64,000 nucleotides of DNA from an uncultured virus (IMG/VR IMGVR_UViG_3300035520_001855) (Duplodnaviria; Heunggongvirae; Uroviricota; Caudoviricetes), in IMG/VR virus record IMGVR_UViG_3300035520_001855; one strand, given 5' to 3'. Shown one piece after another: positions 1 through 64,000 of the stretch. A program made the translations under genes and the position numbers. Position 1 is the first letter of the stretch. Each line of letters starts with the position of its first letter. The notes beneath the pieces are model-generated. The model worked only from the letters and a program-made list of their open reading frames with translations. It had not been told where the DNA came from and did not search any database.

Positions 1-927
1 TTAATTAAACATATTAACTTTCCCATGTGAAGGCATTTTTACAACTTTAGATAAACTCAAGTCAGTATCATTGTTTGTATTTATACTATCTGTATAAATC
101 TGCACTTCACTAGTATGAAAATTTGTAAATATATTTTCTTTGTGTAGAACTACAATTAAATCATTTAATGTTTTTAACCCCAAATGATTATTTGATAAAA
201 TATCAACTATTTTGTCTGTATATTTCTCAAAAGTCTTATTGTTACATTTTTTACAATTATACCAATCTTTTTTAGATTTTAAATTGTTACAATTATTGAA
301 CCAACAAGGTCCTAACTTTTTATTTTGCACTTTTGCACCACCATTGCAATTTGATATTAATGACATCAACATACTGTAAAAATGTTCTATATTCGGACTT
401 ACTTTTTCATCTTTATCAGTAATTGTGTTATATAACTTTAATGCAATTAATGGATTTTTATTTATAGCTACGGTTCGTAAAACATTGTATTTTGCAAGTA
501 ATGACTTAGAATTAAAATCCACAGCACTACAACTAATAGACTCCTCTAAATATTTTTTATAGTACATTTCAATATGTTCACCAAATAAGAAAATCTGTTC
601 AACACAAGTATAATCAGCTATAAATACTCTTAACAGTTTTTTCTGTGTCTCTGAATTCCCATATAACCTCAAATTCTCAAAACTTAAATAAAAATTTCTT
701 GTAGCAGGACATGACACGTTGTCAATGGCTATGAATATATACTCATCATCTTTCAATACGTCAAATATATTTTTAAATTTTTTATAAACATTAGTATTAC
801 CATTTACGGATACCACACTACCATCAATATCAAGAATCTGTAAGAAAATTTTCCATAAAGTTACACCTATTAAATGTGTATTTTTATTTATTGATGTGCC
901 ATCTTCTGTTATTATATATAATCTCAC
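1..927 (-). CDS. TOPRIM-like putative nuclease (DUF4869-associated), copy 1
   Basis: N-terminal IITEDG, later IAIDNV, Cys cluster; GTG start overlaps upstream TGA; ends HGKVNMFN. Confidence 0.55.
   Translation of the reverse strand: MRLYIITEDGTSINKNTHLIGVTLWKIFLQILDIDGSVVSVNGNTNVYKKFKNIFDVLKDDEYIFIAIDNVSCPATRNFYLSFENLRLYGNSETQKKLLRVFIADYTCVEQIFLFGEHIEMYYKKYLEESISCSAVDFNSKSLLAKYNVLRTVAINKNPLIALKLYNTITDKDEKVSPNIEHFYSMLMSLISNCNGGAKVQNKKLGPCWFNNCNNLKSKKDWYNCKKCNNKTFEKYTDKIVDILSNNHLGLKTLNDLIVVLHKENIFTNFHTSEVQIYTDSINTNNDTDLSLSKVVKMPSHGKVNMFN
13..83. repeat. 71-bp direct repeat, copy 1 (partner 1872-1942)
   Basis: 53 bp identical (13-65 vs 1872-1924), then 2 mismatches; encodes the shared C-terminal tail. 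Confidence 0.95.
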
Positions 928-1373
928 ACAATCAACTCCCCATGAAAATCCGGATTAAAATATACTAAACGTATTGTATCATCCTTCATATATAATGTTG
1001 CACAATTCTGTAATGGTATCTGCAACTGTGGATAACAAGCTCTATTTACAATAATATATTGATTTGAATTAATATTTATCTGTTCTAACAACTGTGGCGT
1101 ATTTTGCACTACCTCATCAAAATTATCAATAATTATTAAACTATTTGTATATATACTAATATCAAGTTTATCATATAAACTTTGATTCTTCACAAACACT
1201 ATCGGTTTGCTTTCATTGCCTACTTTACCATTATCTACAGCTATTTTCAATTCATTTATCATGAAAGTTTTCCCAATTGCTGAATCCCCATCTATGCAGT
1301 TAATGTCGCCATTTAATTTTAAATCGAACTTTATTTTGCCGCTTTGAAACTTAATATTATCATATAAGATCAT
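924..1373 (-). CDS. Small P-loop ATPase (ABC-like Walker A/B half), copy 1
   Basis: GDSAIGKT Walker A, IIIDN Walker B-like; start moved to the ATG behind GGAG. Confidence 0.7.
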   Translation of the reverse strand: MILYDNIKFQSGKIKFDLKLNGDINCIDGDSAIGKTFMINELKIAVDNGKVGNESKPIVFVKNQSLYDKLDISIYTNSLIIIDNFDEVVQNTPQLLEQININSNQYIIVNRACYPQLQIPLQNCATLYMKDDTIRLVYFNPDFHGELIV

Positions 1374-1839
1374 TATAAACACGCTCCACTTCGATTTTTA
1401 GATTCTTATTAAAATCTTTTAATTCTATAATTTGGTTGTTAAAATATAAATTAAAATTTTCTAGTTTCTCGCACATATCTATAGACACTAAATGAGTTAT
1501 GAAGCATTCGATCTTAGATTGAATGAAATCTTTAAAAAAAACTTCTAAAACATTTTTACCACAATTATCTAATCGTATTGCAATTTCAGAGTTATTTAAA
1601 TGGTTCGCAACTATTAGGGTCTTTGTCCCTGCAGATAAATTTTCTACTGAAGTTACACCAAAATGTGTTTGAATTGTTCCTAAATTTATATCAATTATAT
1701 GTGCACCATCAATAGTTTGTATATACATAACATCTTTTTCATTCAACCCATAATCACGGAAAATTTCATGAAATTTAGAATCTATCGAAAAAATTAGTGG
1801 TCTAGTCAATAAATTTTTATTGGTGTAGATATTTAGCAT
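1360..1839 (-). CDS. DUF4869-family protein, copy 1
   Basis: ID..NLSAGTKTL..CGKN pattern. Confidence 0.7.
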   Translation of the reverse strand: MLNIYTNKNLLTRPLIFSIDSKFHEIFRDYGLNEKDVMYIQTIDGAHIIDINLGTIQTHFGVTSVENLSAGTKTLIVANHLNNSEIAIRLDNCGKNVLEVFFKDFIQSKIECFITHLVSIDMCEKLENFNLYFNNQIIELKDFNKNLKIEVERVYNDLI

Positions 1840-1862
1840 ATAATCACATCCTTTCTTAATTA

Positions 1863-2615
1863 TTAAAATAGATTAACTTTCCCATGTGAAGGCATTTTTA
1901 CAACTTTAGATAAACTCAAGTCAGCATCATTATTTGTATTTACAATATTAGACATTTTAATCAATTTTAATATCTCATTATGTAATACTGACTCCTTATA
2001 TAATTCATTGTATTTGTGTATAAATGTCAAATTATCATTTTCTCTATTGCAATTTTTACAGTCGTATATGTGCCCCTTCTGTTGATAATCACTACATGAA
2101 GATTTCCAGCAGTCACCATACACACCTTTACTTATCTTTATTGCTTTATTACCCTCAGTTATCTGTGACACTACGCAAGAGATAAAATGCTCAATATTTG
2201 TACAATTCATGTTTGGTATTGTACCTGCAATTTTAATAGCCTCGTCTACATTTATATAAAACAATTCTTGTACTCGATATAGTTGTTTTTGTTTCTCATC
2301 TAATAATCGCACATAACTCTTTAAATTTTTATATGATATAAAAATTTCTTCAAAGCAAATATAATCTGAGAAAACTATATTATTGTTTTGTTGATAATTA
2401 AGATATAAATCCCTAACCTCTTTATTATCAACATTATCAACAGCTAGATAAAAAAGATCTGTATCATTATACATATCTTCTAGTATACTATCAACATTTT
2501 TAATACCACTACAACATACAATATTTAACTCAATATTTAAATATTTCTGAATCATCTGCCAAAACTGATGCTCTGCTTTACCCTCATTGCATTCTGAGAT
2601 TAAATGTATCACCAC
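1863..2615 (-). CDS. TOPRIM-like putative nuclease, copy 2
   Basis: LISEC, CSGIKN, LAVDNVD, CFEEIF; paralog of 1-927; ends HGKVNLF. Confidence 0.55.
   Translation of the reverse strand: MVIHLISECNEGKAEHQFWQMIQKYLNIELNIVCCSGIKNVDSILEDMYNDTDLFYLAVDNVDNKEVRDLYLNYQQNNNIVFSDYICFEEIFISYKNLKSYVRLLDEKQKQLYRVQELFYINVDEAIKIAGTIPNMNCTNIEHFISCVVSQITEGNKAIKISKGVYGDCWKSSCSDYQQKGHIYDCKNCNRENDNLTFIHKYNELYKESVLHNEILKLIKMSNIVNTNNDADLSLSKVVKMPSHGKVNLF
1872..1942. repeat. 71-bp direct repeat, copy 2
   Basis: Matches 13-83. Confidence 0.95.
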
Positions 2616-3049
2616 GCCACCCTCTTTCGAATTGCTTGTGCATAGTATGATAACTCATATTGTTTCTTTTCTGCATTGAATTGCATTCTACAACAATTAA
2701 ATAAAGGCACATTTATCTTTGTATAAGCTCTAGATATCAGCACATACTGATTATCATTATCATTATTTATTAAGTCTATTATCTCAGGTTTTTGTAATGA
2801 TATTGAATCAAAATTATCAATAAAAATTACATTATTTTTAAAACACCTTAAATCCATACCTTTTGAATATAATATGATGGGCTTGTCGTATATTGGTGAC
2901 AACGGATCTTCCAAACCATACTTTAACATCTGCATCAATAGTGTTTTTCCTGACCCAGAATCTCCACTTATTAAAGTAACTGTTCCATTGATATCCAAAT
3001 CAAATAAATATTTTGGTGATCTTACTATCAATCTTTTCAGAATTATCAT
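2609..3049 (-). CDS. Small P-loop ATPase, copy 2
   Basis: GDSGSGKT, IFIDNFD, NQYVLISR; paralog of 924-1373. Confidence 0.7.
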   Translation of the reverse strand: MIILKRLIVRSPKYLFDLDINGTVTLISGDSGSGKTLLMQMLKYGLEDPLSPIYDKPIILYSKGMDLRCFKNNVIFIDNFDSISLQKPEIIDLINNDNDNQYVLISRAYTKINVPLFNCCRMQFNAEKKQYELSYYAQAIRKRVAW

Positions 3050-3521
3050 TTCGTTCACCCCCTAATGCATCTTTCATCGTAGTGCAAAATTTCTGTAGTG
3101 TACAACAAGTAGAGCCATTCATGAGTACTTTAACGTCCTTGATTTCTTTTCTAAATATAGAATAACTCAAAAATACTTTTAAATTTGTCTCTGCAAATTT
3201 ATCAAATATTTCATACAATGCATTCTCTCCGCAGTTTGTGACATCTAAACAGATGTCTAAATTCTCTTTAACTATATGATTTGCTAAAATTAATGTTTTA
3301 CATCCGGAAGATATATTATATATAGAAGTTAAGCCTTCAAATGTTTCAACTAAACCTGTTGATAAACTCTTAATTTCGGCATTGTCTATAACTTCCAAAA
3401 AATATTTATCCAGTTCATCTAATTCTCTAGTATTAATATGATTAAAAAAGAAAGCATCCACAAATGTTATAAATTTACATTTTTTTGATAACTTGTTTAA
3501 GTCATAAAACACACTAATCAT
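3000..3521 (-). CDS. DUF4869-family protein, copy 2
   Basis: IDNA..NISSGCKTL..CGEN. Confidence 0.7.
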   Translation of the reverse strand: MISVFYDLNKLSKKCKFITFVDAFFFNHINTRELDELDKYFLEVIDNAEIKSLSTGLVETFEGLTSIYNISSGCKTLILANHIVKENLDICLDVTNCGENALYEIFDKFAETNLKVFLSYSIFRKEIKDVKVLMNGSTCCTLQKFCTTMKDALGGERNDNSEKIDSKITKIFI

Positions 3522-3544
3522 AGTAACACCCCTTTTCCTAATTA

Positions 3545-4459
3545 TTAGAATAGATTTGTGGTGGTCACAGTTTCTTTTAAGTGTTCACGAGCTCGCATGA
3601 GTTGTTTTCCTAAAAGATTTTGTCCTTCCCATTTTTCTTGATGAAATCTGTTTTCATCTCTCATTGACAAACCGATGCCCCATATTCGATCCCTTACAGC
3701 ACACTCTGCTATAACTTGATTCTCAGTTGATAACAACTTAGACTCTAAATCTTTATTCTGGCTAAACTTACAAAGTAACCCTTCAAAAACGATATTTTCC
3801 CTATTGGTTATCCAAACTCCTTCTACGAAGTTTGATACTTGTCTTCCTAAAGATTTGATTCTAGCAACATCGTCTGTCTGCAAGATTTCTTTAGCTATGA
3901 CTTCATCATTAAAGAGCGTTGCTTTTTGGTGCATCATGTACTGCTCCATTGACGAGTACTTAACACCATTGTAATAGAATTCAGATAAATACCAATTGCT
4001 TAAATAGCCATTCTCTTCATCTGGATTATGAAAGAATACCATCGAATATGTTTCATCATATATTTTATATCTGTCTACAGCTAAGTTTATATCCATATCA
4101 TGTAATACATTATATTTTGAAATTAAATCCTTAGGCTGAATCAATGTCACCAGTTTTGAACTCGGAATACCCGTTTTCCACTGCTTTAATGAGTAGAATT
4201 CTCCTATCCATGTTGCCATATCATCATTCTGGAATGTTTCGCTATTCTTTAACATTTGAGTATTTTGCAATGCCTCTAAAATATCAGTAGCTGACATAGT
4301 ACAATAAATAGCATAGCCCTTATCAATGAAATTTCTAATTGCACTTTTTAAATATGAACTTATAAAAAATGCTAAATCATAATCTCTTTCTACGGCTAAT
4401 TTAAAAAGTTCACCTTGTGTTTCAGTAACTTCATCTAGATATGCTTCTGGACATCTCAT
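3545..4459 (-). CDS. Antitoxin-like N-terminal domain fused to NADAR (YbiA) domain
   Basis: GYLSNWY..SMEQYMMHQKA..IKSLGR..DRIWGIG..GQNLLGKQLM; ATGA-coupled to upstream gene; ends TTTNLF. Confidence 0.85.
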   Translation of the reverse strand: MRCPEAYLDEVTETQGELFKLAVERDYDLAFFISSYLKSAIRNFIDKGYAIYCTMSATDILEALQNTQMLKNSETFQNDDMATWIGEFYSLKQWKTGIPSSKLVTLIQPKDLISKYNVLHDMDINLAVDRYKIYDETYSMVFFHNPDEENGYLSNWYLSEFYYNGVKYSSMEQYMMHQKATLFNDEVIAKEILQTDDVARIKSLGRQVSNFVEGVWITNRENIVFEGLLCKFSQNKDLESKLLSTENQVIAECAVRDRIWGIGLSMRDENRFHQEKWEGQNLLGKQLMRAREHLKETVTTTNLF

Positions 4460-5142
4460 AATGTAAAATCCTCCCTAATAACATAGCTAAATCCCTTCGA
4501 TAATGTATTTCTGTCAGATTCCATTAAAACCTTCATTGCCTCTCTAGCCTCATCATCTCTTTTATTATACTTAATAGCATAATCACCTGTGACAGCCTCA
4601 GGCTCACCAATTTCATATATTTGTTTAAAGGCTTTCTCTGTTTTTAGACATATTTGATTTTCTAAACCGCCTAAATGAAATAGTTCACTTATCAAAGTAT
4701 AATCTATATTATCCCTAACAAAGTTTTTTGCTATAGAGAAGTAAGATGAATCTGCTCTCCACCCATATATGATGTCATACTTGCTGATGTCTAACCTAAA
4801 TTTAGATATGAACTCAGGTGCAAATCTCTTATATCTTATTGAGTTGTCTGCAGGTCTATGTGCCATTAGCTCGGCTATCCAGTTTAATGGTGACACATTA
4901 TTGAAATTGAATATAGCTAAATTACTAAGATCCAATTCATATGTGTGCAGATATCCTGAACTGTTACCTGTGCAAACGGACCATTCTTTTGCTAGCTCCT
5001 TATTTTGAGTTAGATAAAATCCTCTGCCATAGTCATGCTTATCCTCACCTTTTCCATATGTTGGAGTTACATTTTCATTTGGTGATCCATGATATACTAT
5101 AATCTTTTTATTGACATTTAAATTATCTATTTGATCTTGCAT
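4456..5142 (-). CDS. DUF3990-family protein (ADP-ribosyltransferase-like fold)
   Basis: YHGS..DYGRGFYLT..AKEW..YDIIYGWRAD..QICLKT. Confidence 0.8.
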   Translation of the reverse strand: MQDQIDNLNVNKKIIVYHGSPNENVTPTYGKGEDKHDYGRGFYLTQNKELAKEWSVCTGNSSGYLHTYELDLSNLAIFNFNNVSPLNWIAELMAHRPADNSIRYKRFAPEFISKFRLDISKYDIIYGWRADSSYFSIAKNFVRDNIDYTLISELFHLGGLENQICLKTEKAFKQIYEIGEPEAVTGDYAIKYNKRDDEAREAMKVLMESDRNTLSKGFSYVIREDFTL

Positions 5143-5149
5143 ATTAAAT

Positions 5150-5199
5150 AATCACCACCTTTAATTAAAACTGAATTTTCTATTGTTAGAATAAATTTG
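5150..5199 (-). repeat. Cassette junction/leader repeat (also 7308-7359 and 8723-8765)
   Basis: Minus-strand consensus AATAAAACAAACCNAGTTTTAATTAAAGGTGGTGA, ending in the RBS. Confidence 0.75.
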
Positions 5200-6781
5200 T
5201 AGTACCTAAACTAGTGAAGGCAGTACCTTTATATACAAATTGCTTGTAAAAATCAACACTATTATAGATATTCTTCTTCAATAGACTTTCTAAATATTTT
5301 TGTGTTTTACATAAAAACTCTTCAACATTTATATACACTATCTTAAATTCTTCAGAAAATCTTGTCTTACCTCTATATAAAACAATCTTATTTATAATAT
5401 GTGTTCCTGTTGCATTTTCAATATTCTTACAAAATTCTTCATCATTTAGATGTTTGCATTGATCCTTGACACACTTATCTGATAATTTAACTTCAATTGC
5501 AACGGATGTTCTTGTACTCAGATTCTTTACAAGTACATCTATTTCCCTGTCACTTACATCTCTATATTTTGTCACTCTGATAGTATCTCCAGTAACATTA
5601 AACTCTTTTGCAGAGAGTGTTGTCTGATAAAATACAATATCTTCCAAGATGCCACCGCAAATATCTTCTTTTAATTTGTTTAATATCTGATCCTTTTCGA
5701 CATCATTATAAATTTGGAACTCCTCTGATTCGCAAAGAGCAACTGCTAAAGCTTCCGCCTGACAATACCTCATTCCTGGTTGAGTGAATATATATTCTTC
5801 TTCACTCTCTGTTTTTGGCAATTGCCATAACACATCCATATCTTTCAAATACTGGATAATTGTATTTACAGCTTTAGTATCTACAATATTGAAAGGATTT
5901 TCCTTAACACCTAAATAAATTCTTATTCTGTCACATACAGAATCGGTATCTATAATATCAGTATTAACACTCGTAGACTTTGTCATCAATTCTACAAGTG
6001 ATCCTAAATCATGTGATTTAAAATCACTATTTATCATTTTTACCAAAAATCTGCGATTATGATATTCAATAACTTTTGTTATGAATGAGGGTAAATCATT
6101 ATGATCAATGATATCACTTAATATCTGATTTGCATAATTTTCACCTCTGTTCCATTTCTGCAAACTATGTATAATATTGTAGACTATTGCCGTATTCGAA
6201 TACTCATTTAGGTTGTCTTTATTATAGATCAGCTCACCATCTGTTAATGTTCCTCCAAATTTAATATATGAGATAATATCCTTATTGAGTAAATATTTAT
6301 ACTCTTTAAATGAAATATAAGTTGTATGCAGCAGGTGAGCTCTATCATATAGTTCATTATTTTTGGCTAAGAAAAATCCTAAAGAATCTGTACCAGATAA
6401 GACAATTTTCTTCCCCTCTATTGCATATCTATCAGCCAAAAAACTACAAGTTCCAATAAAATTCCTAGCTTTTGTAATTTCATCAATAAAGATAAATTTG
6501 CAATTCCTGTGTACCTCTATGGCCTCTTTTACTTGCCACATTGTTTCTTCTCCATCACAGGATAGAAGTAATGTAGTGTCATAGTTTGAAATATTTTTTA
6601 TTTCTTGTAACATCATAATTGTCTTTCCTGTGCGGCGTAAACCATATAAACAACACACCTTTCTATCATTAGGTGTAGTAATATAACTGTCTAAATCTTT
6701 TAGAATAAATCTACTTTTAAAAATACTCTCAAGAGAGTTTTCAACATGTTCTTTTAATTCATCTCCAAAATAAATATACAT
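5186..6781 (-). CDS. AAA_14-type ATPase with C-terminal PD-(D/E)xK-like domain
   Basis: GLRRTGKT, IFIDEI, VLSGTDS, REIDVLV..AIEVK; start at ATG behind GAGAGG; ends GTTNLF. Confidence 0.8.
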   Translation of the reverse strand: MYIYFGDELKEHVENSLESIFKSRFILKDLDSYITTPNDRKVCCLYGLRRTGKTIMMLQEIKNISNYDTTLLLSCDGEETMWQVKEAIEVHRNCKFIFIDEITKARNFIGTCSFLADRYAIEGKKIVLSGTDSLGFFLAKNNELYDRAHLLHTTYISFKEYKYLLNKDIISYIKFGGTLTDGELIYNKDNLNEYSNTAIVYNIIHSLQKWNRGENYANQILSDIIDHNDLPSFITKVIEYHNRRFLVKMINSDFKSHDLGSLVELMTKSTSVNTDIIDTDSVCDRIRIYLGVKENPFNIVDTKAVNTIIQYLKDMDVLWQLPKTESEEEYIFTQPGMRYCQAEALAVALCESEEFQIYNDVEKDQILNKLKEDICGGILEDIVFYQTTLSAKEFNVTGDTIRVTKYRDVSDREIDVLVKNLSTRTSVAIEVKLSDKCVKDQCKHLNDEEFCKNIENATGTHIINKIVLYRGKTRFSEEFKIVYINVEEFLCKTQKYLESLLKKNIYNSVDFYKQFVYKGTAFTSLGTTNLF

Positions 6782-6815
6782 AAAATCAACCTCTCTCATT
6801 TGTATTACAATGAAT

Positions 6816-7304
6816 TTATTCTTTATTACTACCATTTCCCCAGTATTTTGATGCTGTTTTTAATACATCTTTAAAATATTCATCATAATTACTGAAATAT
6901 TCACCAGTACTGACATCTTGAATACTGACTTGCATATTTTCATAATTCTCCATAAATAAGTAGGAGCATAGGTACATTTCAATATCCTTTATTTGTGATA
7001 TTTGAAAAATATATTTAAGGCAATCATCACCGAATATTGCTGAACTGTATATAAATGGTTCATCACATTTCAGCATTAAAATCAAGCCCTTGCATCCACC
7101 TGACAATTTCTCTGGTGGAAATGTTCCCAAAAACTCACTCTTTAAAATATTATTAGTCACCACTTCTGTCTTATCAACTGTGTTGATAATATTAATCACT
7201 CTTTCATCTTCCAGCCATTCATTCTCGTATAGCACATTAAACACTGCATCACAACTTCTTATTAAGTTATCCTGACTATCTAATTTAGTGAATATTTTTA
7301 ACAC
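6816..7304 (-). CDS. DUF4869-family protein, copy 3
   Basis: VDKTEV..SEFLGTFPPEKLSGGCKGLIL..FGDDC. Confidence 0.8.
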   Translation of the reverse strand: MLKIFTKLDSQDNLIRSCDAVFNVLYENEWLEDERVINIINTVDKTEVVTNNILKSEFLGTFPPEKLSGGCKGLILMLKCDEPFIYSSAIFGDDCLKYIFQISQIKDIEMYLCSYLFMENYENMQVSIQDVSTGEYFSNYDEYFKDVLKTASKYWGNGSNKE

Positions 7305-7345
7305 TCACATCACCACCTCTAATTAAAACTGGGTTTGTTTTATTG

Positions 7346-8719
7346 TTAAAATAGATTTGATGTTAAGATGTCTATAGTAACTTCTTCAGCTTTATTTAAA
7401 TTAGCTATAAATTCTTCCATCATTAATAATGGTAATACTGTTATGTGATTGTCTATATCAGCATCAAAGTCTTTTGGTACTTCTCCTAAATCAGCTCTAA
7501 ATACTACAAGCTCATCAATTGTTTTATCCTTCAACAATCTTTTACCTGTTTTATAATCTGCCTTTCCTGATTTTATTTCAAAACCATATTTCTTTTTCAC
7601 ATTTTGTAACCCGTAGGAACAAAAATCAAGTTCACCACTTGTCTTTGACAATGTTATAAAAGTTGGATTGTACACACTACCAGACATTTCATCGGTTAAT
7701 ACTTTAAATGCATAAGTCTCAAATAACTTTCCTTTAAAATCATCTTGTTTTGAGGTTTCCTGTCTTATTGTATTTAAGAAGAATGTATCATTAAAATAAA
7801 GTCTTTTGCATGGGATTATATTTTCAAAATCACCATCAACGGCTACATCAGCGTAGTCTGCTATGCCAGTTTCTATCAACCATCTCATGTAAATTGCTGT
7901 ATCTTGTACTTTAAATTTCATCTTAGCATTTGATTGCAATTCAGTATTTAAACTAGATATAAATTTATCATCGTCTAATCCAGTCTTCTCTTTTAACAAT
8001 GTCCTCGCAACACATCTATATAATTCTCTTATAGATGTCTGAAATTTTATATCGTCTAGATATCTCACACTCTCTTTTAATATAAGATTTAATAAGTCCT
8101 GTGTGTCTTTACTAAATATCTTATTTTCATTCAGTAATGTTTCTGCTAGTCTTGGATAGCCACCCATTTTTATATAAACATAGAAACACTCTAATCTTGT
8201 TTTAAATTTTCCCTTGAATGCCCTTTCAAACTCACTAAATTTTAATGTTGTCAATCTTAATACTGTTAAATCTCCTACAGGTAGGAAGAACTCTTTATTT
8301 TTTGTTATCATCCCCAAAAAGCTTCCTGATACAATGTAGCGTACTTTATGCGTTCTTGCGACTCTTCTAATAGAGTTATAGATTGCTGGTGTCTCTTGTA
8401 TTTCATCAATAAATATGCAGTTATCATCAGAATTTTGAATATCTGTATAAGTTTTAAATACATATTCCTCTATCACAAGTTTCTTGTTATTAAGAATCTC
8501 TGTATCAACATAATTTGTTATACCATCCGGAGTGGTCACAATTACCCCTCCTGTTAATAAGTTAATTTCAATAAATCTATTGAATTCATTTTTACAAAAT
8601 TCCCTTATTAAACTTGTCTTTCCAACTTGTCTTGCTCCTTCTACTTGTAAAGCTTGTTGTTTGAAACTACGATTCTTCCAAAACAACATATCTTTATATA
8701 GATCTCTTTTGATGAACAT
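7346..8719 (-). CDS. AAA_14/DUF4143-type ATPase-nuclease
   Basis: GARQVGKT, IFIDEIQ, VSGS, GGYP, GELDF..FEIKSG; ends TSNLF. Confidence 0.85.
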   Translation of the reverse strand: MFIKRDLYKDMLFWKNRSFKQQALQVEGARQVGKTSLIREFCKNEFNRFIEINLLTGGVIVTTPDGITNYVDTEILNNKKLVIEEYVFKTYTDIQNSDDNCIFIDEIQETPAIYNSIRRVARTHKVRYIVSGSFLGMITKNKEFFLPVGDLTVLRLTTLKFSEFERAFKGKFKTRLECFYVYIKMGGYPRLAETLLNENKIFSKDTQDLLNLILKESVRYLDDIKFQTSIRELYRCVARTLLKEKTGLDDDKFISSLNTELQSNAKMKFKVQDTAIYMRWLIETGIADYADVAVDGDFENIIPCKRLYFNDTFFLNTIRQETSKQDDFKGKLFETYAFKVLTDEMSGSVYNPTFITLSKTSGELDFCSYGLQNVKKKYGFEIKSGKADYKTGKRLLKDKTIDELVVFRADLGEVPKDFDADIDNHITVLPLLMMEEFIANLNKAEEVTIDILTSNLF

Positions 8720-8757
8720 AGTAATCACCACCTTTAATCAAAAACTTGGTTTGTTTT

Positions 8758-8787
8758 ATTATAACACATATTTCACTAAAAAGTAAA
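8758..8787 (-). promoter_or_regulatory. Sigma-A-type promoter for the cargo operon running from 8719 toward position 1
   Basis: TTTACT-18 nt-TATAAT with extended TG. Confidence 0.55.
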
Positions 8788-8789
8788 CA

Positions 8790-9035
8790 CTATTTACTAA
8801 ATAAACTTGTTGATACACTTGGTTTATCTGTTGAATGTGATAAATGCATATATACAACTTTCTCTGGTATTAAATCATCATCTATTGTTTCAATTATGAT
8901 ATCATGCTTATCCAAATCAAAACTTAGAAGCACATTGTGAATTAATTCATCAAAAGCCACAAATGTATTTTTACCACTAAAATGTGTCAATATTGCTTTT
9001 GTATCAATTATCCTGAAACACCTATATTTTGTCAT
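8790..9035 (-). CDS. Hypothetical protein
   Basis: RBS GGGGGAAG; ends STSLFSK. Confidence 0.65.
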   Translation of the reverse strand: MTKYRCFRIIDTKAILTHFSGKNTFVAFDELIHNVLLSFDLDKHDIIIETIDDDLIPEKVVYMHLSHSTDKPSVSTSLFSK

Positions 9036-9073
9036 ACTGAATCACTTCCCCCTAAATTATTTATTTGACGTAC

Positions 9074-9109
9074 AATAAAAGACATTGACACTAGTCAATG
9101 TCTTTTATT
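9074..9109. terminator. Bidirectional intrinsic terminator
   Basis: Perfect 16-bp inverted repeat aataaaagacattgac/gtcaatgtcttttatt. Confidence 0.8.
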
Positions 9110-10089
9110 TAAAACTCTGAAGTCTTTATTACTTCACCATTATTTAGAATGCATAAATTCTCTTCAACTCTCTGTAAAATGAGATCAATACCTTTTATAC
9201 TAGTAACTTTAAACTTTTCATTTAAAAGATTTACTAACTCATTCCTTTGTTCTGCTGTTAACTGAAGATTCTGTGCAAATGTTATCAATGCATAATCCGC
9301 TACACCCCTGCTTATTGGATCTTGTTGCACAGAAAAACTGTCAATCAACAATGAAATGCTAGAGAAAGTATCCTTACCATAAGATGTAAATGATATTTGT
9401 TGTAACATTGAAAATACACTAATAGTGTTAAAATCTAAATTTAAATCACTTGCATATAAATCTCGAATATAATCATTACAATAGCTTATGAACAAATTGT
9501 TAATAGCTCGCATATCAACTAAGAATATATCTTGACACTTTACTGCTACTAAGTCTAATGGTAATTCAAGTAAACCTCTCTGAAAGATTGCTTTTACTGA
9601 ATATTTATTTTCATTGCTTAACTTTGCTAAAACTTGATCTGCGAAAATCGGTACAATTCTCCTGTTATCAATTTTCAATACATCATTAGTTCTTGCAACA
9701 CCACGTTTATTATCTTCATGGAAAGATATGATAATCTCCTCAAACTGTTTCATATCCACTTTAATATAAACAGAAATTCGGTAAAGATTGTCAATTACAC
9801 AGATAAAAGTATCTTTATGTTCTTGATCTTTTTTTCTTTCAATCATGTAAGGTTGAATGTTTGAAAGATATGATTTTACAAAATCCAACATATTTCTTCC
9901 ACAATAGTTAACATAATCAAAGAGGTGTTTATTTAAACCACTCCAATGCTGTGTATCATCTATTTTCAATCTGTCTAATTTTGCAAGTCTACGCAATTTT
10001 CTGCACACTGCTATCATAGATGTGTCAACACCAAACTGTTTAACTTGTTCGAATGTCAAGTCCTCTGATAAGCTTGAATTTAAATCCAT
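9109..10089 (-). CDS. Hypothetical protein
   Basis: Long ORF, GGAGG RBS before ATG 10089; ends KTSEF. Confidence 0.8.
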   Translation of the reverse strand: MDLNSSLSEDLTFEQVKQFGVDTSMIAVCRKLRRLAKLDRLKIDDTQHWSGLNKHLFDYVNYCGRNMLDFVKSYLSNIQPYMIERKKDQEHKDTFICVIDNLYRISVYIKVDMKQFEEIIISFHEDNKRGVARTNDVLKIDNRRIVPIFADQVLAKLSNENKYSVKAIFQRGLLELPLDLVAVKCQDIFLVDMRAINNLFISYCNDYIRDLYASDLNLDFNTISVFSMLQQISFTSYGKDTFSSISLLIDSFSVQQDPISRGVADYALITFAQNLQLTAEQRNELVNLLNEKFKVTSIKGIDLILQRVEENLCILNNGEVIKTSEF

Positions 10090-10149
10090 GTGTAACACCT
10101 CCTATGTCTTTAGTATACACTAAATTTAATATAAAGTAAAGATATAAGA

Positions 10150-11055
10150 TTACTTGCACACTTTCAGTTCATTACCATCATAGATATAAATATTATCAGA
10201 TAAATATTCTACTTCAGTTGTAGAAATGTTTTTATTAGTGACAGCACTATTAAACATTTGTAATGCTTTATATAATTTATTTAGATCACTACCAGTTCTT
10301 GAACCAACAATTAAAGTATCAGTATTTATTGGTACTATCAATACATCGCTATTAAACTTTCTATACAATCTCTTCAAAAATTCTGTGCATACCAAAGCTG
10401 AAGAACCATAGTAACCCACTCTACCTGTAACTAATACTGAATTAGCCATACCTGTCATAAAGTCAGGTTCTTTAAGTGTCAAGCCTAATAACTTTTCTGT
10501 ATTAATCATAGCATGCTTAAATAATTCTTCCTCTGTAATCCCTGCTACTTTTAAGAGTTCTTCTGTCACAACACCTGTCTGCATTGCATGGTTGCTGATA
10601 TCTTCATTTACAAAGATTCTGCAACCAACACACAAGTCTAAAACTCTAGTGTAAGGTATATTTTTTATCATAGCTTGATTTCTTGCAAAATTGCAAACAA
10701 ATAAGAATACATGCTTGAGTATATATTCTTTATCTCTTAAATCTACTCTCTCCACTTCGGCTGTCATAGTTAACGCTGCTTCTGCATACTTTCCTAAAAA
10801 ATAATTAACAAATTCTGGTATATCCTCCTCAGATGCACCTGACTCTGATGAAAAGACATCATATAAGAAATCTAAATAATACACTGGGATAACCTCATTG
10901 TCCTGACTGTCATGTTTTAATAACACACCTACTCTCTCTACATTACACTTATTTATCTTTTCTACTGCAACCTTAAACTCGGGAAAATGTTCTGCTACTA
11001 CCGAATTTAACTCTCTTATAAATAATTCACTAAATTTTTCAAATGTTACTGACAT
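10150..11055 (-). CDS. DUF5688-family protein
   Basis: KCNVERVGV..PVYYLD..GITEEELFKHAMINT..YGSSAL..LSDNIYIYD; strong RBS. Confidence 0.7.
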   Translation of the reverse strand: MSVTFEKFSELFIRELNSVVAEHFPEFKVAVEKINKCNVERVGVLLKHDSQDNEVIPVYYLDFLYDVFSSESGASEEDIPEFVNYFLGKYAEAALTMTAEVERVDLRDKEYILKHVFLFVCNFARNQAMIKNIPYTRVLDLCVGCRIFVNEDISNHAMQTGVVTEELLKVAGITEEELFKHAMINTEKLLGLTLKEPDFMTGMANSVLVTGRVGYYGSSALVCTEFLKRLYRKFNSDVLIVPINTDTLIVGSRTGSDLNKLYKALQMFNSAVTNKNISTTEVEYLSDNIYIYDGNELKVCK

Positions 11056-11089
11056 AATTTACCTCCTAATAAATATAATGATGTACAAT

Positions 11090-11880
11090 AAAAATGCCTG
11101 TTTAAATGCAGAGTGTAAAATGAACAACAAATTTATTTAAAACGAAGAAAACACATCTACAAAATAAACAGGCTAGTGAGTAGGGAAAGGGCACCCACTA
11201 GAAAGCACCTAAAACACTCAGATGTTTTCTAGTAGATATAATTACTCCTTACAGACACTCACAATAGGCAGAACATATCAAAAAACTTGGAGGTCATCTG
11301 AAAAAAACTTTATAAAAATAGATGTTGGTATGTACTGCCTTAAAGTAAATGCCTGACTAGTTGGGTGCTAGTCATAAAAAAATGAAAGGAGTTTTATGAT
11401 AGTGGCAGACTATCATTCCCAGTGCATAACACTGAAAAGAGCTTGATTTTAAAAATTAAACTCTTTTCAATGTTACCCATGAATCCTTGAGTTTCTATCT
11501 TGAGAAAGAAAATAAATGGGTGGGATTGGGACAAATTATTAATATGTCATATCAATCTCAAGATAGCACTCTTGGACCCGAATGAATTATTCACCCGGAA
11601 AAGAGTTTTTATCCAAATGGATGGTGGGTTAAGTTTATCCCACTAGCGAGAGTCTAATTATTGAGCAATTAGGCTCTCATACTGGGATAAAATTATAAAA
11701 TACAAAGATTGGCTTGTTTAAGGGGTTGCCAAACAAGCCAAACCAGCTTTCACATTTGGGGAAATATAAAAGCCAAATTTTAGCATCAGAATCATTGATT
11801 CCTTATCTTTGATTCACTTTTATATATGTAATTGAGTACAATGTGCTGAAGATACTATTTCGAGAATATTAAAGTGAAAA
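11090..11880. ncRNA. Candidate large structured non-coding RNA or hairpin array
   Basis: No ORF of 60 aa or more; at least 12 near-contiguous stems, e.g. 11096/11173, 11266/11340, 11354/11374, 11396/11416, 11427/11475, 11489/11571, 11648/11678, 11709/11741. Confidence 0.55.
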
Positions 11881-11894
11881 CTCAATAATTTGAC

Positions 11895-11951
11895 TAAATT
11901 AAAAAATAAGGAGCTATCACATATGTTGGATGCTCCTTATTTTTTAATTTA
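11895..11951. terminator. Strong bidirectional terminator-like hairpin
   Basis: taaattaaaaaataaggagc...gctccttattttttaattta. Confidence 0.75.
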
Positions 11952-12063
11952 TTAAGTGTAGTTTTTAAAAATGTGTACTTGATACCTGTGAAGATGAACT
12001 ACAAAATTGTTTAATATCTTTTAGTCTCTATTTAAATTGTATCAGACTCTTCTTATATAGCCA

Positions 12064-12314
12064 TTACACAATCGTTACACAATTTTGTTATTGGAATGTA
12101 AAATTTTATACAAAAACACATCTTTGTATAATTTATACCAAAGTCTTTTGTTAAAAGGGTTTGAAGGCTTTTATAAGAGAAAATTGAACTCTATGAAACT
12201 GACATGCAAATTACAATTCCTAGTTTCATTTTTTACTTATACCTATTCAGAAACCCTTTGTTTACTTGGTTTCTGCCTTTCTTTATATTTTTACTACACA
12301 ACTTACTACACAAT
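12064..12314. other. attP-like site with two pairs of arm-type repeats
   Basis: TACACAA repeats at 12064, 12075, 12294 and 12306, directly downstream of the integrase. Confidence 0.6.
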
Positions 12315-13442
12315 TTTTAAAGTGCTTGCAACCTTTTCTATTTCGCTAGCTTTAGCATCATCAGTAACATGAACATATAAATTCATTGTAGTTTCGATAT
12401 TAGAATGACCTAAAAGTACCTGTAATGTTTTAGGTCGCATACCACCTTCGATGCATCTTGTTGCAAATGTGTGTCGTAGAACATGAGTTGAGAATCTTTT
12501 TATTCCAGCTTTGTCACATAATTGAAATAGCTTAGTGTCGTAAGTCGATGTTTTTAATGGAGCTCCTTTTCTATTTAAGAACACAAAGTCTGAAAAATTT
12601 ATATCAATTACAGGTAGAGATTCAATCTTTTCCTTTTGACTCTTTAAAAGCTCTACTGCCACTTCTGTTAGGTTTATATCACGAAAGCCTGTTTTACTTT
12701 TAGGATCTCCTATTCTCCATTTACCAGCACTATAACGGAATTCCATGGTTCTTCTCACATGTATTAATTTTCTATCAAAATCAACATCGGACCATTTCAA
12801 TCCCATTAATTCTCCTATTCTAAGTCCAGTTTGAAGAATCAAAGCATACGCATTATAGTTACTACATTTTTTTGCAACTTCTAAAAATTTTCTTTGTTCT
12901 TCAAGTGTAAGTGCTCTGACTGTTTTTGGTTCTTTTCCTATATTAGATTTTACAGACTTAGTTACTGGATTTTTATGTATAAGATCATTATCAACAGCAC
13001 TTGCAAACATACAACATAAAGCAATTCGTGTTTGTTCTATAGTAGAAGTTTTATAGTCATTTTTCATCTGATTTAAAACATTTTGACAATGCATAGGTTT
13101 TACTTCAGACAACAACATTCTTCCAATACAACCTTTTATATTCTTCTCGAATCTTTCAATGTAGTTTCTTCTTGTGTTTGATCGAATACTATTCCCTTTA
13201 ATGTTATCAATCCAATACTCAAACCAAGCAGTAACTGTCATATCTCCAGATGCATTAATACCTCCATGTTCATCAGCAAATCTTGCATCTGCAAGCCAGT
13301 TTCGACATTCCTGTAATTTAGTAAAATACTTTTGTACATTCTTGCCAGTTTGCTTACTCACAAATCGTGCTGTGTATAATCCATCCGATTTTCGTTGACT
13401 TATTCCAACTCCAAGCTCTTTACCCTTTAGGTCTTTACCCAC
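12306..13442 (-). CDS. int: Tyrosine recombinase (Tn916/phage-type integrase)
   Basis: TGLRIGEL, PKSKTGFR, HVLRHTFAT, LLGHSNIETTMNLYVH; N-terminal arm-binding domain. Confidence 0.95.
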   Translation of the reverse strand: MGKDLKGKELGVGISQRKSDGLYTARFVSKQTGKNVQKYFTKLQECRNWLADARFADEHGGINASGDMTVTAWFEYWIDNIKGNSIRSNTRRNYIERFEKNIKGCIGRMLLSEVKPMHCQNVLNQMKNDYKTSTIEQTRIALCCMFASAVDNDLIHKNPVTKSVKSNIGKEPKTVRALTLEEQRKFLEVAKKCSNYNAYALILQTGLRIGELMGLKWSDVDFDRKLIHVRRTMEFRYSAGKWRIGDPKSKTGFRDINLTEVAVELLKSQKEKIESLPVIDINFSDFVFLNRKGAPLKTSTYDTKLFQLCDKAGIKRFSTHVLRHTFATRCIEGGMRPKTLQVLLGHSNIETTMNLYVHVTDDAKASEIEKVASTLKIV

Positions 13443-13477
13443 CTAAATCAACTCCCTTCTGTCAATTCTTAACAAAA

Positions 13478-13527
13478 AAGAGTCTGATACAATTTAATAT
13501 TGTATCACACTCTCTTATGTTTTGCAA
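13478..13527 (-). promoter_or_regulatory. Integrase promoter embedded in a palindrome/terminator-like hairpin
   Basis: TTGCAA-17 nt-TACAAT with extended TG; hairpin followed by a T run on the minus strand. Confidence 0.6.
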
Positions 13528-13560
13528 CACTGAAATCATGTCGAATCTCTAAATAAAGAT

Positions 13561-13944
13561 TCAATCAATCTCACAAGTTTTAGATATGAATTCCTCAAAT
13601 TCTTTCCTTTTTATAAGTTTTTTAATTCCAACATATAAGACAAAAGGACAGTTAGGTTTTTTCAGCAATTCGCTTAACCTATTCACTCCTATATTGGAAT
13701 AGGCTGCAGCTTCACTAATTGTCAGATTTAACTTTAAATGTATAGGCACTTCTATATGATTTTTGTCATCTACTTCTTGCGTTGTTTCACAAATAGAGAT
13801 ATCTTCTCTCTGAGGTTCTTGTGTTGTTTCATAAATAAAAACATCATCTTTTTTAGGTTCCTGTGTTGTTTCATAAATAAAAACATCTTCTCTTTTGAGT
13901 TTCTGTGTTTTATTTTTATTCTTTTTAGTCTTATCCTTACTCAT
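13561..13944 (-). CDS. xis: Excisionase with three N-terminal 14-aa repeats
   Basis: VPIHLKLNLTISEAAAYSNIGVNRL..CPFVLYVGIKKLIKRKEFEEF; directly upstream of int. Confidence 0.8.
   Translation of the reverse strand: MSKDKTKKNKNKTQKLKREDVFIYETTQEPKKDDVFIYETTQEPQREDISICETTQEVDDKNHIEVPIHLKLNLTISEAAAYSNIGVNRLSELLKKPNCPFVLYVGIKKLIKRKEFEEFISKTCEID
13771..13896 (-). repeat. 3 x 42-bp in-frame tandem repeat
   Basis: KREDVFIYETTQEP / KKDDVFIYETTQEP / QREDISICETTQEV. Confidence 0.9.
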
Positions 13945-14041
13945 TATCTTACCTCCAAATACTAAAAGGAGTCATACACCTAATGCATGACTCTAATCAT
14001 TTGTTACATAATATATGACAATAAACTCTGTTCTGTACAAA

Positions 14042-14440
14042 TCAATCTTCAACTTCACCTGTTAAAATATAATGCTTTGTATCGTTAATGGCTTGTATCA
14101 TTTTATCACGATTACTTGATGATTTTATTAAATTGAAGCTTTCCTCCAAAAAATCTAATTCTTCAAGAATTATTTCCTTTGATGTCAATATCTTTTTTCC
14201 ACAATTGTAGCAGAATCTTGCCTCAGGAATATTAATTGTGCTACCACAATGTCTACACTTTCTGGTCTTCTTTATTATACTATGTCTAGGTTTCAAATTG
14301 TGTTTTCTCTGTATAGAATAGATTATACCTTTGGTTATTGAATACTTGTTCTGAAGTTCTTGTATAGTTAAATTCCCATTTGTGTAGTCATCAATTATAC
14401 TACCAATCTGCTCTCGTGTTAAATCAGCATATCTCATCAT
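14042..14440 (-). CDS. HTH + zinc-ribbon protein
   Basis: LTIQELQNKYSITKG; CRHCG..FCYNCG. Confidence 0.65.
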   Translation of the reverse strand: MMRYADLTREQIGSIIDDYTNGNLTIQELQNKYSITKGIIYSIQRKHNLKPRHSIIKKTRKCRHCGSTINIPEARFCYNCGKKILTSKEIILEELDFLEESFNLIKSSSNRDKMIQAINDTKHYILTGEVED

Positions 14441-14460
14441 TATATCTACCTCCATATTTA

Positions 14461-14787
14461 TTAAAATAAACTTGTTGGCATGTTTAATTTGCAAACAAAC
14501 GGAAACTTATGATCATGTTCCATTAAATAAGTGTTTAAAGCTACATGAACTGCTTCTTCTCTACTTATGCTTGATTTGAGATAAATTGAATGTGCTGACG
14601 CTGATATTGTATCTATGAAATGTTCATAATCTTTATTAGCATCTTTTGGCATACTTCCTTCAATTATCAAATCAGAAATTTGATCTCTTGCATCAAGCTT
14701 AATAAACTCAATAAGTTGTTCTTCATAAGCATCAAATAACTCATCGCTTGTTAAAGTATATATCTTTCCATCACGTTCAATATTCAT
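14461..14787 (-). CDS. Hypothetical phage-type protein
   Basis: Overlaps the gmk stop; ends MPTSLF. Confidence 0.65.
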   Translation of the reverse strand: MNIERDGKIYTLTSDELFDAYEEQLIEFIKLDARDQISDLIIEGSMPKDANKDYEHFIDTISASAHSIYLKSSISREEAVHVALNTYLMEHDHKFPFVCKLNMPTSLF

Positions 14788-15493
14788 TAATAACACCCCT
14801 TACAATATTTTTATATTTATCGTAGAACTTAAGAGCTTCTTCAATGCATTGTAAATCTTCTTCATACAAAGCATCAAATGAATCATTGTGCTTTTGCTTT
14901 CTATACAGCTCAATTGACTTAAGTGAACGTTTAACTCTATGGCTTGATTCTGGTTGAAGTCCAAGTACATGAACTTCAATTGCCCTAATAGTGTCACCTA
15001 AATCATTGTCGTTACTTATAGCTAAATCTATGTATCCACTATTTATTATAATAGTATCAGCATTTCTATCTTTCTCAAGATAATCTTTAATCTTATCTGA
15101 ACTATCACCACGTTTACACAAACGTTCTTTACGTTCATTATCTGATACAGTTAAATACATGGTGTAGACCTTCTTATTGCCATTGTATAACTCTTTAAAC
15201 TCTTTTATTCCGTCAAAGTCAATAATATAAATATCATTATCCTCTACCTGCTCTTTAGTTGCACAGTATCTATCCCCATAATGTTCTGAATATGCAACCA
15301 TATCACATTTTTGAATCTTATCGAATTCTTCATCAGTATCAAATATATGACCTGATTCATTCTGTGTTCTAGGTTTTCTCGTTGTGTGACTTGGCAAAAT
15401 CTTTAAACCATATTTATCTGATAAAACTTTTGCTATAGTTGATTTACCAGCACCTCTACCACCTGCTAACAAAATTATTCCATTAAATAGCAT
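14777..15493 (-). CDS. gmk: Guanylate kinase-like protein
   Basis: GGRGAGKST, SHTTRKPR..E..HIF, YGDRY, ERLCKRGD. Confidence 0.85.
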   Translation of the reverse strand: MLFNGIILLAGGRGAGKSTIAKVLSDKYGLKILPSHTTRKPRTQNESGHIFDTDEEFDKIQKCDMVAYSEHYGDRYCATKEQVEDNDIYIIDFDGIKEFKELYNGNKKVYTMYLTVSDNERKERLCKRGDSSDKIKDYLEKDRNADTIIINSGYIDLAISNDNDLGDTIRAIEVHVLGLQPESSHRVKRSLKSIELYRKQKHNDSFDALYEEDLQCIEEALKFYDKYKNIVRGVINEY

Positions 15494-15515
15494 AATCTTC
15501 CCTCCATATTTGATT

Positions 15516-16190
15516 TTAATCTACTGGCTCATATGTCAGCGTATTAATGATTGCCTTGAATTCACTTAGAATTGGAAGCATCTCTGACTTTGATTTATGA
15601 GCCTGCTTGTTTATAAAAAGAGATATTTGAAAATGATTTGTATGAGGAGTTAATTCATCTTCATATAAACCCTTTGTTTCAAAGAAATAACTCTCTAAAT
15701 AACTCTGTACTGTTTCTGCTTTTGCTACGTAAAATGATTTAGAATTTTCTGTTTTTTCAATATCACAATTTGATATATTGTAATTCCTATTAACACTTGA
15801 CCTTACACTTTCAACTGTTTTATCCTTGTTATAATTCCAAGTAGTAAACATTATGTGAGTGTTTGTAAATAGTTGACTGCTATCTAAATCACCATAATTA
15901 CTTGGCTCAATACCTTTTGGTGAGTAAATATATAAATTGCATATTTCTGCTGCTCCAAAATTATTATCTGTCTTGTAAAAGTTAGTCGCACTAAATTCTT
16001 TATATGAATAACGTGTTCCATCGAATGTAAAGGTATACCATTTCCCCGATAGGTTATCCTTATAATTAACAACAGCATTTGATAATGATGTTGCATCACC
16101 ATTAACAATATTATTATCAAGCTCTGTGACATCTTGCTGTATTGTTTTAATTGTATTTACAAGCTTATTAAATAAATCTAAACTATTCAT
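15516..16190 (-). CDS. Hypothetical protein
   Basis: ORF with GGGGGAG RBS before ATG 16190. Confidence 0.65.
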   Translation of the reverse strand: MNSLDLFNKLVNTIKTIQQDVTELDNNIVNGDATSLSNAVVNYKDNLSGKWYTFTFDGTRYSYKEFSATNFYKTDNNFGAAEICNLYIYSPKGIEPSNYGDLDSSQLFTNTHIMFTTWNYNKDKTVESVRSSVNRNYNISNCDIEKTENSKSFYVAKAETVQSYLESYFFETKGLYEDELTPHTNHFQISLFINKQAHKSKSEMLPILSEFKAIINTLTYEPVD

Positions 16191-16216
16191 AATCAAGCTC
16201 CCCCTTTGGCTTAAAA

Positions 16217-16654
16217 TTATTCTTTCTTTTCTATCTTTATATTGTATCCCAACGAATTCCAAAATGTTTCTGATACTACTTTACAATCTGATAGTAAAAA
16301 AGAATAAATATTGTCTGCACAATAGTCAGCATCTAACATCTCAACACAAATAATATCTGGAAAACTAGATGGTCTACGAAGTCGATTAAAATATGCGTGA
16401 TTCAAAAGGTTAAAGTCTTTTTCGTTTTCTAACTTGTACCACTTAAATTCACTAGATGAACTTGGAAACTCGTCATTCACTAACGGAACTAAATCATCAA
16501 GTTCTCCTAAATAAAAGTCACGTGTTTTTATTAACTCCCTTGCATGTAGACTTTCTTCATAAGATAAACAAGCATCTTCGGTATCAAATTCTCTTCCGTC
16601 TGTTGCTACATAAGTCATGACCTCTCTAGTTACTTTCTTTAATTTTACTTCCAT
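16217..16654 (-). CDS. Hypothetical phage-type protein
   Basis: YVATDGREFDTEDACLSYE motif; strong RBS. Confidence 0.7.
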   Translation of the reverse strand: MEVKLKKVTREVMTYVATDGREFDTEDACLSYEESLHARELIKTRDFYLGELDDLVPLVNDEFPSSSSEFKWYKLENEKDFNLLNHAYFNRLRRPSSFPDIICVEMLDADYCADNIYSFLLSDCKVVSETFWNSLGYNIKIEKKE

Positions 16655-16720
16655 ATATAGACCTCCTAAAATATATTATAAATTGTTATGTAGTTTTTTT
16701 TTTGTTTTTCTAATAATATC

Positions 16721-17878
16721 TCACAACCACAAAGGGAACATCTCCCCCAATGTCTTCTTATCCGATATATGATTTATAAATTCTTTTGGCGTGCATAGCT
16801 TTTCGTTATCAAAAACTTCTTCAAACCATAATGCACCTATGTAATATGACTCTTTGAATCCGATGTATTGTGTAGCATATTCCGTCATGATTTCACACAG
16901 TTCATCAGAATATTTTAAATACATTTTTCCTATGTCTAGTATTCTGTTAGCTAAATCATTTGTGTCCATTAAAAATACATCATTCAGATACGCAATCGCA
17001 TTTTCTCTTAATGTTCTTGTGTATTGATTCTTTAATGTATTCCATTCGCAATATGTTGCCCACCCTTCAATTAAAGAGATTGCACCATGATCAAAATTTT
17101 TATTCACACCATTTGTTTTGTTATAAAAGTATGCATGTCCTGGATAAATCTCATGTATAATTGTGTATATAAAATCATTTTCATTACATAACTCATTATT
17201 AACAAATAATACAAGTTCGTTTTTTCCAGAGCTTGATATATCTCTATCCCAATACTCTGCAAAACCAACATCTTCACTTAGTTTAATAACATACTCCAGC
17301 TCACACATCTTTCCAAATCTTGACATTAATATATTATTGGTTTTTACTAATTTTATGGTATTAGAATATGTATTTAAAATATTTGAACTTATACATTTAC
17401 CACGGTATCTATTTTCATGATAGCCAATACAAGTTCTATTAATGCATTGCATTATATTTTTAAAGCGTTTTCCATAAAGTACACTTAACAGATTCATGTA
17501 CTCAGCCTTAACAGATTTTCCATCTAATGAATATTGTAATAGATTTTTTAACAAATCTTTTTGTTTATTGGTACATGAGATATTTTCAATTTTTCTCATA
17601 TAAGATGATTTCAGCTTTAGAGGTGTTTTTAACAATCTTTGTTTTTCTTCTTCTGCTAGTTGCAATATATTATCAATAGTCTCAGCCTCATCATTGATTG
17701 CATCAATTAAAATTGCAAATGAATAAAAACTCATATAGAAATCTTTAATTTTGGTGTAGATAATACTTTCATCATTCTCAAGCTGATCTATAAATACATT
17801 GACATCATTTAAAATATCCTTATTAAAAAATATCTTAAACCACCAATCCCATATTTTAATCTTCAAAATTATCGCCAC
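16721..17878 (-). CDS. DUF885-like zinc metallopeptidase
   Basis: IHEIYPGH..IEGWATYCE..SYYIG. Confidence 0.7.
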   Translation of the reverse strand: MAIILKIKIWDWWFKIFFNKDILNDVNVFIDQLENDESIIYTKIKDFYMSFYSFAILIDAINDEAETIDNILQLAEEEKQRLLKTPLKLKSSYMRKIENISCTNKQKDLLKNLLQYSLDGKSVKAEYMNLLSVLYGKRFKNIMQCINRTCIGYHENRYRGKCISSNILNTYSNTIKLVKTNNILMSRFGKMCELEYVIKLSEDVGFAEYWDRDISSSGKNELVLFVNNELCNENDFIYTIIHEIYPGHAYFYNKTNGVNKNFDHGAISLIEGWATYCEWNTLKNQYTRTLRENAIAYLNDVFLMDTNDLANRILDIGKMYLKYSDELCEIMTEYATQYIGFKESYYIGALWFEEVFDNEKLCTPKEFINHISDKKTLGEMFPLWL

Positions 17879-17904
17879 CTACATTTAGATATGTATATAA
17901 TGAT

Positions 17905-17994
17905 AGTGTTTGGCAGGAGTCGAACCTGCTCTTTAATTAAATCTCAATATCTTCTTTGCAATTGAGATATGTGCTACCGTTACACTACAAACAC
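17905..17994 (-). ncRNA. tRNA-like element 1 with extended non-canonical anticodon arm
   Basis: Acceptor GTGTTTG/CAAACAC; D arm GTGT-AACGGTA-GCAC; T arm GCAGG-TTCGACT-CCTGC; 8-bp stem with 12-nt loop in place of the anticodon arm. Confidence 0.65.
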
Positions 17995-18009
17995 TTTGAC
18001 GTGATAAAG

Positions 18010-18291
18010 TTACTTGTAGTAGACACATTTTCTCCAGTACTTTATATAACTTTCTAAATCGGGGAGTTTATGATTTGAAAGTCCTTTTCCAATATCGGAA
18101 TAATATTTCTGGATTGCATCTGCTAAAGTCCAACGCCATTTATAATCACAAATATTCCATTGCTGATACACTCTTTTATAATAAGAGCCATTTGAAATAT
18201 CTGGAGTATTTCTTACTTTCCTATTAGCTAACTTCTTTTGACCACGATTGTGATCTTTTATGTAAGGTTGTTTCTTATAACTTCTTGACAC
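18010..18291 (-). CDS. Small basic hypothetical protein
   Basis: SRSYKKQP..KKLANRKVR..WNICDY; GGAGG RBS before GTG. Confidence 0.7.
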   Translation of the reverse strand: MSRSYKKQPYIKDHNRGQKKLANRKVRNTPDISNGSYYKRVYQQWNICDYKWRWTLADAIQKYYSDIGKGLSNHKLPDLESYIKYWRKCVYYK

Positions 18292-18314
18292 TAAGACCAC
18301 CTCCATGATTATTA

Positions 18315-18908
18315 TTAGAATAGATATGTAATAGATGATGGTTCGTTAAATGGAATGAAGTGTGTTGAATTGAATACCACATTATCAGTAATAGAAAATT
18401 CCACTAAAATAGCTTCTGCTATTTTGTCATTAATTTGTGTCTTAAATAAAGGAGTCAATTGAGTATATTTATCATAGAAATCCATATTAGTATAACTTTC
18501 TCCTGATTTCCAATTACATTCTGCTTCAATAACTATACCCTTATTGTTACTACCACTATTACTATGGTTACTAATCTTCATATACACCTGTATACAACAA
18601 ACACTTACATATCGTCTTCCTGTCATATATTTTAATGAAATATCCGCCATGTATCCATTACTGTCCTGCTCTATTTTTTCAATGTGAAATGGATTTATTT
18701 CAATATCAAAATTAACATACTGTAACAACTCATAAGGTTGTACATTGAGGTAATTACATAGTTTGTTTACTGTATCATATTGAATACCTGTACTGTTATT
18801 GTTTATCAATGATGATAAAGTTGGTCTTGATATACCAGTATCTTTGGCTACTTTTGTAGCTGTTAACCCCCTTTCAGTAAGCAGTACAGCTAAATTGCAT
18901 AATACCAT
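18315..18908 (-). CDS. XRE/Cro-C1 HTH transcriptional regulator
   Basis: ERGLTATKVAKDTGISRPTLSSL..LCNYLNVQPYELL; ends SITYLF. Confidence 0.85.
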   Translation of the reverse strand: MVLCNLAVLLTERGLTATKVAKDTGISRPTLSSLINNNSTGIQYDTVNKLCNYLNVQPYELLQYVNFDIEINPFHIEKIEQDSNGYMADISLKYMTGRRYVSVCCIQVYMKISNHSNSGSNNKGIVIEAECNWKSGESYTNMDFYDKYTQLTPLFKTQINDKIAEAILVEFSITDNVVFNSTHFIPFNEPSSITYLF

Positions 18909-18912
18909 AACA

Positions 18913-19302
18913 TTATACCTCCATGAATTCAGATTTCGAAATATCCTCTAAACCATCTGGAATATCAAAGTCAATAATAACCTCTAAGTCACTAACTAAA
19001 TCACCTCGCTCATTAGAGTCTCTCCATATCAAATTATCTTCCCCGATGCTTATTAAAGAATAGCCATATCCTTCATCAGTATAATGTTTATCACATATAT
19101 CACTTAAAACATTTTCGAATTCTCTATATTCTTCTGAGTATTCATTTATATATTCAAAACCGAGCATATAAACTTCTACGCCATTAGAATTTGTATACTT
19201 ATATGTGTGCCCTGGTAAGTAGTTTAATCGTGTAAGAACTTCTTTTATTTTTATATAAGCCTTTTCCTCACATTGAATCATAAAATCGCACATGTAACTC
19301 AT
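18913..19302 (-). CDS. Hypothetical protein
   Basis: ORF with GAGGAG RBS. Confidence 0.7.
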   Translation of the reverse strand: MSYMCDFMIQCEEKAYIKIKEVLTRLNYLPGHTYKYTNSNGVEVYMLGFEYINEYSEEYREFENVLSDICDKHYTDEGYGYSLISIGEDNLIWRDSNERGDLVSDLEVIIDFDIPDGLEDISKSEFMEV

Positions 19303-19325
19303 TAAATTTTTCTCCTCTCATTTTG

Positions 19326-20033
19326 TTAAAATAAATTTTGTGATTGTTGCTTTGTTGTTGCCATTGACTTAACCCATTTTGATAAGATATAATTTTTGAT
19401 CAAATTTTCTGTATCCTGCTGAGCTGCTAACTTTTGACTTTCATTCAAATTTTCTTGAGTGAATTTAACTATCAATTCACACTCATAAAATTTACCACTT
19501 ATGTCATCATATAAGATCAAACGGTTTTTAGCCTTTGATAAGTAAATTGCTGAATATTCAAGCTTATGCATCCATTCTTTTGCTGTTTCCTGTGGATCTT
19601 TATAGAAGGGAATAATGTTCCTAATCATATTATCTGCAAACATCCAAATACCAACTTCTGTATTGATTAAAAACACATACTCGGCTAATTCTTTAGCTTT
19701 TTCAATCTGCTTAATATTTATATTGTTTCTATTTGCAAAATCTTCACAAACTTCATCATCAAATCTAGATAAGTCAACAATTGATGCATTGTTTGGTACT
19801 AATGTTCCTTTTGTTATTGTTGAACTGTAACATAGAAAAAGTGCACCAAGTTCAGCTAAGCAAAAGAACACAGCAAATCCTATAAATATTTTTCCTAAGA
19901 ATTGTACATCACCCTCCACACTACTTAATCCATACATACCTAATATAATTGACACAATCACTGTAAAGACTGACTTTAAATTAAGAAATACTGGAATGTG
20001 ATTTGCTAAATACTTTCCAAATGATATTTTCAT
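19326..20033 (-). CDS. Hypothetical membrane protein (2 TM)
   Basis: Two hydrophobic segments; RBS TAGGAGG overlaps upstream stop; ends QSQNLF. Confidence 0.7.
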   Translation of the reverse strand: MKISFGKYLANHIPVFLNLKSVFTVIVSIILGMYGLSSVEGDVQFLGKIFIGFAVFFCLAELGALFLCYSSTITKGTLVPNNASIVDLSRFDDEVCEDFANRNNINIKQIEKAKELAEYVFLINTEVGIWMFADNMIRNIIPFYKDPQETAKEWMHKLEYSAIYLSKAKNRLILYDDISGKFYECELIVKFTQENLNESQKLAAQQDTENLIKNYILSKWVKSMATTKQQSQNLF

Positions 20034-20043
20034 ATTAAACCTC

Positions 20044-20760
20044 CTAAAATAAATTTGTTGTATCAGATGTTGTTGATATTGATACACACTTATCATTGAT
20101 AATCTCAAATCGGTATTTGTCATCTGCTAAAGCGTTGATTGTCACATCAACTGTAACATCACTAAATCCTTGACTCTTTAAATACCCTTTGTAGTGCTCA
20201 AGGCACACACGCCATATTGAATATCTATTATTTATATCCATGTCCAAATCTATTCTCTGTGTCTTGCCGTCTATTTTGTCTGTAAAGATTACTGTCATGC
20301 AGTCGTAATCAGATGTATATGCCGGTTTGTCTTTATCTAAACGAACAGTATATAAATATGTTGGACCAAAGATATGGTCATTGTCTATCTTATTTATTAA
20401 ATCTACATCTTCCAACTTTATAGCACGTTCAGGATTTGCATAGATTTGTCCTTGTAATTCAATTATCCCTAAATGTGTTAATTCAATACTATCTAAACTC
20501 CATACCTCACCAGTCAACTCCCTATCTGGTACTTGATTTTGTGTTGGAATATATGCATTCACATTATAAGCAGCATACAAATGAAGTGTTTGATTTGACC
20601 ATGGTTCTATTGCTGAGATGGCTCCTTCAATAAAAGGTGACAGACACACTCGTGGTATTTGCTTGTCTTCCCCATCTCCTGTAATACTTGGAACTCGTGG
20701 TTGTAAAACTAAATCTACTAAAACTTCCGCTGATACATGATACAATACTGTAAAAACCAT
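20044..20760 (-). CDS. Putative phage-type ADP-ribosyltransferase-fold protein
   Basis: LYHVS..PRVP..EDKQIPRVCLSP..TGEVW; ends DTTNLF. Confidence 0.45.
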   Translation of the reverse strand: MVFTVLYHVSAEVLVDLVLQPRVPSITGDGEDKQIPRVCLSPFIEGAISAIEPWSNQTLHLYAAYNVNAYIPTQNQVPDRELTGEVWSLDSIELTHLGIIELQGQIYANPERAIKLEDVDLINKIDNDHIFGPTYLYTVRLDKDKPAYTSDYDCMTVIFTDKIDGKTQRIDLDMDINNRYSIWRVCLEHYKGYLKSQGFSDVTVDVTINALADDKYRFEIINDKCVSISTTSDTTNLF

Positions 20761-20793
20761 TTAATATCACCACCTAAAATACTGATGTTGTTT

Positions 20794-21396
20794 CTAGATT
20801 ACTTTCTGGTTTAGGTACTTCAAAAAAAGTTGCACATTTCTCGAATCAAGCAATTTAGAATGTGTGAGCTTTATGCTATACTTTTTAATAAGTCTTTTAA
20901 TTATTGGCACATCAATAGACTGAATTGCCAACGTTGTTATTGGACAAATTATGTCAATGTTATCAATAACGTGCTGCTCCAGCATGACTTCGCTTATTTT
21001 ATTGCTCATAATTATATCTACCTTGTCACACATATTGAATAAATGTAAGTAGTCAAGAAGTGCTTCTGGATTAAATATCGAATGTACCTCAATATCAATA
21101 TTTTGAACATTAACCCAATTTGCAGGGTGCATGTCATCCTGTGTGATTAAAACAACTCTATTTGCCAGACTGCAAATATACCCAATACCATGAGCTTTCA
21201 AATATCTATTATCAAATACTGCAATATTTACATTTCGCTTGTCTGGAAAGATGCTATTATTTACACCTAAATTGTCTAATGTTTTTCCTGAGCAAACAAC
21301 CCAAGAACTTGATTCACCTCTCACTAAATAATCATGTAACAGTCCTTCTATGTCCCCATCCGAAGTAAAATGCATTGTTGTTATAGGTCTTTCCAT
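20794..21396 (-). CDS. Degenerate RibD-C/DHFR-like protein; 3' end possibly frameshifted
   Basis: TSDG N-terminal motif, IDNIDIICPI; an alternative frame after a T7 run ends ETTSVF at 20774. Confidence 0.4.
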   Translation of the reverse strand: MERPITTMHFTSDGDIEGLLHDYLVRGESSSWVVCSGKTLDNLGVNNSIFPDKRNVNIAVFDNRYLKAHGIGYICSLANRVVLITQDDMHPANWVNVQNIDIEVHSIFNPEALLDYLHLFNMCDKVDIIMSNKISEVMLEQHVIDNIDIICPITTLAIQSIDVPIIKRLIKKYSIKLTHSKLLDSRNVQLFLKYLNQKVI

Positions 21397-21425
21397 AACG
21401 ACATCTCCCCCCCCCTTATTAAATA

Positions 21426-21881
21426 TTAAGTGTCCATTTTGTTATATATTGTTTCAACAATATAATTAAGTCCTGTCACCCACCATTCACAATTTGCTGG
21501 TACAATAATGTTTCCACTATAATCATAAAAGTGTACAATTGGCAATCCCTCGTATTTTGGTTCAAGCAAGTAGATATTGTGTTTAATTTTTTCTATGCAT
21601 GCTTGTAATATTTTGGTATGAAATTCAGTTTCGTCTATCCTAAATTTACCAAATTGCTGTTGTAACTTTTGTCCCCTTTCTTTCGCCATATATCCATAAT
21701 AATACTTAAGTTCTTCTTTTTCTGGTATATCAGGCAAACCTAAATAGTAATAGTATGCTTCTACTGACTGGAAAACACCTTCAGGTGTTGCTATTGGACA
21801 ATGATAAAAATTAGATAGCATTCTACCAACTTTCAAGGTACTTTTTGAATAAGCATTTATATAGTCAATTCCTTCTATCAT
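21426..21881 (-). CDS. Phage-type NADAR-like protein
   Basis: INAYSKS..GRMLSNFYHCPI..GVFQSVEAYY. Confidence 0.6.
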   Translation of the reverse strand: MIEGIDYINAYSKSTLKVGRMLSNFYHCPIATPEGVFQSVEAYYYYLGLPDIPEKEELKYYYGYMAKERGQKLQQQFGKFRIDETEFHTKILQACIEKIKHNIYLLEPKYEGLPIVHFYDYSGNIIVPANCEWWVTGLNYIVETIYNKMDT

Positions 21882-21962
21882 GTTAAACCTCCAAATCTTT
21901 ATTTAATTTCACCACCATTATATGTCCTGAAATTATACAACAATTGGAAGATACATTTAGAC

Positions 21963-22487
21963 TTAATAACAAACTTGTTGTGGTATCCAGTTTGTTGTGC
22001 CTGGCACGGTGACTTCTTTACTGTCACTATCCCATACAACATCAATCCCTTTATTTCTTAAAACACTTAGTGGTACATAATTAAATCCATTCCTGTTAAT
22101 TATATCTGCTTCTTGAATGTTATTAATTTCTTCTGAAGCTGCTCCAGGTAGACTTTCATACCACATATCCCCATCACGTTTAATATAATAAATTGATTTA
22201 GTACCATCTCCAATTGGTTGATTATAATAAATCATAATCGTATCAGGTCTTCCCTGTGAATCTGTCAGATATCCTACTGCAAAGTTTCCACCAATTTCAA
22301 GCTTCAGCTCTCTAAATAGATTCAAAGGTACATATGTTTTGTTTTCATGCAATATCGCCTGCTGTTTAACCATTCCATCACGTGTATTTATATAGCAAGC
22401 AATTATACTATCTTCTGTTTGTGCATATGTCTGCGTTACTAATGTTGTAGTTGCTAAAAGTAAACTAATTAATCCCTTCATAATCAT
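21963..22487 (-). CDS. Secreted protein with copper-amine-oxidase-N/stalk-like domain
   Basis: Signal peptide ending TYA; TYVPL, YVPL..VVWDSDSKEV. Confidence 0.7.
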   Translation of the reverse strand: MIMKGLISLLLATTTLVTQTYAQTEDSIIACYINTRDGMVKQQAILHENKTYVPLNLFRELKLEIGGNFAVGYLTDSQGRPDTIMIYYNQPIGDGTKSIYYIKRDGDMWYESLPGAASEEINNIQEADIINRNGFNYVPLSVLRNKGIDVVWDSDSKEVTVPGTTNWIPQQVCY

Positions 22488-22510
22488 TCCCCCTAAATTA
22501 ATTATATTTA

Positions 22511-23053
22511 TTATAAATCATTCATTTTTACTATGTTCTGCTTGCCGATGTTGTATTTCATGATGTCAATTGCATTGTTATGTAACTGAGTACCACCTGT
22601 GCTTGCGCAGCAATCTTCTATTACTATGCAATGTATGCCCTTACCAAATAAATCCATCACAGTTGATAACACACAAGCATCAGTATTAAAACCTGCTAAA
22701 TAAACTGTATCAATTCCATACTCTCTAAAGAAATTTGAAAGAACTGTTGATGCTGCAGTATATCCTTGTTTTTGAATCACCCTATCTGCTACCTCCTTGA
22801 CAGTAGCATCTAGCCTAATGTCATTTGGTGTCAAACAACCTCTGTAGTCTAACTCCTCAACATATATACTGTCTGCTGTGTTTATGAATTGTGTTGCAAC
22901 AATTTTGTTAAAGTCTACCCCCTGAAGTAAACCATATATATTGCTGAGCGTTTCAGCTGTTTCATCTGTAATGAAAGCTTCCTGAACATCAATTAATAAC
23001 AAACAACTGTTGTTTGAATATTCGCTAAAAAGTTCTGTTGTGTTCGTTAACAT
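22511..23053 (-). CDS. Isochorismatase/nicotinamidase-family cysteine hydrolase
   Basis: LLLIDVQEAF, KQGYT, AGFNTDACVLST, VIEDCCAS. Confidence 0.9.
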   Translation of the reverse strand: MLTNTTELFSEYSNNSCLLLIDVQEAFITDETAETLSNIYGLLQGVDFNKIVATQFINTADSIYVEELDYRGCLTPNDIRLDATVKEVADRVIQKQGYTAASTVLSNFFREYGIDTVYLAGFNTDACVLSTVMDLFGKGIHCIVIEDCCASTGGTQLHNNAIDIMKYNIGKQNIVKMNDL

Positions 23054-23128
23054 ATTTATTACCCCCTAATCTAGATTTCAGGAAAATATAATAAAATTAT
23101 TTGATAATAATGAAGATAAGCTACACAT

Positions 23129-23162
23129 ATAAAAAGGTGGACATTATGTCCACCTTTTTATC
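23129..23162. terminator. Intrinsic terminator after the repeat-protein array
   Basis: ataaaaaggtggacat-t-atgtccacctttttat. Confidence 0.8.
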
Positions 23163-23199
23163 TTTTTGTTGTTTATTAAAATAAATTTGTGTGAGTTTG

Positions 23200-24030
23200 C
23201 TAGTTTGTATCTGTGTTTGATGATGGTTGGTTTTTCTTTAGCTCCGTGAATATCTCTTTCATCTGCATAAAATTCGTATCTGGGTCTGCATATGTTGACA
23301 CATCCAATCCCTGTTTCAAGCCTTTATAGATAAATGTCATTTGCCTATAGTTGAATTTTGTATCCGCATATAAAGAGACATCTATATTATTTTTTAATCC
23401 ATAATATATGACTTCCATTTGCCGATAGTTAAACTTTGACTTGGCATAAATGAATACATTTATATTAGACTCAAGACCTTTACGTATCATATACATCTGA
23501 TTATCATCAAACTCTGGTTTAGCATAGATTGAGACGTCTACATTGCTTTCGAGACCTCTGCGAATCTGTTCCATTTGTTGAAAATCAAATTCTTTATTAG
23601 TGTAATTTGTGACATCTACTTTTTTTTTTAAACCTAAATATATTTGTTCCATTTGATTCTCACTAAACTCAGGATTTGCATAAATTGAAATATCTACATT
23701 TTCTTTTAGTCCCATACGAATTCTATCCATCTGCCCAGCTCTAAATTCTGGTTTAGCATACACCGTCACATCAATACCTGCTTTTAAACCAAAGTAAATA
23801 GCGCACATCTGGGATGAGTTAAAGATTGATTTAGCATACAGCGAAACATCTAACCCATCTTCAAGACCAGAATAAATGACATACATTTGATCCCGATTAA
23901 ATTCAGGCTTTGCATATATTGAGACATCAAAATCTGCTTTCAATCCCTGTGAGATTATTTCTAATTGGTATTTGTCAAAACCTTGAGATTCATAGATTTT
24001 TAGCTGTTCTCTGACTTGTTCATCCGTCAT
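23200..24030 (-). CDS. 26-aa-repeat protein, 8 internal repeats
   Basis: DVSIYAKPEFxxxQMxxIxxGLxxGL units with N- and C-caps. Confidence 0.9.
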   Translation of the reverse strand: MTDEQVREQLKIYESQGFDKYQLEIISQGLKADFDVSIYAKPEFNRDQMYVIYSGLEDGLDVSLYAKSIFNSSQMCAIYFGLKAGIDVTVYAKPEFRAGQMDRIRMGLKENVDISIYANPEFSENQMEQIYLGLKKKVDVTNYTNKEFDFQQMEQIRRGLESNVDVSIYAKPEFDDNQMYMIRKGLESNINVFIYAKSKFNYRQMEVIYYGLKNNIDVSLYADTKFNYRQMTFIYKGLKQGLDVSTYADPDTNFMQMKEIFTELKKNQPSSNTDTN

Positions 24031-24043
24031 AATTGTCTACCTC

Positions 24044-24718
24044 TTAAAATAAACTTGTGTTTGTGATTGTGTTTGATTCTAATAATTTTTCACGGATTTG
24101 TTTCATTTGTCCTAACGATATGTTAGGGTCGGCATAAACTGAAACGTCTAAACCTTCTTTAAGACCTTTACGGATTTCTTCCATCTGGAGTGCATCAAAT
24201 TCTGACCTTGCGTATATAGAAACGTCTAGACTTTCTTCGATACCTTTACGGATTTCTTCCATCTGAAATGAATCAAATTCTGGTTTTGCATATGATGAGA
24301 CATCAATCTTTTTTTCAAGACCTATACTGATTTCTTCCATTTGCTGATGAGTAAACTCTGGTTTAGCAAATATTGAGACGTCTAAACCAAGATCAAAACC
24401 ATAACGAATTTCAGCCATCTGTCGAAAATTGAACTCTGGTTTGGCATATACTGATATATCATAGTTACTCTGTAGACCATAAAGGATTTCCTGCATCTGA
24501 CCTTTATCAAATTCTGGTTTTGCATAGATTGAGACATCTACACCGCTTAAAAGACCTAAACGAATCTTATCCATCTGCCCTGGCTTAAATTCATGCTTAG
24601 CATAAATGGAAACGTCTAAACCTTTCCAAAGTCCTCCACAAATTTGATCCATCTGATATTCATCAAAACCTTGTGATTCATAAAAACTTATCTGTTCTAG
24701 AATTTGTTCCTCTGTCAT
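24044..24718 (-). CDS. 26-aa-repeat protein, 6 internal repeats
   Basis: Same architecture; ends TNTSLF. Confidence 0.9.
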   Translation of the reverse strand: MTEEQILEQISFYESQGFDEYQMDQICGGLWKGLDVSIYAKHEFKPGQMDKIRLGLLSGVDVSIYAKPEFDKGQMQEILYGLQSNYDISVYAKPEFNFRQMAEIRYGFDLGLDVSIFAKPEFTHQQMEEISIGLEKKIDVSSYAKPEFDSFQMEEIRKGIEESLDVSIYARSEFDALQMEEIRKGLKEGLDVSVYADPNISLGQMKQIREKLLESNTITNTSLF

Positions 24719-24731
24719 AAATGATTACCTC

Positions 24732-25175
24732 CTAAAATAATGATGTGGTTTGTAAACTATGCTGTTTAGATTCTAGATCTTCACGAGTTTTATTCATCTG
24801 CTCGCTACTGATGTCCGACCTTGCATAAGCTGAAATATCTATACCTTCTTCAAGCCCTCTACGTATTTCATACATCTGGTAGTTGTCAAATTCTGGTTTA
24901 GCATATAAAGATATGTTTACACCATTTTCAAGTCCCCAACGAATTTCTTCCATTTGACAAGCATTAAATTCAGGTTTAGCATATGCTGTGACATCTAAGT
25001 TAGATTGAAGTCCTGCAAGAATTTGACTCATTTGACCTCCATCAAATTCACGTTTAGCATATATGGATATATCTAAACCAGCCCTAATACCAATTCTGAT
25101 GTACGATAGCTGATTGTCATCAAAGCCCTGAGCTTTATAAAGTTTGAGCTGGTCGTTGATTTTTTCCTCTGTCAT
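24732..25175 (-). CDS. 26-aa-repeat protein, 3 internal repeats
   Basis: Same architecture; ends QTTSLF. Confidence 0.9.
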   Translation of the reverse strand: MTEEKINDQLKLYKAQGFDDNQLSYIRIGIRAGLDISIYAKREFDGGQMSQILAGLQSNLDVTAYAKPEFNACQMEEIRWGLENGVNISLYAKPEFDNYQMYEIRRGLEEGIDISAYARSDISSEQMNKTREDLESKQHSLQTTSLF

Positions 25176-25188
25176 AATCCCTTACCTC

Positions 25189-25875
25189 CTAATAAATTTG
25201 TTGTTGTGTTAGCATCTGTATCTGATTTTTATTCTTTTCAAGATCTTCACGAATCTGTTTCATCTGTTCTGCTGATATGTTAGGGTCAGCATATGATGAA
25301 ACGTCTAAACCAGCTTCAAGACCTACACGAATTTCCCACATTTGTAACCAGGTAAATTCTGGTTTGGCGTAGATGGAGACGTCTAAACCTTCTTCAAGAC
25401 CTTTATAGATTTGCCCCCTTTGCTCACCGTTGAAATCTTGTTTAACAAAGATAGAAACGTCTAAACCATCTTCAATACCTTCACAAATTGTATACATTCT
25501 ATCATTGTTGAATTCTGGTTTTGCATAGATAGATACGTCAATACCTTTTTCAAGACCTCGGCGGATTTCCCACATTTGAGCCCAATTAAACTCATGTTTA
25601 GCATAAATCGAAATGTCTACACCTTCTTCAAGACCTCTACGAATTTCTTCCAATTGATGACCCTCAAATCCTTGTTTTGCATAGATTGAAATGTCTAAAC
25701 CATGTTCAAGACCTACACGAATTTCAGCCATTTGATCAGAGTCAAATTTTATATCAGCATAAATGGAAACGTCTACACCGCTTTTAAGACCTAGACGAAT
25801 TTCTGTCATTTGATCACAAGAAAAGTGCTTGGATTCATAATTTCTTAATTGTTCTTGGATTTGTTGTTCTGTCAT
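25189..25875 (-). CDS. 26-aa-repeat protein, 6 internal repeats
   Basis: Same architecture; tail motif out of frame. Confidence 0.9.
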   Translation of the reverse strand: MTEQQIQEQLRNYESKHFSCDQMTEIRLGLKSGVDVSIYADIKFDSDQMAEIRVGLEHGLDISIYAKQGFEGHQLEEIRRGLEEGVDISIYAKHEFNWAQMWEIRRGLEKGIDVSIYAKPEFNNDRMYTICEGIEDGLDVSIFVKQDFNGEQRGQIYKGLEEGLDVSIYAKPEFTWLQMWEIRVGLEAGLDVSSYADPNISAEQMKQIREDLEKNKNQIQMLTQQQIY

Positions 25876-25888
25876 AATAAGTTGCCTC

Positions 25889-26482
25889 CTAAAATAAGTT
25901 TGTTGTGGTTGGTTTTTTACTTAACAAATCTTTACGAATTTGTTCCATTTGTTTCGATGGTGTATTTTGGTCAGCATATGTCAAGATGTTAATTCCCTGT
26001 TCAAGTCCTAGTCGGATTTGTCCCATTTGTTTTGAATTGAATTTTGGGTTTGCATAAACTGAGACGTCTACACCGTGCTGGAGACCTAAACAAATCTGAC
26101 TCATTTGCCTCACGCTAAATTCTGGCTTTGCGAAGGATGTGACGTCTATACCATCTTGCAAGTCTTCACGAAGTTCATACATTTGGTCAATGCTAAATTC
26201 TGGTTTTGCATATTTAGAAGCATCTACACCAGCTTCAAGACCAAGACGAATCTGTTCCATCTGTCCCTGACTAAACCTTATATCTGTATATATTGAGACA
26301 TCAATTCCTGACTTAAAACCATCAAGAATCTCCCTCATTTGAGCATGATCGAATCCACGTTCAGCATAGATTGATATATCTAAATTATTTCTGAATCCGG
26401 TATAAATCACACTCATTTGAAGGTCTGTGAACCCACTAGATTCATAGGTTTTCATATGTTCTTGAATCTGTTGTTCTGTCAT
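25889..26482 (-). CDS. 26-aa-repeat protein, 5 internal repeats
   Basis: Same architecture, MTEQQ start; ends TTTNLF. Confidence 0.9.
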   Translation of the reverse strand: MTEQQIQEHMKTYESSGFTDLQMSVIYTGFRNNLDISIYAERGFDHAQMREILDGFKSGIDVSIYTDIRFSQGQMEQIRLGLEAGVDASKYAKPEFSIDQMYELREDLQDGIDVTSFAKPEFSVRQMSQICLGLQHGVDVSVYANPKFNSKQMGQIRLGLEQGINILTYADQNTPSKQMEQIRKDLLSKKPTTTNLF

Positions 26483-26499
26483 AAGCATCACCTCCTAAA

Positions 26500-26727
26500 T
26501 CATACTTCTCTTATTTTTAGACTTGCCACACCTGCATATAAACATGTTAATATACCTGCAATAAAGCATATTGGTGTATATATAAATATGAAACTGTCTT
26601 CAGAAAAGAGATTAGTTACAATTTTTATCAGTGTCTTAATTGCTAAAATACTTACTGGAATTAGTACTGCAGAGAAAACAAATATATCTGCAGCTATTGT
26701 TATCAATGTTTCTAAATGGTCTTTCAT
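26500..26727 (-). CDS. Small 2-TM membrane protein
   Basis: Two hydrophobic helices; fits between neighbours. Confidence 0.6.
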   Translation of the reverse strand: MKDHLETLITIAADIFVFSAVLIPVSILAIKTLIKIVTNLFSEDSFIFIYTPICFIAGILTCLYAGVASLKIREV

Positions 26728-26760
26728 TATGATTCACACCCCTGTAATTTATAGTGATAA

Positions 26761-27366
26761 TTATTCTCCATCTGGAATGAGACCTACTAAATCTTGTATT
26801 GATGGTCTTTTCTGTGTTCTCACATTTTGCATAATTTGCTCTACAACTTCCTCATGTTCCTCTGATTCAGTCGTTGTCTCAGTAAATTGCTCTTTCTTTT
26901 CTTGAATGATGTTCTTAGTATCATCCAGGATATTATCCTTTATTGAGCTAATTGCATTTGCTGCTGTGTCTAGAACCTCTGCTGTTTTTGAGTTAGCATC
27001 CCAATTAACTTCATAACCTGCTAAAGTAGTAAGCTCACGAAGTGGTAAATAAATCCTATTATCAACATTAATAACTTTATTTTCTAAAGTTCCATAATCT
27101 TTTACATAACTGTTTACTGTGTTAAGGACTATGACTTTTGAGTCCTTACTAAATGTTACTGTCTTTGTTGTTGCTTCCCAATCAACTGTGTATCCAAGTT
27201 TTTCAAATACACCACGCACTGGTATGTATGTTCTGCTGTCACTAATAATGCAATCAAAACTTTCCCCCGATATTTTGACTGTTGGAATCTGACTTGCTTT
27301 TACTGTTGCTGGAAATGTAAATAAAATTGTTGTAGCTATTGCTACTGCTAAAATGTGTTTCTTCAT
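26761..27366 (-). CDS. Secreted copper-amine-oxidase-N (stalk) domain protein
   Basis: Signal peptide ending VKA; RTYIPVRGVFEKLGYTVDWE, RIYLPLREL..GYEVNWD. Confidence 0.85.
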   Translation of the reverse strand: MKKHILAVAIATTILFTFPATVKASQIPTVKISGESFDCIISDSRTYIPVRGVFEKLGYTVDWEATTKTVTFSKDSKVIVLNTVNSYVKDYGTLENKVINVDNRIYLPLRELTTLAGYEVNWDANSKTAEVLDTAANAISSIKDNILDDTKNIIQEKKEQFTETTTESEEHEEVVEQIMQNVRTQKRPSIQDLVGLIPDGE

Positions 27367-27484
27367 ATTAAAACCTCCCTATTACTTAACATGATTTACA
27401 CTAATGTATACTTGGTTCACTTGTATAAATAAAAGATAAAAAACTTCTAATAATACTAACTTACTCTAGCTATTAATACATAAA

Positions 27485-27562
27485 TATTAAATTTAGGGAT
27501 TTAAACAAGATGTAAATCCCTAAATTTAATATGGGAAGTTAACATAATTATGTTAACTTCCC
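27485..27562. terminator. Two adjacent inverted repeats (terminator and/or operator)
   Basis: atattaaatttagggattta../..taaatccctaaatttaatat, then the perfect palindrome gggaagttaacataattatgttaacttccc. Confidence 0.6.
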
Positions 27563-27580
27563 AGTTACTAATTAAAAATA

Positions 27581-30500
27581 TTACTGTTCTACAGGAAATG
27601 TGTAAGAAGAATCTAAAACTTTCTGTAAAACCATTGCAGCATCATTTGCTGTAATAGATCCACTATTATCCACATCTGCTAACGGCATTAAATCTTCATC
27701 TAAGAAATCTGATAATACATGCTGAAGAATCATTGCTGCGTCTTGTGCTGTCAGATAACCGCTGCAATCCACATCGCCATAAAGTTGTGTTACTTTATTT
27801 TCTTTAAGCATTATTGTAATATCTGTATTCTGTGGTACTATGTATGTAGTTCCAGATAATACTTCACCATTGACATATACTGTGTAATCACCGTCAGGTA
27901 TTATGGTTAATATGTCACCTTCTTTTACCAAAGAACCTATTGTTAAAATCTGTCCTGAGCAAGTAACAGTCACATTATTAGGTATTGTGATACTCTTGAG
28001 GATAATTGTATTTTCATCATCAGCAAATGTTACATACTGAATATCATAAGTGTATCCTTTACTCTTGTAAGTGGTCACATCTGACTGTGATAAGAACAAA
28101 TCAGCATTATCTTCTGGGTTATTGAATGCTTGGAAATACTGAACATTATTTGAATCAGCTGCACAATAAACTACTGCTGATATTGTATCTACAAATCCAG
28201 CATTTGATATTGGAACTTTTGCAGAGCCCGGTACAATGATAGTGCTGATGTTTTTACACCCTGAAAAAGCTTTTGTACCTACTGACATATTACCCTCTAA
28301 AGTGATTGTTGTAAGTGATGTACAATTATCAAATGCCCTTTCCTCTAAATCCTCTGTTGCTGGACTAAATTCAATATAGGCTAAGGCTTTACAATTTTGG
28401 AATGCTGTCTTGCCAATTGTTAAGCAATTGTAGGGTAACGTAATACTTGATAATGATGTACATCCCTTGAAGCAACTTTCAGGTATGTAGCTGATGTGTG
28501 ATAAAGCTCTATTCTTTGTTTCTGTATTCTGACTCATGTTGTAGATATTTACATTGGATTTATCAAAATTTACATTTGTTAAAGATGTGCACCCACTAAA
28601 TATGCCAGTGGATAAACCTTTGGTTTCATCACCTATATCAATTGTGCCCTTGGACTTATTATAGGAGATTGTCCTAAATTTGATTGTGTCAATATCTGTT
28701 ATTGAATCAACTGTATCCGTTGTGATATTTGGTGCTTCAAAAGTTAAATCTGTTAAAGATGTACATGAAGCAAATGCACTGCTGCCGACAACTTCAGTTG
28801 TTGCTGGAATTGATACACTTGTTAGATTTTTGCAGCTTGATAATGCATTGTTAAATATATACACATTATCGCCAAGATCAACACTCTCTATGGCAGAACC
28901 TGAGAGAGCTGATGTTCCAATATAATTAACAGGTCCAAGGTCGATGGACTTGAGATATGTTTTCATTGAGCAGTCTGATCCACCATATGGATTATTGATC
29001 CATGAATCTGCTAAATAAAGGTTTTTATTAGATACTGCTAAAGTGTCTGGAATTGTCAATGACTCAAAGCCACCACGATAACCAGTGATTTGATTTCCCT
29101 GAATAATTAAGAAATCTTCATCATTAATTGTGTTGTCTATTGTATTGACTGTGTATCCATTTGTATGTGCAAACTCATAAGCCTTCGTATCTAAAGGTGT
29201 TGAGATTGTTTTTAGCCCTGACCCACTAAATGCATTATCATCAATTATCTGAACACTTCTTGTTAAAGTAATGTCTTTTAATGAGGCACAATTGTTGAAT
29301 GCATCCTCATCAATTCGTACAAGATAAGGCATGTATGGTGCTTCTTCAAGTGATGTACAACCATCAAATGCTGCATTTGCAATTCGTCCTGCACTTTCAC
29401 CAACTGTGACCATTTTTAAAGCTGAACAATTTTGGAATGTTCCTGAACTAATGCCTTGCAATGTTAAAGGTAAGTCAGCCTGCACCAAGCTTGTGCAATC
29501 TTTAAATACTCCTGTATCAAAGGTATATTTTGCCGTTGTTGACGAAGAAAGAATACCATAACCCATCTTTGTTAAGTCTGCTGTTTGCAAACTTATACAA
29601 TTCTCAAATGCACCTTTACCCATTGTTCCAATACCATAACCTGTGGTAACATCAGTAATGCTATTGCAATCTTTGAAAGCATTTGTTCCTATACTTGTCC
29701 AATCTTGGAATGTCTCTACTGTTGTTACAAGGTTGGAACAACCTTCAAATGCATTATCGCCAATTTTACTAGTTAATGTACTTTTACTAACTAAAAGATA
29801 AGTGTGTGACATTGATTGCAAATTCGTACAGTATTGAAAAGATCGATTTCCTAAAACAGCCCTATCTTGGAACTCTACGGTCTTTAGTGCCTTTGCATTT
29901 ATAAAAGCTTCATCACCTAAAGTTACTGCTCCTTGTGCTGTAAAACTTTCTATGTTTGCATTATCTCTGAATGCACCAGTATCAACTTTTGTTACTGTTG
30001 ATGATAACACAATTGTATCAAGTAAAGTCTGTACTGGACAGTAGATTAATGTCGTTTCATATTTATTATATAACACACCTGCTTCAGCAGAAAAAGATTT
30101 ATTTGATGAACTAACTGTTATTATTTCTAGACTGTTACAGTTAGTGAAAGACGTTGAATTGAGTGTGCTTGTTAAAGTAGCACCAATGCTCACTGTTTCA
30201 AGAGACGTACAATCCTGGAAAGTTGAAGCACCTAAAGTTTTTACATTATCTGGAATTGTGACATCTGTAAGTGCTGTACAATTCTCAAATGTGTTTTTAC
30301 CGAATGTCATAGTTAATTCTGACGTCAGTTCTTTTCCTGCACGAACCTCTTTCATGTTCTTTGTTGATACATTAAAATCTGTAAGGGCTGTGTCATCTTT
30401 AAAAAGATAATCCCCGAACTCCCTAAATCCTGATATGCTTACTTTCTTTAGAGCTGAACATCCAGAAAAGGCATAATCACCAATCGTGGTATTTACAGTA

Positions 30501-31075
30501 GCATTTGATGTTGTTAGATTTTCTGTGATTATATTTCCGTCATCATCAGTTGCATAAAGTTCGCTTTTTGCTTTTACACTTGTCAGATTCTTACAATTTA
30601 GAAAAGCCTTTGAACCTATCTCCCTAATTGTACTTGGTAATGTTATAGATGTGACATTTGATGATTCGAATGCACTATCTGCAATTGAGCGAATCTTATA
30701 TGTGACTGTTGTACCATCTGATTTTGTGAGTGAAATCTCTTCAGGAATTGTTACATCACATTTGATGTCCTTTGGAATTGTCCTGACCTGTCCACAGGTC
30801 TCTCCATTAAATGTGTAGTCGTACTTGATTGTAATTGTGTATTCAACACCGTTCTTGTCTTGCTGTTTAACAGTTAAAACGTTTGTATCAACTGCATAAG
30901 CAGACAGCGAAGTGCTTGAAGTAGCTTTATCAACTAGTGCTGCATCTGATATAGTTGGCTCATTAAAGGATTGTGCGTCAGATGTTTCTGGTGCTCCTGG
31001 ATTGCTTGCATAAACTGGTGTGTTACTGAACAGCATTGATAACGCTAAAGTTAAACAAATAAGTTTACGTTTCAT
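27581..31075 (-). CDS. Secreted BspA/TpLRR (LRR_5) surface protein with C-terminal dockerin
   Basis: Signal peptide; many IGxxAFxxCxxLxxxxLP units; YGDVDCSGYLTAQDA..ADVDNSGSITANDA. Confidence 0.9.
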   Translation of the reverse strand: MKRKLICLTLALSMLFSNTPVYASNPGAPETSDAQSFNEPTISDAALVDKATSSTSLSAYAVDTNVLTVKQQDKNGVEYTITIKYDYTFNGETCGQVRTIPKDIKCDVTIPEEISLTKSDGTTVTYKIRSIADSAFESSNVTSITLPSTIREIGSKAFLNCKNLTSVKAKSELYATDDDGNIITENLTTSNATVNTTIGDYAFSGCSALKKVSISGFREFGDYLFKDDTALTDFNVSTKNMKEVRAGKELTSELTMTFGKNTFENCTALTDVTIPDNVKTLGASTFQDCTSLETVSIGATLTSTLNSTSFTNCNSLEIITVSSSNKSFSAEAGVLYNKYETTLIYCPVQTLLDTIVLSSTVTKVDTGAFRDNANIESFTAQGAVTLGDEAFINAKALKTVEFQDRAVLGNRSFQYCTNLQSMSHTYLLVSKSTLTSKIGDNAFEGCSNLVTTVETFQDWTSIGTNAFKDCNSITDVTTGYGIGTMGKGAFENCISLQTADLTKMGYGILSSSTTAKYTFDTGVFKDCTSLVQADLPLTLQGISSGTFQNCSALKMVTVGESAGRIANAAFDGCTSLEEAPYMPYLVRIDEDAFNNCASLKDITLTRSVQIIDDNAFSGSGLKTISTPLDTKAYEFAHTNGYTVNTIDNTINDEDFLIIQGNQITGYRGGFESLTIPDTLAVSNKNLYLADSWINNPYGGSDCSMKTYLKSIDLGPVNYIGTSALSGSAIESVDLGDNVYIFNNALSSCKNLTSVSIPATTEVVGSSAFASCTSLTDLTFEAPNITTDTVDSITDIDTIKFRTISYNKSKGTIDIGDETKGLSTGIFSGCTSLTNVNFDKSNVNIYNMSQNTETKNRALSHISYIPESCFKGCTSLSSITLPYNCLTIGKTAFQNCKALAYIEFSPATEDLEERAFDNCTSLTTITLEGNMSVGTKAFSGCKNISTIIVPGSAKVPISNAGFVDTISAVVYCAADSNNVQYFQAFNNPEDNADLFLSQSDVTTYKSKGYTYDIQYVTFADDENTIILKSITIPNNVTVTCSGQILTIGSLVKEGDILTIIPDGDYTVYVNGEVLSGTTYIVPQNTDITIMLKENKVTQLYGDVDCSGYLTAQDAAMILQHVLSDFLDEDLMPLADVDNSGSITANDAAMVLQKVLDSSYTFPVEQ

Positions 31076-31123
31076 TCTTAACATTCCTCCCAATTAAATA
31101 AAAATGAAATATAAAAAACAAAA

Positions 31124-31147
31124 AGGGTGTGCCCTAAGACACACCCT
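31124..31147 (-). terminator. Intrinsic terminator
   Basis: agggtgt..acaccct stem with a T run on the minus strand. Confidence 0.65.
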
Positions 31148-31152
31148 CGAAA

Positions 31153-34100
31153 TTATCTCTCAGAAATCTGATAGATGAGAACTGCAAGTTCGGCACGTGT
31201 AATGTCACTCTTAGGACGAAGTGAACCATTATCACCACTAACTATACCTGCGTTCACAAGTGCTGCTGCATAAGGCTTCGCCCAGTCTGCTACGTTAGCA
31301 CTATCATTAAATTTGTTAAGTACGCTGACATTTGCATTGTTATAATCAACGTTTGCAATCTTAGCAATGATAACAAACATTTCCTCCCTAGAAACTGTGT
31401 TCTCTGGCTTGAATGTTCCGTTACCATAACCAATCATTAAATTAGATTTTGTTGTTGCACCAATAGCACTTGCATAATAGCTAAATGCTGGTACATCATT
31501 AAATGAAGTTGCAGTTACACCAGTAAGACTTGAAAGCTTCTGAATAATGATTGCAACATCACCACGCTTTGTGCTCATGCCTGGTCTAAATGTACCATCT
31601 GGGTAACCATTGATGATTCCTGCCTTTGCAAGCTCATTAATATATGTTCTTGCATAACTGTTGGCAATATCAGTGAACATATCTGTCTCTGGTGCAGGTA
31701 CGTCTGAATCAACATGTGTTGAATCAACATCAACATCATCAGCGTCATTAGACTCGGATGCCGTGTTACTGCTCTTACCATTTGTTGCTGTTGTGCTAGC
31801 CTTGCTTGAAGATCTACCACCGCCACTTGTACTTCTACCACTGCTCTTAGTTACAGCCTTAGTTGTAGTCTCTGTGCTATCCTCTACTGCTGTAGTAACT
31901 GTAGTTGTAGATTCAACGCTGATAGCCTGATCAACAGTTGCACCATTATAAGAAACCTCAATTGAAGTCTGTCCAGATACAAGATCATCTAAAGGATATG
32001 TAAATCCTGTATCTACAGTTTCTTCATCACCATTATCATAAACAACCCCTAAGATCATACCAGTTGGATCAAATGAATCGCCCTCTGTGTACTCTGTATT
32101 ATCAGGCTCCTCTACGATATAGATGCTTGAGATAGACTTTGTTGTTACAGTAATAGGCTGTTCAGCCGTCTTACCATCAAATGAAATTTCAACTGACTTC
32201 TGGTCCAAAACAAGTGCCTCATCAGGGAATGTATAATCTGTTACAGGCTCACTAAAACCATTGTCATAAGTAGCCTCGATTTGCATACCTGTTGGGTCAA
32301 AGTCCGTACCTTCAACATAAGTTGTTTTGTCAGGTGGTGTTACAATCTGAATGCCCACTAAAGTCTTATTGCTTACTGTAATAGGCTGGTCAGCTGTTAC
32401 GCCATTATAACTGATAGTAGCAGAAGTCTGTCCTGCTGTTAAGCCATCTGTAGGTGTTGTGTAATCTGTTACTTCTTCCTCATCACCATTGTCATAGATA
32501 GCCTTTACTACCATGCCGGTTGGGTCAAATGTATTGCCCTCGATGTAGTCTGTCTTGTCAGGTGATTTCACAATTTGAATACCTGTGAGTGACTTCTTAA
32601 TAACCTCAATAAGCTGGAGAGCTGTCTTTTCCTGATATGTTACAGTTACATCTGTCTGACCAAGAACAAGCTTGTCAGTAGGAACTGTATAATCAATTGC
32701 TTTCTCGGTTGTGCCATTATCATAAACAGCCTCAACCTCCATGCCTTCCTTTTCAAATACAGTACCTTCAAGATACTTCACCTTATTAGGTTCTTTAGTG
32801 ATATTAATACCTACTAAAGATTTATCCCTAACTGTAATTGCCTGTTCAGCAACCAAGTCACCATAAGTGATTGGAATGAGTGGTGTACCTGAGATAAGAT
32901 TCTCCTTAGGATATACATAATCAATAACAGGTTCAACATCACCATTATCAAAGATGACTTCAATAACCATACCTGTAGGGTCAAATGGAGTACCTTCGAT
33001 ATAATCAACAGTATCTGGAGGTGTAGATATTACAAGGTCAACTGCTGATTTCTTTTCAACTGATACACTCTGCTCAGCTGTGAAACCCTTGTAAGATACA
33101 GTAACTGATGTGTCATCAAGTGTGAGCTTTTCCTCAGGAACTGTGTAATCTGTAATTGATTCAACATCATCATTATCATAAACTGCATCTACAACCATGT
33201 CAGTTGGATCAAAGGTATTGCCTTCAATATAAGTAGTTTTTGTAGGTGGTGTTGAAATTTTAATACCTACTAAAGACTTTGCTCTAACTTCAACAGGCTG
33301 CTTGTCTGTGAAGTTCTTATATATAACGGTTACTGTATCCTGACCAAGTGTAAGCTTGTCTGTTGGAACAGTATAATCTGTTACAGCTTCTGCTGTGTCA
33401 TTATCATACTTTGCAGTCACAACCATACCTGTTGGGTCAAATGTATTGCCCTCAATGTAGGAAGTCTTATCTGCTGGTGTCGTAATCTCAATACCTACTA
33501 AAGACTTTTCAACAACTGTAATTGGTTGTGCAACCTCAAGACCTTTATAGCCAATTGTTGCATTATCATCACCGAGTTTGAAATTATCAGTTGGATATGT
33601 ATAATTGTCAATTGTCTCCTCGTCACCATTGTCGTAGGTAAGCTGTACAACCATACCTGTTGGGTCAAAAGCTGTTCCCTCAATATACTTTGTCTTGTCA
33701 GGTGGTGTTACAATAGTTAAAGACTTTGCAGTCTTCTTTGCAACATTAATAGACTGATTAGCTGTAAAATCCTTGTATGATACTGTTACAGAATCTTGAC
33801 CAAGCGTGAGCTTATCTGTAGGTACTTTATAATCAGTAATTTCTTCTGTTGTATCATTATCATACACAGCTTTTACTACCATACCTGTAGGATCGAAAGT
33901 GTTGCCTTCAATATAGCCTGTTTTATCTGGCGGTGTTGTGATCTCAATACCTATTAAAGACTTAGCTTTTACTGTAATAGGCATTTTAACTGATTTACCT
34001 TCATAAGTGAAAGTAACTGAATTGTCTGATGTCTTCAATTCCTTACCATCTTTGTCTGTTGTGTAGTCTGTAACGATTGCTGTTGTGCCATCATTATAAA

Positions 34101-35148
34101 CTGCTGTAACAGTGTAGTTGGTTTTGTCAAGACTGTTACCTTCAATATAATTCTTTGAAGTTTTTTCAGTTACTTTAAGATCTGTAACCTTCTTCACTAC
34201 ATTGATTGTAAATGATGTTGACCTCTTGATAGTGCTACCACCATAAGCTTCTGAATGCTGTACTTTAACTGTGTGCTCACCTTCAGTTAAAGTTACATCA
34301 TCAGCAGATTCGCCATCAATCGTGACAACTGCATTAAGTTCAGACACTTTATTTGTTTGTGTCGATTCATCCTCATATGTTCTCTTAATAGTAATGTCCT
34401 CTAAAGTTGCACCAGGTGCATACTCTACTGTTGGATTTACTGCCTCAATATAGAACAAAGGACTATTCTCATAACCACTTAGCAAATACTGGAAGATTAC
34501 TGATGCATCATTTGCAGTTAATCTACCATCATCATCAAAATCACATGCTCTTCTAATAGCTTCACCTTCCTCACCACCAGGAAGATTTAATGCAGTATCT
34601 CTTGCATAGAATCCATCTGACATTTGTACTTTGCCGTCGCCATCAGCATCTCCCCAACGATAAGCATCACCAACATCACAAGGCAATAATTTACCATTGT
34701 GAAGTTTAGCTGTAAGCCACTCATAAATACTGTCCATATCCGATCTGTACAGTTTAGTTGCTGGCTCACGTACACCATCATCATCATTTGCAGTATCTGA
34801 TAACTTACCCTTAATATCCATTGCATTAAAAAGTCTTTCATCAACTTCCTTATCTGCAAAAACATTTGAGTGGCTTGTATCTGCGAGCCACGTTTGGATA
34901 CCTGTTAAATCATCTTCATCAAAATCACCATCGCCGTCATAGTCACCATACACAACTGTATCAGCTGCATATGCTTCCAAGTTGCTTGAGCTCGAATCTG
35001 AACTTACTAAAGCACTTGGAGATGTTGTTGTGTCCCCATCGATCACAGCAACATTGTCGTCTGTCGTCACTGCATACGCTGGCACAACATTGCTTGTAGC
35101 AAGTATGAAAGCGATAAATGATGACAGTACTTTAAGTCTTTTCTTCAT
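31153..35148 (-). CDS. Cell-surface protein: dockerin-like domains, about 10 Big_3 Ig-like repeats, S/T linker, 3 SLH domains
   Basis: GDADGDGKV..DFDDDGRLTANDA; TPPDKTxYIEGxxFDPTGM repeats; GIINGYPDGTFRP..ITRAELA. Confidence 0.9.
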   Translation of the reverse strand: MKKRLKVLSSFIAFILATSNVVPAYAVTTDDNVAVIDGDTTTSPSALVSSDSSSSNLEAYAADTVVYGDYDGDGDFDEDDLTGIQTWLADTSHSNVFADKEVDERLFNAMDIKGKLSDTANDDDGVREPATKLYRSDMDSIYEWLTAKLHNGKLLPCDVGDAYRWGDADGDGKVQMSDGFYARDTALNLPGGEEGEAIRRACDFDDDGRLTANDASVIFQYLLSGYENSPLFYIEAVNPTVEYAPGATLEDITIKRTYEDESTQTNKVSELNAVVTIDGESADDVTLTEGEHTVKVQHSEAYGGSTIKRSTSFTINVVKKVTDLKVTEKTSKNYIEGNSLDKTNYTVTAVYNDGTTAIVTDYTTDKDGKELKTSDNSVTFTYEGKSVKMPITVKAKSLIGIEITTPPDKTGYIEGNTFDPTGMVVKAVYDNDTTEEITDYKVPTDKLTLGQDSVTVSYKDFTANQSINVAKKTAKSLTIVTPPDKTKYIEGTAFDPTGMVVQLTYDNGDEETIDNYTYPTDNFKLGDDNATIGYKGLEVAQPITVVEKSLVGIEITTPADKTSYIEGNTFDPTGMVVTAKYDNDTAEAVTDYTVPTDKLTLGQDTVTVIYKNFTDKQPVEVRAKSLVGIKISTPPTKTTYIEGNTFDPTDMVVDAVYDNDDVESITDYTVPEEKLTLDDTSVTVSYKGFTAEQSVSVEKKSAVDLVISTPPDTVDYIEGTPFDPTGMVIEVIFDNGDVEPVIDYVYPKENLISGTPLIPITYGDLVAEQAITVRDKSLVGINITKEPNKVKYLEGTVFEKEGMEVEAVYDNGTTEKAIDYTVPTDKLVLGQTDVTVTYQEKTALQLIEVIKKSLTGIQIVKSPDKTDYIEGNTFDPTGMVVKAIYDNGDEEEVTDYTTPTDGLTAGQTSATISYNGVTADQPITVSNKTLVGIQIVTPPDKTTYVEGTDFDPTGMQIEATYDNGFSEPVTDYTFPDEALVLDQKSVEISFDGKTAEQPITVTTKSISSIYIVEEPDNTEYTEGDSFDPTGMILGVVYDNGDEETVDTGFTYPLDDLVSGQTSIEVSYNGATVDQAISVESTTTVTTAVEDSTETTTKAVTKSSGRSTSGGGRSSSKASTTATNGKSSNTASESNDADDVDVDSTHVDSDVPAPETDMFTDIANSYARTYINELAKAGIINGYPDGTFRPGMSTKRGDVAIIIQKLSSLTGVTATSFNDVPAFSYYASAIGATTKSNLMIGYGNGTFKPENTVSREEMFVIIAKIANVDYNNANVSVLNKFNDSANVADWAKPYAAALVNAGIVSGDNGSLRPKSDITRAELAVLIYQISER

Positions 35149-35182
35149 AAAAATTCCTCCTTATTGAAAAATAATTAATTGT

Positions 35183-35268
35183 CGTATTCAACAGGATTTG
35201 CACCTAGTCCCCCCTTAATTGGTACATCTCATATCAAATAAGGTGTGCTACTTCTGCACCATGAATAC
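35183..35268 (-). ncRNA. tRNA-like element 2 with extended non-canonical anticodon arm
   Basis: Acceptor GTATTCA/TGAATAC; D arm GTGC-AGAAGTA-GCAC; CCTTA/TAAGG stem enclosing 21 nt; T arm AGG-TGCAAAT-CCT. Confidence 0.55.
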
Positions 35269-35332
35269 ATAAGAAGGGCTATGGTTAAATGCCACAGCCC
35301 GCAAGGAAGAATTATTCAAACACCAAGGGTGC

Positions 35333-36061
35333 TTAAAACAAAGTTGTTATAGTGGATTGTACACGTTTACTTTTAATTTTGGTAAGTTCACCAATTTCAA
35401 AGTCATATTCAAATAGCTCCTCCCCATCCTCTCTGATATAATCTTGAGAGATTATATGAACATCTGAATGACCCATGTATTTATTACCACTTAATACAAT
35501 ATATTGGAAATTAGAATCTCTTGGATCCTTTGTTACATAAATATCTTGTGTTTGTTTTGTTATTAACACACGTGGTGCTATTGTTGTATCATTCAAATAT
35601 TTATGTACCAATGCATAATCCTCTTTACAAGCTATCCAATTCTTTATATGTGTTCCACTAAATGCTAAACTTGATATTTTTATGTTTTTCGATTCGCAAA
35701 ATACTGTTTTTAAATTATGACAGCTTGCAAAAGCATAGTCTTCTATAAGTTCAAGACTTTCTGGTAGAAACAATGTTGTCAAATTTGGACATGCTGAAAA
35801 TGCACCTGAATGTATGCACTCTAATGAATTAGGTAGAGATAGTCTACTCAAATTTACATTAGCTGTGCATGCATCTGCACCAATATCTTGATATCCATAT
35901 GGTATATCAATTTCTTTTATTTTCTTTGAGAATGTAAAAGATTCTGGTTTTATTTCTCTGAAACCTTTTGGAAATCTTAAAATCTCAGGACAATCAAACA
36001 TACCATATTCATTTGTTATTCCGTATGCACCAACTTGCAAAAAACTCATATAATATCTCAC
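35333..36061 (-). CDS. LRR_5 (BspA-like) protein without signal peptide
   Basis: LPNSLECIHSGAFSACPNL, LPESLELIEDYAFASCHNL; ends TITTLF. Confidence 0.8.
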   Translation of the reverse strand: MRYYMSFLQVGAYGITNEYGMFDCPEILRFPKGFREIKPESFTFSKKIKEIDIPYGYQDIGADACTANVNLSRLSLPNSLECIHSGAFSACPNLTTLFLPESLELIEDYAFASCHNLKTVFCESKNIKISSLAFSGTHIKNWIACKEDYALVHKYLNDTTIAPRVLITKQTQDIYVTKDPRDSNFQYIVLSGNKYMGHSDVHIISQDYIREDGEELFEYDFEIGELTKIKSKRVQSTITTLF

Positions 36062-36147
36062 CCCCCTATATTGTTATTACTATCAATTTATAATGACTGT
36101 ACAATCCAATAATTATGATACTTTCAGGGTGAAATATTCAAAAAAAT

Positions 36148-36603
36148 TTAGCTAAATTCTGATGTTGTCTCTGATGTACTTGCATTATTGATACGTACTA
36201 AATACCCCTTATAAAATTGTCGGCTATTTGCAATGTATTTGTACATACCTTCGCATCCGATACACCTAAACAAATCTTGAAGTTCATTATTTAAACTGTC
36301 TACATATGAGCTTGCAAATTCTAAGCTAGCTCTTTTTGGATTGAAGTTTATCTTTATATAAATTTCAACATCTTCCATAGTTTTCATTGTTGAAGCAGGT
36401 GCATCCATATAATATTTAACATTGACACCATTTTTAAGTAGTTCCGTTAAATATGCTATGCGTGATGCAGAATCTTCTGAATCTATAATTTCTTGAATAT
36501 CTAATCCCATTTCAAGTGCATGTTTAATTAATGTAAGTTGACGATCATCAAACATACCAGAGTCTACATATTCTTTATAAAGTCTTATCTGAGCAATTTT
36601 CAT
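36148..36603 (-). CDS. Hypothetical protein with a degenerate 26-aa-repeat N-cap
   Basis: FDDRQLTLIKHALEMGLDI resembles the N-cap of the 23-26 kb array; ends ETTSEFS. Confidence 0.65.
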   Translation of the reverse strand: MKIAQIRLYKEYVDSGMFDDRQLTLIKHALEMGLDIQEIIDSEDSASRIAYLTELLKNGVNVKYYMDAPASTMKTMEDVEIYIKINFNPKRASLEFASSYVDSLNNELQDLFRCIGCEGMYKYIANSRQFYKGYLVRINNASTSETTSEFS

Positions 36604-36620
36604 TTTTATTCCTCCTTATG

Positions 36621-37055
36621 CTATAATAGCAATTTTCTTAAGTAACATAATAATTTATGTTTACGGTAGCTTATTGTTTGTTGCGATAGATTCATTTGAT
36701 GTGCTATCTGTTTTTCTGTTTTATCATAGTAATATAAATCAATTAACAAACTTTTATCTTCTTTTGGCAAATCATCTATTAAATCTAATAACTGTAATAA
36801 AGTTATCTTTCTTAATGCTTCTGTTTCAGCTGATTGTACTGATTGCCCTGAACAATTTATTAAATACTCTGTTAATGAATTGTCACTTGATGAGATATGT
36901 CGTTGCTTTGCTACCTTATGCATGTATCTCTCTTTAGCTCTACCACGATAATAAACCTCCCAAACTTCTTTAGTAACTGGTATTAATTGTTGATTTAAAT
37001 ACACATAAAAATCCCTTTCCATTTGTAATGCCTCCATTAGATTATATTTACTCAT
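36621..37055 (-). CDS. Sigma-70 region 4 domain regulator (Tn916 Orf7-like)
   Basis: IPVTKEVW..LPKEDKSLLIDLYYYDKTEKQIAHQMNLSQQTISYRK. Confidence 0.8.
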   Translation of the reverse strand: MSKYNLMEALQMERDFYVYLNQQLIPVTKEVWEVYYRGRAKERYMHKVAKQRHISSSDNSLTEYLINCSGQSVQSAETEALRKITLLQLLDLIDDLPKEDKSLLIDLYYYDKTEKQIAHQMNLSQQTISYRKHKLLCYLRKLLL

Positions 37056-37108
37056 CTAATATTAGAGAACATTTTATGGTATTTACTAAAACAATTTGGA
37101 AAAATTTG

Positions 37109-37738
37109 TTATTTTATTTCAAAAGCTTGATAAGTACTAAACTCTTTATATAATCTTGTCACTTGAATAATGTTATTACTGTCTTTATAAAAATGATAAT
37201 ATATCTCAGGCAAGACCGATGTCACACATATCTGTTTGAAATAACGTAAAAGTTTCTGATTAAGAAGTAGAGCATCTCTGGAGTAATTTACTGTAAAATC
37301 CTTAACTTTAGCTTTCTGATATTGTGTGAGTTCATACAGTATCCCATAAAAAGGCTTTTGTGAACTTGATTGTATATTTGCTTGTTCTATAATTTCATTA
37401 TAATCTTCCATTGGTATGTGACAAGTTTGTAATAGCTTATACTTGTATATAGGTTTGTCATATTCTCTTGTGCCAAATGTTGAATGCACAGGTATACCCA
37501 GTTCAGCTAAATTGTCTCCTGAAACAACTGCACTAATTAAAAGTTCTGGCTGATGCATATCTAAATTTTTAATGACACTCAACATTCTTCTCGTAATATT
37601 AAAATACTTGGTTGTTTCTTCATCTGAATTATTTAAACTGTAGTTATAAACAGCTATTGCATAGTTATTATTTTTAAATGGATTATATCGTTCAGCTTCT
37701 CCTTCAAATATTTCATTTATTTCTTTTATTATATTCAT
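37109..37738 (-). CDS. Hypothetical protein, possible N-terminal HTH
   Basis: AAGGAGG RBS; SDEETTKYFNITRRML. Confidence 0.7.
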   Translation of the reverse strand: MNIIKEINEIFEGEAERYNPFKNNNYAIAVYNYSLNNSDEETTKYFNITRRMLSVIKNLDMHQPELLISAVVSGDNLAELGIPVHSTFGTREYDKPIYKYKLLQTCHIPMEDYNEIIEQANIQSSSQKPFYGILYELTQYQKAKVKDFTVNYSRDALLLNQKLLRYFKQICVTSVLPEIYYHFYKDSNNIIQVTRLYKEFSTYQAFEIK

Positions 37739-37752
37739 AATACCCTCCTTGG

Positions 37753-37849
37753 TTTGTTATTAAGATATTCACGTTCTTTAATATGGTTATCGTATTTTCA
37801 TATTAAGATTTTGCTATTTGTTATTAAGATTTACAGAAATCTTAATAAC
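37753..37849. promoter_or_regulatory. Repeated operator/iteron-like boxes TATTAAGAT
   Basis: Copies near 37758, 37801 and 37822, inverted copy at 37837-37849. Confidence 0.65.
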
Positions 37850-37853
37850 GCTA

Positions 37854-37882
37854 TTGACATTTAAAAAACTATATGATACTAT
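37854..37882 (+). promoter_or_regulatory. Sigma-A promoter for the lone plus-strand gene
   Basis: TTGACA-17 nt-TACTAT with extended TG. Confidence 0.75.
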
Positions 37883-37929
37883 ATAACCAGATTCGAATCA
37901 AATTATAAAAATTTTATGGAGGTTTTAAT

Positions 37930-39372
37930 ATGACCATTTATGAATCTAAAAATCTTAATACCCTTTGGAGTATTTTCTCCTTTTTCTCTGATGATCCAGT
38001 TAATAGTTTTATGTCTGGTAATAGTTATGTAGATGTGAAAGATATTACTAAATATAATGAAAAATTAACTAAAATTCTTGATGTACAACAAACTAGAATT
38101 ACAAGTATGAATTTACCATCCAATATTAGAGTGTGTTTATCTGTGTTACAAGCCTATGCTAATCTATATGATGAAGACACTACTATCAGTAATCTCGCTA
38201 TAAGAATATTGACAGAGTACTTTCAAAATAGAATGCAACCACTAAATTTAGGTGGTGTCAGATATAACTTCTTTGAAGTGAATGACAATATTGCTAAAAT
38301 TGCTGAATCATTTGATTCTAATCTGATAGGTTTGACTTATCAAGATGTGCTCACTAAAGCACATAAAGTTATACATGATATTTGCTGTTTTTACCATGAT
38401 TATGAAGTCTACTTTGATAATTCTGAAATACCTGCCACATATTTTTATAATGCGTATCTCAAAGATGAATTAGACCAATCCACTAAAGTTTCATTTGATA
38501 CACGTTATATAAATAAAGTATATGATAAAATTGTTCGTGATCTCGAAATTTCCAAATTCTTTGATGGTAGTTATATCAGTGAATCTGAAATTCTTCGAGA
38601 TTTACAGTCAGAGTATAGTACTGATTTTGAAGAACTTGAAAATCTTGCTACTGACTGCTACTGCTATTTTGAATTCTTTGATAAGAAGTACAAGCAATTT
38701 TTATCTGAGTTTGCTAAATCCGGACTTGATGAAATACTTAGTAATTATCTAACTGTTCTATATCCTATAAGAAGTCTTGACGACTTTCTAAATTATGTTA
38801 ATCAGTATTCGAGTTTTATACTTCAAGATACGGTTAATAGAGATTTTATCTCGAACAGCAGTTCAACGGAACTCACAGCTGTTGAACAAGCATACATAGA
38901 ATGCAATGTGTTTGAGTCTGGTAACTATCCGGTTATGAAAGAATTGGAGATTGCTAAAGATACCTTATCTAATGAATACACAATTCAACATGCATTCCCG
39001 GAAAGTTTCTCATTCACTAATTTTGTGAGAATGCGTAATATGCTTTCTATAACTGGATTTGGTGCCCTTAAGTTCTTTAAGAGTATCTGCACACTTTATG
39101 ATCAACCTGTTAACGGTGTTGATTGCGATTCCGCAGTATTTAAATATATAAAAGAGTTTGCCAGCATACTAGACTGTGAAACTCAATATTCAATATGCAA
39201 AACTACCTCTGATTATTGTGTAGATCTTTGTAGTGAAGTAAATAACTTTAAAATCATCACAGCCGATAACTATACTAAGATTAAGAAATCAGAGCTATCT
39301 AAAACTAATACAATTAAATACTACAACTTATTAAAATTTGATTCAGAATTTATTGATGCCTTGAGAAATTGA
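37930..39372 (+). CDS. Hypothetical protein (only plus-strand gene)
   Basis: 480-aa ORF, GGAGG RBS, own promoter. Confidence 0.85.
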   Translation: MTIYESKNLNTLWSIFSFFSDDPVNSFMSGNSYVDVKDITKYNEKLTKILDVQQTRITSMNLPSNIRVCLSVLQAYANLYDEDTTISNLAIRILTEYFQNRMQPLNLGGVRYNFFEVNDNIAKIAESFDSNLIGLTYQDVLTKAHKVIHDICCFYHDYEVYFDNSEIPATYFYNAYLKDELDQSTKVSFDTRYINKVYDKIVRDLEISKFFDGSYISESEILRDLQSEYSTDFEELENLATDCYCYFEFFDKKYKQFLSEFAKSGLDEILSNYLTVLYPIRSLDDFLNYVNQYSSFILQDTVNRDFISNSSSTELTAVEQAYIECNVFESGNYPVMKELEIAKDTLSNEYTIQHAFPESFSFTNFVRMRNMLSITGFGALKFFKSICTLYDQPVNGVDCDSAVFKYIKEFASILDCETQYSICKTTSDYCVDLCSEVNNFKIITADNYTKIKKSELSKTNTIKYYNLLKFDSEFIDALRN

Positions 39373-39391
39373 TAAATTTCATGAGAGGACT

Positions 39392-39550
39392 ATCATCAGC
39401 GGTTATTCTTCGGGATGCCGCTGATGACGCTCTCTAAACACCAATCAAAACATAACTTTTGGAGTTGTAGATTAAGAGACACAAAATGATTTTATGTCCC
39501 TTAATGTGCAACTTCAAATATATACTGGGTATCATATAATACCCAGTATA
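39392..39550. terminator. Three hairpins between convergent genes
   Basis: Stems at 39392-39426, 39459-39518 and 39519-39550. Confidence 0.55.
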
Positions 39551-39559
39551 TTAATTATA

Positions 39560-40267
39560 TTATTCACTTAGTTTAGTTGTTGTTTCTGTATCTGTTATTG
39601 ACTCTTCATCTTCGGTTGTAGTCACTTCGGTAAGATCTGAATGATCTTTTCCGTTGCCACTCTTGTTTATATCTTTAGATGATTCATCTAAAATATTATC
39701 ACGTGTTTCATAATACATTATTGAGAATGTTGTAGGATACCCATCATCATCTAAATTCAAATGTAAAATATATTGTCTATTTGAATTAAATTTTATCTTG
39801 TACTCAAGGTAATCTTTGCCCACTTCCTGTAACACATAAGGTGGTTCCTCATAACTTGAACAAGCATATCCTTCAACAAAATCATAAAGATATTCCATAG
39901 ATTTTTCATCAAAATAATCTCTTAATGAGTCATATGCAATTGTGCATCCAGTTGACATTACATGTGCAACTGCTACAGCTACTGCCTGATTTGTATAATC
40001 AGGATCTCGTACTTCATTAAGATAATATTCAATTGCATCATGTGGTGTACTTGTTGCCTCTTGCACCTGTTGTTGCTCCTCTAATTGCTGTTGTTCAATT
40101 GCCTCTTTTTTGCTTTCAGATACCTTATCATAAATAAGAAGACAAGCAACCACAACTACCATAAGTATGACAGGTATAAAACCTTTTAACTTTGATTTTG
40201 GCTTTTTTTCTTTTTGTGGCTCCTGTTGTATTAAAATATCATCATCACCGATTCCATGCAATTCCAT
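39560..40267 (-). CDS. Single-pass membrane protein
   Basis: FIPVILMVVVVACLLIY TM segment after a basic patch. Confidence 0.75.
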   Translation of the reverse strand: MELHGIGDDDILIQQEPQKEKKPKSKLKGFIPVILMVVVVACLLIYDKVSESKKEAIEQQQLEEQQQVQEATSTPHDAIEYYLNEVRDPDYTNQAVAVAVAHVMSTGCTIAYDSLRDYFDEKSMEYLYDFVEGYACSSYEEPPYVLQEVGKDYLEYKIKFNSNRQYILHLNLDDDGYPTTFSIMYYETRDNILDESSKDINKSGNGKDHSDLTEVTTTEDEESITDTETTTKLSE

Positions 40268-40279
40268 ATTATCACCTCA

Positions 40280-41506
40280 CTAAAAATCAATATTAAGATC
40301 ATACGTAAAATTATGTGTCGTCATATTATTTAAACTTTGTAAGTCTGGTTTAGTTACCTCAACTTTATGTGTTTCCGATGTTTGCATTGCAGCATTCTTT
40401 GTTGCAATTGTATTTTCCTCAACAGCTTGTGCTCTCATTGTACGTTGTGTGATACTACTACTCTCATTCATTATATCTCTTAGAACAATTAAATTATCTT
40501 CAGCATCCAATTGTGTTTTAGCTTGTTTTATTGTATGTTTATACAATTTTGATATTTTCTCTTGTGGTATCTTTGTGAATACTTCTGAAATTTGATGCTT
40601 TTCATGATTGTTGAATAAAGTCACAGACCCACCATACATATAGAACACAGCATCTCTAATAAACTCATGGAAGCCAGACCACATATCTACTATATTTAGT
40701 GTTGACTCTAAATCCTGTAAAAATATGATAAAATTTGGAAAATCCCTGAATAAAGCTTCAATAGTTTCAATATAAACTTTTGCAGATACTTTGGAAAAAT
40801 AATTTCTCATTAAAGTTCCAAGGTCTTGACTATCATCAAAAGTCTGTAGGAAGTTTGTGATTTCTCTTGCATTGCAATTAGTGACACTTGCTAAAAATGA
40901 CTTATCAGCTGCAGACAAGCCATTAACATTATATTCTCTTTCTAGCCTGTCAATAAGAATTCTACATTCTGTTGTAGTCAACCTTTTAAAATTTAATTTT
41001 AGCTGTGCTCTTGTTTTTAACGTATCCAAGATTTCATTGTAGTTTGTTGTACACATAATGACATGAGTATCTTCTGGAATTCGTTCAAGTTCTTCTAAAA
41101 GCATATCCTGATTCTTACCAAGCAGATGAACCTCTTCCAATATATAAAAAGTTTTTTCTCCAGGTATTGCTTGTAAGTCGAATATCTCTTTTATCATCTT
41201 TCTCACGTCATCTTTTGTTATCATTTTTCCAATGTTTATCTTTTTGATATTCCTTGATACACCTGTTGTTTCAAGTGCCTGTAAATTATCACGGCATCTC
41301 TCGCACTCAAGGCATGGATTACCATTGTGTTGCTTACAAGTTGCAGCCATAGCAATTAACTCAGCCATTGTTGATTTACCACTACCAGAATCACCATAAA
41401 GAAATATAAATTTAGATAATTTGTTTTTTAATAACTGATTTAAAATTATAGACTTATTGGTTGTCTGCCCAATAATATCTTCAAATTTATTTATTCGTTT
41501 TGCCAT
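40280..41506 (-). CDS. dnaX: DnaX-like clamp-loader AAA+ ATPase
   Basis: FEDIIGQ, GDSGSGKST, PCLECERC, ILEEVHLL, VIMCTTN. Confidence 0.85.
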   Translation of the reverse strand: MAKRINKFEDIIGQTTNKSIILNQLLKNKLSKFIFLYGDSGSGKSTMAELIAMAATCKQHNGNPCLECERCRDNLQALETTGVSRNIKKINIGKMITKDDVRKMIKEIFDLQAIPGEKTFYILEEVHLLGKNQDMLLEELERIPEDTHVIMCTTNYNEILDTLKTRAQLKLNFKRLTTTECRILIDRLEREYNVNGLSAADKSFLASVTNCNAREITNFLQTFDDSQDLGTLMRNYFSKVSAKVYIETIEALFRDFPNFIIFLQDLESTLNIVDMWSGFHEFIRDAVFYMYGGSVTLFNNHEKHQISEVFTKIPQEKISKLYKHTIKQAKTQLDAEDNLIVLRDIMNESSSITQRTMRAQAVEENTIATKNAAMQTSETHKVEVTKPDLQSLNNMTTHNFTYDLNIDF

Positions 41507-41650
41507 CAATTTCACTCCTTTACATTTATTAAGTGTACTAAAGAAGTATCCTAATACATTTAATAAATGCAATAGTAAATATTCATCTATGTAAAAAATG
41601 CAGGTGGCATTAAGCCACCTGCTAGCATTGAATATGCTAAATATGAATCA

Positions 41651-43255
41651 TCAAATTGACAACTCATTAAGCTCCTTCTCAAGTGCACCAAAGTTAGTTG
41701 TCTGAGCAAGAAGATTGCCCTTAGCATTTGCAACAGTGCTGTCAAGGAAAGCCTTCTGGATATCTTCAGAATCAATATTAGTAGACTTCTTCTTAAGAGT
41801 TGCACTGGTGCTAGTACGCTTAGCTGCAATACCATCACGATATCTCTTGTATACCTTAAGGATACTCTCCTCTGTAATACCATTAGCTTTTGCGTGACCT
41901 GCTGCTGTAAAACCTGCTGTATTAAGGTCATCAAGTGAATAGCCGTCCTTACCAAGTTCATGTGCAACATCAACGATTCTATCCTTTGCACCTTCCTTAG
42001 CTGCAGGAACTAACTGATATACAGGCATTGGGTGACCTGTAAGCTCAATAGCTGAAGGCTTAGCTGTATCATAGTTCTTCTTACCCCAATCAATAGCCTT
42101 GAGACCTAATGAACTAATCTTTGCAGCATCCTTTACAAAACTGAGATCGATGTTGCCAGCTGCGTCCTTAGTGATTGTCTTCTTTGTATCTGGGTCAAGA
42201 AGCTCATAACGCTGTACGTTCTTACCAGCATCAACATTTGTAAGCAATGTTTCAAGCTTAGTCTTAATAAGCTGTGTCTCAGACTCTGTAAGATTGTCTG
42301 CATTCTTAAACTCATAAGTCTTAACAGGGATTGTATTTTCCTGAATAGCAAGACCACGTACAGGGAATCTGAATGATGACTTAGCCTTTGTACCGGAGAA
42401 TGTATCGCCTGTCTTTCTGCTTCTGGTCAGCTTAACAAAAGCTTCAATTTCACCGTTTGTGCTATTCTTCTTGTAATATGGGTTTGCATTGAAGAGCTCA
42501 CGTGCCTCCTGAATTCTAGCATCACAGCATACAAATGCATTATAGAAGAAAGCATCATATGATACTGGAATATGTACCTCAGCAGATGCACTTACCTCAT
42601 CAGGTGTTGGTGCTACAAAATTAGGCTGTGTTAAAATGCTCTGAGGCACCTGTAATTTCTCACGTGTCTTAATAACAGCACCAATAAGATTTCTAGGAGC
42701 AGACATACCGTAGCTAATCTTTGCTGTCTTCTTGCCATACTTGTCCTTCTGCTCCTTTGTTACGGACTTACCCTTAGCCAATGCATCACGATCTGCCTGA
42801 GATGGGTTGGTAGTCTCATCAATAACGAAACTGCCATCTTTATTCTTCTGATAAGAAGATGATACACCGATTTTAGCCTTAGGACCATTCTCAAAGATAA
42901 GACCCTCAACTCTCATATACTTCTGGCAGTAAGTTCTGTAAAGCTTCATTGCTGCGGTGAACTCGCCTGCACCCTTTGAAACGATCTCGTTAATACTGCT
43001 ATCAACAAAATCATTGTTCTCCTTAATCTTGGCATTTCTCTCTGCTTTCTCTCTTTCTTTTCTTGCTTCCTCAGCTGCAGTACTTGCCTCAATATCTTTG
43101 GAGAACTCATCAGTTGCACCCTGAGTTTCCTGCTGTCTAGCAGTTTCCTCCTTAGCTTCATTGAGAAGTGAATCCATCATTGCGTTGTTCTCCTCTGTTG
43201 TGTTCTCGCCTGCAGCTCTCTGCTGAGCTACTGCCTTTGGATCAAATTTTGCCAT
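41651..43255 (-). CDS. Abundant-looking hypothetical protein
   Basis: AAGGAGG RBS, own terminator (41598-41622), codon usage shifted toward AAG/GAG/GCT. Confidence 0.8.
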   Translation of the reverse strand: MAKFDPKAVAQQRAAGENTTEENNAMMDSLLNEAKEETARQQETQGATDEFSKDIEASTAAEEARKEREKAERNAKIKENNDFVDSSINEIVSKGAGEFTAAMKLYRTYCQKYMRVEGLIFENGPKAKIGVSSSYQKNKDGSFVIDETTNPSQADRDALAKGKSVTKEQKDKYGKKTAKISYGMSAPRNLIGAVIKTREKLQVPQSILTQPNFVAPTPDEVSASAEVHIPVSYDAFFYNAFVCCDARIQEARELFNANPYYKKNSTNGEIEAFVKLTRSRKTGDTFSGTKAKSSFRFPVRGLAIQENTIPVKTYEFKNADNLTESETQLIKTKLETLLTNVDAGKNVQRYELLDPDTKKTITKDAAGNIDLSFVKDAAKISSLGLKAIDWGKKNYDTAKPSAIELTGHPMPVYQLVPAAKEGAKDRIVDVAHELGKDGYSLDDLNTAGFTAAGHAKANGITEESILKVYKRYRDGIAAKRTSTSATLKKKSTNIDSEDIQKAFLDSTVANAKGNLLAQTTNFGALEKELNELSI

Positions 43256-43439
43256 AACTACTTCCTCCTTTAATAAATTTTTTAATTTTGTAGTTTCGAT
43301 TGGCGTATCTTCAAAAGTGTTCATTTTTTACTCACCCCTCTTATAAGAGTCCTGATTCACTTTTAAATTTACACCTATGTATGTAATAGCTTACTAAATT
43401 TTGGTAAGCTATTACATACGAGAAATCTTTAGTTTATCC

Positions 43440-44144
43440 TCAAATTTCTGTTACAACTGTACTTGGATTATCATAACTTTCTAAAATTTCTTTCAACTCT
43501 GTAAAATTTATAACAGGCAAAGTTGTTCTTATTATGTATTTATCAGGCTCTGTATAGATATACTTAATGTCCATTTTCTTTATCATATTGATACTGATGA
43601 ATATATTACCAGTATTACCACTCTCCTCTTCAGTTTTTGCCATGAAATCTATTTTGTCCTGTGTCATAGATTTATCAATTACCGTGAAGAATAATTCTAA
43701 AGTATTGTTATCTGATTTACGTATATTCTTTAACACACTTGAATCATCTGTGAAATCATTATCATTAATTGCCAAAATGTTCTTAGTTATGAGCTGTTCC
43801 TTTAAATTTTTCACCTTTAAATCATATACTTTTTTGCAATTTACAATCACTTTGTGAATTTTATTTTCTGTGAATTCACTAACATTATTTGTTGTAAATT
43901 GTAGTCTGTTTAAATTGTACATAATTCTATACGTTGGCGTTACACTATCAGCAAAAATTAAAGGATTATGTGTTTTTCTATTATTCAACATAAACCCAAT
44001 AAGTTGTAAATTTTTTGAGTAGTTGTCTAGAACATACTTTATATCTTTTATTTTCTGGAGTGTATCCTCTTGTGTAAATTGTTTTTTATCAAAAACAAAA
44101 TACATATAATTACACTCATCTATATATGTTTCAGAATATTGCAA
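43440..44144 (-). CDS. Hypothetical protein
   Basis: Abuts upstream stop. Confidence 0.7.
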   Translation of the reverse strand: MQYSETYIDECNYMYFVFDKKQFTQEDTLQKIKDIKYVLDNYSKNLQLIGFMLNNRKTHNPLIFADSVTPTYRIMYNLNRLQFTTNNVSEFTENKIHKVIVNCKKVYDLKVKNLKEQLITKNILAINDNDFTDDSSVLKNIRKSDNNTLELFFTVIDKSMTQDKIDFMAKTEEESGNTGNIFISINMIKKMDIKYIYTEPDKYIIRTTLPVINFTELKEILESYDNPSTVVTEI

Positions 44145-44774
44145 TTATTTCAACTCCCCTATAGATTTGTTTAACTGATACATTTGCAAGATATATGGGT
44201 CTTTGAACAAAGTATTTATTATCTCAGGGTCATCAATTTGAATATCCAAGATTTCATTATACTCTATCAAAAAATCAGTCAATTCAAATCTATCGACATT
44301 AAAGTCAGACATATTCATAATACTATTAAAAAGCTCAAATTCCTCAATAGTAAAATTGGCTGATAACTTCTCTGGTAAAGTCAATCGTATTTGTTTACCA
44401 TATACCTTGTAAATTATGATTGATACAGGAGCCATAACTTTTATAAACTCCCTAAAAAAACATTTAACAGCTTTTTCAACCTCAGCTTTATTTATATATC
44501 TAAGGTACTTGCTGTTTTTTGATTCTGAATTAGCATCACATTCCAGATACTCTAAAATAGCTAAAGCATTTATGACAATGTCTTCAAAATCATTAGGTAG
44601 CACTTTATTAGCAAGTTGTGAATGCACAAAGCTTGAAAAATCGAGTAATAAAAGATTATCTTCATCATCTTTATCAGATAAGAAACTTCTTAAACTTGCA
44701 TCGTGTCTAGTCAAAGATTTCTTCACATAGATGTAAACAAAATAATTGACATGTATTGAATTTAATTCTCTCAA
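44145..44774 (-). CDS. Hypothetical protein
   Basis: Start overlaps the exonuclease stop. Confidence 0.7.
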   Translation of the reverse strand: MRELNSIHVNYFVYIYVKKSLTRHDASLRSFLSDKDDEDNLLLLDFSSFVHSQLANKVLPNDFEDIVINALAILEYLECDANSESKNSKYLRYINKAEVEKAVKCFFREFIKVMAPVSIIIYKVYGKQIRLTLPEKLSANFTIEEFELFNSIMNMSDFNVDRFELTDFLIEYNEILDIQIDDPEIINTLFKDPYILQMYQLNKSIGELK

Positions 44775-45775
44775 TCAAATCCACCTCTATCCCTTATCTC
44801 AATATTAGGCACAGACGACTCACTAAATAAACGTGTTTCAGACACCTGTCCAATTTCTTTTAGATATTTTTCTTTTACTTCTGTTTGCAATTCACCCATA
44901 TCCTCAATGAAGTCTATTCCAAGCTTTGTACACAATGACTTGCAGCCTGTCAATGATAAAAGCTTTTTAAGTGCGTTTTTATTAATCGGCTCCTTTGATA
45001 TTGTTATAGGAGTTTCCAATTTTCTTGGGTATATCACCTCAATTCTTTTTAACATTTCCCCATAGATAGTATCTCCCAAAGCAGGTTTAAAGAAATCCGC
45101 AACTTCCAATGCTGTTTCTTTGAGCCTATTATCGAGATTATTTTTCTTACAGTATTGTGTGTAGATTTTAAATAAATCATTTAAGCTGTATGTACCATTC
45201 TCATATAATTTAGATATATTATCTGACTTGTCACCAAATAAAACTTTATAAAAACTTATTGTATTTAGTGGTACATATGTATAAGGTGTACTACAAACTT
45301 TATCAAAATTTCTAACAGTTATTTCTTTACCATTCTTGTTTGCTGGATAAAGTGATGTATATTCAGAAGTTATATTATGAGCCCAGTCTAAATCAGTTGT
45401 GAAACCATCAACATACTGCTTTTCTACATCACGACCATAATCAAAAACTGCAGATGCTATCCAGTCTGCTTCATAACCAGGTATTTTAAAACAATTTGGT
45501 ACAACATCTTTCAGATGATCATATAATAAATCTGCCTGAAACCTAATATCAGGTCTGTTAGATCTGCCACCTTTATACTCTGGTAAAGTACTTTTGGCAT
45601 TTGTCCAACTATCAAATACTAAAACTGGAACCGAATCATACTTTAATGCATAGCAGAGTGTTCTCATTAAATTGTAAATACCACCCGTTGGTATACCTTT
45701 ATACTTAGCCTTTTCACCGAAACTAGTACCCATACCAGAATATAAAAATGTTGAAACGTCATAAACCTCTAACAT
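44771..45775 (-). CDS. 5'-3' exonuclease/flap endonuclease (PolI-N/T5 D15-like)
   Basis: VLVFDS, PEYKGGR, PGYEAD, TTDLD, LFGDKSDNI. Confidence 0.9.
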   Translation of the reverse strand: MLEVYDVSTFLYSGMGTSFGEKAKYKGIPTGGIYNLMRTLCYALKYDSVPVLVFDSWTNAKSTLPEYKGGRSNRPDIRFQADLLYDHLKDVVPNCFKIPGYEADWIASAVFDYGRDVEKQYVDGFTTDLDWAHNITSEYTSLYPANKNGKEITVRNFDKVCSTPYTYVPLNTISFYKVLFGDKSDNISKLYENGTYSLNDLFKIYTQYCKKNNLDNRLKETALEVADFFKPALGDTIYGEMLKRIEVIYPRKLETPITISKEPINKNALKKLLSLTGCKSLCTKLGIDFIEDMGELQTEVKEKYLKEIGQVSETRLFSESSVPNIEIRDRGGFD

Positions 45776-47119
45776 TTACCAACCACCTCCAATAAGACAC
45801 TTTAATTCATTGTCAATCAATGGTTTTAAGACTGTATTTATAAAAGTGACATTTGATGATGACTTTGCTTTTATTTTAGCGTTAAGATTTGTTGTTTCGC
45901 TTAATAAAGAAAATACATTTAAATCCTGTGCAACTGATACGATTTCATAAATCAATAAAGGTGAAATTCCTGTTAAACCAAGTGATTCAAGCTCTGTTAA
46001 ACTTTTGAGTTGCAACATATAATCTTTTTCTTGTAATCTGTAAACTTCTTCCTGATACTTCTCAACTAGTAGATAAAACTTATAAATTAAAGCCAATCTA
46101 AAATGATTGTGCCAATTATCTTGATAATTTCTTTCAAGTAAATCCCAGTCTAAAGTATTTTGTGTCTTTTTATAAGGCTCAAATACATTATTAAAGTAGG
46201 TGCTGGCACTTGAGTAAAAGCTCACAGTGTTTTTCTTTTCATGCTCAATGTATGCTCCAAGTGCGAAAAATGAACCGTAATTATTATCTATGCTACGCAT
46301 ATTATCAAGGACGTTTGTTTGAAGTGACTCTGCTAAACTTTTATCGCTACCAAACATTACATCCATCAAATATAACATTAGCTCCTGATATTCTTTTTCA
46401 GCTTCTTCAATTGTTCCAAGGTACTTTTGTTGAAACTCTTCAATAGATCTCCGTGCATCATCTAAGATTGCTACACGATTCTTATCACATAACACTTTTC
46501 TAATAAAAGTTGTTAATTTCTTACTCATTAAGTCAGTTGTGCTATAACCTAACACTAATCCAATATCACTTTTACTTGAAGCAGCATTCAATGAATCTAT
46601 TCGCTCACGTACCGATGCCCTTCTTGGATAAAGTCTTTTCAAATACTCCAATATATCCCATTGATTTGGTGTGAGTCTTATTTTTACTCTCTCATTTTGA
46701 AGAATGATTCTTGACTTATCAAAGATCTCAGGAGCTTCTTCACCTTCACCTAATACAATGTAATGAACTTCTTTTCTTTCTGATTTACTCTTTAAATAGT
46801 CAGCTTTAAATTGTGTGAATTGCTCTTGTGTCAAATATCCTGATGCATCCTCATTTAATGAGTTGTCAGCATCTATCTTTTTTATCAATCCGGCTATTTT
46901 TATTGCATTTACAGGAACATCTTTAAACTTGTTTGAAATATACTTCTTTGGATTAAAATCACCTTCAAGCACAGTCTCGATTGTTTTTGTATCAAGAAAA
47001 TGTTGATAATTCTCGAGATTACGTATACAATTATACTTAACCTGCTTACTAAAGTACTTTTCAATAAAATCCAAAAATTCTTCATTAAAAAGTAATGAGT
47101 TATATATGCTCTTTCTCAA
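45776..47119 (-). CDS. Hypothetical protein in the replication operon
   Basis: 447-aa ORF abutting neighbours. Confidence 0.75.
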   Translation of the reverse strand: MRKSIYNSLLFNEEFLDFIEKYFSKQVKYNCIRNLENYQHFLDTKTIETVLEGDFNPKKYISNKFKDVPVNAIKIAGLIKKIDADNSLNEDASGYLTQEQFTQFKADYLKSKSERKEVHYIVLGEGEEAPEIFDKSRIILQNERVKIRLTPNQWDILEYLKRLYPRRASVRERIDSLNAASSKSDIGLVLGYSTTDLMSKKLTTFIRKVLCDKNRVAILDDARRSIEEFQQKYLGTIEEAEKEYQELMLYLMDVMFGSDKSLAESLQTNVLDNMRSIDNNYGSFFALGAYIEHEKKNTVSFYSSASTYFNNVFEPYKKTQNTLDWDLLERNYQDNWHNHFRLALIYKFYLLVEKYQEEVYRLQEKDYMLQLKSLTELESLGLTGISPLLIYEIVSVAQDLNVFSLLSETTNLNAKIKAKSSSNVTFINTVLKPLIDNELKCLIGGGW

Positions 47120-47123
47120 GACA

Positions 47124-47549
47124 TTAACCCCCTCTCAACTTCTTTAACTTAGCTAGTTTATTTTTCTTATCCTCAGAGGACTTAGAACCAACATTCTCAA
47201 TCTTAATTTCTTTTGGTGGTTCTGTATTAGGTTTAACTTGTTGTGTCATTAGTTTTGGCTCAGCTGTGTTTAATATCATAGGTGCTGAATTAACATTATG
47301 CAACATCTCCTCTATTGCTGTCAGCTTTGTAAGAATTGTTTCACTTGTTAAATCAGGTGTGGTTTGCACCACACCTGATTGTTCGTCACTTGTCTGTGTC
47401 TGACTTCTGATAAAAGCTCTTATAGTGTTCTCTAAAGAAAATGTTGTATAATTGTTTAACTTGTGGTTACTACTTAGTGTGACTAATAAATCACAAACAT
47501 CGTCACTAAAGTCATCTGCATCTATTTCAATTATGAATTTCCTACCCAT
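47124..47549 (-). CDS. Putative ParR-like adaptor
   Basis: Overlaps the ParM stop; small, with basic C-terminal tail; positional inference. Confidence 0.5.
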   Translation of the reverse strand: MGRKFIIEIDADDFSDDVCDLLVTLSSNHKLNNYTTFSLENTIRAFIRSQTQTSDEQSGVVQTTPDLTSETILTKLTAIEEMLHNVNSAPMILNTAEPKLMTQQVKPNTEPPKEIKIENVGSKSSEDKKNKLAKLKKLRGG

Positions 47550-48778
47550 AGGGAAGTTACAGCTCCTTCACAAACATACTGATCCCCCTTTAAAACACTT
47601 ACCTTAATATCTGGTGCTAGACTTTTAAGCTTATTATTAAGCTTGCTAGCAATTGAAGAAACTTTGCCATCAACTGTGACTGTATCTCCAAATAATCTGC
47701 CATGTAAAATAACTTCTTCAATATCATCTAATGATTTCTGCATCATATCACACAAACCATTAATGCTGTTATAAATTGACTGAGCAACCTGCTCCTTTGC
47801 TACATCTACATAGCTAAATACATCAACATTCGAATTACCTCTGATAAGAATACCATTAACAAGCGAATCTTCAACAGCAGAAAGTTCTGGTTTTGAGCGT
47901 CCTGTTTCTGATTGATAAATTCTTGCAATACTGTCAAGAAGTAACTTGCCACCAAATTCATTTGTATCTGCTTGCGCATCGACAAGTTGTCCGCCAATCA
48001 CTACAGCCATATCTGTTGTACCGCCACCACCATCAACAATAATAGCAGTTTTGTCCATGATACTTCTTTCAACGTCTTCAGCTTCATTACTTGCTATATC
48101 ATAGATAATAGCTGTTGGCTCATTCTCAAGCCAGATATCATCCTCAATACGTATATTAATTTTAACACCGACACGTGGCATTGTTACTGTGTAATGACCT
48201 TTAAGTCTATTCTTCAAAGTTTCAACTGTAAACTTTGATTTTAGATCACGTGGTGGTAAAGTCATGGCAAGATGAACCCTGTAGCAAGCTTTTAATTCAC
48301 CGCCATTATTCACACTTTCAAGCACATTAAGTGTTATAGCTGAAAGGATATTGTAATATGTTGTCTTTGTCTCTACCTTAGAAACACGGGAGTTTCTCTC
48401 AACTTTTGCACCTGGCATACCAACTAAAAGATCGCCCTTTACAAAATGAGCCTCATTAAAAATCTTCTCTGGCTTCTCACTTGGCACCGTTACATCTCTC
48501 ACAATAAACTCCATATTTGAGTACAAAGCTTTACTTGCCGATTTAAGCATGGTAATGTCACCAACTTCAAGCACATCTGAATTCAGCTCCCTGACTGTGC
48601 CAATCTCCATTTCTTCATTATCAAATGGAGCAAATCTTGTATAGGTTGAACCTGAGTCAATAGCTATATTCAACTCTTCTGAACCTGTTTGATCCTGTGA
48701 ATATTGTGGCATTTCATAATTAAGCCAGCTTTCCTTGTCGTTTGTTTTACACTTACTGATACTGCTAACATTAGTCAT
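47531..48778 (-). CDS. parM: ParM/StbA-family actin-like ATPase
   Basis: IAIDSGSTYTR, LENEP, IIVDGGGGTTD. Confidence 0.85.
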   Translation of the reverse strand: MTNVSSISKCKTNDKESWLNYEMPQYSQDQTGSEELNIAIDSGSTYTRFAPFDNEEMEIGTVRELNSDVLEVGDITMLKSASKALYSNMEFIVRDVTVPSEKPEKIFNEAHFVKGDLLVGMPGAKVERNSRVSKVETKTTYYNILSAITLNVLESVNNGGELKACYRVHLAMTLPPRDLKSKFTVETLKNRLKGHYTVTMPRVGVKINIRIEDDIWLENEPTAIIYDIASNEAEDVERSIMDKTAIIVDGGGGTTDMAVVIGGQLVDAQADTNEFGGKLLLDSIARIYQSETGRSKPELSAVEDSLVNGILIRGNSNVDVFSYVDVAKEQVAQSIYNSINGLCDMMQKSLDDIEEVILHGRLFGDTVTVDGKVSSIASKLNNKLKSLAPDIKVSVLKGDQYVCEGAVTSLWVGNS

Positions 48779-50309
48779 TTTTTAATTCCTCCTTATAAAC
48801 AATTCTTAATTCATTTGAACTACTAATATCCGGTTCAGCTAAAATCACCTGACCGTTATCAGACTTACTTTGTAAGTCTTTCACCACTATATAACGACCA
48901 ATCGAAAATTTTCTTAATTTACCAATCTGCTCTTTTTCCCATTCAGAACCAAGATATAATTTTAAATAGATTGGTTTTAGTTTGCTTATTGCTACCTCAT
49001 TGTATTTTGCAACACGTGGCAACACTCTTAGAATAGAGGCAGTATTGGCTTTTCTGACATCCCAGACAAGAAAACTTTGCATACTTGTTGCTTCTCGGTC
49101 ACCATAGATTTGCATTTTGAAATCTTCAAAGTCAATTGCAGGAACTTTGAAGCCAGCAGCATATACATGACCACCACCCTCAAGATTATACAATCTCAAG
49201 AAATCCCTAAAGTCAACCTTATTGGTTTCATCTCTACCAGATAATTTATAGTAACCGTCACGATTATCTATATAAGCAATAGTGGGCTTATGAAGCTTTT
49301 CAGATATTGCACCTGCAATAAAACCTGTTGCATTTACTAAATATTCCCAATCAAAATTGGAGATACTCAAAGCTTTGTTAAGGTTTACTAAAGTGAAGAA
49401 TCCTAAATCTTCTGTAAATAGATCACAATTTTCAAGTAAAGCATTCTTCTCCTCTTTTGTATTTTGATACAGGTCTTCAACTTCTTTCTTTACAAGCTCA
49501 CGCTGTGTATCTGTTATATGCTCAAAAAATAGTAGTTTTAACAAGTCTGCCCTGTTGTGTCTACATAAATTGTTAATTCTAGGACAGTAACTAAACGATA
49601 CAAAGTTTCGATTTAATTTTGTCCATTTTGTAGTAAATGGTTGTATTTCCTTTGGAAAATAATTCATCATCTTCTCCGGAAACATTACTATCGGTTTTAT
49701 GTACGGGTCATATAACAAACACCCATCTGAATGTAATGTTATATATCCGTATACTTGATTATCCATAGACTGTGGACAGCCTAATCTCTCTCTCCAATAT
49801 TTAGACAATATTGTACAAAGGTATCCAGCAGAAATTTCAAATAAATCCTCATTTCCGCTAAACTTTGAATTTTCAATGGTACATATACCTGCATAATCAT
49901 CATAAACATACTCTGGACTGTGATGGTCAATAACCATCGTTTTCAGACCCATGTCTTTCAGAATAGTTAATTCTTCTAAACTGTTTGTAGAAGAATCCAC
50001 AATAATTACATGAGTTGCATCAGTCCCTAAATGATCTCTAATAAAATCATAGTTAATACCATGTGCCTTTTGATCACCGAAATAAACCTCTATGTTAGAT
50101 TCATTCAAGCCAAAAGTGTACAAATCATTGTACACTATTTTAGCTGAATGAATACCATCAACATCCCAATCTCCTAAGATAATAACCTTGTGATTAGGTG
50201 TTGCTAATATATCTTTTACAAAGTGCAATGTTTCTTCTGCATGTTTTGGTGTTACTTCAGAGTGAGTGTATGGAGTTACGATGGTATCCAATAACTCATT
50301 AAATGTCAT
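48771..50309 (-). CDS. recJ: RecJ-like DHH/DHHA1 exonuclease
   Basis: GDWDVDG, IIVDS, VIDHH, LSGR, GGGHVYAAG. Confidence 0.9.
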   Translation of the reverse strand: MTFNELLDTIVTPYTHSEVTPKHAEETLHFVKDILATPNHKVIILGDWDVDGIHSAKIVYNDLYTFGLNESNIEVYFGDQKAHGINYDFIRDHLGTDATHVIIVDSSTNSLEELTILKDMGLKTMVIDHHSPEYVYDDYAGICTIENSKFSGNEDLFEISAGYLCTILSKYWRERLGCPQSMDNQVYGYITLHSDGCLLYDPYIKPIVMFPEKMMNYFPKEIQPFTTKWTKLNRNFVSFSYCPRINNLCRHNRADLLKLLFFEHITDTQRELVKKEVEDLYQNTKEEKNALLENCDLFTEDLGFFTLVNLNKALSISNFDWEYLVNATGFIAGAISEKLHKPTIAYIDNRDGYYKLSGRDETNKVDFRDFLRLYNLEGGGHVYAAGFKVPAIDFEDFKMQIYGDREATSMQSFLVWDVRKANTASILRVLPRVAKYNEVAISKLKPIYLKLYLGSEWEKEQIGKLRKFSIGRYIVVKDLQSKSDNGQVILAEPDISSSNELRIVYKEELKND

Positions 50310-52924
50310 TTGCTTACCTCCTTTGTATCAATCACTTTACAAATAAACCCTAAAACATTTTGTAGTTGGTCACCATTTTTAACATCAACAAAATCTTCTC
50401 TTAGGTGTATAGTCTCCTCAGCCTCTTGCTGATGAAAACTATTAACACTCTCATTTATTATGTCGCTTGTAAGTTTTTCTTGACTTACTTTTGATTCCTT
50501 AGGTACTTGTTGAATATCTTCTTTGATTTTGTTTGCTAAATCTGATGTTGGCATATTAACTTCCAGCTCAGATAGATCTACATTAATTTCAGAACTAAGG
50601 TCCACTTCAATATCATCATCTGAGCTGAATAAATCTGTTGTAGCATTATCGCTTGTACTATTATCAAAATCTAAATTTACATCAACATCAATCAAATCAT
50701 CTTCATTTGTCATATCATCAATATTTGAGTCTGTCTGACTATCTGTATCCCAAGATATGTCCCCAGTTACATCATCATTAAACTCAATTGTTGTATCTAT
50801 ATCATCAACATTTATATTAGATGTAATTTTAAGATAATCTGTATTAATCTGCTCAACTGTTGATGGCTGGGTTATTGACCAATATAGATGTAGTTTATCT
50901 CTAGCACGTGTTACTGCCACATAAAATAGGCGGAGTTCTTCATCAATTAAGTCCGATATTTCAGCATCTGACATTGTTTCAGAAACTCTTAATAGAGGTA
51001 AATTCTTTCCATCAAGTTCCACTAAAAATACCTCATTAAATTCCAGACCTTTTAATGAATGGAATGATGATAATTTTATACCGTAGCCTTTTGAAATATA
51101 ACGTTGTATGTTATCCTCCATCTCTTTCTTTCTGCATTGGAATTCTATATAAGTTTCATCTTTGCTATAAATGTCCCTTACCATATCTTCCAATTCCTGC
51201 TGAAAAGATGTAACAGCTCTTGTGAATGTCCAATAGGAGTCTTCAAATTGCTTATATATCAACTCCATTACTTCTCGCATAGTTCCACGTTTTCTTACTA
51301 GAGTTGATGCTTGCTCAAGTATTTTAAATTGATCTGCTATTAATCGCTGTTTACCATAACGTACAGGTAACACTTCTGCAGGCAATTCATAGAAATACTC
51401 CAAATCATTTTCATCCATATAATCTTCTAACTCACTAAATAACTTTTCTTTCTCTTTCTCTGTTATTTTCTTTATTGCTGAAACCTTGTAAAGAGATTGA
51501 AAAGCTAAATCTAGATTAGTTGGAGATTTTAACATTGCAAATATGCCTTTAAGGTGCTGGGACAATTTGTCCTGTCCAGGCATCATCTCTGGGCGAACTC
51601 GGAAAGGTATTCCTTCCTCCATAAGCTTTTGTGCTATGTAATAACATGTGACATTTTTCCTAAAACCTATACACATCTTACCAAGAATATCTTTAGGAAT
51701 ATCTCTCAGATATGCTGCAATATCTTTGATGGCTTCTGTACTATCACCGTAATGATGAATATCAACAATTCCACCAGGTCTGATAGCCTTTAACTCCTGT
51801 GGTATACGTTTGTTAAGTGAATTGATTACACATTTTGCATAGTTTAGAATTTCCTCAGAACAACGTCTATTCACAGACAATGTGCAAAGTACAGCATCTG
51901 GAAAATCTTCTTTAAACTTAAAACAAGTGTCAGGTCTTGAACCTTTGAAGCCATAAATTGCTTGGTCACCATCACCAATTGCGATTAGACGGTTTTTTGT
52001 GTTGACCATTATTTTTATGAGTCTAAATACAGATTCGCTAATGTCCTGTAACTCATCAACAACAATCAATTCATACAAGTTCTCAACTATATGCCTGAAA
52101 TCTTCATCAATTTCACAACGTTCCAATACAAGTCTAGCTGTGTCAGAATGGTGGAACTTATTATCAACATGTAAGTGTGATTTATATGATGCTATGATTC
52201 TGTCTATAACATCTGGTGAAACTCCCGTATCCAATATAAGTGAGTTGTTTTTTAAGTCATAAACAGATTTACAAGTTTCATTTAACAAATCATATATAGA
52301 CAAACAATTAGCTATCAGATTTTCAGATACTTCAAAAGATTTCATATCATCTGCTATCGCATTGACAACTTTTGACATCAAAATATTGGCGTCTTCATTT
52401 GTAATTATGTTTAAACTTCCCAAATTCCAATAATCTTTATATTGGTCTACTAAATTATAGGTAAGTGAGTTAAGTGAACGGATATTAGGCATATCACGTT
52501 CCTCTAACATGATTCCAAATCTTCTAGTCACAAGATTGTTATTATTAACAACATGTTGCATCTTTCTTTTTATGTCTGCAACACTATCATTATTAAAGGA
52601 TAGCATACAAATTGTTCTAGGATTTGTTCCACGTAACCTTATTTCTCTATCAATCTTGTTACAAGTTAAAGTTGTTTTTCCTGCTCCAGCAGTTGCTGAT
52701 ACTAGAACAATTCTAGCATCATACATGATATACTGTAATGGCTCATTAGAATATTCTAAATCCAACTTTGAATACTCTGCACATTGTCGTACAAGATTAT
52801 ATATTTGTACTGCTGACAATTGCTTGAATGTTTTAAATCCTCCAGTTGCATTTGAAGGAAGTGTTAGTCCCTTGTCTATCATGCTCAATATCATGTCTTT
52901 TTGTGACATGTTTAACAAATTCAT
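50306..52924 (-). CDS. UvrD/PcrA superfamily 1 helicase with long acidic tail
   Basis: ATAGAGKT, VVDELQD, IGDGDQAIYGFKG, NRRCS, HSLKGLEF, RLFYVAVTRAR. Confidence 0.95.
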   Translation of the reverse strand: MNLLNMSQKDMILSMIDKGLTLPSNATGGFKTFKQLSAVQIYNLVRQCAEYSKLDLEYSNEPLQYIMYDARIVLVSATAGAGKTTLTCNKIDREIRLRGTNPRTICMLSFNNDSVADIKRKMQHVVNNNNLVTRRFGIMLEERDMPNIRSLNSLTYNLVDQYKDYWNLGSLNIITNEDANILMSKVVNAIADDMKSFEVSENLIANCLSIYDLLNETCKSVYDLKNNSLILDTGVSPDVIDRIIASYKSHLHVDNKFHHSDTARLVLERCEIDEDFRHIVENLYELIVVDELQDISESVFRLIKIMVNTKNRLIAIGDGDQAIYGFKGSRPDTCFKFKEDFPDAVLCTLSVNRRCSEEILNYAKCVINSLNKRIPQELKAIRPGGIVDIHHYGDSTEAIKDIAAYLRDIPKDILGKMCIGFRKNVTCYYIAQKLMEEGIPFRVRPEMMPGQDKLSQHLKGIFAMLKSPTNLDLAFQSLYKVSAIKKITEKEKEKLFSELEDYMDENDLEYFYELPAEVLPVRYGKQRLIADQFKILEQASTLVRKRGTMREVMELIYKQFEDSYWTFTRAVTSFQQELEDMVRDIYSKDETYIEFQCRKKEMEDNIQRYISKGYGIKLSSFHSLKGLEFNEVFLVELDGKNLPLLRVSETMSDAEISDLIDEELRLFYVAVTRARDKLHLYWSITQPSTVEQINTDYLKITSNINVDDIDTTIEFNDDVTGDISWDTDSQTDSNIDDMTNEDDLIDVDVNLDFDNSTSDNATTDLFSSDDDIEVDLSSEINVDLSELEVNMPTSDLANKIKEDIQQVPKESKVSQEKLTSDIINESVNSFHQQEAEETIHLREDFVDVKNGDQLQNVLGFICKVIDTKEVSK

Positions 52925-52944
52925 ACAAACACTCCTTTCATAAA

Positions 52945-54930
52945 TTAAACTGAAATATCTGCTCCACTTATATTTCCTACATAATCATACTTCAGTAATT
53001 GTAACAAACCTTTCTCATTATAGGCTTTGATTTTCTTATATGCATCTGTATTTGTAGGTTTTGCATATAAATTATTCAATATAATCATAGCTTCTCTTAT
53101 ATATTTCCTAACCATTTCATCATTACCTTTTAATGCATTATTGCATGCATATTTTAATTTGGAGACAAATGTACTTACATCAGCAAATTCAATTTCAGCT
53201 AAAATATTGATTGTCTCAGCTGTCGCTACAATATCTGTATCTATGAATTTTCCCTTTACTGATGCAAAGCTAAATGCATTCATTGGCACAAGACTTGTGG
53301 GTGCTACTCTTATTTTTGTACCATTGTCAAGATTTACCGTTACTTTATATGATTCAGGTTTTATTGGAGTTACATACATGTTATCATCTTTTCTAACAAG
53401 GCAGATATTTGATAATTTTACTGGTTCATCTGCAATTTTTGTTATAACCGCTTTCTGAACTTGTAAAAAGAATTCTTCCAATAAAGCTTCTAAATTTTCA
53501 CCGCTATCAAGATGAAAAATCTTTCTATTCAACGTGCGTATGAACTCTACATCAATAAAATCCTCCCATTGAACAATGTCCTCTAATTTAAAATCAATTG
53601 ATTTTGTTTCAACATATAGCATGTTTACATCAAAATGTTGTCCTGTTAAAAGAGAATTCAATGGTATAGCTTTTTGTGTAAAGCTTACATTATCTACACT
53701 TTGTATGGTTCCATATTTAAATCTACCCGGCTGTGCACCTGTAACAGCTATATCTTTTCCAACTAATTTAGAACATCTATATAGATGTTCTGTAAATGGT
53801 GCATAATTTGCTGTAAATAACTTACTAATCATACTTAAAATGATTCTATTACTGCCATCATTACCTAAATCAAAATCTGCACCATACTTCGCTGCAAGAT
53901 ATGCGATTATATAACGTTTTTTAACAGAATTTTGTTTCTTCTCAAATGAGAGTGTATCCCATAAACTACTTGTTTGGTCTGTTAAATACTTTTCTGTTTC
54001 ATCTTCTGAAAAGATAATAGCTTGTCCCATCAATGTTTTACTTAATGTATCTGGGTCAAGTTGCTGTTCTTCTGGTGACAAGAGACTTCTTGCAATCTCA
54101 GGATATTCACCCTTTTCTGTTCTCAAAATAGCAGTGCTTACAAGGTCACCACCATTATCTTGTTCAAGAAGAAATCTTAGATACTTGAACTTTGGTAATG
54201 TGTGCAAACACTCTGTCAAATAGCGTAAACCATTAATGTTATCTACTAAATTTGGAGACACAAATTCTATCTCACTAAATTGACTGTCTCTCTTTATATT
54301 ATTTACCAATGTAAGTATTTTAGTATTTGTGTTTACTGTATAACCTGCTAAGTCACCATTTGAATTTGATGTGAACTGTATTGGACCTACTATGATTTTT
54401 GTTGATACAGCCGTATCTGGGATATTCTTCAAAATCTCCTGTTTCAGTAACTCTAAATTTGACTCTAATACATTATCAACATAAATAAATCTATTATCTT
54501 CAAATTTATTAAATATGCTTTGCAATTCTCTTACTTTGTTTTTATCTTGCACACCATTGACTGTTATGTCGGTATGGTGTAACATATATAGAGTATGCAC
54601 TTCTTTTGTTGCTAAATCTATTCTGGTATTGAAATTCAAATTATCCATAGCTTTTGATTTCGTAAAGTATTTAGCTAAAGATTCAAAAGTCAATTTATAC
54701 TGTTCACCGTACTGTGCCAACAATTCAATATCAGAATAAATGTCGTTTAAAAAATTCAACACATCTTGACCTTGACCTGCTAACCCACTATATAACATCT
54801 CAAAGGCTATTAAACCTAAGTCGGTGTTACAAGCTTCTACTGTTTGATTTGTTAATTCCAGATAGAAATTTAAAGATGGTGCTAAATTAAATTTTGAATC
54901 ATCTTTCATTAATTCCTCAGGTATATTCAC
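52945..54930 (-). CDS. Hypothetical protein
   Basis: 661-aa ORF overlapping upstream stop. Confidence 0.8.
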   Translation of the reverse strand: MNIPEELMKDDSKFNLAPSLNFYLELTNQTVEACNTDLGLIAFEMLYSGLAGQGQDVLNFLNDIYSDIELLAQYGEQYKLTFESLAKYFTKSKAMDNLNFNTRIDLATKEVHTLYMLHHTDITVNGVQDKNKVRELQSIFNKFEDNRFIYVDNVLESNLELLKQEILKNIPDTAVSTKIIVGPIQFTSNSNGDLAGYTVNTNTKILTLVNNIKRDSQFSEIEFVSPNLVDNINGLRYLTECLHTLPKFKYLRFLLEQDNGGDLVSTAILRTEKGEYPEIARSLLSPEEQQLDPDTLSKTLMGQAIIFSEDETEKYLTDQTSSLWDTLSFEKKQNSVKKRYIIAYLAAKYGADFDLGNDGSNRIILSMISKLFTANYAPFTEHLYRCSKLVGKDIAVTGAQPGRFKYGTIQSVDNVSFTQKAIPLNSLLTGQHFDVNMLYVETKSIDFKLEDIVQWEDFIDVEFIRTLNRKIFHLDSGENLEALLEEFFLQVQKAVITKIADEPVKLSNICLVRKDDNMYVTPIKPESYKVTVNLDNGTKIRVAPTSLVPMNAFSFASVKGKFIDTDIVATAETINILAEIEFADVSTFVSKLKYACNNALKGNDEMVRKYIREAMIILNNLYAKPTNTDAYKKIKAYNEKGLLQLLKYDYVGNISGADISV

Positions 54931-55579
54931 TTCTAATCACCTCTGTTATTTTATTTTCGGACTTGTCACGTACCAAATTATACTGAACACGAGGTAAATC
55001 CTTGTATAGTGTATCTTTATGTTCAATTAAGATAATTTGATAACCATTATCAATTAGATTATGTAACAAATCCGATACGACATGTGTTGACTCCATATCA
55101 CCAGAATTGATTGCCTCATCCATAATCAAAATCTCACAGCCAGCTAAAATTTGAATCATTGTTGATATGCTGAAAGAACATATTTGTCTAAAGAATCTAC
55201 CGTTTTGCATTCTTGTTGGAAACAATCTATCGCCATGTCCTGTGTAGAAATCAATAATTTCTTTACCCCTGTAAGTTGAAGTTTCAAACTTCACATTAAA
55301 ATTATCTCCAGGAAAAATTTTATTTAAATTTTCCTTTACCTGTTCCTCAAGACACTTTAAGCGTTCAGCTTTATAGGAGTTTAATCCATTAGTGCAAAGT
55401 ATCTCAATTTTTTGGTAACTTGACTTAGCTTTAGTTATTAAATTTAGAGTATTGTAATACTTCTCAAGATCTCTTTTTAATACTGTTTCTTGCTCTTTCA
55501 ATGATTTAACATTATTTAAAAGACCTTCTAAATTATATATTGTCATGTCTCTTGAAGAACTACTATCTGCCGAATTCAT
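54917..55579 (-). CDS. SbcC/Rad50-like C-terminal half
   Basis: Coiled coil, degenerate signature MQNG, LIMDEA..GD, LIEH. Confidence 0.75.
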   Translation of the reverse strand: MNSADSSSSRDMTIYNLEGLLNNVKSLKEQETVLKRDLEKYYNTLNLITKAKSSYQKIEILCTNGLNSYKAERLKCLEEQVKENLNKIFPGDNFNVKFETSTYRGKEIIDFYTGHGDRLFPTRMQNGRFFRQICSFSISTMIQILAGCEILIMDEAINSGDMESTHVVSDLLHNLIDNGYQIILIEHKDTLYKDLPRVQYNLVRDKSENKITEVIRSEYT

Positions 55580-56669
55580 AGGTCATATCACGCTCTTTTC
55601 TGATATATCTGACACTTTCATTCCATCTCATTAAAACACAGATACCACCTACATCAAACTTAACAATATTTTTATATACTGCTATTTTAGCTATCGGACC
55701 AGATGTTAAAATATTCTTGATGTTCAATAAATCTCTTAATTGAACAGTTATCATTTTGTTTTTTATATCTGTATTTGATGTTGAAACAGCTCCTATATTT
55801 ATTCCATAAACTTCACTATCTTGTTTTACTGTGATTAATTTCTGGTCAAAATTTATAGCACATACACACGATGAGTCTGCTTTAAGAATTTTTGATGAAA
55901 TGTTACCTAAGAAATGTCCAAAACTTCCTAAATCTAATTCAGCTGAGTACAATGCACCCTCATTGCTAAAATATTGTGGTGGAATCATATCAACTGATTT
56001 GATATTTGCTTTTCGAACACCCAAAATAAAACCTGGCCTATTCAATATAAGATAATTAGCCATATCATATACCGAACAATCCACTTTAAATCTATCAATT
56101 TCTTTTAAAGCATCAATTGTTAAACCAATTGGATTTTTTACACCCATATTCTCATTCAAGTGAATAAAAACTTTTAAAGATGTTGAAGTTGTTGTTATAA
56201 TGTTTGGTGTTATTATTAAACTGTGATTTGTTGACATACACATATCAATTAACACTTTTGCAAATTCTAATGCATGTATTTTTAAAGGTGCACAACCTGT
56301 TAAATTCATGAAGTTGTAAACATCTGCTATTCTAGATTCAGGTATTCTGCTTGCAACACCAGAAGCAGCAATTACTGATTCATTATTTTTATTTACATAA
56401 CTGATAGATACCAATGAATTCTCTGTGTCCAAATCAATATTAAGACTTCCTTCATCCAAACAAGTTGCAATAACTAAATTTGAATCAATGCTATACACTT
56501 GAAGCTCATTGGCTGATTCTCCATTAAACTTTACAGCCTTGAAGTACTCTATATTATCAACTAAAAATATCGTCGATGTTTTTGACAAAATTAATAAAAT
56601 ATTGTCAGACATTTTAGCAAGAGCTGCTAATCTTCTCGACTGCTGCTTGTTCATTAATATTTTTGTCAT
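55563..56669 (-). CDS. Hypothetical protein; candidate divergent sliding clamp
   Basis: 368 aa (DnaN size), alternating helix/strand look, same block as DnaX; no diagnostic motif. Confidence 0.35.
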   Translation of the reverse strand: MTKILMNKQQSRRLAALAKMSDNILLILSKTSTIFLVDNIEYFKAVKFNGESANELQVYSIDSNLVIATCLDEGSLNIDLDTENSLVSISYVNKNNESVIAASGVASRIPESRIADVYNFMNLTGCAPLKIHALEFAKVLIDMCMSTNHSLIITPNIITTTSTSLKVFIHLNENMGVKNPIGLTIDALKEIDRFKVDCSVYDMANYLILNRPGFILGVRKANIKSVDMIPPQYFSNEGALYSAELDLGSFGHFLGNISSKILKADSSCVCAINFDQKLITVKQDSEVYGINIGAVSTSNTDIKNKMITVQLRDLLNIKNILTSGPIAKIAVYKNIVKFDVGGICVLMRWNESVRYIRKERDMTYEFGR

Positions 56670-56947
56670 TTAGCAAGCTCCTCTCTAGCCTTATTTGCAC
56701 TTTCTAAGAACTTGTTTTTAAGAAGCTCTTTGTTCCTTTTTATATCTTCCAGAACACTAAGTGTGTATTCTTTATCTGCAAGTCGCTCATAGTCTATTTT
56801 AATAAAATCTTTACCTTCCAAGAGACTACGCAATCTTTTTATTGATTCCTCAAGCTGTGTTTGTGCTTTTATATTCTCATTCTTTGCAAGCTGATTCTTT
56901 GCCTGTAAATCCTTAAAAATACTCTCTAAATTAGTCGTGTCACCCAT
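56666..56947 (-). CDS. Small coiled-coil protein
   Basis: Charged heptad-like sequence between the SbcC halves. Confidence 0.65.
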   Translation of the reverse strand: MGDTTNLESIFKDLQAKNQLAKNENIKAQTQLEESIKRLRSLLEGKDFIKIDYERLADKEYTLSVLEDIKRNKELLKNKFLESANKAREELAK

Positions 56948-57978
56948 CCAGGTACACCTCCTTTACCAAGTTCATCAAATAACTCCAACGTTTCAGCATC
57001 ATTTTCCAAGTCTTTCCTTATAGCTGCAACTGGATCCATTAACGTTAAATCATATTTTTTAATTAGTGATTTCTTGTATTTTGCTGTCTTATATTTTTCT
57101 TTATCTTTGCTTGCTTGAAGTGTGTCAACTGTTTCTGTATCATACTTTGGTAACTGAATTACAAACTTATCTATGTTGTATCCTGTTTCATCAAAATCTA
57201 TGTAATACAGATTCCTTTCAGACTCCGTGTATATAACTTCATTTATATTTGTCAAACCTAGGCTCCCACAAAAATGTGCATTTGTAAAAGGGACATCACC
57301 ATAATCCCAATCAAACTTATAATCTCCCATAAGCATATGATTATGCCCAAAAAAAGCCTCATTAAAGTGGGATATAGCACAACCATCACAAATTTCACCG
57401 TATTCAATATACTTTGTGTCAACTTGTGCTATATTTAACTTTGCTAAAGAGTCAGACAATTGTTTTGTCATCCAGTAATTATGACAGAACAAGAAATTTA
57501 TCTTTCCTTCAGGTAGTATCACTCTTGTATTGAAATGATTAAAAATCATTTGATTGTCATATATTTCCAAGCTGTCCGGTATTCTTATAATAGGTAAATT
57601 ACCAGTTCCCTTTAATCCAAGTGTCCGTGCTGACATCGACTCAACATCACCAACAAGAGACCAAAATGGGTTTTGGTCTCTATATGTAATTTCATGGTTT
57701 CCTATCACAGAGAATACTCCATTGCAAATCGCACGTAAAACTTGCATCTTTTGAAACCAATCAAGATAAGCTTGACTATCTGCAAATTTTGAATGAAAGA
57801 TATCACCTAAAAATACGACATATGTTTTTTCTCTACGGTTATTTTTTATTATGTTCACCAGAGTATCATAAATTCGTACACACTCTTCCTTGTAGTCTTT
57901 TCTATTGGAGATATTTTTACACCAGAAGTGTGTATCTTGAATGATATAAATCCTTGAAGGTTTATTAGGCAATTGCAT
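56926..57978 (-). CDS. sbcD: SbcD/Mre11-like metallophosphoesterase nuclease
   Basis: QDTH, FLGDIFH, IGNHE, FGHNH, CGSL. Confidence 0.85.
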   Translation of the reverse strand: MQLPNKPSRIYIIQDTHFWCKNISNRKDYKEECVRIYDTLVNIIKNNRREKTYVVFLGDIFHSKFADSQAYLDWFQKMQVLRAICNGVFSVIGNHEITYRDQNPFWSLVGDVESMSARTLGLKGTGNLPIIRIPDSLEIYDNQMIFNHFNTRVILPEGKINFLFCHNYWMTKQLSDSLAKLNIAQVDTKYIEYGEICDGCAISHFNEAFFGHNHMLMGDYKFDWDYGDVPFTNAHFCGSLGLTNINEVIYTESERNLYYIDFDETGYNIDKFVIQLPKYDTETVDTLQASKDKEKYKTAKYKKSLIKKYDLTLMDPVAAIRKDLENDAETLELFDELGKGGVPGWVTRLI

Positions 57979-57980
57979 AA

Positions 57981-59126
57981 TCACAACTCCTTTACCCATA
58001 TTTGTCCACAAAGTGGGCATGTTTTATTTTCTTGTTTAAACTTTTCCAAATCTTGTGTAGTTTTTGCTAAATCATTTTTAGAAATAATCAAATAATCTAA
58101 AGAATTCACTAAAGTAATTAGAGCTTCTTCTATTAATGTTAGATCAGTAAAAGTTAATAACATCTTTTCCAGTTTTACTGTATCAACAGTAGGTTTTTCT
58201 TTGCTAAATAATATGACATCTTGTAAAGCTTTGTGAACTGATTCATATAGTGTGATGTCATTTAGAATTTCAGATAGTCTGTTGAAAATTTCATCATCAA
58301 TGACTGGTTTTGATTTTATAGTTGTTACGTACGCTAAATTCGATTCAATATTTTCCAAGTCATGTAGTTGATTAATCACATACTCAAGACCTTCTAAATC
58401 TGTTGTAGACCTTTGCTTGATTGCTGAAACATACTGTAGTTCAACCTCGGCTTTATCATATATATTCAATATGCCATTCAATTCTTTGCAATAACTTATA
58501 AGTGAATCAACTTCGTTGACATCACAATATGTCTGTAAACCTCTCAATCTTTCTGAGTATTCTGTATATAAATATTTGACATTCTTTTCAGTTGCAGTTA
58601 ACCTCGTAATAAACTCTCTGGCTAACTCTTTTCTGTGTCGTAAGTCTTCATGATCAAGATATAATGACATGATCTTTGTGTTATATTCCATATCTGTTGT
58701 GTCATATAACATTGGTGATTCATTGTCAAGAATGTTCAAAATTCTTAAAGAATCTGCACATGTTATTAAATTTAACATTTTAGCAACTTTGTGAATATCA
58801 GAACGTTCAATACGTTCTGCTGTTCCATCAGGATAACCAACGACTGTGATCACAGCAGTTGATGTAAACCTAAAACAAATTTGTGTATTATCTTCCAAGG
58901 TTATTTTGAAATCACCATAACTATTCTCAGGGTAATTTCTTATTATAGCCTTTCTTGTCTTTGCATCATATTGCTCAAAATATAATCCTAATCTTAAACA
59001 TTTAATGAACACAGATTTTCCTGTTTCTGATTTAGCTTCAATTACTGTTAAACCATTTAAACTTAAGTTAATTTTTCCATTTTCCCATGATTGAATGTTA
59101 TTAAATTCAAAAGATTTCCATTTCAA
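57981..59126 (-). CDS. SbcC/Rad50-like N-terminal half ending at the zinc hook
   Basis: NIQSW, AKSETGKS Walker A, coiled coil, CPLCGQ at C-terminus. Confidence 0.8.
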   Translation of the reverse strand: MKWKSFEFNNIQSWENGKINLSLNGLTVIEAKSETGKSVFIKCLRLGLYFEQYDAKTRKAIIRNYPENSYGDFKITLEDNTQICFRFTSTAVITVVGYPDGTAERIERSDIHKVAKMLNLITCADSLRILNILDNESPMLYDTTDMEYNTKIMSLYLDHEDLRHRKELAREFITRLTATEKNVKYLYTEYSERLRGLQTYCDVNEVDSLISYCKELNGILNIYDKAEVELQYVSAIKQRSTTDLEGLEYVINQLHDLENIESNLAYVTTIKSKPVIDDEIFNRLSEILNDITLYESVHKALQDVILFSKEKPTVDTVKLEKMLLTFTDLTLIEEALITLVNSLDYLIISKNDLAKTTQDLEKFKQENKTCPLCGQIWVKEL

Positions 59127-59139
59127 ATGAACTCCTCCA

Positions 59140-59478
59140 TTAACATACATATTTCATTACATTACTAAACTGGATATCTGTGAAATGTCTTGGGTGGTAC
59201 ATCAAATCTAAAAATTCCGATTTACTACAATCAATTCTTATTTTTATAGTTTGCTTGTTTGTATCTATAACCAAATAAAATTCAGGTTCTGTAAATACAT
59301 GCTCCTCCAAACCATAAACATCAATGATATCTTCATCATGATCAAGTTGTATAACAGTATACCCCTTAAATACAGCTACTTTTTTATTACCGATTAAACT
59401 AATATCCAAATGTAATCTTATGTTTGTATATAATCCTGCATCTTTTGGTACTTCCCTTAATTTCTCGTATATTTGCAT
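59140..59478 (-). CDS. Hypothetical protein
   Basis: GGGGGTGA RBS. Confidence 0.65.
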   Translation of the reverse strand: MQIYEKLREVPKDAGLYTNIRLHLDISLIGNKKVAVFKGYTVIQLDHDEDIIDVYGLEEHVFTEPEFYLVIDTNKQTIKIRIDCSKSEFLDLMYHPRHFTDIQFSNVMKYVC

Positions 59479-59502
59479 TATTTTTCACCCCCATGCAAAA
59501 AA

Positions 59503-59537
59503 CAAAATGGTTATGCCCTGTTGACATAACCATTTTG
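59503..59537 (-). terminator. Intrinsic terminator
   Basis: caaaatggttatg..cataaccattttg followed by a T run on the minus strand. Confidence 0.7.
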
Positions 59538-59576
59538 GACTTCTATGTCACATTAAAACCATGTGACAAACACCAT

Positions 59577-60977
59577 TTATGAAATCAAATCCCCTAAATT
59601 TACTCCCACTTCTGTATCAATAACATCATCTGGAGAACCAGCTACATCAAGCTTGTCAAGGTCTTCAATTGAACCTGTAAAGTCGTCTGCCTGATCGGAT
59701 GTCTCAATAATCTCCTTAGAAGAGATACGAAGCTGATGCTTAGATGACAACGTATCAAGCTCCTTCTTAATTGCTGGTGAAATAATCTCGATTGTGTCGC
59801 CATACTCAAGATAAATTCTCTCAGTAATGTAAGGCTTAATTTCAGGTACTCTATGCTTATAAAGCTCTGCCAAATCGGCATCTGAAATTGGTCTGAACTT
59901 GAATACAGAACGCTTAACCTTCTTGTCGAAATCTGACTGAAGACCATTAGAAATAATTGCTTCAATCTTCTCAACAAAATCATCTTTATCTGCAAAATAC
60001 TTAACAAGCTCCTCTAAAACATCTGAGTCAACTTTCTCGTACTGTCTTGACTGATAGAGAGCGAGCTCAAGAGTTGTATTTGCTGCTGTGCCATCGCCGT
60101 AGCCAACCTGTAAAATAATATAATCAAGATTTGTATCATCTTTCTTCTTATGTAACTTCCTGTTGATCTTCTTCAATTCATCAGCGTTACAGTTGAAGTA
60201 TCTGAGATACGAATCAAGCTTATCAGCCTCAATTCTGTCAAACTTAAAGCCATCGTTTTTCTCAGAACCAGTAAACTCTAAGAAAACAATAACACCCGAC
60301 TTCTTAGGTGCTGAAACCTGTGAAGATTTTGCAATTGCATCACGTAGATTCTTTTGATCAGATGTAAGTGTTGACTTATCATTGTTCAAATCAAATTCTG
60401 CAAGCTTCTCAGATCTAATTTCCTTCTCAAGACCGAACAATCTACCAAGTAGATGCTCAGAAGCATTTACAAGTACACCATCTTCATCGTATGATAAAGG
60501 TGATGCAACTTCACGACCAAATCTACCTGCCGCTGCTGTTTTGATCTTCTGTGTATTTGTTGAAAACTGTGCTGGAACAGTGTACTGATTAAAGATAGCA
60601 AAATCATCTTCTGTAATCGTGTCAACATCTGACACATCATACTCATCTGATGTCTTCTTAATGAGCCTAGCATAAAAATCACAAAGCTCCTTGTTATCCT
60701 TCATTTCAGCTTTGAGAGCCTTTACAAATGCTGTAGGCGCATCCTTCACGATAAACTTCTTCTCTGAATTGAAGTGCGTATCGCCTGGGTCTACAGGGTT
60801 AAATGGCAACTGGATTTCCTTTGGGAATACACAGATTGAAGTTTTGAGTGCCTTCATTTCATGCCTCTCAAGTGTACCAGAGTTAGCCATAAGTATCTCT
60901 GTCTGATTGTGCAATGATACTGTATTACCGCTCTCCTGTTGTTCTCTTACTGCTTTGATAATGTCTGAAAAATTCAT
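59577..60977 (-). CDS. Abundant-looking protein with acidic tail; SSB candidate
   Basis: Strong RBS, own terminator, D/E-rich C-terminus, between primase and SbcCD. Confidence 0.45.
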   Translation of the reverse strand: MNFSDIIKAVREQQESGNTVSLHNQTEILMANSGTLERHEMKALKTSICVFPKEIQLPFNPVDPGDTHFNSEKKFIVKDAPTAFVKALKAEMKDNKELCDFYARLIKKTSDEYDVSDVDTITEDDFAIFNQYTVPAQFSTNTQKIKTAAAGRFGREVASPLSYDEDGVLVNASEHLLGRLFGLEKEIRSEKLAEFDLNNDKSTLTSDQKNLRDAIAKSSQVSAPKKSGVIVFLEFTGSEKNDGFKFDRIEADKLDSYLRYFNCNADELKKINRKLHKKKDDTNLDYIILQVGYGDGTAANTTLELALYQSRQYEKVDSDVLEELVKYFADKDDFVEKIEAIISNGLQSDFDKKVKRSVFKFRPISDADLAELYKHRVPEIKPYITERIYLEYGDTIEIISPAIKKELDTLSSKHQLRISSKEIIETSDQADDFTGSIEDLDKLDVAGSPDDVIDTEVGVNLGDLIS

Positions 60978-61091
60978 AATCTTACCTCCTAAATTAATTA
61001 ATTAATTGTGAGCTTTCTTCTTATTTGCTCACCTTTGTATATTGTAACCAGCTAAAGTGTTAAAAGATAAATTCGTAGATATTTTATTACT

Positions 61092-61976
61092 TTAGTGCCC
61101 ATTTTCTGAAACAAATTCCTCTAAACTATGATTGAAAATAAACTTTTCATCTTTCAAAGTATCAAATAATCTGTTCAGATATTTTTGAGCTGAATTATCA
61201 TTACGCAATCTTTCGTCTACATCCTTAGCTCCATTACCAACTCTTATTTGAATTGTGTTTGGATTAAACTTTTTGCAAGTTTTATATAGCTGTGTTCCTG
61301 CTATGTCTGAATCTGAAAACACAATCCAGTTTTTTATATATCGCAAGTAATCCCTATGATACTTAGATATATTTGAACCCAGCAGAGATGTTGCTGGGTG
61401 CCCCAATGTTTGTAAAGTTATTTTGTCAAAGATACCGTCAACTATGCAAATATATTGATTCTCAAGTGCATTAAGATACTCATCTCTATTCATAAACCAA
61501 TATCTTTCTTTTTTGAAATAGTTATCAGCTAAATATAGGTATGGAATCAGCATAAGCTTTTCTTCTTCGCTTTTACACTCATTGCCATTATCATAACCAA
61601 CAAAACCATGTACTTGATTATCAAATCCTCTTAAAGGAATTACAAGTCTCCCCAAAAATGTACAACGTCCTGTTGGTTGATAGAGTCCTGTTGCAACTAA
61701 ATCATTACAATTTATCTCTTCTAAAATGTTAGCTATGATTTGGTTATTTATTACTGGAAAAGCTTTCATTTTTATAAGATATTCTGCATCACAAATTCGC
61801 ATAGTTTTTGCAAATTCTCTTAATAACGATTCTTGAACATTTGAATTGTTAGCACTCCACAAATGATCAACTAATTCTGTATAAATTGTTATATTGTCAA
61901 TCGAACTCACTTGTTGTATCAGCTCCTGCTCTGTATATGTGCTCAATAACAGTCTTAGTATCGACATCGTATTCAA
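61092..61976 (-). CDS. DnaG-like primase core (TOPRIM)
   Basis: GRLVIPLR..GFVG, IVDGIFD, LLGS, FSDSDIAG, KDVDE. Confidence 0.8.
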   Translation of the reverse strand: MNTMSILRLLLSTYTEQELIQQVSSIDNITIYTELVDHLWSANNSNVQESLLREFAKTMRICDAEYLIKMKAFPVINNQIIANILEEINCNDLVATGLYQPTGRCTFLGRLVIPLRGFDNQVHGFVGYDNGNECKSEEEKLMLIPYLYLADNYFKKERYWFMNRDEYLNALENQYICIVDGIFDKITLQTLGHPATSLLGSNISKYHRDYLRYIKNWIVFSDSDIAGTQLYKTCKKFNPNTIQIRVGNGAKDVDERLRNDNSAQKYLNRLFDTLKDEKFIFNHSLEEFVSENGH

Positions 61977-62361
61977 GATAACCTGTCAAATCCAATCCTG
62001 CTATTTTAAACTTACTATTGCTATAGACAGTTTCAACCTTTTGCTCACTTGATACATCAATATCTGTTGAAGTGTTTAACAATTGTTCAATAGAGATGTC
62101 AATATTTGCCTTATTGATTATAGTTAGTAAAGTATGATCAACATTAGGTTGACTTAAATAGTCTATGAGCATCTCAAGAACATGCTTACAATAAATACCG
62201 TCCACATCTTGTGGTAAATTGTCAATTAACACATTTATAGATGCGAATTTCGTATCCGGTGCGTAATTTATCACACTCTTTAAATACTCATTCGTTCTTA
62301 TGTCTATAGGCTCAGCAAGTATACCCTCTAAAGACTTTCTAATCTTCTTTGTGTCTATCAT
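61897..62361 (-). CDS. Hypothetical protein
   Basis: ATGA-coupled; ends DTTSEFD. Confidence 0.6.
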   Translation of the reverse strand: MIDTKKIRKSLEGILAEPIDIRTNEYLKSVINYAPDTKFASINVLIDNLPQDVDGIYCKHVLEMLIDYLSQPNVDHTLLTIINKANIDISIEQLLNTSTDIDVSSEQKVETVYSNSKFKIAGLDLTGYLEYDVDTKTVIEHIYRAGADTTSEFD

Positions 62362-63104
62362 TTTTTCTTCGCCTCCCTCTTTACATGTTCTATAAATAAA
62401 GCATCTGATTCTTTATCCATTTCACTAATTATTGTTGCTAGCTTTTTTACATCCCAGACAACAGTTTTCATATTAGCAATTTTATTCAGATAATTTAGAA
62501 TATTTTCAGAGCCAACTAATGGTATCATTTTCTTGAACTTCTCCTCTCTCAAATCGATCACACGTTTTATCTCATCCATGTAAAGCACAATTGAGAAAGG
62601 TTTACCCTTTTTCAAGTCAACAATCGCTGGTCCTAAATAATATCTTAAATTGTCCATATGCATTAGATTTTGTTTATAAACATCTGTCACATGTCCAAAA
62701 TCAGGCACTATTTTACATTCATCAATTAATTTGACTTTTCCTTTTCTATATTTACTTTCAAATAAAATAACTCTTGAAGGTGTAAACAGAGTTAAGTCTA
62801 ACTCTGTTGTCTTTTCTTTTTTATGATCACGTCTTCTAAAAGTTAAGCCTTTTGACAGCACCCAAGGCAAATTTCTCTGCCGAGCGAATTCTCTAATTTG
62901 TAATTCCAATAAAATTTCACAACACTCACCTCTTAAATTCATAGCCAATGAGTTAATATCAAACTCTTTAGTTTTTTTATTTGAGTCTTTTATTAAGTGA
63001 TTTATTGTATTTACAGCATAACTATATCCACTCTTATAATAAATTTGTAAGATGCGATTACGTAGATTTATCTTAAAATCAATAATTTGTTGATTTTCAT
63101 CCAA
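62358..63104 (-). CDS. NERD/PD-(D/E)xK nuclease-like protein
   Basis: RGE, TTELDLTLFT..LFESKYRKG..KQNLMH. Confidence 0.75.
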   Translation of the reverse strand: MDENQQIIDFKINLRNRILQIYYKSGYSYAVNTINHLIKDSNKKTKEFDINSLAMNLRGECCEILLELQIREFARQRNLPWVLSKGLTFRRRDHKKEKTTELDLTLFTPSRVILFESKYRKGKVKLIDECKIVPDFGHVTDVYKQNLMHMDNLRYYLGPAIVDLKKGKPFSIVLYMDEIKRVIDLREEKFKKMIPLVGSENILNYLNKIANMKTVVWDVKKLATIISEMDKESDALFIEHVKREAKKK

Positions 63105-63999
63105 TCCTAATCACCTCTTCCTGCAACTTATTTATTTCAGTACTATCACCATTCTGTCTTTTAATTATTGCATCTAGTCTATTTGATGCAATGTTTAACT
63201 GTACCGAATCACTCACATATGTGCAAACAAATTCAACATTCTTGTGATTAAGAACAAATTGATTATATTTCACATTTGTGTCCAGAATAACTCTGAATAA
63301 CCCTGACTTTTCAAAATTCCAACCATTGTCGAGGGCTTGTCTAAATTTTAATAAAAAATTTTCTTTTGTGTTTTCACTTCGTAATAGATGAATCTCATAT
63401 ATACGATTCATACCATAAATTGATATGCAATATATGAATTCCTCCTGGTCCTCATATTCCAATAGAGCACCACGTATTAATGGGCGTATAGGCACATACT
63501 CTACATGTTCATTTTCATTTAGAATAATATTATTTAATACTGGTTTATATGTTGACTTATCCAACTCTCTTAGTAAATCAGCATTATCTTCTCCATAGTT
63601 ATAGCCTGCACTCCAATGCAGTTCAAGCGGTGCCCAATCATCAACTTGAATTTTTGAATATTCCTTGAACACATTAATATAAGGTATTAAAGTGTTGCGT
63701 ATACAAAAAACTGCTTCATCATGTCTGTTAAGCATTATAGTTATATGCTTGCTTGCAGGCTCATTAAAAACAGTTCTGCAGATGTGTTCAAATTCCCTAA
63801 AAAGATTCACTGCGAATAACTGCATAACATCAGCTGATGTTGCTTGTATTGGAGCATTTAAACAAGCTCTCACCTCATCTTTTTCTTCAGACAATTTGAT
63901 TATTTCTCTGCCAAAGTATGTGCGGACACTAAAACCTAATCGTGAATTTACATTTTGTTTTATAATATCTTTGTACTTTATATATTGTTCGTTAGTTGT
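63097..63999 (-). CDS. polA: Family A DNA polymerase, C-terminal part (5' end outside window)
   Basis: Frame open to the window edge; RTYFGR, LNAPIQATSAD, NRHDEAVF. Confidence 0.85.
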   Translation of the reverse strand, partial: TTNEQYIKYKDIIKQNVNSRLGFSVRTYFGREIIKLSEEKDEVRACLNAPIQATSADVMQLFAVNLFREFEHICRTVFNEPASKHITIMLNRHDEAVFCIRNTLIPYINVFKEYSKIQVDDWAPLELHWSAGYNYGEDNADLLRELDKSTYKPVLNNIILNENEHVEYVPIRPLIRGALLEYEDQEEFIYCISIYGMNRIYEIHLLRSENTKENFLLKFRQALDNGWNFEKSGLFRVILDTNVKYNQFVLNHKNVEFVCTYVSDSVQLNIASNRLDAIIKRQNGDSTEINKLQEEVIRIG

Positions 64000-64000
64000 T

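Follow-up and report, generated by a model that had tools for sequence, protein, structure and literature searches.

A recurrent C-terminal Leu-Phe tag on unrelated proteins of an uncultured viral element and its possible docking on a divergent sliding clamp

Tagged C-termini in the window

The window is the whole analysed stretch of 64,000 nt from an uncultured virus (IMG/VR IMGVR_UViG_3300035520_001855). Several ORFs of this large phage-like element have C-termini with the consensus T-T-[N/S]-L-F-COOH or with a second form, T-[TS]-S-E-F. About 15 proteins from at least 13 unrelated families carry this tag. All 17 C-termini listed in an earlier reading made from the DNA alone (the sequence-only reading) were found at their 3' coordinates on the minus strand; 13 of them have LF, one MF and three EF. 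The tag is located exactly at the C-terminus, with a free carboxylate, in 12 of these 17 cases, and the motif stops one to two residues short of the end in four or five variants. It is preceded by a short polar stretch rich in S, T, N and Q, which is linker-like in look.

All tagged ends are encoded on the minus strand, and their coordinates include the stop codon. KVNMFN (1..21) is the tail of a 308-aa ORF (1-927), and KVNLF (1863..1880) closes a 250-aa ORF (1863-2615) that is the final gene of a coupled three-gene cassette. A NADAR protein that is a PDC-M42B+C fusion (3545-4459) ends in TTTNLF (3545..3565). Two AAA_14 / PDC-S01 ATPases, 5186-6835 and 7346-8731, show remote kinship only (pairwise E = 0.096) and carry TTNLF (5186..5203, in the context ..GTTNLF) and TSNLF (7346..7363, ..LTSNLF), respectively. 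A near-terminal STSLFSK (8790..8813) is present in an 81-aa ORF (8790-9035), the variant KTSEF (9109..9126) in a 329-aa ORF (9109-10098), and PTSLF (14461..14478) in a 111-aa ORF (14461-14796). ITYLF (18315..18332) ends an XRE-type HTH protein (18315-18908), QSQNLF (19326..19346) an ORF with its end at 19326, and TTNLF (20044..20061, ..DTTNLF) a 238-aa ORF (20044-20760). The repeat paralogs 24044-24718, 24732-25175 and 25889-26491 end in NTSLF (24044..24061), TTSLF (24732..24749) and TTTNLF (25889..25909), and the LRR_5 protein 35333-36061 ends in ITTLF (35333..35350). Two further variants are TTSEFS (36148..36168) of a 151-aa ORF (36148-36603) and TTSEFD (61897..61917) of a 154-aa ORF (61897-62361) in the replication module. 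ORF 36148-36603 immediately follows the gene for a sigma-70 region-4 protein (36621-37055), and a word-index search yielded no homologs of it.

The carriers had been given as TOPRIM, NADAR, AAA, HTH, ART-like, LRR, repeat and membrane proteins. NADAR, AAA_14, HTH, LRR_5 and repeat proteins were retained, and no membrane carrier was confirmed. Two assignments were wrong. The Toprim primase (61092-61976) is untagged, the tag at 61897 being that of the 154-aa ORF upstream of it, and the DUF3990 protein (4456-5142), taken as the ART-like carrier, also lacks the tag.

Over-representation of the tag

An exact Leu-Phe C-terminus was present in 12 of the 69 main ORFs of the window. At the internal rate of the LF dipeptide (83 in 20,213 residues), the binomial probability of 12/69 is 1.6e-16. 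Phe was the last residue of 14/69 ORFs, compared with 4.6% Phe overall. A six-frame scan with the pattern [ST][ST][NSDT][LEM]F gave 14 matches, 11 of them in minus strand frames; nine of these 11 were at most two residues away from a stop.

Control loci were processed with the same ORF caller as the window. LF-ending ORFs amounted to 2/905 in a set of 44 viral loci, to 2/418 in 32 genome loci, to 16/1325 in 112 viral loci picked by the tag-encoding DNA pattern, and to 9/911 in every control locus with a GC content below 0.33. The proposed over-representation of the tag relative to control C-termini (12/69 versus 2/905, 16/1325 and 2/418) was thus borne out. The 112 stretches were matches in IMG/VR to the DNA pattern for TTNLF plus stop. 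None of them has more than one tag-type LF-ending ORF, and they were regarded as scattered chance matches. The tag is a translated short linear motif that is specific to the element among the loci examined.

Tag as an addition to cassette ends

Comparison with homologs supports the proposal that the tail was added to captured genes. None of 119 NADAR homologs has the tag, as the sequence-only reading had expected, and the NADAR protein 3545-4459 reaches about 10 aa beyond the point where its homologs end. Homologs of the repeat proteins were also untagged (0/54 from viral and 0/42 from genome loci, 0/96 in total). PADLOC models stop 10 to 21 aa before the C-terminus of the tagged proteins.

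Two candidates for tagged relatives were rejected. A NADAR homolog ending in ..TSLFSSS (P0084) is a chimera with a restriction-modification specificity fragment. A repeat protein ending in ..DSMNLF (L158) ends in a truncated repeat unit; its locus is otherwise untagged and its genome has no clamp match.

Two cassette types match candidate defence systems in PADLOC (NADAR / PDC-M42 and PDC-S01). Proteins with DUF5688 and DUF3990 are encoded near the defence-like carriers. The region 1-8731 contains 11 genes, five of which precede a spacer or the window end, and its five tags are all on those five genes (1/462). Each of the five cassettes of this region is therefore tagged on its final gene alone, which confirms here the rule put forward for coupled cassettes. 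As the rule is positional and not functional, it fits a genomic mechanism as well as docking.

Peptide and DNA signal at the tag

Such a genomic mechanism would be a junction at the DNA or RNA level. A conserved boundary of about 15 nt (ACA ACA AAT YTA TTY TAR) would serve cassette exchange or a function of the mRNA, with the peptide tolerated as a passenger. Besides the confinement of the tag to the final gene of each coupled cassette, several features of the DNA are in line with this. Over their whole length, ORFs 1-927 and 1863-2615 share 35% identity, whereas their last 25 aa, or about 75 nt, are almost identical. A common sequence follows 5186 and 7346 at the respective junctions. The rare codon CTA accounts for 4/12 Leu codons of the tag, compared with 9% of all Leu codons. 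Finally, a copy of the tag DNA on the plus strand (11124-11141) is located in a non-coding gap beside the integrase.

Conservation of the nucleotides regardless of frame, which had been set against a peptide signal, was partly found within the window. Three minus strand copies persist that are not translated as tag. A hidden TTSVF (20774..20791) lies in the -1 frame behind ORF 20794-21396 and is reachable via a run of seven T, either by a slippery site (T TTT TTG) or by a 1-nt difference in homopolymer length. THTNLF (23176..23193) is in frame and untranslated, seven codons past the TAG stop of the repeat paralog 23200-24030. The third copy (25189..25212) is decayed; its T run is short by 2 nt and the reading passes into another frame (..TQQQIY). 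These three untranslated or out-of-frame copies are read as decayed or conditional tags, and the tag is therefore dispensable for some carriers.

Against a DNA-level junction, 12 of the 15 DNA copies are in frame without an earlier stop, neither of which a pure DNA signal needs. The codons of the tag vary (Ser AGT or TCA, Leu CTA, TTA or TTG, Phe TTT or TTC); all changes in Leu and Phe codons are synonymous, and Ser is drawn from two unrelated codon boxes. The variant TTSEF keeps the peptide pattern with different DNA. No conserved sequence was found 3' of the tag stop codon, and the next start lies anywhere between 14 and 185 nt away. The synonymous variation noted earlier was confirmed, and these observations together uphold selection on the peptide and not on the DNA. 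A role as promoter or terminator was rejected, since neither type of site tracks the tags and sigma-70-like promoter matches were not above those in shuffled sequences. The DNA-level junction is considered improbable.

Two other causes were discarded as well. The -1 slippery heptamer A AAT TTA was found in just 3/12 LF tags and is not a general cause, and an alternative genetic code was dismissed because TAA and TAG stops precede a Shine-Dalgarno sequence and a start codon.

In integrons, cassettes that lack promoters are lined up in a single orientation, each with an attC site at its 3' end, and some of them are defence-like. The window resembles such an array of promoter-less cassettes in the recurring sequence at cassette 3' ends, the single orientation and some defence-like cassettes. 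It differs in that no attC-like inverted repeat is present; such a repeat does not fit the spacers of 14-44 nt, and nothing is conserved past the stop. Moreover, the recurring element is translated in frame here, and the sole recombinase in view has Phage_integrase-family domains and adjoins a Tn916-type excisionase.

Sliding clamp and replication proteins

The candidate reader of the tag is a very divergent beta sliding clamp of 368 aa (55563..56669, minus strand) that was recognized by its predicted fold. By sequence, this ORF has no match in Pfam (including the DnaN models), NCBIfam or PHROG, and a profile of the clamp family gave no match among PDB sequences. AlphaFold2 prediction from the single sequence reached a pLDDT of 31; hence, an alignment of 18 sequences was used, which gave a beta clamp fold with a pLDDT of 86.8 and a pTM of 0.82. 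Among the top matches listed by Foldseek against the PDB, all were DnaN-type clamps (E about 1e-15, TM 0.58-0.66), including E. coli clamp entries with a bound LF dipeptide. A structure search of the ESM Atlas gave DnaN clusters at TM 0.70-0.74. According to the model, the ORF encodes a beta clamp that belongs to the element itself and is highly divergent.

A DnaX / delta'-like clamp-loader subunit is encoded at 40280..41572 (minus strand). The suggestion of a clamp as common hub gained ground in that a divergent beta clamp and a DnaX-like loader are both encoded by the element; the clamp stays a candidate as the reader.

A UvrD-like helicase (50306-52924) contains an internal TTDLF (50627..50641, minus strand) within an acidic, S/T-rich C-terminal region of low complexity (..STSDNATTDLFSSDDD..), far from gene junctions. 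The clamp gene is coupled by a 4-nt overlap to a 93-aa ORF (56666..56947, minus strand) with the N-terminus MGDTTNLESIF. Both motifs were counted in favour of docking on the clamp. The terminal tag is absent from the PolA-like C-terminus, the DnaX-like protein, the 5'-3' exonuclease, RecJ and the primase. The PolA-like C-terminus belongs to an ORF with its end at 63097, the polymerase being only partly in the window; the sigma-like protein is untagged, too. The missing terminal tag on the replication proteins of the window and the three decayed or hidden copies were counted against clamp docking. In a complex prediction run without controls, a clamp dimer and the last 32 residues of ORF 20044-20760 scored 0.19 and 0.07, below the mark of 0.32; these scores were given no weight for or against docking.

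Comparison with known systems

The statement that no system of this kind had been described was too strong, as analogues are found in the bacterial clamp-binding motifs (PMC11139829) and in the epitopes of T4 gp43, gp33 and gp55 (PMC2988020).

The bacterial motif has the form Q-aliphatic-x-[L/M]-[F/L], with QLxLF as the best version, and position 2 tolerates substitution (PMC11139829). The LF moiety alone binds to the clamp in subsite I, and binding is aided by a free C-terminal carboxylate and by acidic flanks (PMC11139829). Natural examples are AMSLF of the delta subunit, which lacks Gln, and QLNLF of Pol V (PMC11139829). The bacterial motif is a short linear motif that commonly forms the very end of a disordered tail, closes with Leu-Phe, frequently has Ser, Asp or Asn at position 3 and serves many unrelated clients of one hub (PMC11139829). 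The tag is similar in these respects. A site outside the folded domain, as the motif has it, is suggested here by the tail of the NADAR protein, the ends of the PADLOC models and the S/T/N/Q-rich stretches. The final [L/M]-[F/L] fits 13 LF ends and one MF end of the 17, whereas the three EF ends do not fit.

Positions that define the bacterial motif are absent, which argues against clamp docking. Gln occupies position 1 in 0/12 LF tags (position -4 is T in six, I in two, and K, P, S and N in one each), and position -3 is T in 9/12 and S, Q and V in one each, i.e., aliphatic in 1/12. The SEF variants have Glu where the motif requires Leu or Met. A DNA role is not evident for several carriers, e.g., the LRR protein and the repeat proteins. 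The system also differs from the bacterial one in that the clamp of the element has no DnaN Pfam match and that the tag carriers are mostly accessory or defence-like proteins instead of polymerases or repair enzymes.

In phage T4, three proteins (gp43, gp33 and gp55) bind the trimeric clamp gp45 by a hydrophobic C-terminal epitope that can be exchanged between them; the segment of gp55 that bears it is divergent and perhaps an unstructured linker (PMC2988020). As in T4, the element encodes its own clamp and clamp loader. The T4 epitope also serves transcription factors outside the replisome (PMC2988020), and here the protein with TTSEFS adjoins the sigma-like gene. T4 differs in that the epitope is carried by three proteins including the polymerase and in that gp45 is a trimer (PMC2988020); the element has about 15 carriers, an untagged polymerase-like C-terminus and a clamp with a predicted bacterial beta-type three-domain fold. 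The regulator MuC of phage Mu is reported to use the host beta clamp for late transcription (PMC12867686); it differs from the tag system as a single protein that acts on a host clamp.

Possible functions of the tag

The tag is most likely a plug-in label by which all carriers would dock on a single common partner; this partner may be the sliding clamp that the element itself encodes. Besides the DNA-level junction, two explanations without a clamp were considered.

Firstly, the tag could be a C-terminal degron. An exposed hydrophobic LF-COOH would send accessory proteins to a protease of the host or the element and shorten their lifetime. This agrees with the exact C-terminal position and free carboxylate in 12/17 cases and with the polar, S/T-rich stretch that bears the tag. 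Labile antitoxins are typical of toxin-antitoxin pairs, and the tagged NADAR protein is the partner of an ART-like gene. Known bacterial C-terminal degrons end in an LAA-like tripeptide or in a basic tail of the MuA type, and the ends found here ([NS]LF or SEF) are unlike both. Further counterevidence is provided by the variants with the motif one to two residues from the end, the internal copy, the lack of a protease or adaptor gene in the window, and the tags on putative effectors (a nuclease-like protein and the ATPases) and not just on the putative antitoxin. A degron is judged quite unlikely.

Secondly, the label could address a reader other than the clamp. It could, e.g., load defence or anti-defence proteins into a virion or transfer machine for joint transport with the DNA. 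All findings that indicate a translated, appended tag count equally for such a label. It also agrees with the match of the carrier domains to candidate defence systems, with the DUF5688 and DUF3990 proteins nearby, and with the untagged canonical replication proteins. The four proteins whose N-termini resemble signal peptides on inspection by eye are untagged as well, as the sequence-only reading had stated for such proteins. Known capsid-targeting signals, e.g., those of the T4 internal proteins, are N-terminal, which speaks against such a label, and the internal TTDLF of the helicase suggests replication proteins instead of cargo. No capsid, portal, terminase or type IV secretion gene was found in the window, so that no machine is in view. 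This explanation appears fairly unlikely.

The tentatively favoured explanation, placed somewhat short of even, is a clamp-docking label akin to the bacterial and T4 clamp-binding motifs, with the reader as a candidate. One common reader would bind the exposed Leu-Phe-COOH; it would most likely be the divergent clamp 55563-56669, or possibly the host clamp. Tagged proteins would then ride on the replicating DNA of the element. New cargo may gain the tag through recombination at the cassette 3' junction, which would explain the restriction to final genes and the near-identical tail and junction DNA. Many carriers end defence-like or toxin-antitoxin-like cassettes, or have DNA-related domains (NADAR, ATPases, HTH regulator).

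A more far-reaching version of clamp docking is possible, though doubtful. The divergent clamp would have been re-tuned together with the TT[N/S]LF-COOH label into a private address system. The label would be pasted by 3'-junction recombination onto the final protein of each defence or anti-defence cassette that is brought in and would recruit foreign systems to the replicating DNA of the element. In some genes, it could be turned on or off, through read-through of a stop (23200) or through a -1 frameshift or a slip in a homopolymer (20794-21396).

If the tag docks on the clamp or another hub, a mobile element would be able to domesticate captured genes with five added residues. The sliding-clamp 'toolbelt' would then reach beyond replication and repair enzymes to defence-like cargo, a simple sequence rule would be at hand to recognize, in genomes of uncultured origin, which proteins are functional clients of a phage hub, and the tag would be a portable experimental handle.

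Search for related elements

No related element was obtained in searches of IMG/VR with the clamp loader, UvrD and RecJ, of IMG/VR and GTDB genomes with clamp alignments, of JGI metagenomes with a tail-module alignment and the exact 51-nt tail sequence, or of phage and plasmid collections by megablast of 40-60 kb. A 661-aa ORF had no match in the ESM Atlas. A tblastn search of phages with the helicase gave only matches below 60% identity. Sister elements on contigs of 110-158 kb have clamps with 33-55% identity.

A translated C-terminal tag

The most suitable reading of the motif is that of a portable C-terminal tag, translated and specific to the element. All 17 C-termini listed in the sequence-only reading are present in the sequence. 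Leu-Phe ends exactly 12 of the 69 ORFs in the window, against an expectation of about 0.3 derived from the internal frequency of the dipeptide (83 in 20,213 residues; binomial P = 1.6e-16). The pattern [ST][NSTY]LF occurs 11 times terminally and three times internally. A six-frame scan for [ST][ST][NSDT][LEM]F gave 14 matches; 11 of these were in - strand frames, nine of them no more than two residues from a stop. Among the 12 LF tags the consensus reads T (6/12), T (9/12), N (7/12) or S (3/12), L, F. A variant form, T-[TS]-S-E-F, was seen at three sites on or close to a C-terminus and at one internal site.

LF ends were counted in the window and in the control loci with one ORF caller throughout. 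They amounted to 2/905 ORFs in 44 viral control loci, 2/418 in 32 genome loci, 16/1325 in 112 viral loci that had been picked by a DNA pattern encoding the tag, and 9/911 in all control loci with a GC content below 33%. By these counts, AT-rich codon usage does not account for the tag.

Carriers and their untagged homologs

The tag is carried by a NADAR protein in which the PADLOC candidates PDC-M42B and C are fused and whose gene lies downstream of a DUF3990 / PDC-M42A gene, by two AAA_14 / PDC-S01 ATPases that have only remote similarity to each other, two Cys-rich proteins without a family, an XRE-type HTH protein, an LRR_5 protein, three members of a tandem set of five paralogs composed of a 26-residue repeat (23200-26491, -), and several further ORFs without a family. 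The Toprim primase and the ART-like (DUF3990) protein had also been named as carriers, but the tag is absent from both. Proteins with signal-peptide-like N-termini, as judged by eye, lack the tag, as had been noted. The region 3545-5142 (-) represents a candidate defence system PDC-M42, with B and C fused and DUF3990 (ART-like) as A.

None of 119 NADAR homologs ends in the tag, in agreement with the earlier expectation, and the NADAR protein of the window runs about 10 residues past the end of its homologs. The 26-residue repeat (consensus QMxxIRxGLxxGLDVSIYAKPEF, 23200-26491) has no Pfam family; homologs are present both in Firmicute genomes and on numerous large viral contigs. The tag was found in 0/54 ORFs of repeat-protein homologs from 43 viral loci and in 0/42 from 32 genome loci. 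One group of viral loci (L010-L033 in IMG/VR) has a homolog with an acidic tail instead, ..DDFGDDFGDL, and the repeat-protein family thus bears different tails in different elements. This tail (..DEDYGDDFGDDFGDL) resembles the C-terminal tail of SSB. In each of these loci, ..QDAVEYEF is the end of one or two further ORFs, which may represent a different tail system.

Peptide-level versus DNA-level signal

The conserved stretch covers only about 15 nt upstream of the stop codon and nothing past it, and the next start codon follows the tag stop at a distance of 14 to 185 nt. The synonymous codon variation reported earlier was found again: Leu is encoded by CTA, TTA or TTG, Phe by TTT or TTC, and Ser by AGT and TCA, which are unlike at all three positions; Thr is encoded by ACA, ACC or ACT. 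The SEF variant has the peptide pattern in common with the tag and a different DNA sequence. Of the 15 recognisable coding-strand DNA copies of the tag, 12 are read in frame without a preceding stop. An internal TTDLF is located in an acidic, S/T-rich stretch of the UvrD-like protein, past the helicase core and distant from junctions. Taken together, the codon variation, the in-frame copies, the untagged homologs and the internal TTDLF argue for selection on the peptide.

A pure DNA- or RNA-level function of the tag DNA at gene junctions is considered quite unlikely; in its favour, three tag copies are not expressed as tag. Paralog 23200-24030 ends in a TAG stop, with an in-frame THTNLF-stop seven codons beyond, in paralog 25189-25875 the tag DNA lacks 2 nt and is read in a different frame (..QQQIY), and a TTSVF-stop follows ORF 20794-21396 in the -1 frame, past a stretch of seven T. 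A further copy of the tag DNA (11124-11141) is located on the + strand, in a non-coding gap next to the integrase. Overall identity between ORFs 1-927 and 1863-2615 is 35%, but their final 25 residues, and about 75 nt of DNA, match almost exactly. The Leu codon CTA is used in 4/12 LF tags versus 9% of Leu codons overall. In the region 1-8731, five tags are placed on exactly the five genes that precede a spacer or the window end (1/462), and none of the six overlap-coupled genes is tagged; the earlier statement that only the last gene of a coupled cassette carries the tag holds in this region. These observations are taken to mean that recombination at cassette 3' junctions spreads and homogenises the tags, and that tags can be lost.

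Several details of these copies were recorded. After the TAG of 23200-24030, QTHTNLF and then TAA TAA follow in frame (23176-23205, -), and an intrinsic-terminator-like hairpin is located downstream of this copy at 23129-23161; the TAG is either a nonsense mutation or a site of possible read-through. Close to where ORF 20794-21396 ends, the seven T (20794-20860, -) read T TTT TTG in the gene frame; with a -1 shift, or with an additional T, the reading frame would be longer by 17 codons and end in ..ETTSVF. Possible causes are programmed frameshifting, phase variation or an error in the assembly. The copy at 11124-11141 (+) scored 18.9 bits on the tag matrix and lies in a 1.2-kb gap, with a roughly estimated chance expectation of about 0.3 for matches of this type. 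The tail module of 1-130 and 1863-1990 (-) comprises 25 residues, ..NTNNDxDLSLSKVVKMPSHGKVN[LM]F, and its near-identical DNA points to a tail segment that is mobile or was recently subject to gene conversion.

Candidate reader of the tag

ORF 55563-56669 (-) had no family match and only 19 relatives among 1.84 billion representatives. It is recorded on a contig of 184,105 bases, and clamps with 33% identity (P0123 and P0141) on contigs of 110-158 kb. Its fold was predicted with confidence from an 18-sequence alignment (pLDDT 86.8, pTM 0.82). Among the top matches listed by Foldseek against the PDB, all were DnaN-type beta clamps (E ~1e-15, TM 0.58-0.66), and the ESM Atlas structure search gave TM values of 0.70-0.74 to DnaN clusters. 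The gene is flanked by Rad50- and Mre11-like genes, and the T4 clamp gene also adjoins its Rad50- and Mre11-like genes. Based on this predicted clamp and the DnaX / delta'-like clamp-loader subunit (40280-41572), the element has its own clamp system. MGDTTNLESIF forms the N-terminus of a 93-aa ORF that is coupled to the clamp gene.

Passages in PMC11139829 describe binding of beta-clamp clients via Q-aliphatic-x-[L/M]-[F/L], with an LF moiety that binds on its own, a delta motif AMSLF in which Gln is absent, a Pol V motif QLNLF, and a free carboxylate or acidic flank as an aid to binding. For T4, PMC2988020 reports that gp43, gp33 and gp55 have interchangeable C-terminal clamp epitopes, the one of gp55 being preceded by a divergent segment that is possibly an unstructured linker. 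The tag has an [N/S]-L-F-COOH core and the same architecture as these bacterial and T4 motifs, but differs from the bacterial motif in having neither Gln (0/12) nor, as a rule, an aliphatic second residue (1/12).

A sliding clamp, that of the element itself or of the host, is proposed tentatively as the reader of the tag and ranks first among the readings. Against this stand the replication proteins within the window, which do not end in the tag, the Glu variant, which misfits the hydrophobic pocket, and several carriers without an evident DNA role. The sequence-only reading had proposed docking, loading, a clamp or a degron; a docking or loading partner other than the clamp appears rather unlikely, and a degron is improbable. 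Full-text searches of the open literature returned no description of a TT[N/S]LF tag or of clamp-type tags on defence-like cassettes.

Element and gene layout

The window has a GC content of about 30%, and nearly every gene is on the - strand. Megablast against phage and plasmid collections gave no match to the window. We tentatively assign the window to a large phage or a phage-plasmid-like element from a low-GC Firmicute; structural and transfer genes are absent from it.

A replication/recombination module occupies 40-64 kb of the window. Besides the clamp and loader genes it encodes a 5'-3' exonuclease (44771-45775), an actin-like partition protein (47531-48778), a RecJ-like exonuclease (48771-50309), the UvrD-like helicase (50306-52924), the Rad50- and Mre11-like proteins (54917-59150, -), the Toprim primase (61092-61976) as well as the C-terminal portion of a family A polymerase (63097 onward). 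In the Rad50/SbcC-like ATPase, the Walker-A half (57981-59150) and the ABC-signature half (54917-55579, -) appear to be encoded separately, with the Mre11-like gene, the 93-aa ORF and the clamp gene in between.

Accessory genes in short cassettes fill 1-27 kb of the window, where a tyrosine integrase and a Tn916-type excisionase (12306-13944) break up the series. A tRNA-like gene of 92 nt (17904-17995, -) scored 45 bits with the Rfam tRNA model and was read by ARAGORN as Asn(att), or as Phe(aaa) with a 5-nt intron; its fold, with an 8-bp anticodon stem and a 12-nt loop, is not that of a standard tRNA. Two giant secreted/surface proteins of 1170 and 1331 aa with BspA-type LRR, Big_3, dockerin and SLH domains are encoded at 27581-35148 (-), both carried by the mobile element.

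What the first reader, a model, noticed from the sequence alone, without database searches (positions are those of the whole stretch)
11090..11880. About 800 nt of back-to-back hairpins: candidate large structured RNA or multi-guide antisense array
Seen: an ORF-free stretch in a gene-dense element with at least 12 stems and a long-range pair tcccagt (11417) / actggga (11681). Many stem mismatches are C-A or G-T, so wobble-compatible, slightly favouring the minus strand. Loops and linkers on the plus strand look like translation-initiation regions (TTGGAGGT 11287, ATGAAAGGAGTTTTATG 11382, GGGTGGG, AGGGG, AAAATGAAC), so a minus-strand RNA would expose C/U-rich anti-SD-like loops. Known: large ornate RNAs (GOLLD, ROOL) occur in Firmicutes phages, and C-rich loops mediate RNAIII-type targeting. 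I cannot assign it to a family. A GGA-rich CsrA sponge on the plus strand or an ssDNA origin are alternatives.
Basis: partly seen in the sequence, partly recalled or inferred. Interest (0 to 1): 0.72.

Follow-up and report, generated by a model that had tools for sequence, protein, structure and literature searches.

The report
Orphan folded RNA at mobile-element end
A roughly 690-base gene-free stretch beside the integration site of a giant gut-bacterial mobile element folds very strongly and matches no catalogued RNA; it most likely forms a long folded RNA at the head of the element's cargo genes, but neither relatives nor expression could be shown.

Summary
The structure is real. Window 11096-11780 is the most strongly folding stretch of the 144-kb record (minus strand z -21.9; seven consecutive sub-domains z -4.0 to -8.1). 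It has no Rfam match and encodes no plausible protein. The minus strand is moderately favoured.

New context: it lies just inside the attachment site of a Tn916-like Xis/integrase that targets the start of ychF (17-nt core 12213-12229). It sits behind a terminator hairpin (11895-11951) and in front of 14 co-oriented cargo ORFs led by DUF5688.

The long-range pair is outcompeted (probability 0.004), SD-like and GGA motifs are not enriched, C-rich loops are marginal, and no element start region is targeted beyond controls.

No homolog was found in any reachable collection, so covariation is untested. The one RNA run was uninformative.

Best reading (0.4): a minus-strand structured leader RNA that gates the cargo operon and may accumulate as a free RNA. 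Rivals: stand-alone ornate RNA (0.25), RNAIII-like sRNA (0.12), ssDNA signal (0.1), packed small elements (0.13). The scan noted a sequence-unrelated structured RNA at a Ruminococcus ICE end before (unchecked).

The parts
11096..11780 (-). Folded core, about 690 nt, candidate structured RNA (seven consecutive sub-domains)
   Evidence: z -4.0 to -8.1 per sub-domain on minus; helix list; no Rfam match
11745..11775 (-). Hairpin with CCCC loop, 13-14 bp, 3-4 G.U; forms on minus only
   Evidence: p 0.93-0.96
11709..11741 (-). Hairpin with CAACCCC loop followed by a U-rich tail (terminator-like)
11692..11720 (-). Best sigma-70-like match on minus (TAAACA-17-TATAAT, 10 of 12); not more than chance
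   Evidence: 9 sites found vs 7.5+-2.3 in shuffles
11630..11695 (-). Long hairpin, 24-27 bp, CUCAA loop; 3' arm carries CUAGUGGG
11483..11622 (-). Two small hairpins plus a 21-bp helix enclosing a 20-nt unpaired C-rich segment (11529-11510)
11423..11479 (-). Long hairpin, 25-28 bp, 3-4 G.U
11396..11416 (-). Perfect 8-bp hairpin, CUGCC loop
11244..11392 (-). Multibranch domain closed by an anti-SD-like segment (11392-11384) paired with an internal SD-like segment (11252-11244); holds the CACCCAA-loop hairpin and a 21-bp helix
   Evidence: closing helix p 0.89-0.91
11192..11238 (-). 20-bp hairpin with 5 G.U; second CUAGUGGG; its 3' end (11197-11191) is complementary to loop 11368-11362 (possible pseudoknot or switch, inferred)
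11088..11173 (-). 3' hairpin with GC-rich base and U-rich tail (11095-11088): candidate terminator or attenuator 20 nt before the DUF5688 SD
   Evidence: p 0.97; no alternative fold found, opening the base costs 14 kcal/mol
11785..11892 (-). Weakly folded spacer; inferred promoter zone, no convincing sigma-70 promoter
   Evidence: z -0.9
11895..11951 (.). 20-bp perfect inverted repeat with A and T tracts on both sides: terminator-like hairpin between att and the folded core
   Evidence: z about -9 on both strands
11955..12212 (.). Inferred far arm of attP, with TACACAA/CTACAC repeats like those of the near arm; not confirmed by homology
   Evidence: such repeats absent from 3 of 3 other element ends checked
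12213..12229 (-). att core, identical to the first 17 nt of a ychF-type GTPase gene in G004 (reads MKLGIV)
   Evidence: bracketing direct repeats 9-16 kb apart in G299, G401, G006
12230..12320 (.). Near att arm, conserved in ychF-integrated elements of Lachnospiraceae
   Evidence: 82% identity to G004; 58 of 401 genomes match 12200-12700
12306..13442 (-). Tyrosine integrase
   Evidence: PF00589 E 4.5e-35
13561..13944 (-). Tn916-type excisionase
   Evidence: PF09035 E 1.3e-25
10150..11068 (-). DUF5688 gene (10150-11055) with SD at 11068-11062; first of 14 co-oriented cargo ORFs running to the record's edge
   Evidence: PF18941 E 2.1e-30; ORF map

Best explanation
The stretch encodes a minus-strand structured RNA of about 690 nt that heads the element's cargo operon. 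Shown: fold, position, att core, flanking hairpins. Inferred from here on: the hairpin at 11895-11951 stops transcripts arriving across the att site (from xis-int when excised, from the host ychF promoter when integrated). A promoter must therefore lie in 11056-11894, most likely in the weakly folded spacer or at 11720-11692, so most of the folded region is 5' leader of the DUF5688-led run. The last hairpin with its U-rich tail lets most transcripts stop, releasing a stable folded RNA. Read-through into the cargo genes is gated by a factor that binds or remodels the leader (a protein, the element's own RNA polymerase, or an antisense RNA). C-rich loops pair with the RNA's own G-rich segments as pseudoknots or switches rather than with outside mRNAs.
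For: Fold z -21.9, strongest of 962 windows. G.U bias 18:4 and 7 of 7 sub-domains better on the sense strand of the flanking genes. Strong hairpin upstream. 14 closely spaced minus-strand ORFs follow, with no sigma-70-like site between the last hairpin and the SD. 3' hairpin with U tail. Internal partners for C-rich loops, e.g. 11368-11362 with 11197-11191 and 11526-11520 with 11643-11637 (no control run). Precedent: a 456-nt attenuating leader heads the pLS20 conjugation operon (PMC13401043, passages).
Against: No homolog, so no covariation. No promoter above chance. No antiterminator fold: blocking the 3' hairpin base costs 14 kcal/mol and frees no alternative pairing, unlike the near-equal energies of the pLS20 switch. 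The 3' hairpin is long and was not called by the terminator scan. Strand bias is not significant in two of four tests, and G.T bias would also fit ssDNA. The plus strand also folds (z -10) and has a TATAAT at 11074-11079 and the terminator at its far end, so a plus-strand RNA is possible.
Confidence: 0.4

Rival explanations
1. A stand-alone large ornate RNA (works like ROOL, GOLLD or the L. salivarius megaplasmid RNA) with its own promoter and terminator, folding into a pseudoknotted body with a structural or protein-sponge role and no control over the cargo genes.
For: Size (about 690 nt), 19 helices, multibranch domains and possible loop-helix pseudoknots. Mobile-element location. [quoted passage not shown] A 520-nt megaplasmid RNA is described in PMC5643018 (abstract). 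A tRNA-like gene lies 6 kb away.
Against: No Rfam hit. The fold is mostly a string of local hairpins with no GNRA/UNCG loop among 14 (motif classes recalled). No 5'-3' closing helix within the core. Orphan status, whereas the known ornate RNAs are families.
Confidence: 0.25
2. A cluster of smaller independent elements (two to four sRNAs, antitoxin-type RNAs, terminators and remnants) packed at the element's end, as often happens beside att sites.
For: Internal terminator-like hairpin at 11741-11709 with a promoter-like site right behind it. Repeated motifs CUAGUGGG and CAGGCAUUU, each twice. In the distantly related element of G002, a similarly hairpin-dense 900-nt gap (z -12.6/-8.2) holds an SD-led 51-aa hydrophobic ORF and terminator-like hairpins.
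Against: No toxin-like ORF here and no relative of the G002 peptide in this record. The two gaps do not align above shuffles. Structure is continuous over seven sub-domains with one preferred strand.
Confidence: 0.13
3. An RNAIII/RsaE-type trans-acting RNA whose unpaired C-rich loops block ribosome-binding sites of several element or host mRNAs.
For: Unpaired C-rich segments exist, and loop C content is about 2 sd above shuffles. Unpaired UCCC motifs bind SD sequences in S. aureus RNAIII and RsaE (PMC2790875, passages). Best single pairing: segment 11302-11280 with the start of ORF 21426-21881, -20.7 vs -18.4+-1.6 kcal/mol.
Against: 1 of 13 segments beat all 15 controls, as expected by chance. 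The best anti-SD segment is paired inside the RNA. SD-like motifs are not enriched. Host pattern hits 12 vs 9 and 1 vs 0. Short seed pairing to host mRNAs was not testable, as the host genome is unknown.
Confidence: 0.12
4. A DNA-level signal that folds when the strand is single-stranded during transfer or replication (single-strand origin or ssDNA promoter).
For: Folds as DNA too (z -8.95 minus, -6.70 plus). ICEBs1 and Tn916 use an sso (PMC5812530, passages). ssoA forms a large structure primed by RNA polymerase (PMC5703833, passages). One TAGCGA (recalled CS-6 motif) on plus, p 0.05.
Against: 690 nt is about four times ssoA (about 160 nt). TAGCGA lies on the less favoured strand within a stem. 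No -35/-10 pair along one long stem (read). The RNA fold separates from shuffles far more than the DNA fold. No relaxase was looked for.
Confidence: 0.1

Closest known systems
cATT zipper attenuator, 456-nt leader of the pLS20 conjugation operon (PMC13401043; passages seen)
   Same: Long gene-free leader with several stem-loops and a terminator-like hairpin just before the SD of the first gene of a long operon, on a Firmicute mobile element.
   Different: Here the whole 690 nt is folded (in pLS20 only the 3' half), no antiterminator fold was found, and the downstream genes are cargo (DUF5688, AAA ATPases, DUF3990, NADAR), not conAn and conjugation genes.
ROOL and GOLLD RNAs (PMC12286853; passages seen); L. 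salivarius megaplasmid lncRNA (PMC5643018; abstract seen)
   Same: Size range, high helix density, mobile-element location, tRNA-like gene in the neighbourhood.
   Different: No match to the Rfam models; pseudoknots, abundance and oligomers not shown; no family of relatives.
S. aureus RNAIII and RsaE (PMC2790875; passages seen)
   Same: Multi-hairpin RNA with unpaired C-rich segments in a low-GC Gram-positive setting.
   Different: C-rich loops only marginally enriched, no target found beyond controls, best anti-SD segment paired internally, no Rfam match.
Single-strand origins of ICEBs1, Tn916 and rolling-circle plasmids (PMC5812530, PMC5703833; passages seen)
   Same: Strand-biased imperfect hairpins in a gene-free stretch of an integrative element.
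   Different: Several times longer, many separate hairpins, bracketed by terminator-like hairpins.
Tn916-type Xis/Int with attP
   Same: PF09035 Xis plus tyrosine integrase followed by att arms and a core identical to a host gene start.
   Different: Targets the 5' end of ychF. The same module drives 9-16-kb elements in other genomes, whose far ends lack this folded region.

Membership tests
ROOL / GOLLD / OLE and other Rfam 15 families | Match to the family covariance model | tested here: not met
   Only a tRNA in the whole window at gathering score; 24 matches at E<=10 in 11056-12310, all far below gathering
ROOL / GOLLD (works-like) | Covariation-supported multi-pseudoknot structure | not testable with these tools
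   No homolog found; candidate loop-helix pairings listed without control
ROOL / GOLLD (works-like) | Very high abundance; homo-oligomeric assembly | not testable with these tools
   Only assembled contigs of one RNA run were available
Zipper-type or classical transcription attenuator | Leader position upstream of the first gene of a long operon | tested here: met
   14 co-oriented ORFs follow; start site itself not mapped
Zipper-type or classical transcription attenuator | Intrinsic terminator just before the first SD | tested here: inconclusive
   Hairpin 11173-11096 plus U-rich tail, not called by the scan
Zipper-type or classical transcription attenuator | Alternative antiterminator fold of similar energy | tested here: not met
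   14 kcal/mol cost, no alternative pairing in the constrained fold
RNAIII/RsaE-type C-rich sRNA | Unpaired C-rich motifs | tested here: inconclusive
   Present; about 2 sd above shuffles by two measures, not enriched by a third
RNAIII/RsaE-type C-rich sRNA | Specific pairing to target start regions | tested here: not met
   Element: 1 of 13 segments beat all 15 controls. Host: two long patterns at control level; short seeds untested
CsrB/RsmZ-type sponge (plus strand) | Many GGA motifs in loops (recalled) | tested here: not met
   10 GGA vs 12.6 expected; 3 of 10 fully unpaired
Type I toxin-antitoxin locus | SD-led small hydrophobic ORF | tested here: not met
   None among frames of 20 aa or more; the one SD-ATG on plus (11394) opens a 16-codon polar peptide
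Single-strand origin | Strand-specific DNA fold | tested here: inconclusive
   z -8.95 vs -6.70, energies equal
Single-strand origin | Primes second-strand synthesis | not testable with these tools
   Needs a plasmid assay
attP of a ychF-targeting tyrosine integrase (neighbouring feature) | Core identical to host target and repeated at both ends of integrated relatives | tested here: met
   direct repeats in G299, G401, G006

The most novel reading that the evidence does not exclude
A previously undescribed class of large (about 700 nt) bacterial RNA, knotted together by repeated GUGGG / C-rich loop pairings and encoded as the first transcript of a giant ychF-integrating element that carries its own RNA polymerase. 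It would serve either as an RNA-only assembly or as the switch that couples the element's polymerase or excision state to its cargo operon.
Probability: 0.2. Interest if true: 0.8.

Novelty: new member of a known kind. Interest (0 to 1): 0.45.

Why it matters
Large structured bacterial RNAs are few and mostly of unknown function, so an unrelated one on a giant integrative element of gut Lachnospiraceae would add a new scaffold for structure work. If it is a leader, it would be an unusually long, fully folded control element at a defined place (first thing inside the att site), giving a direct handle on how such giant elements switch on their cargo. The att analysis also shows that this element, read earlier as a megaplasmid, carries a module for integration at ychF. 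The claim rests on one sequence, so it stays a candidate until relatives or transcripts are found.

Tried and rejected
HOMOLOG SEARCHES, all negative.
- blastn against phages (3 records, 36-38 nt) and plasmids (7 records, 23-61 nt) gave chance matches only.
- DNA search: 0 of 5 genomes and 3 of 401 Lachnospiraceae genomes. The three matches are 29-36 nt and were rejected as short.
- Pattern scans: viral 41 stretches, none extending; viral 0; metagenome 0.
- Single-sequence covariance models: R1 0 of 2 other genomes, 0 of 43, and one E 0.75 match in 36 loci; R2 and R3 0 of 141 each and 0 of 2.
- One R2 hit (L260:14150-14276, 27.3 bits) was rejected: a host hairpin between convergent housekeeping genes, aligned with a 51-position deletion.
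- No paralog in the own record.

ROUTES TO RELATED ELEMENTS. ORF 9109-10098 led to 59 loci with no RNA match; only L012 proved to belong to a related element. The core protein 59577-60977 has 70 relatives, but only 1 of 401 and 0 of 50 genomes carry one, and viral and metagenome scans found none. DUF5688 has no close relative. An RNA-polymerase search of G002 hit only the host enzyme.

G002 HAIRPIN GAP. It shares a 13-mer with the window, but alignment scores are below the shuffle mean in 4 of 4 comparisons; rejected as a homolog.

OTHER ychF ELEMENTS. 17 stretches from 16 genomes were examined. A second core was found in G299, G401 and G006 (plus doubtful 3-mismatch sites in G172 and G006). 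None has a comparable folded run or sequence match.

EXPRESSION. One gut metatranscriptome holds the element as low-depth contigs: pieces at 11063-11213 and 11419-11569 (depth about 4) and in neighbouring genes (depth 2-3.6). These cannot show strand, level or ends and may include DNA. No conclusion drawn.

REJECTED READINGS. Long-range pair 11417/11681, CsrA sponge, type I toxin gene, tRNA/tmRNA.

LITERATURE. 'DUF5688' gave 0 papers. Searches for ychF integration, ornate RNAs and gut structured RNAs (listings only) showed nothing describing this locus. Motif tables in supplements and RNAs outside Rfam were not checked.

Full report
SETTING. The window is the first 64 kb of a single 144,433-nt record, classed as provirus and 45% complete. 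Nearly all ORFs lie on the minus strand. A 2567-aa ORF matches rpoB/rpoC, in line with earlier unchecked notes of this scan (e1-8014696, e1-8014697) that call it a megaplasmid-like element with its own RNA polymerase. Relatives of nearby genes are from Lachnospiraceae. The finding lies in the gap 11056-12305, between a Tn916-type Xis and tyrosine integrase on one side and a DUF5688 gene on the other.

THE FOLD IS REAL. 11080-11950 folds at -269.1 kcal/mol on minus (z -21.9) and -243.8 on plus (z -10.0); 0 of 20 shuffles reach either. In a scan of 962 windows of 150 nt over the record, the best five-window excess is -78.3 here on minus; the best elsewhere is -57.3. Seven consecutive sub-domains from 11090 to 11785 each score z -4.0 to -8.1 on minus, each better than on plus. 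11785-11892 does not fold (z -0.9), and the att arms score -2.3 to +1.2. Nineteen helices have pair probability above 0.5. No frame encodes a plausible protein. Rfam finds no family at gathering score, and only weak generic hairpin matches at E<=10.

STRAND. With helices defined without regard to strand, G.U outnumbers A.C on minus 18:4 (p 0.004), 15:4 (p 0.019) and 7:4 (p 0.55) at three cut-offs, against 180:168 in 34 background blocks. A stricter Watson-Crick-anchored count gave 6:4. The minus strand, the sense strand of all flanking genes, is therefore moderately favoured. This does not separate RNA from ssDNA, which also folds (z -8.95 and -6.70).

The 11417/11681 pair has probability 0.004 (minus) and 0.04 (plus), because a local helix wins. 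On plus, SD-like motifs number 4 against 2.35 expected, and GGA 10 against 12.6. On minus, loop C content and unpaired CC are about 2 sd above 40 shuffles, but loops containing CC are not enriched. Against 134 element start regions, 1 of 13 exposed segments beat all 15 shuffled controls. Two long host patterns gave 12 vs 9 control hits and 1 vs 0 in 101 genomes. The best anti-SD segment is paired with an SD-like segment inside the RNA. Several C-rich loops have 6-7-bp partners in the RNA's own GUGGG segments (no control). Two motifs recur, CUAGUGGG and CAGGCAUUU, twice each, out of 3 and 2 copies in the record.

THE ATT SITE (new). 12213-12320 matches G004 at 82%. There a close integrase sits directly before a ychF-type GTPase gene whose first 17 nt equal window 12229-12213. 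58 of 401 Lachnospiraceae genomes match 12200-12700. In G299, G401 and G006 the core recurs 9.3, 10.0 and 16.3 kb away, each followed by an SD-like upstream sequence. In the window the core is flanked by neither ychF nor its upstream region, so this is the joined attP form. The far arm (11955-12212) is inferred from short repeats that were absent from 3 of 3 other ends. The folded region is thus the first feature inside the element's far end. It is not part of the integrase module: those three far ends show neither similarity nor a comparable fold.

MECHANISM. A 20-bp perfect inverted repeat with A/T tracts at 11895-11951 should stop transcription crossing the att site (inferred). Fourteen closely spaced ORFs follow the folded region, among them AAA ATPases, DUF4869, DUF3990 and NADAR. 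Their promoter must then lie in 11056-11894. The scan finds no site below the last hairpin, and its best minus-strand match is at 11720-11692, at chance level. By geometry most of the fold is 5' leader, ending in a hairpin with a U-rich tail 20 nt before the SD. I therefore favour a structured leader that mostly terminates and is read through under control (0.4). The pLS20 456-nt attenuator (PMC13401043, passages) is the nearest working model, but its defining alternative fold was not found here, so this is 'works like', not membership. Rivals are a stand-alone ornate RNA (0.25; PMC12286853 passages, PMC5643018 abstract), packed small elements (0.13), an RNAIII-type sRNA (0.12; PMC2790875 passages) and an ssDNA signal (0.1; PMC5812530 and PMC5703833 passages). 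A plus-strand RNA from the TATAAT at 11074 to the terminator is not excluded.

LIMITS. No homolog was found by BLAST, pattern scans or three single-sequence covariance models, and the one model hit was a host hairpin. The element itself is nearly an orphan in the reachable collections (1 of 401 genomes with a distant relative), so this says little about conservation. The relative in G002 has its own hairpin-dense gap, not alignable to this one. The single RNA run was uninformative. An earlier unchecked note (e1-3018696) reports a conserved structured RNA at a Ruminococcus ICE end. It has no sequence link to this one and is a lead only.

VERDICT. A real, unusually strong fold with a newly defined genomic anatomy and no known family. 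It is a credible candidate large structured RNA whose transcription, conservation and function are unproven. Interest 0.45.

Noticed in passing
window 17904-17995 (-): tRNA-like gene with an enlarged anticodon arm (32-nt insert; Rfam 45 bits; ARAGORN calls tRNA-Asn with anticodon att). Possibly degenerate or intron-bearing.
   Followed up: no
window 35183-35268 (-): Second tRNA-like gene with an odd anticodon arm, missed by ARAGORN and by the whole-window Rfam scan; 35.7 bits in a local scan.
   Followed up: partly
window 12032-12054 and 13475-13497: A 23-nt sequence in the far att arm recurs inverted (22 of 23) in the palindrome between xis and int: possible shared binding site.
   Followed up: no
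L012:12455-13360 (G002 contig C162, related element): Hairpin-dense 900-nt gap with an SD-led 51-aa hydrophobic ORF (13328-13173, minus) whose start folds back on its 3' end, like a type I toxin mRNA; no Pfam or Rfam match.
   Followed up: partly
window 12213-13944; G004, G299, G401, G006 and others: A widespread Lachnospiraceae integrase family targets the first 17 nt of ychF and rebuilds its start (58 of 401 genomes match the arm or integrase end); element sizes 9-16 kb where both ends were seen.
   Followed up: partly
window 1-11055: Cargo run with two AAA_14 ATPases, DUF4869, and adjacent DUF3990 and NADAR genes (possible ADP-ribosylation toxin-antitoxin or defence pair, recalled); many ORFs end in T-x-L-F-like tails (also noted in e1-8014683).
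   Followed up: no
window 39373-39559 and 27367-27580: Shorter hairpin-rich gaps, the next most structured places in the window.
   Followed up: no
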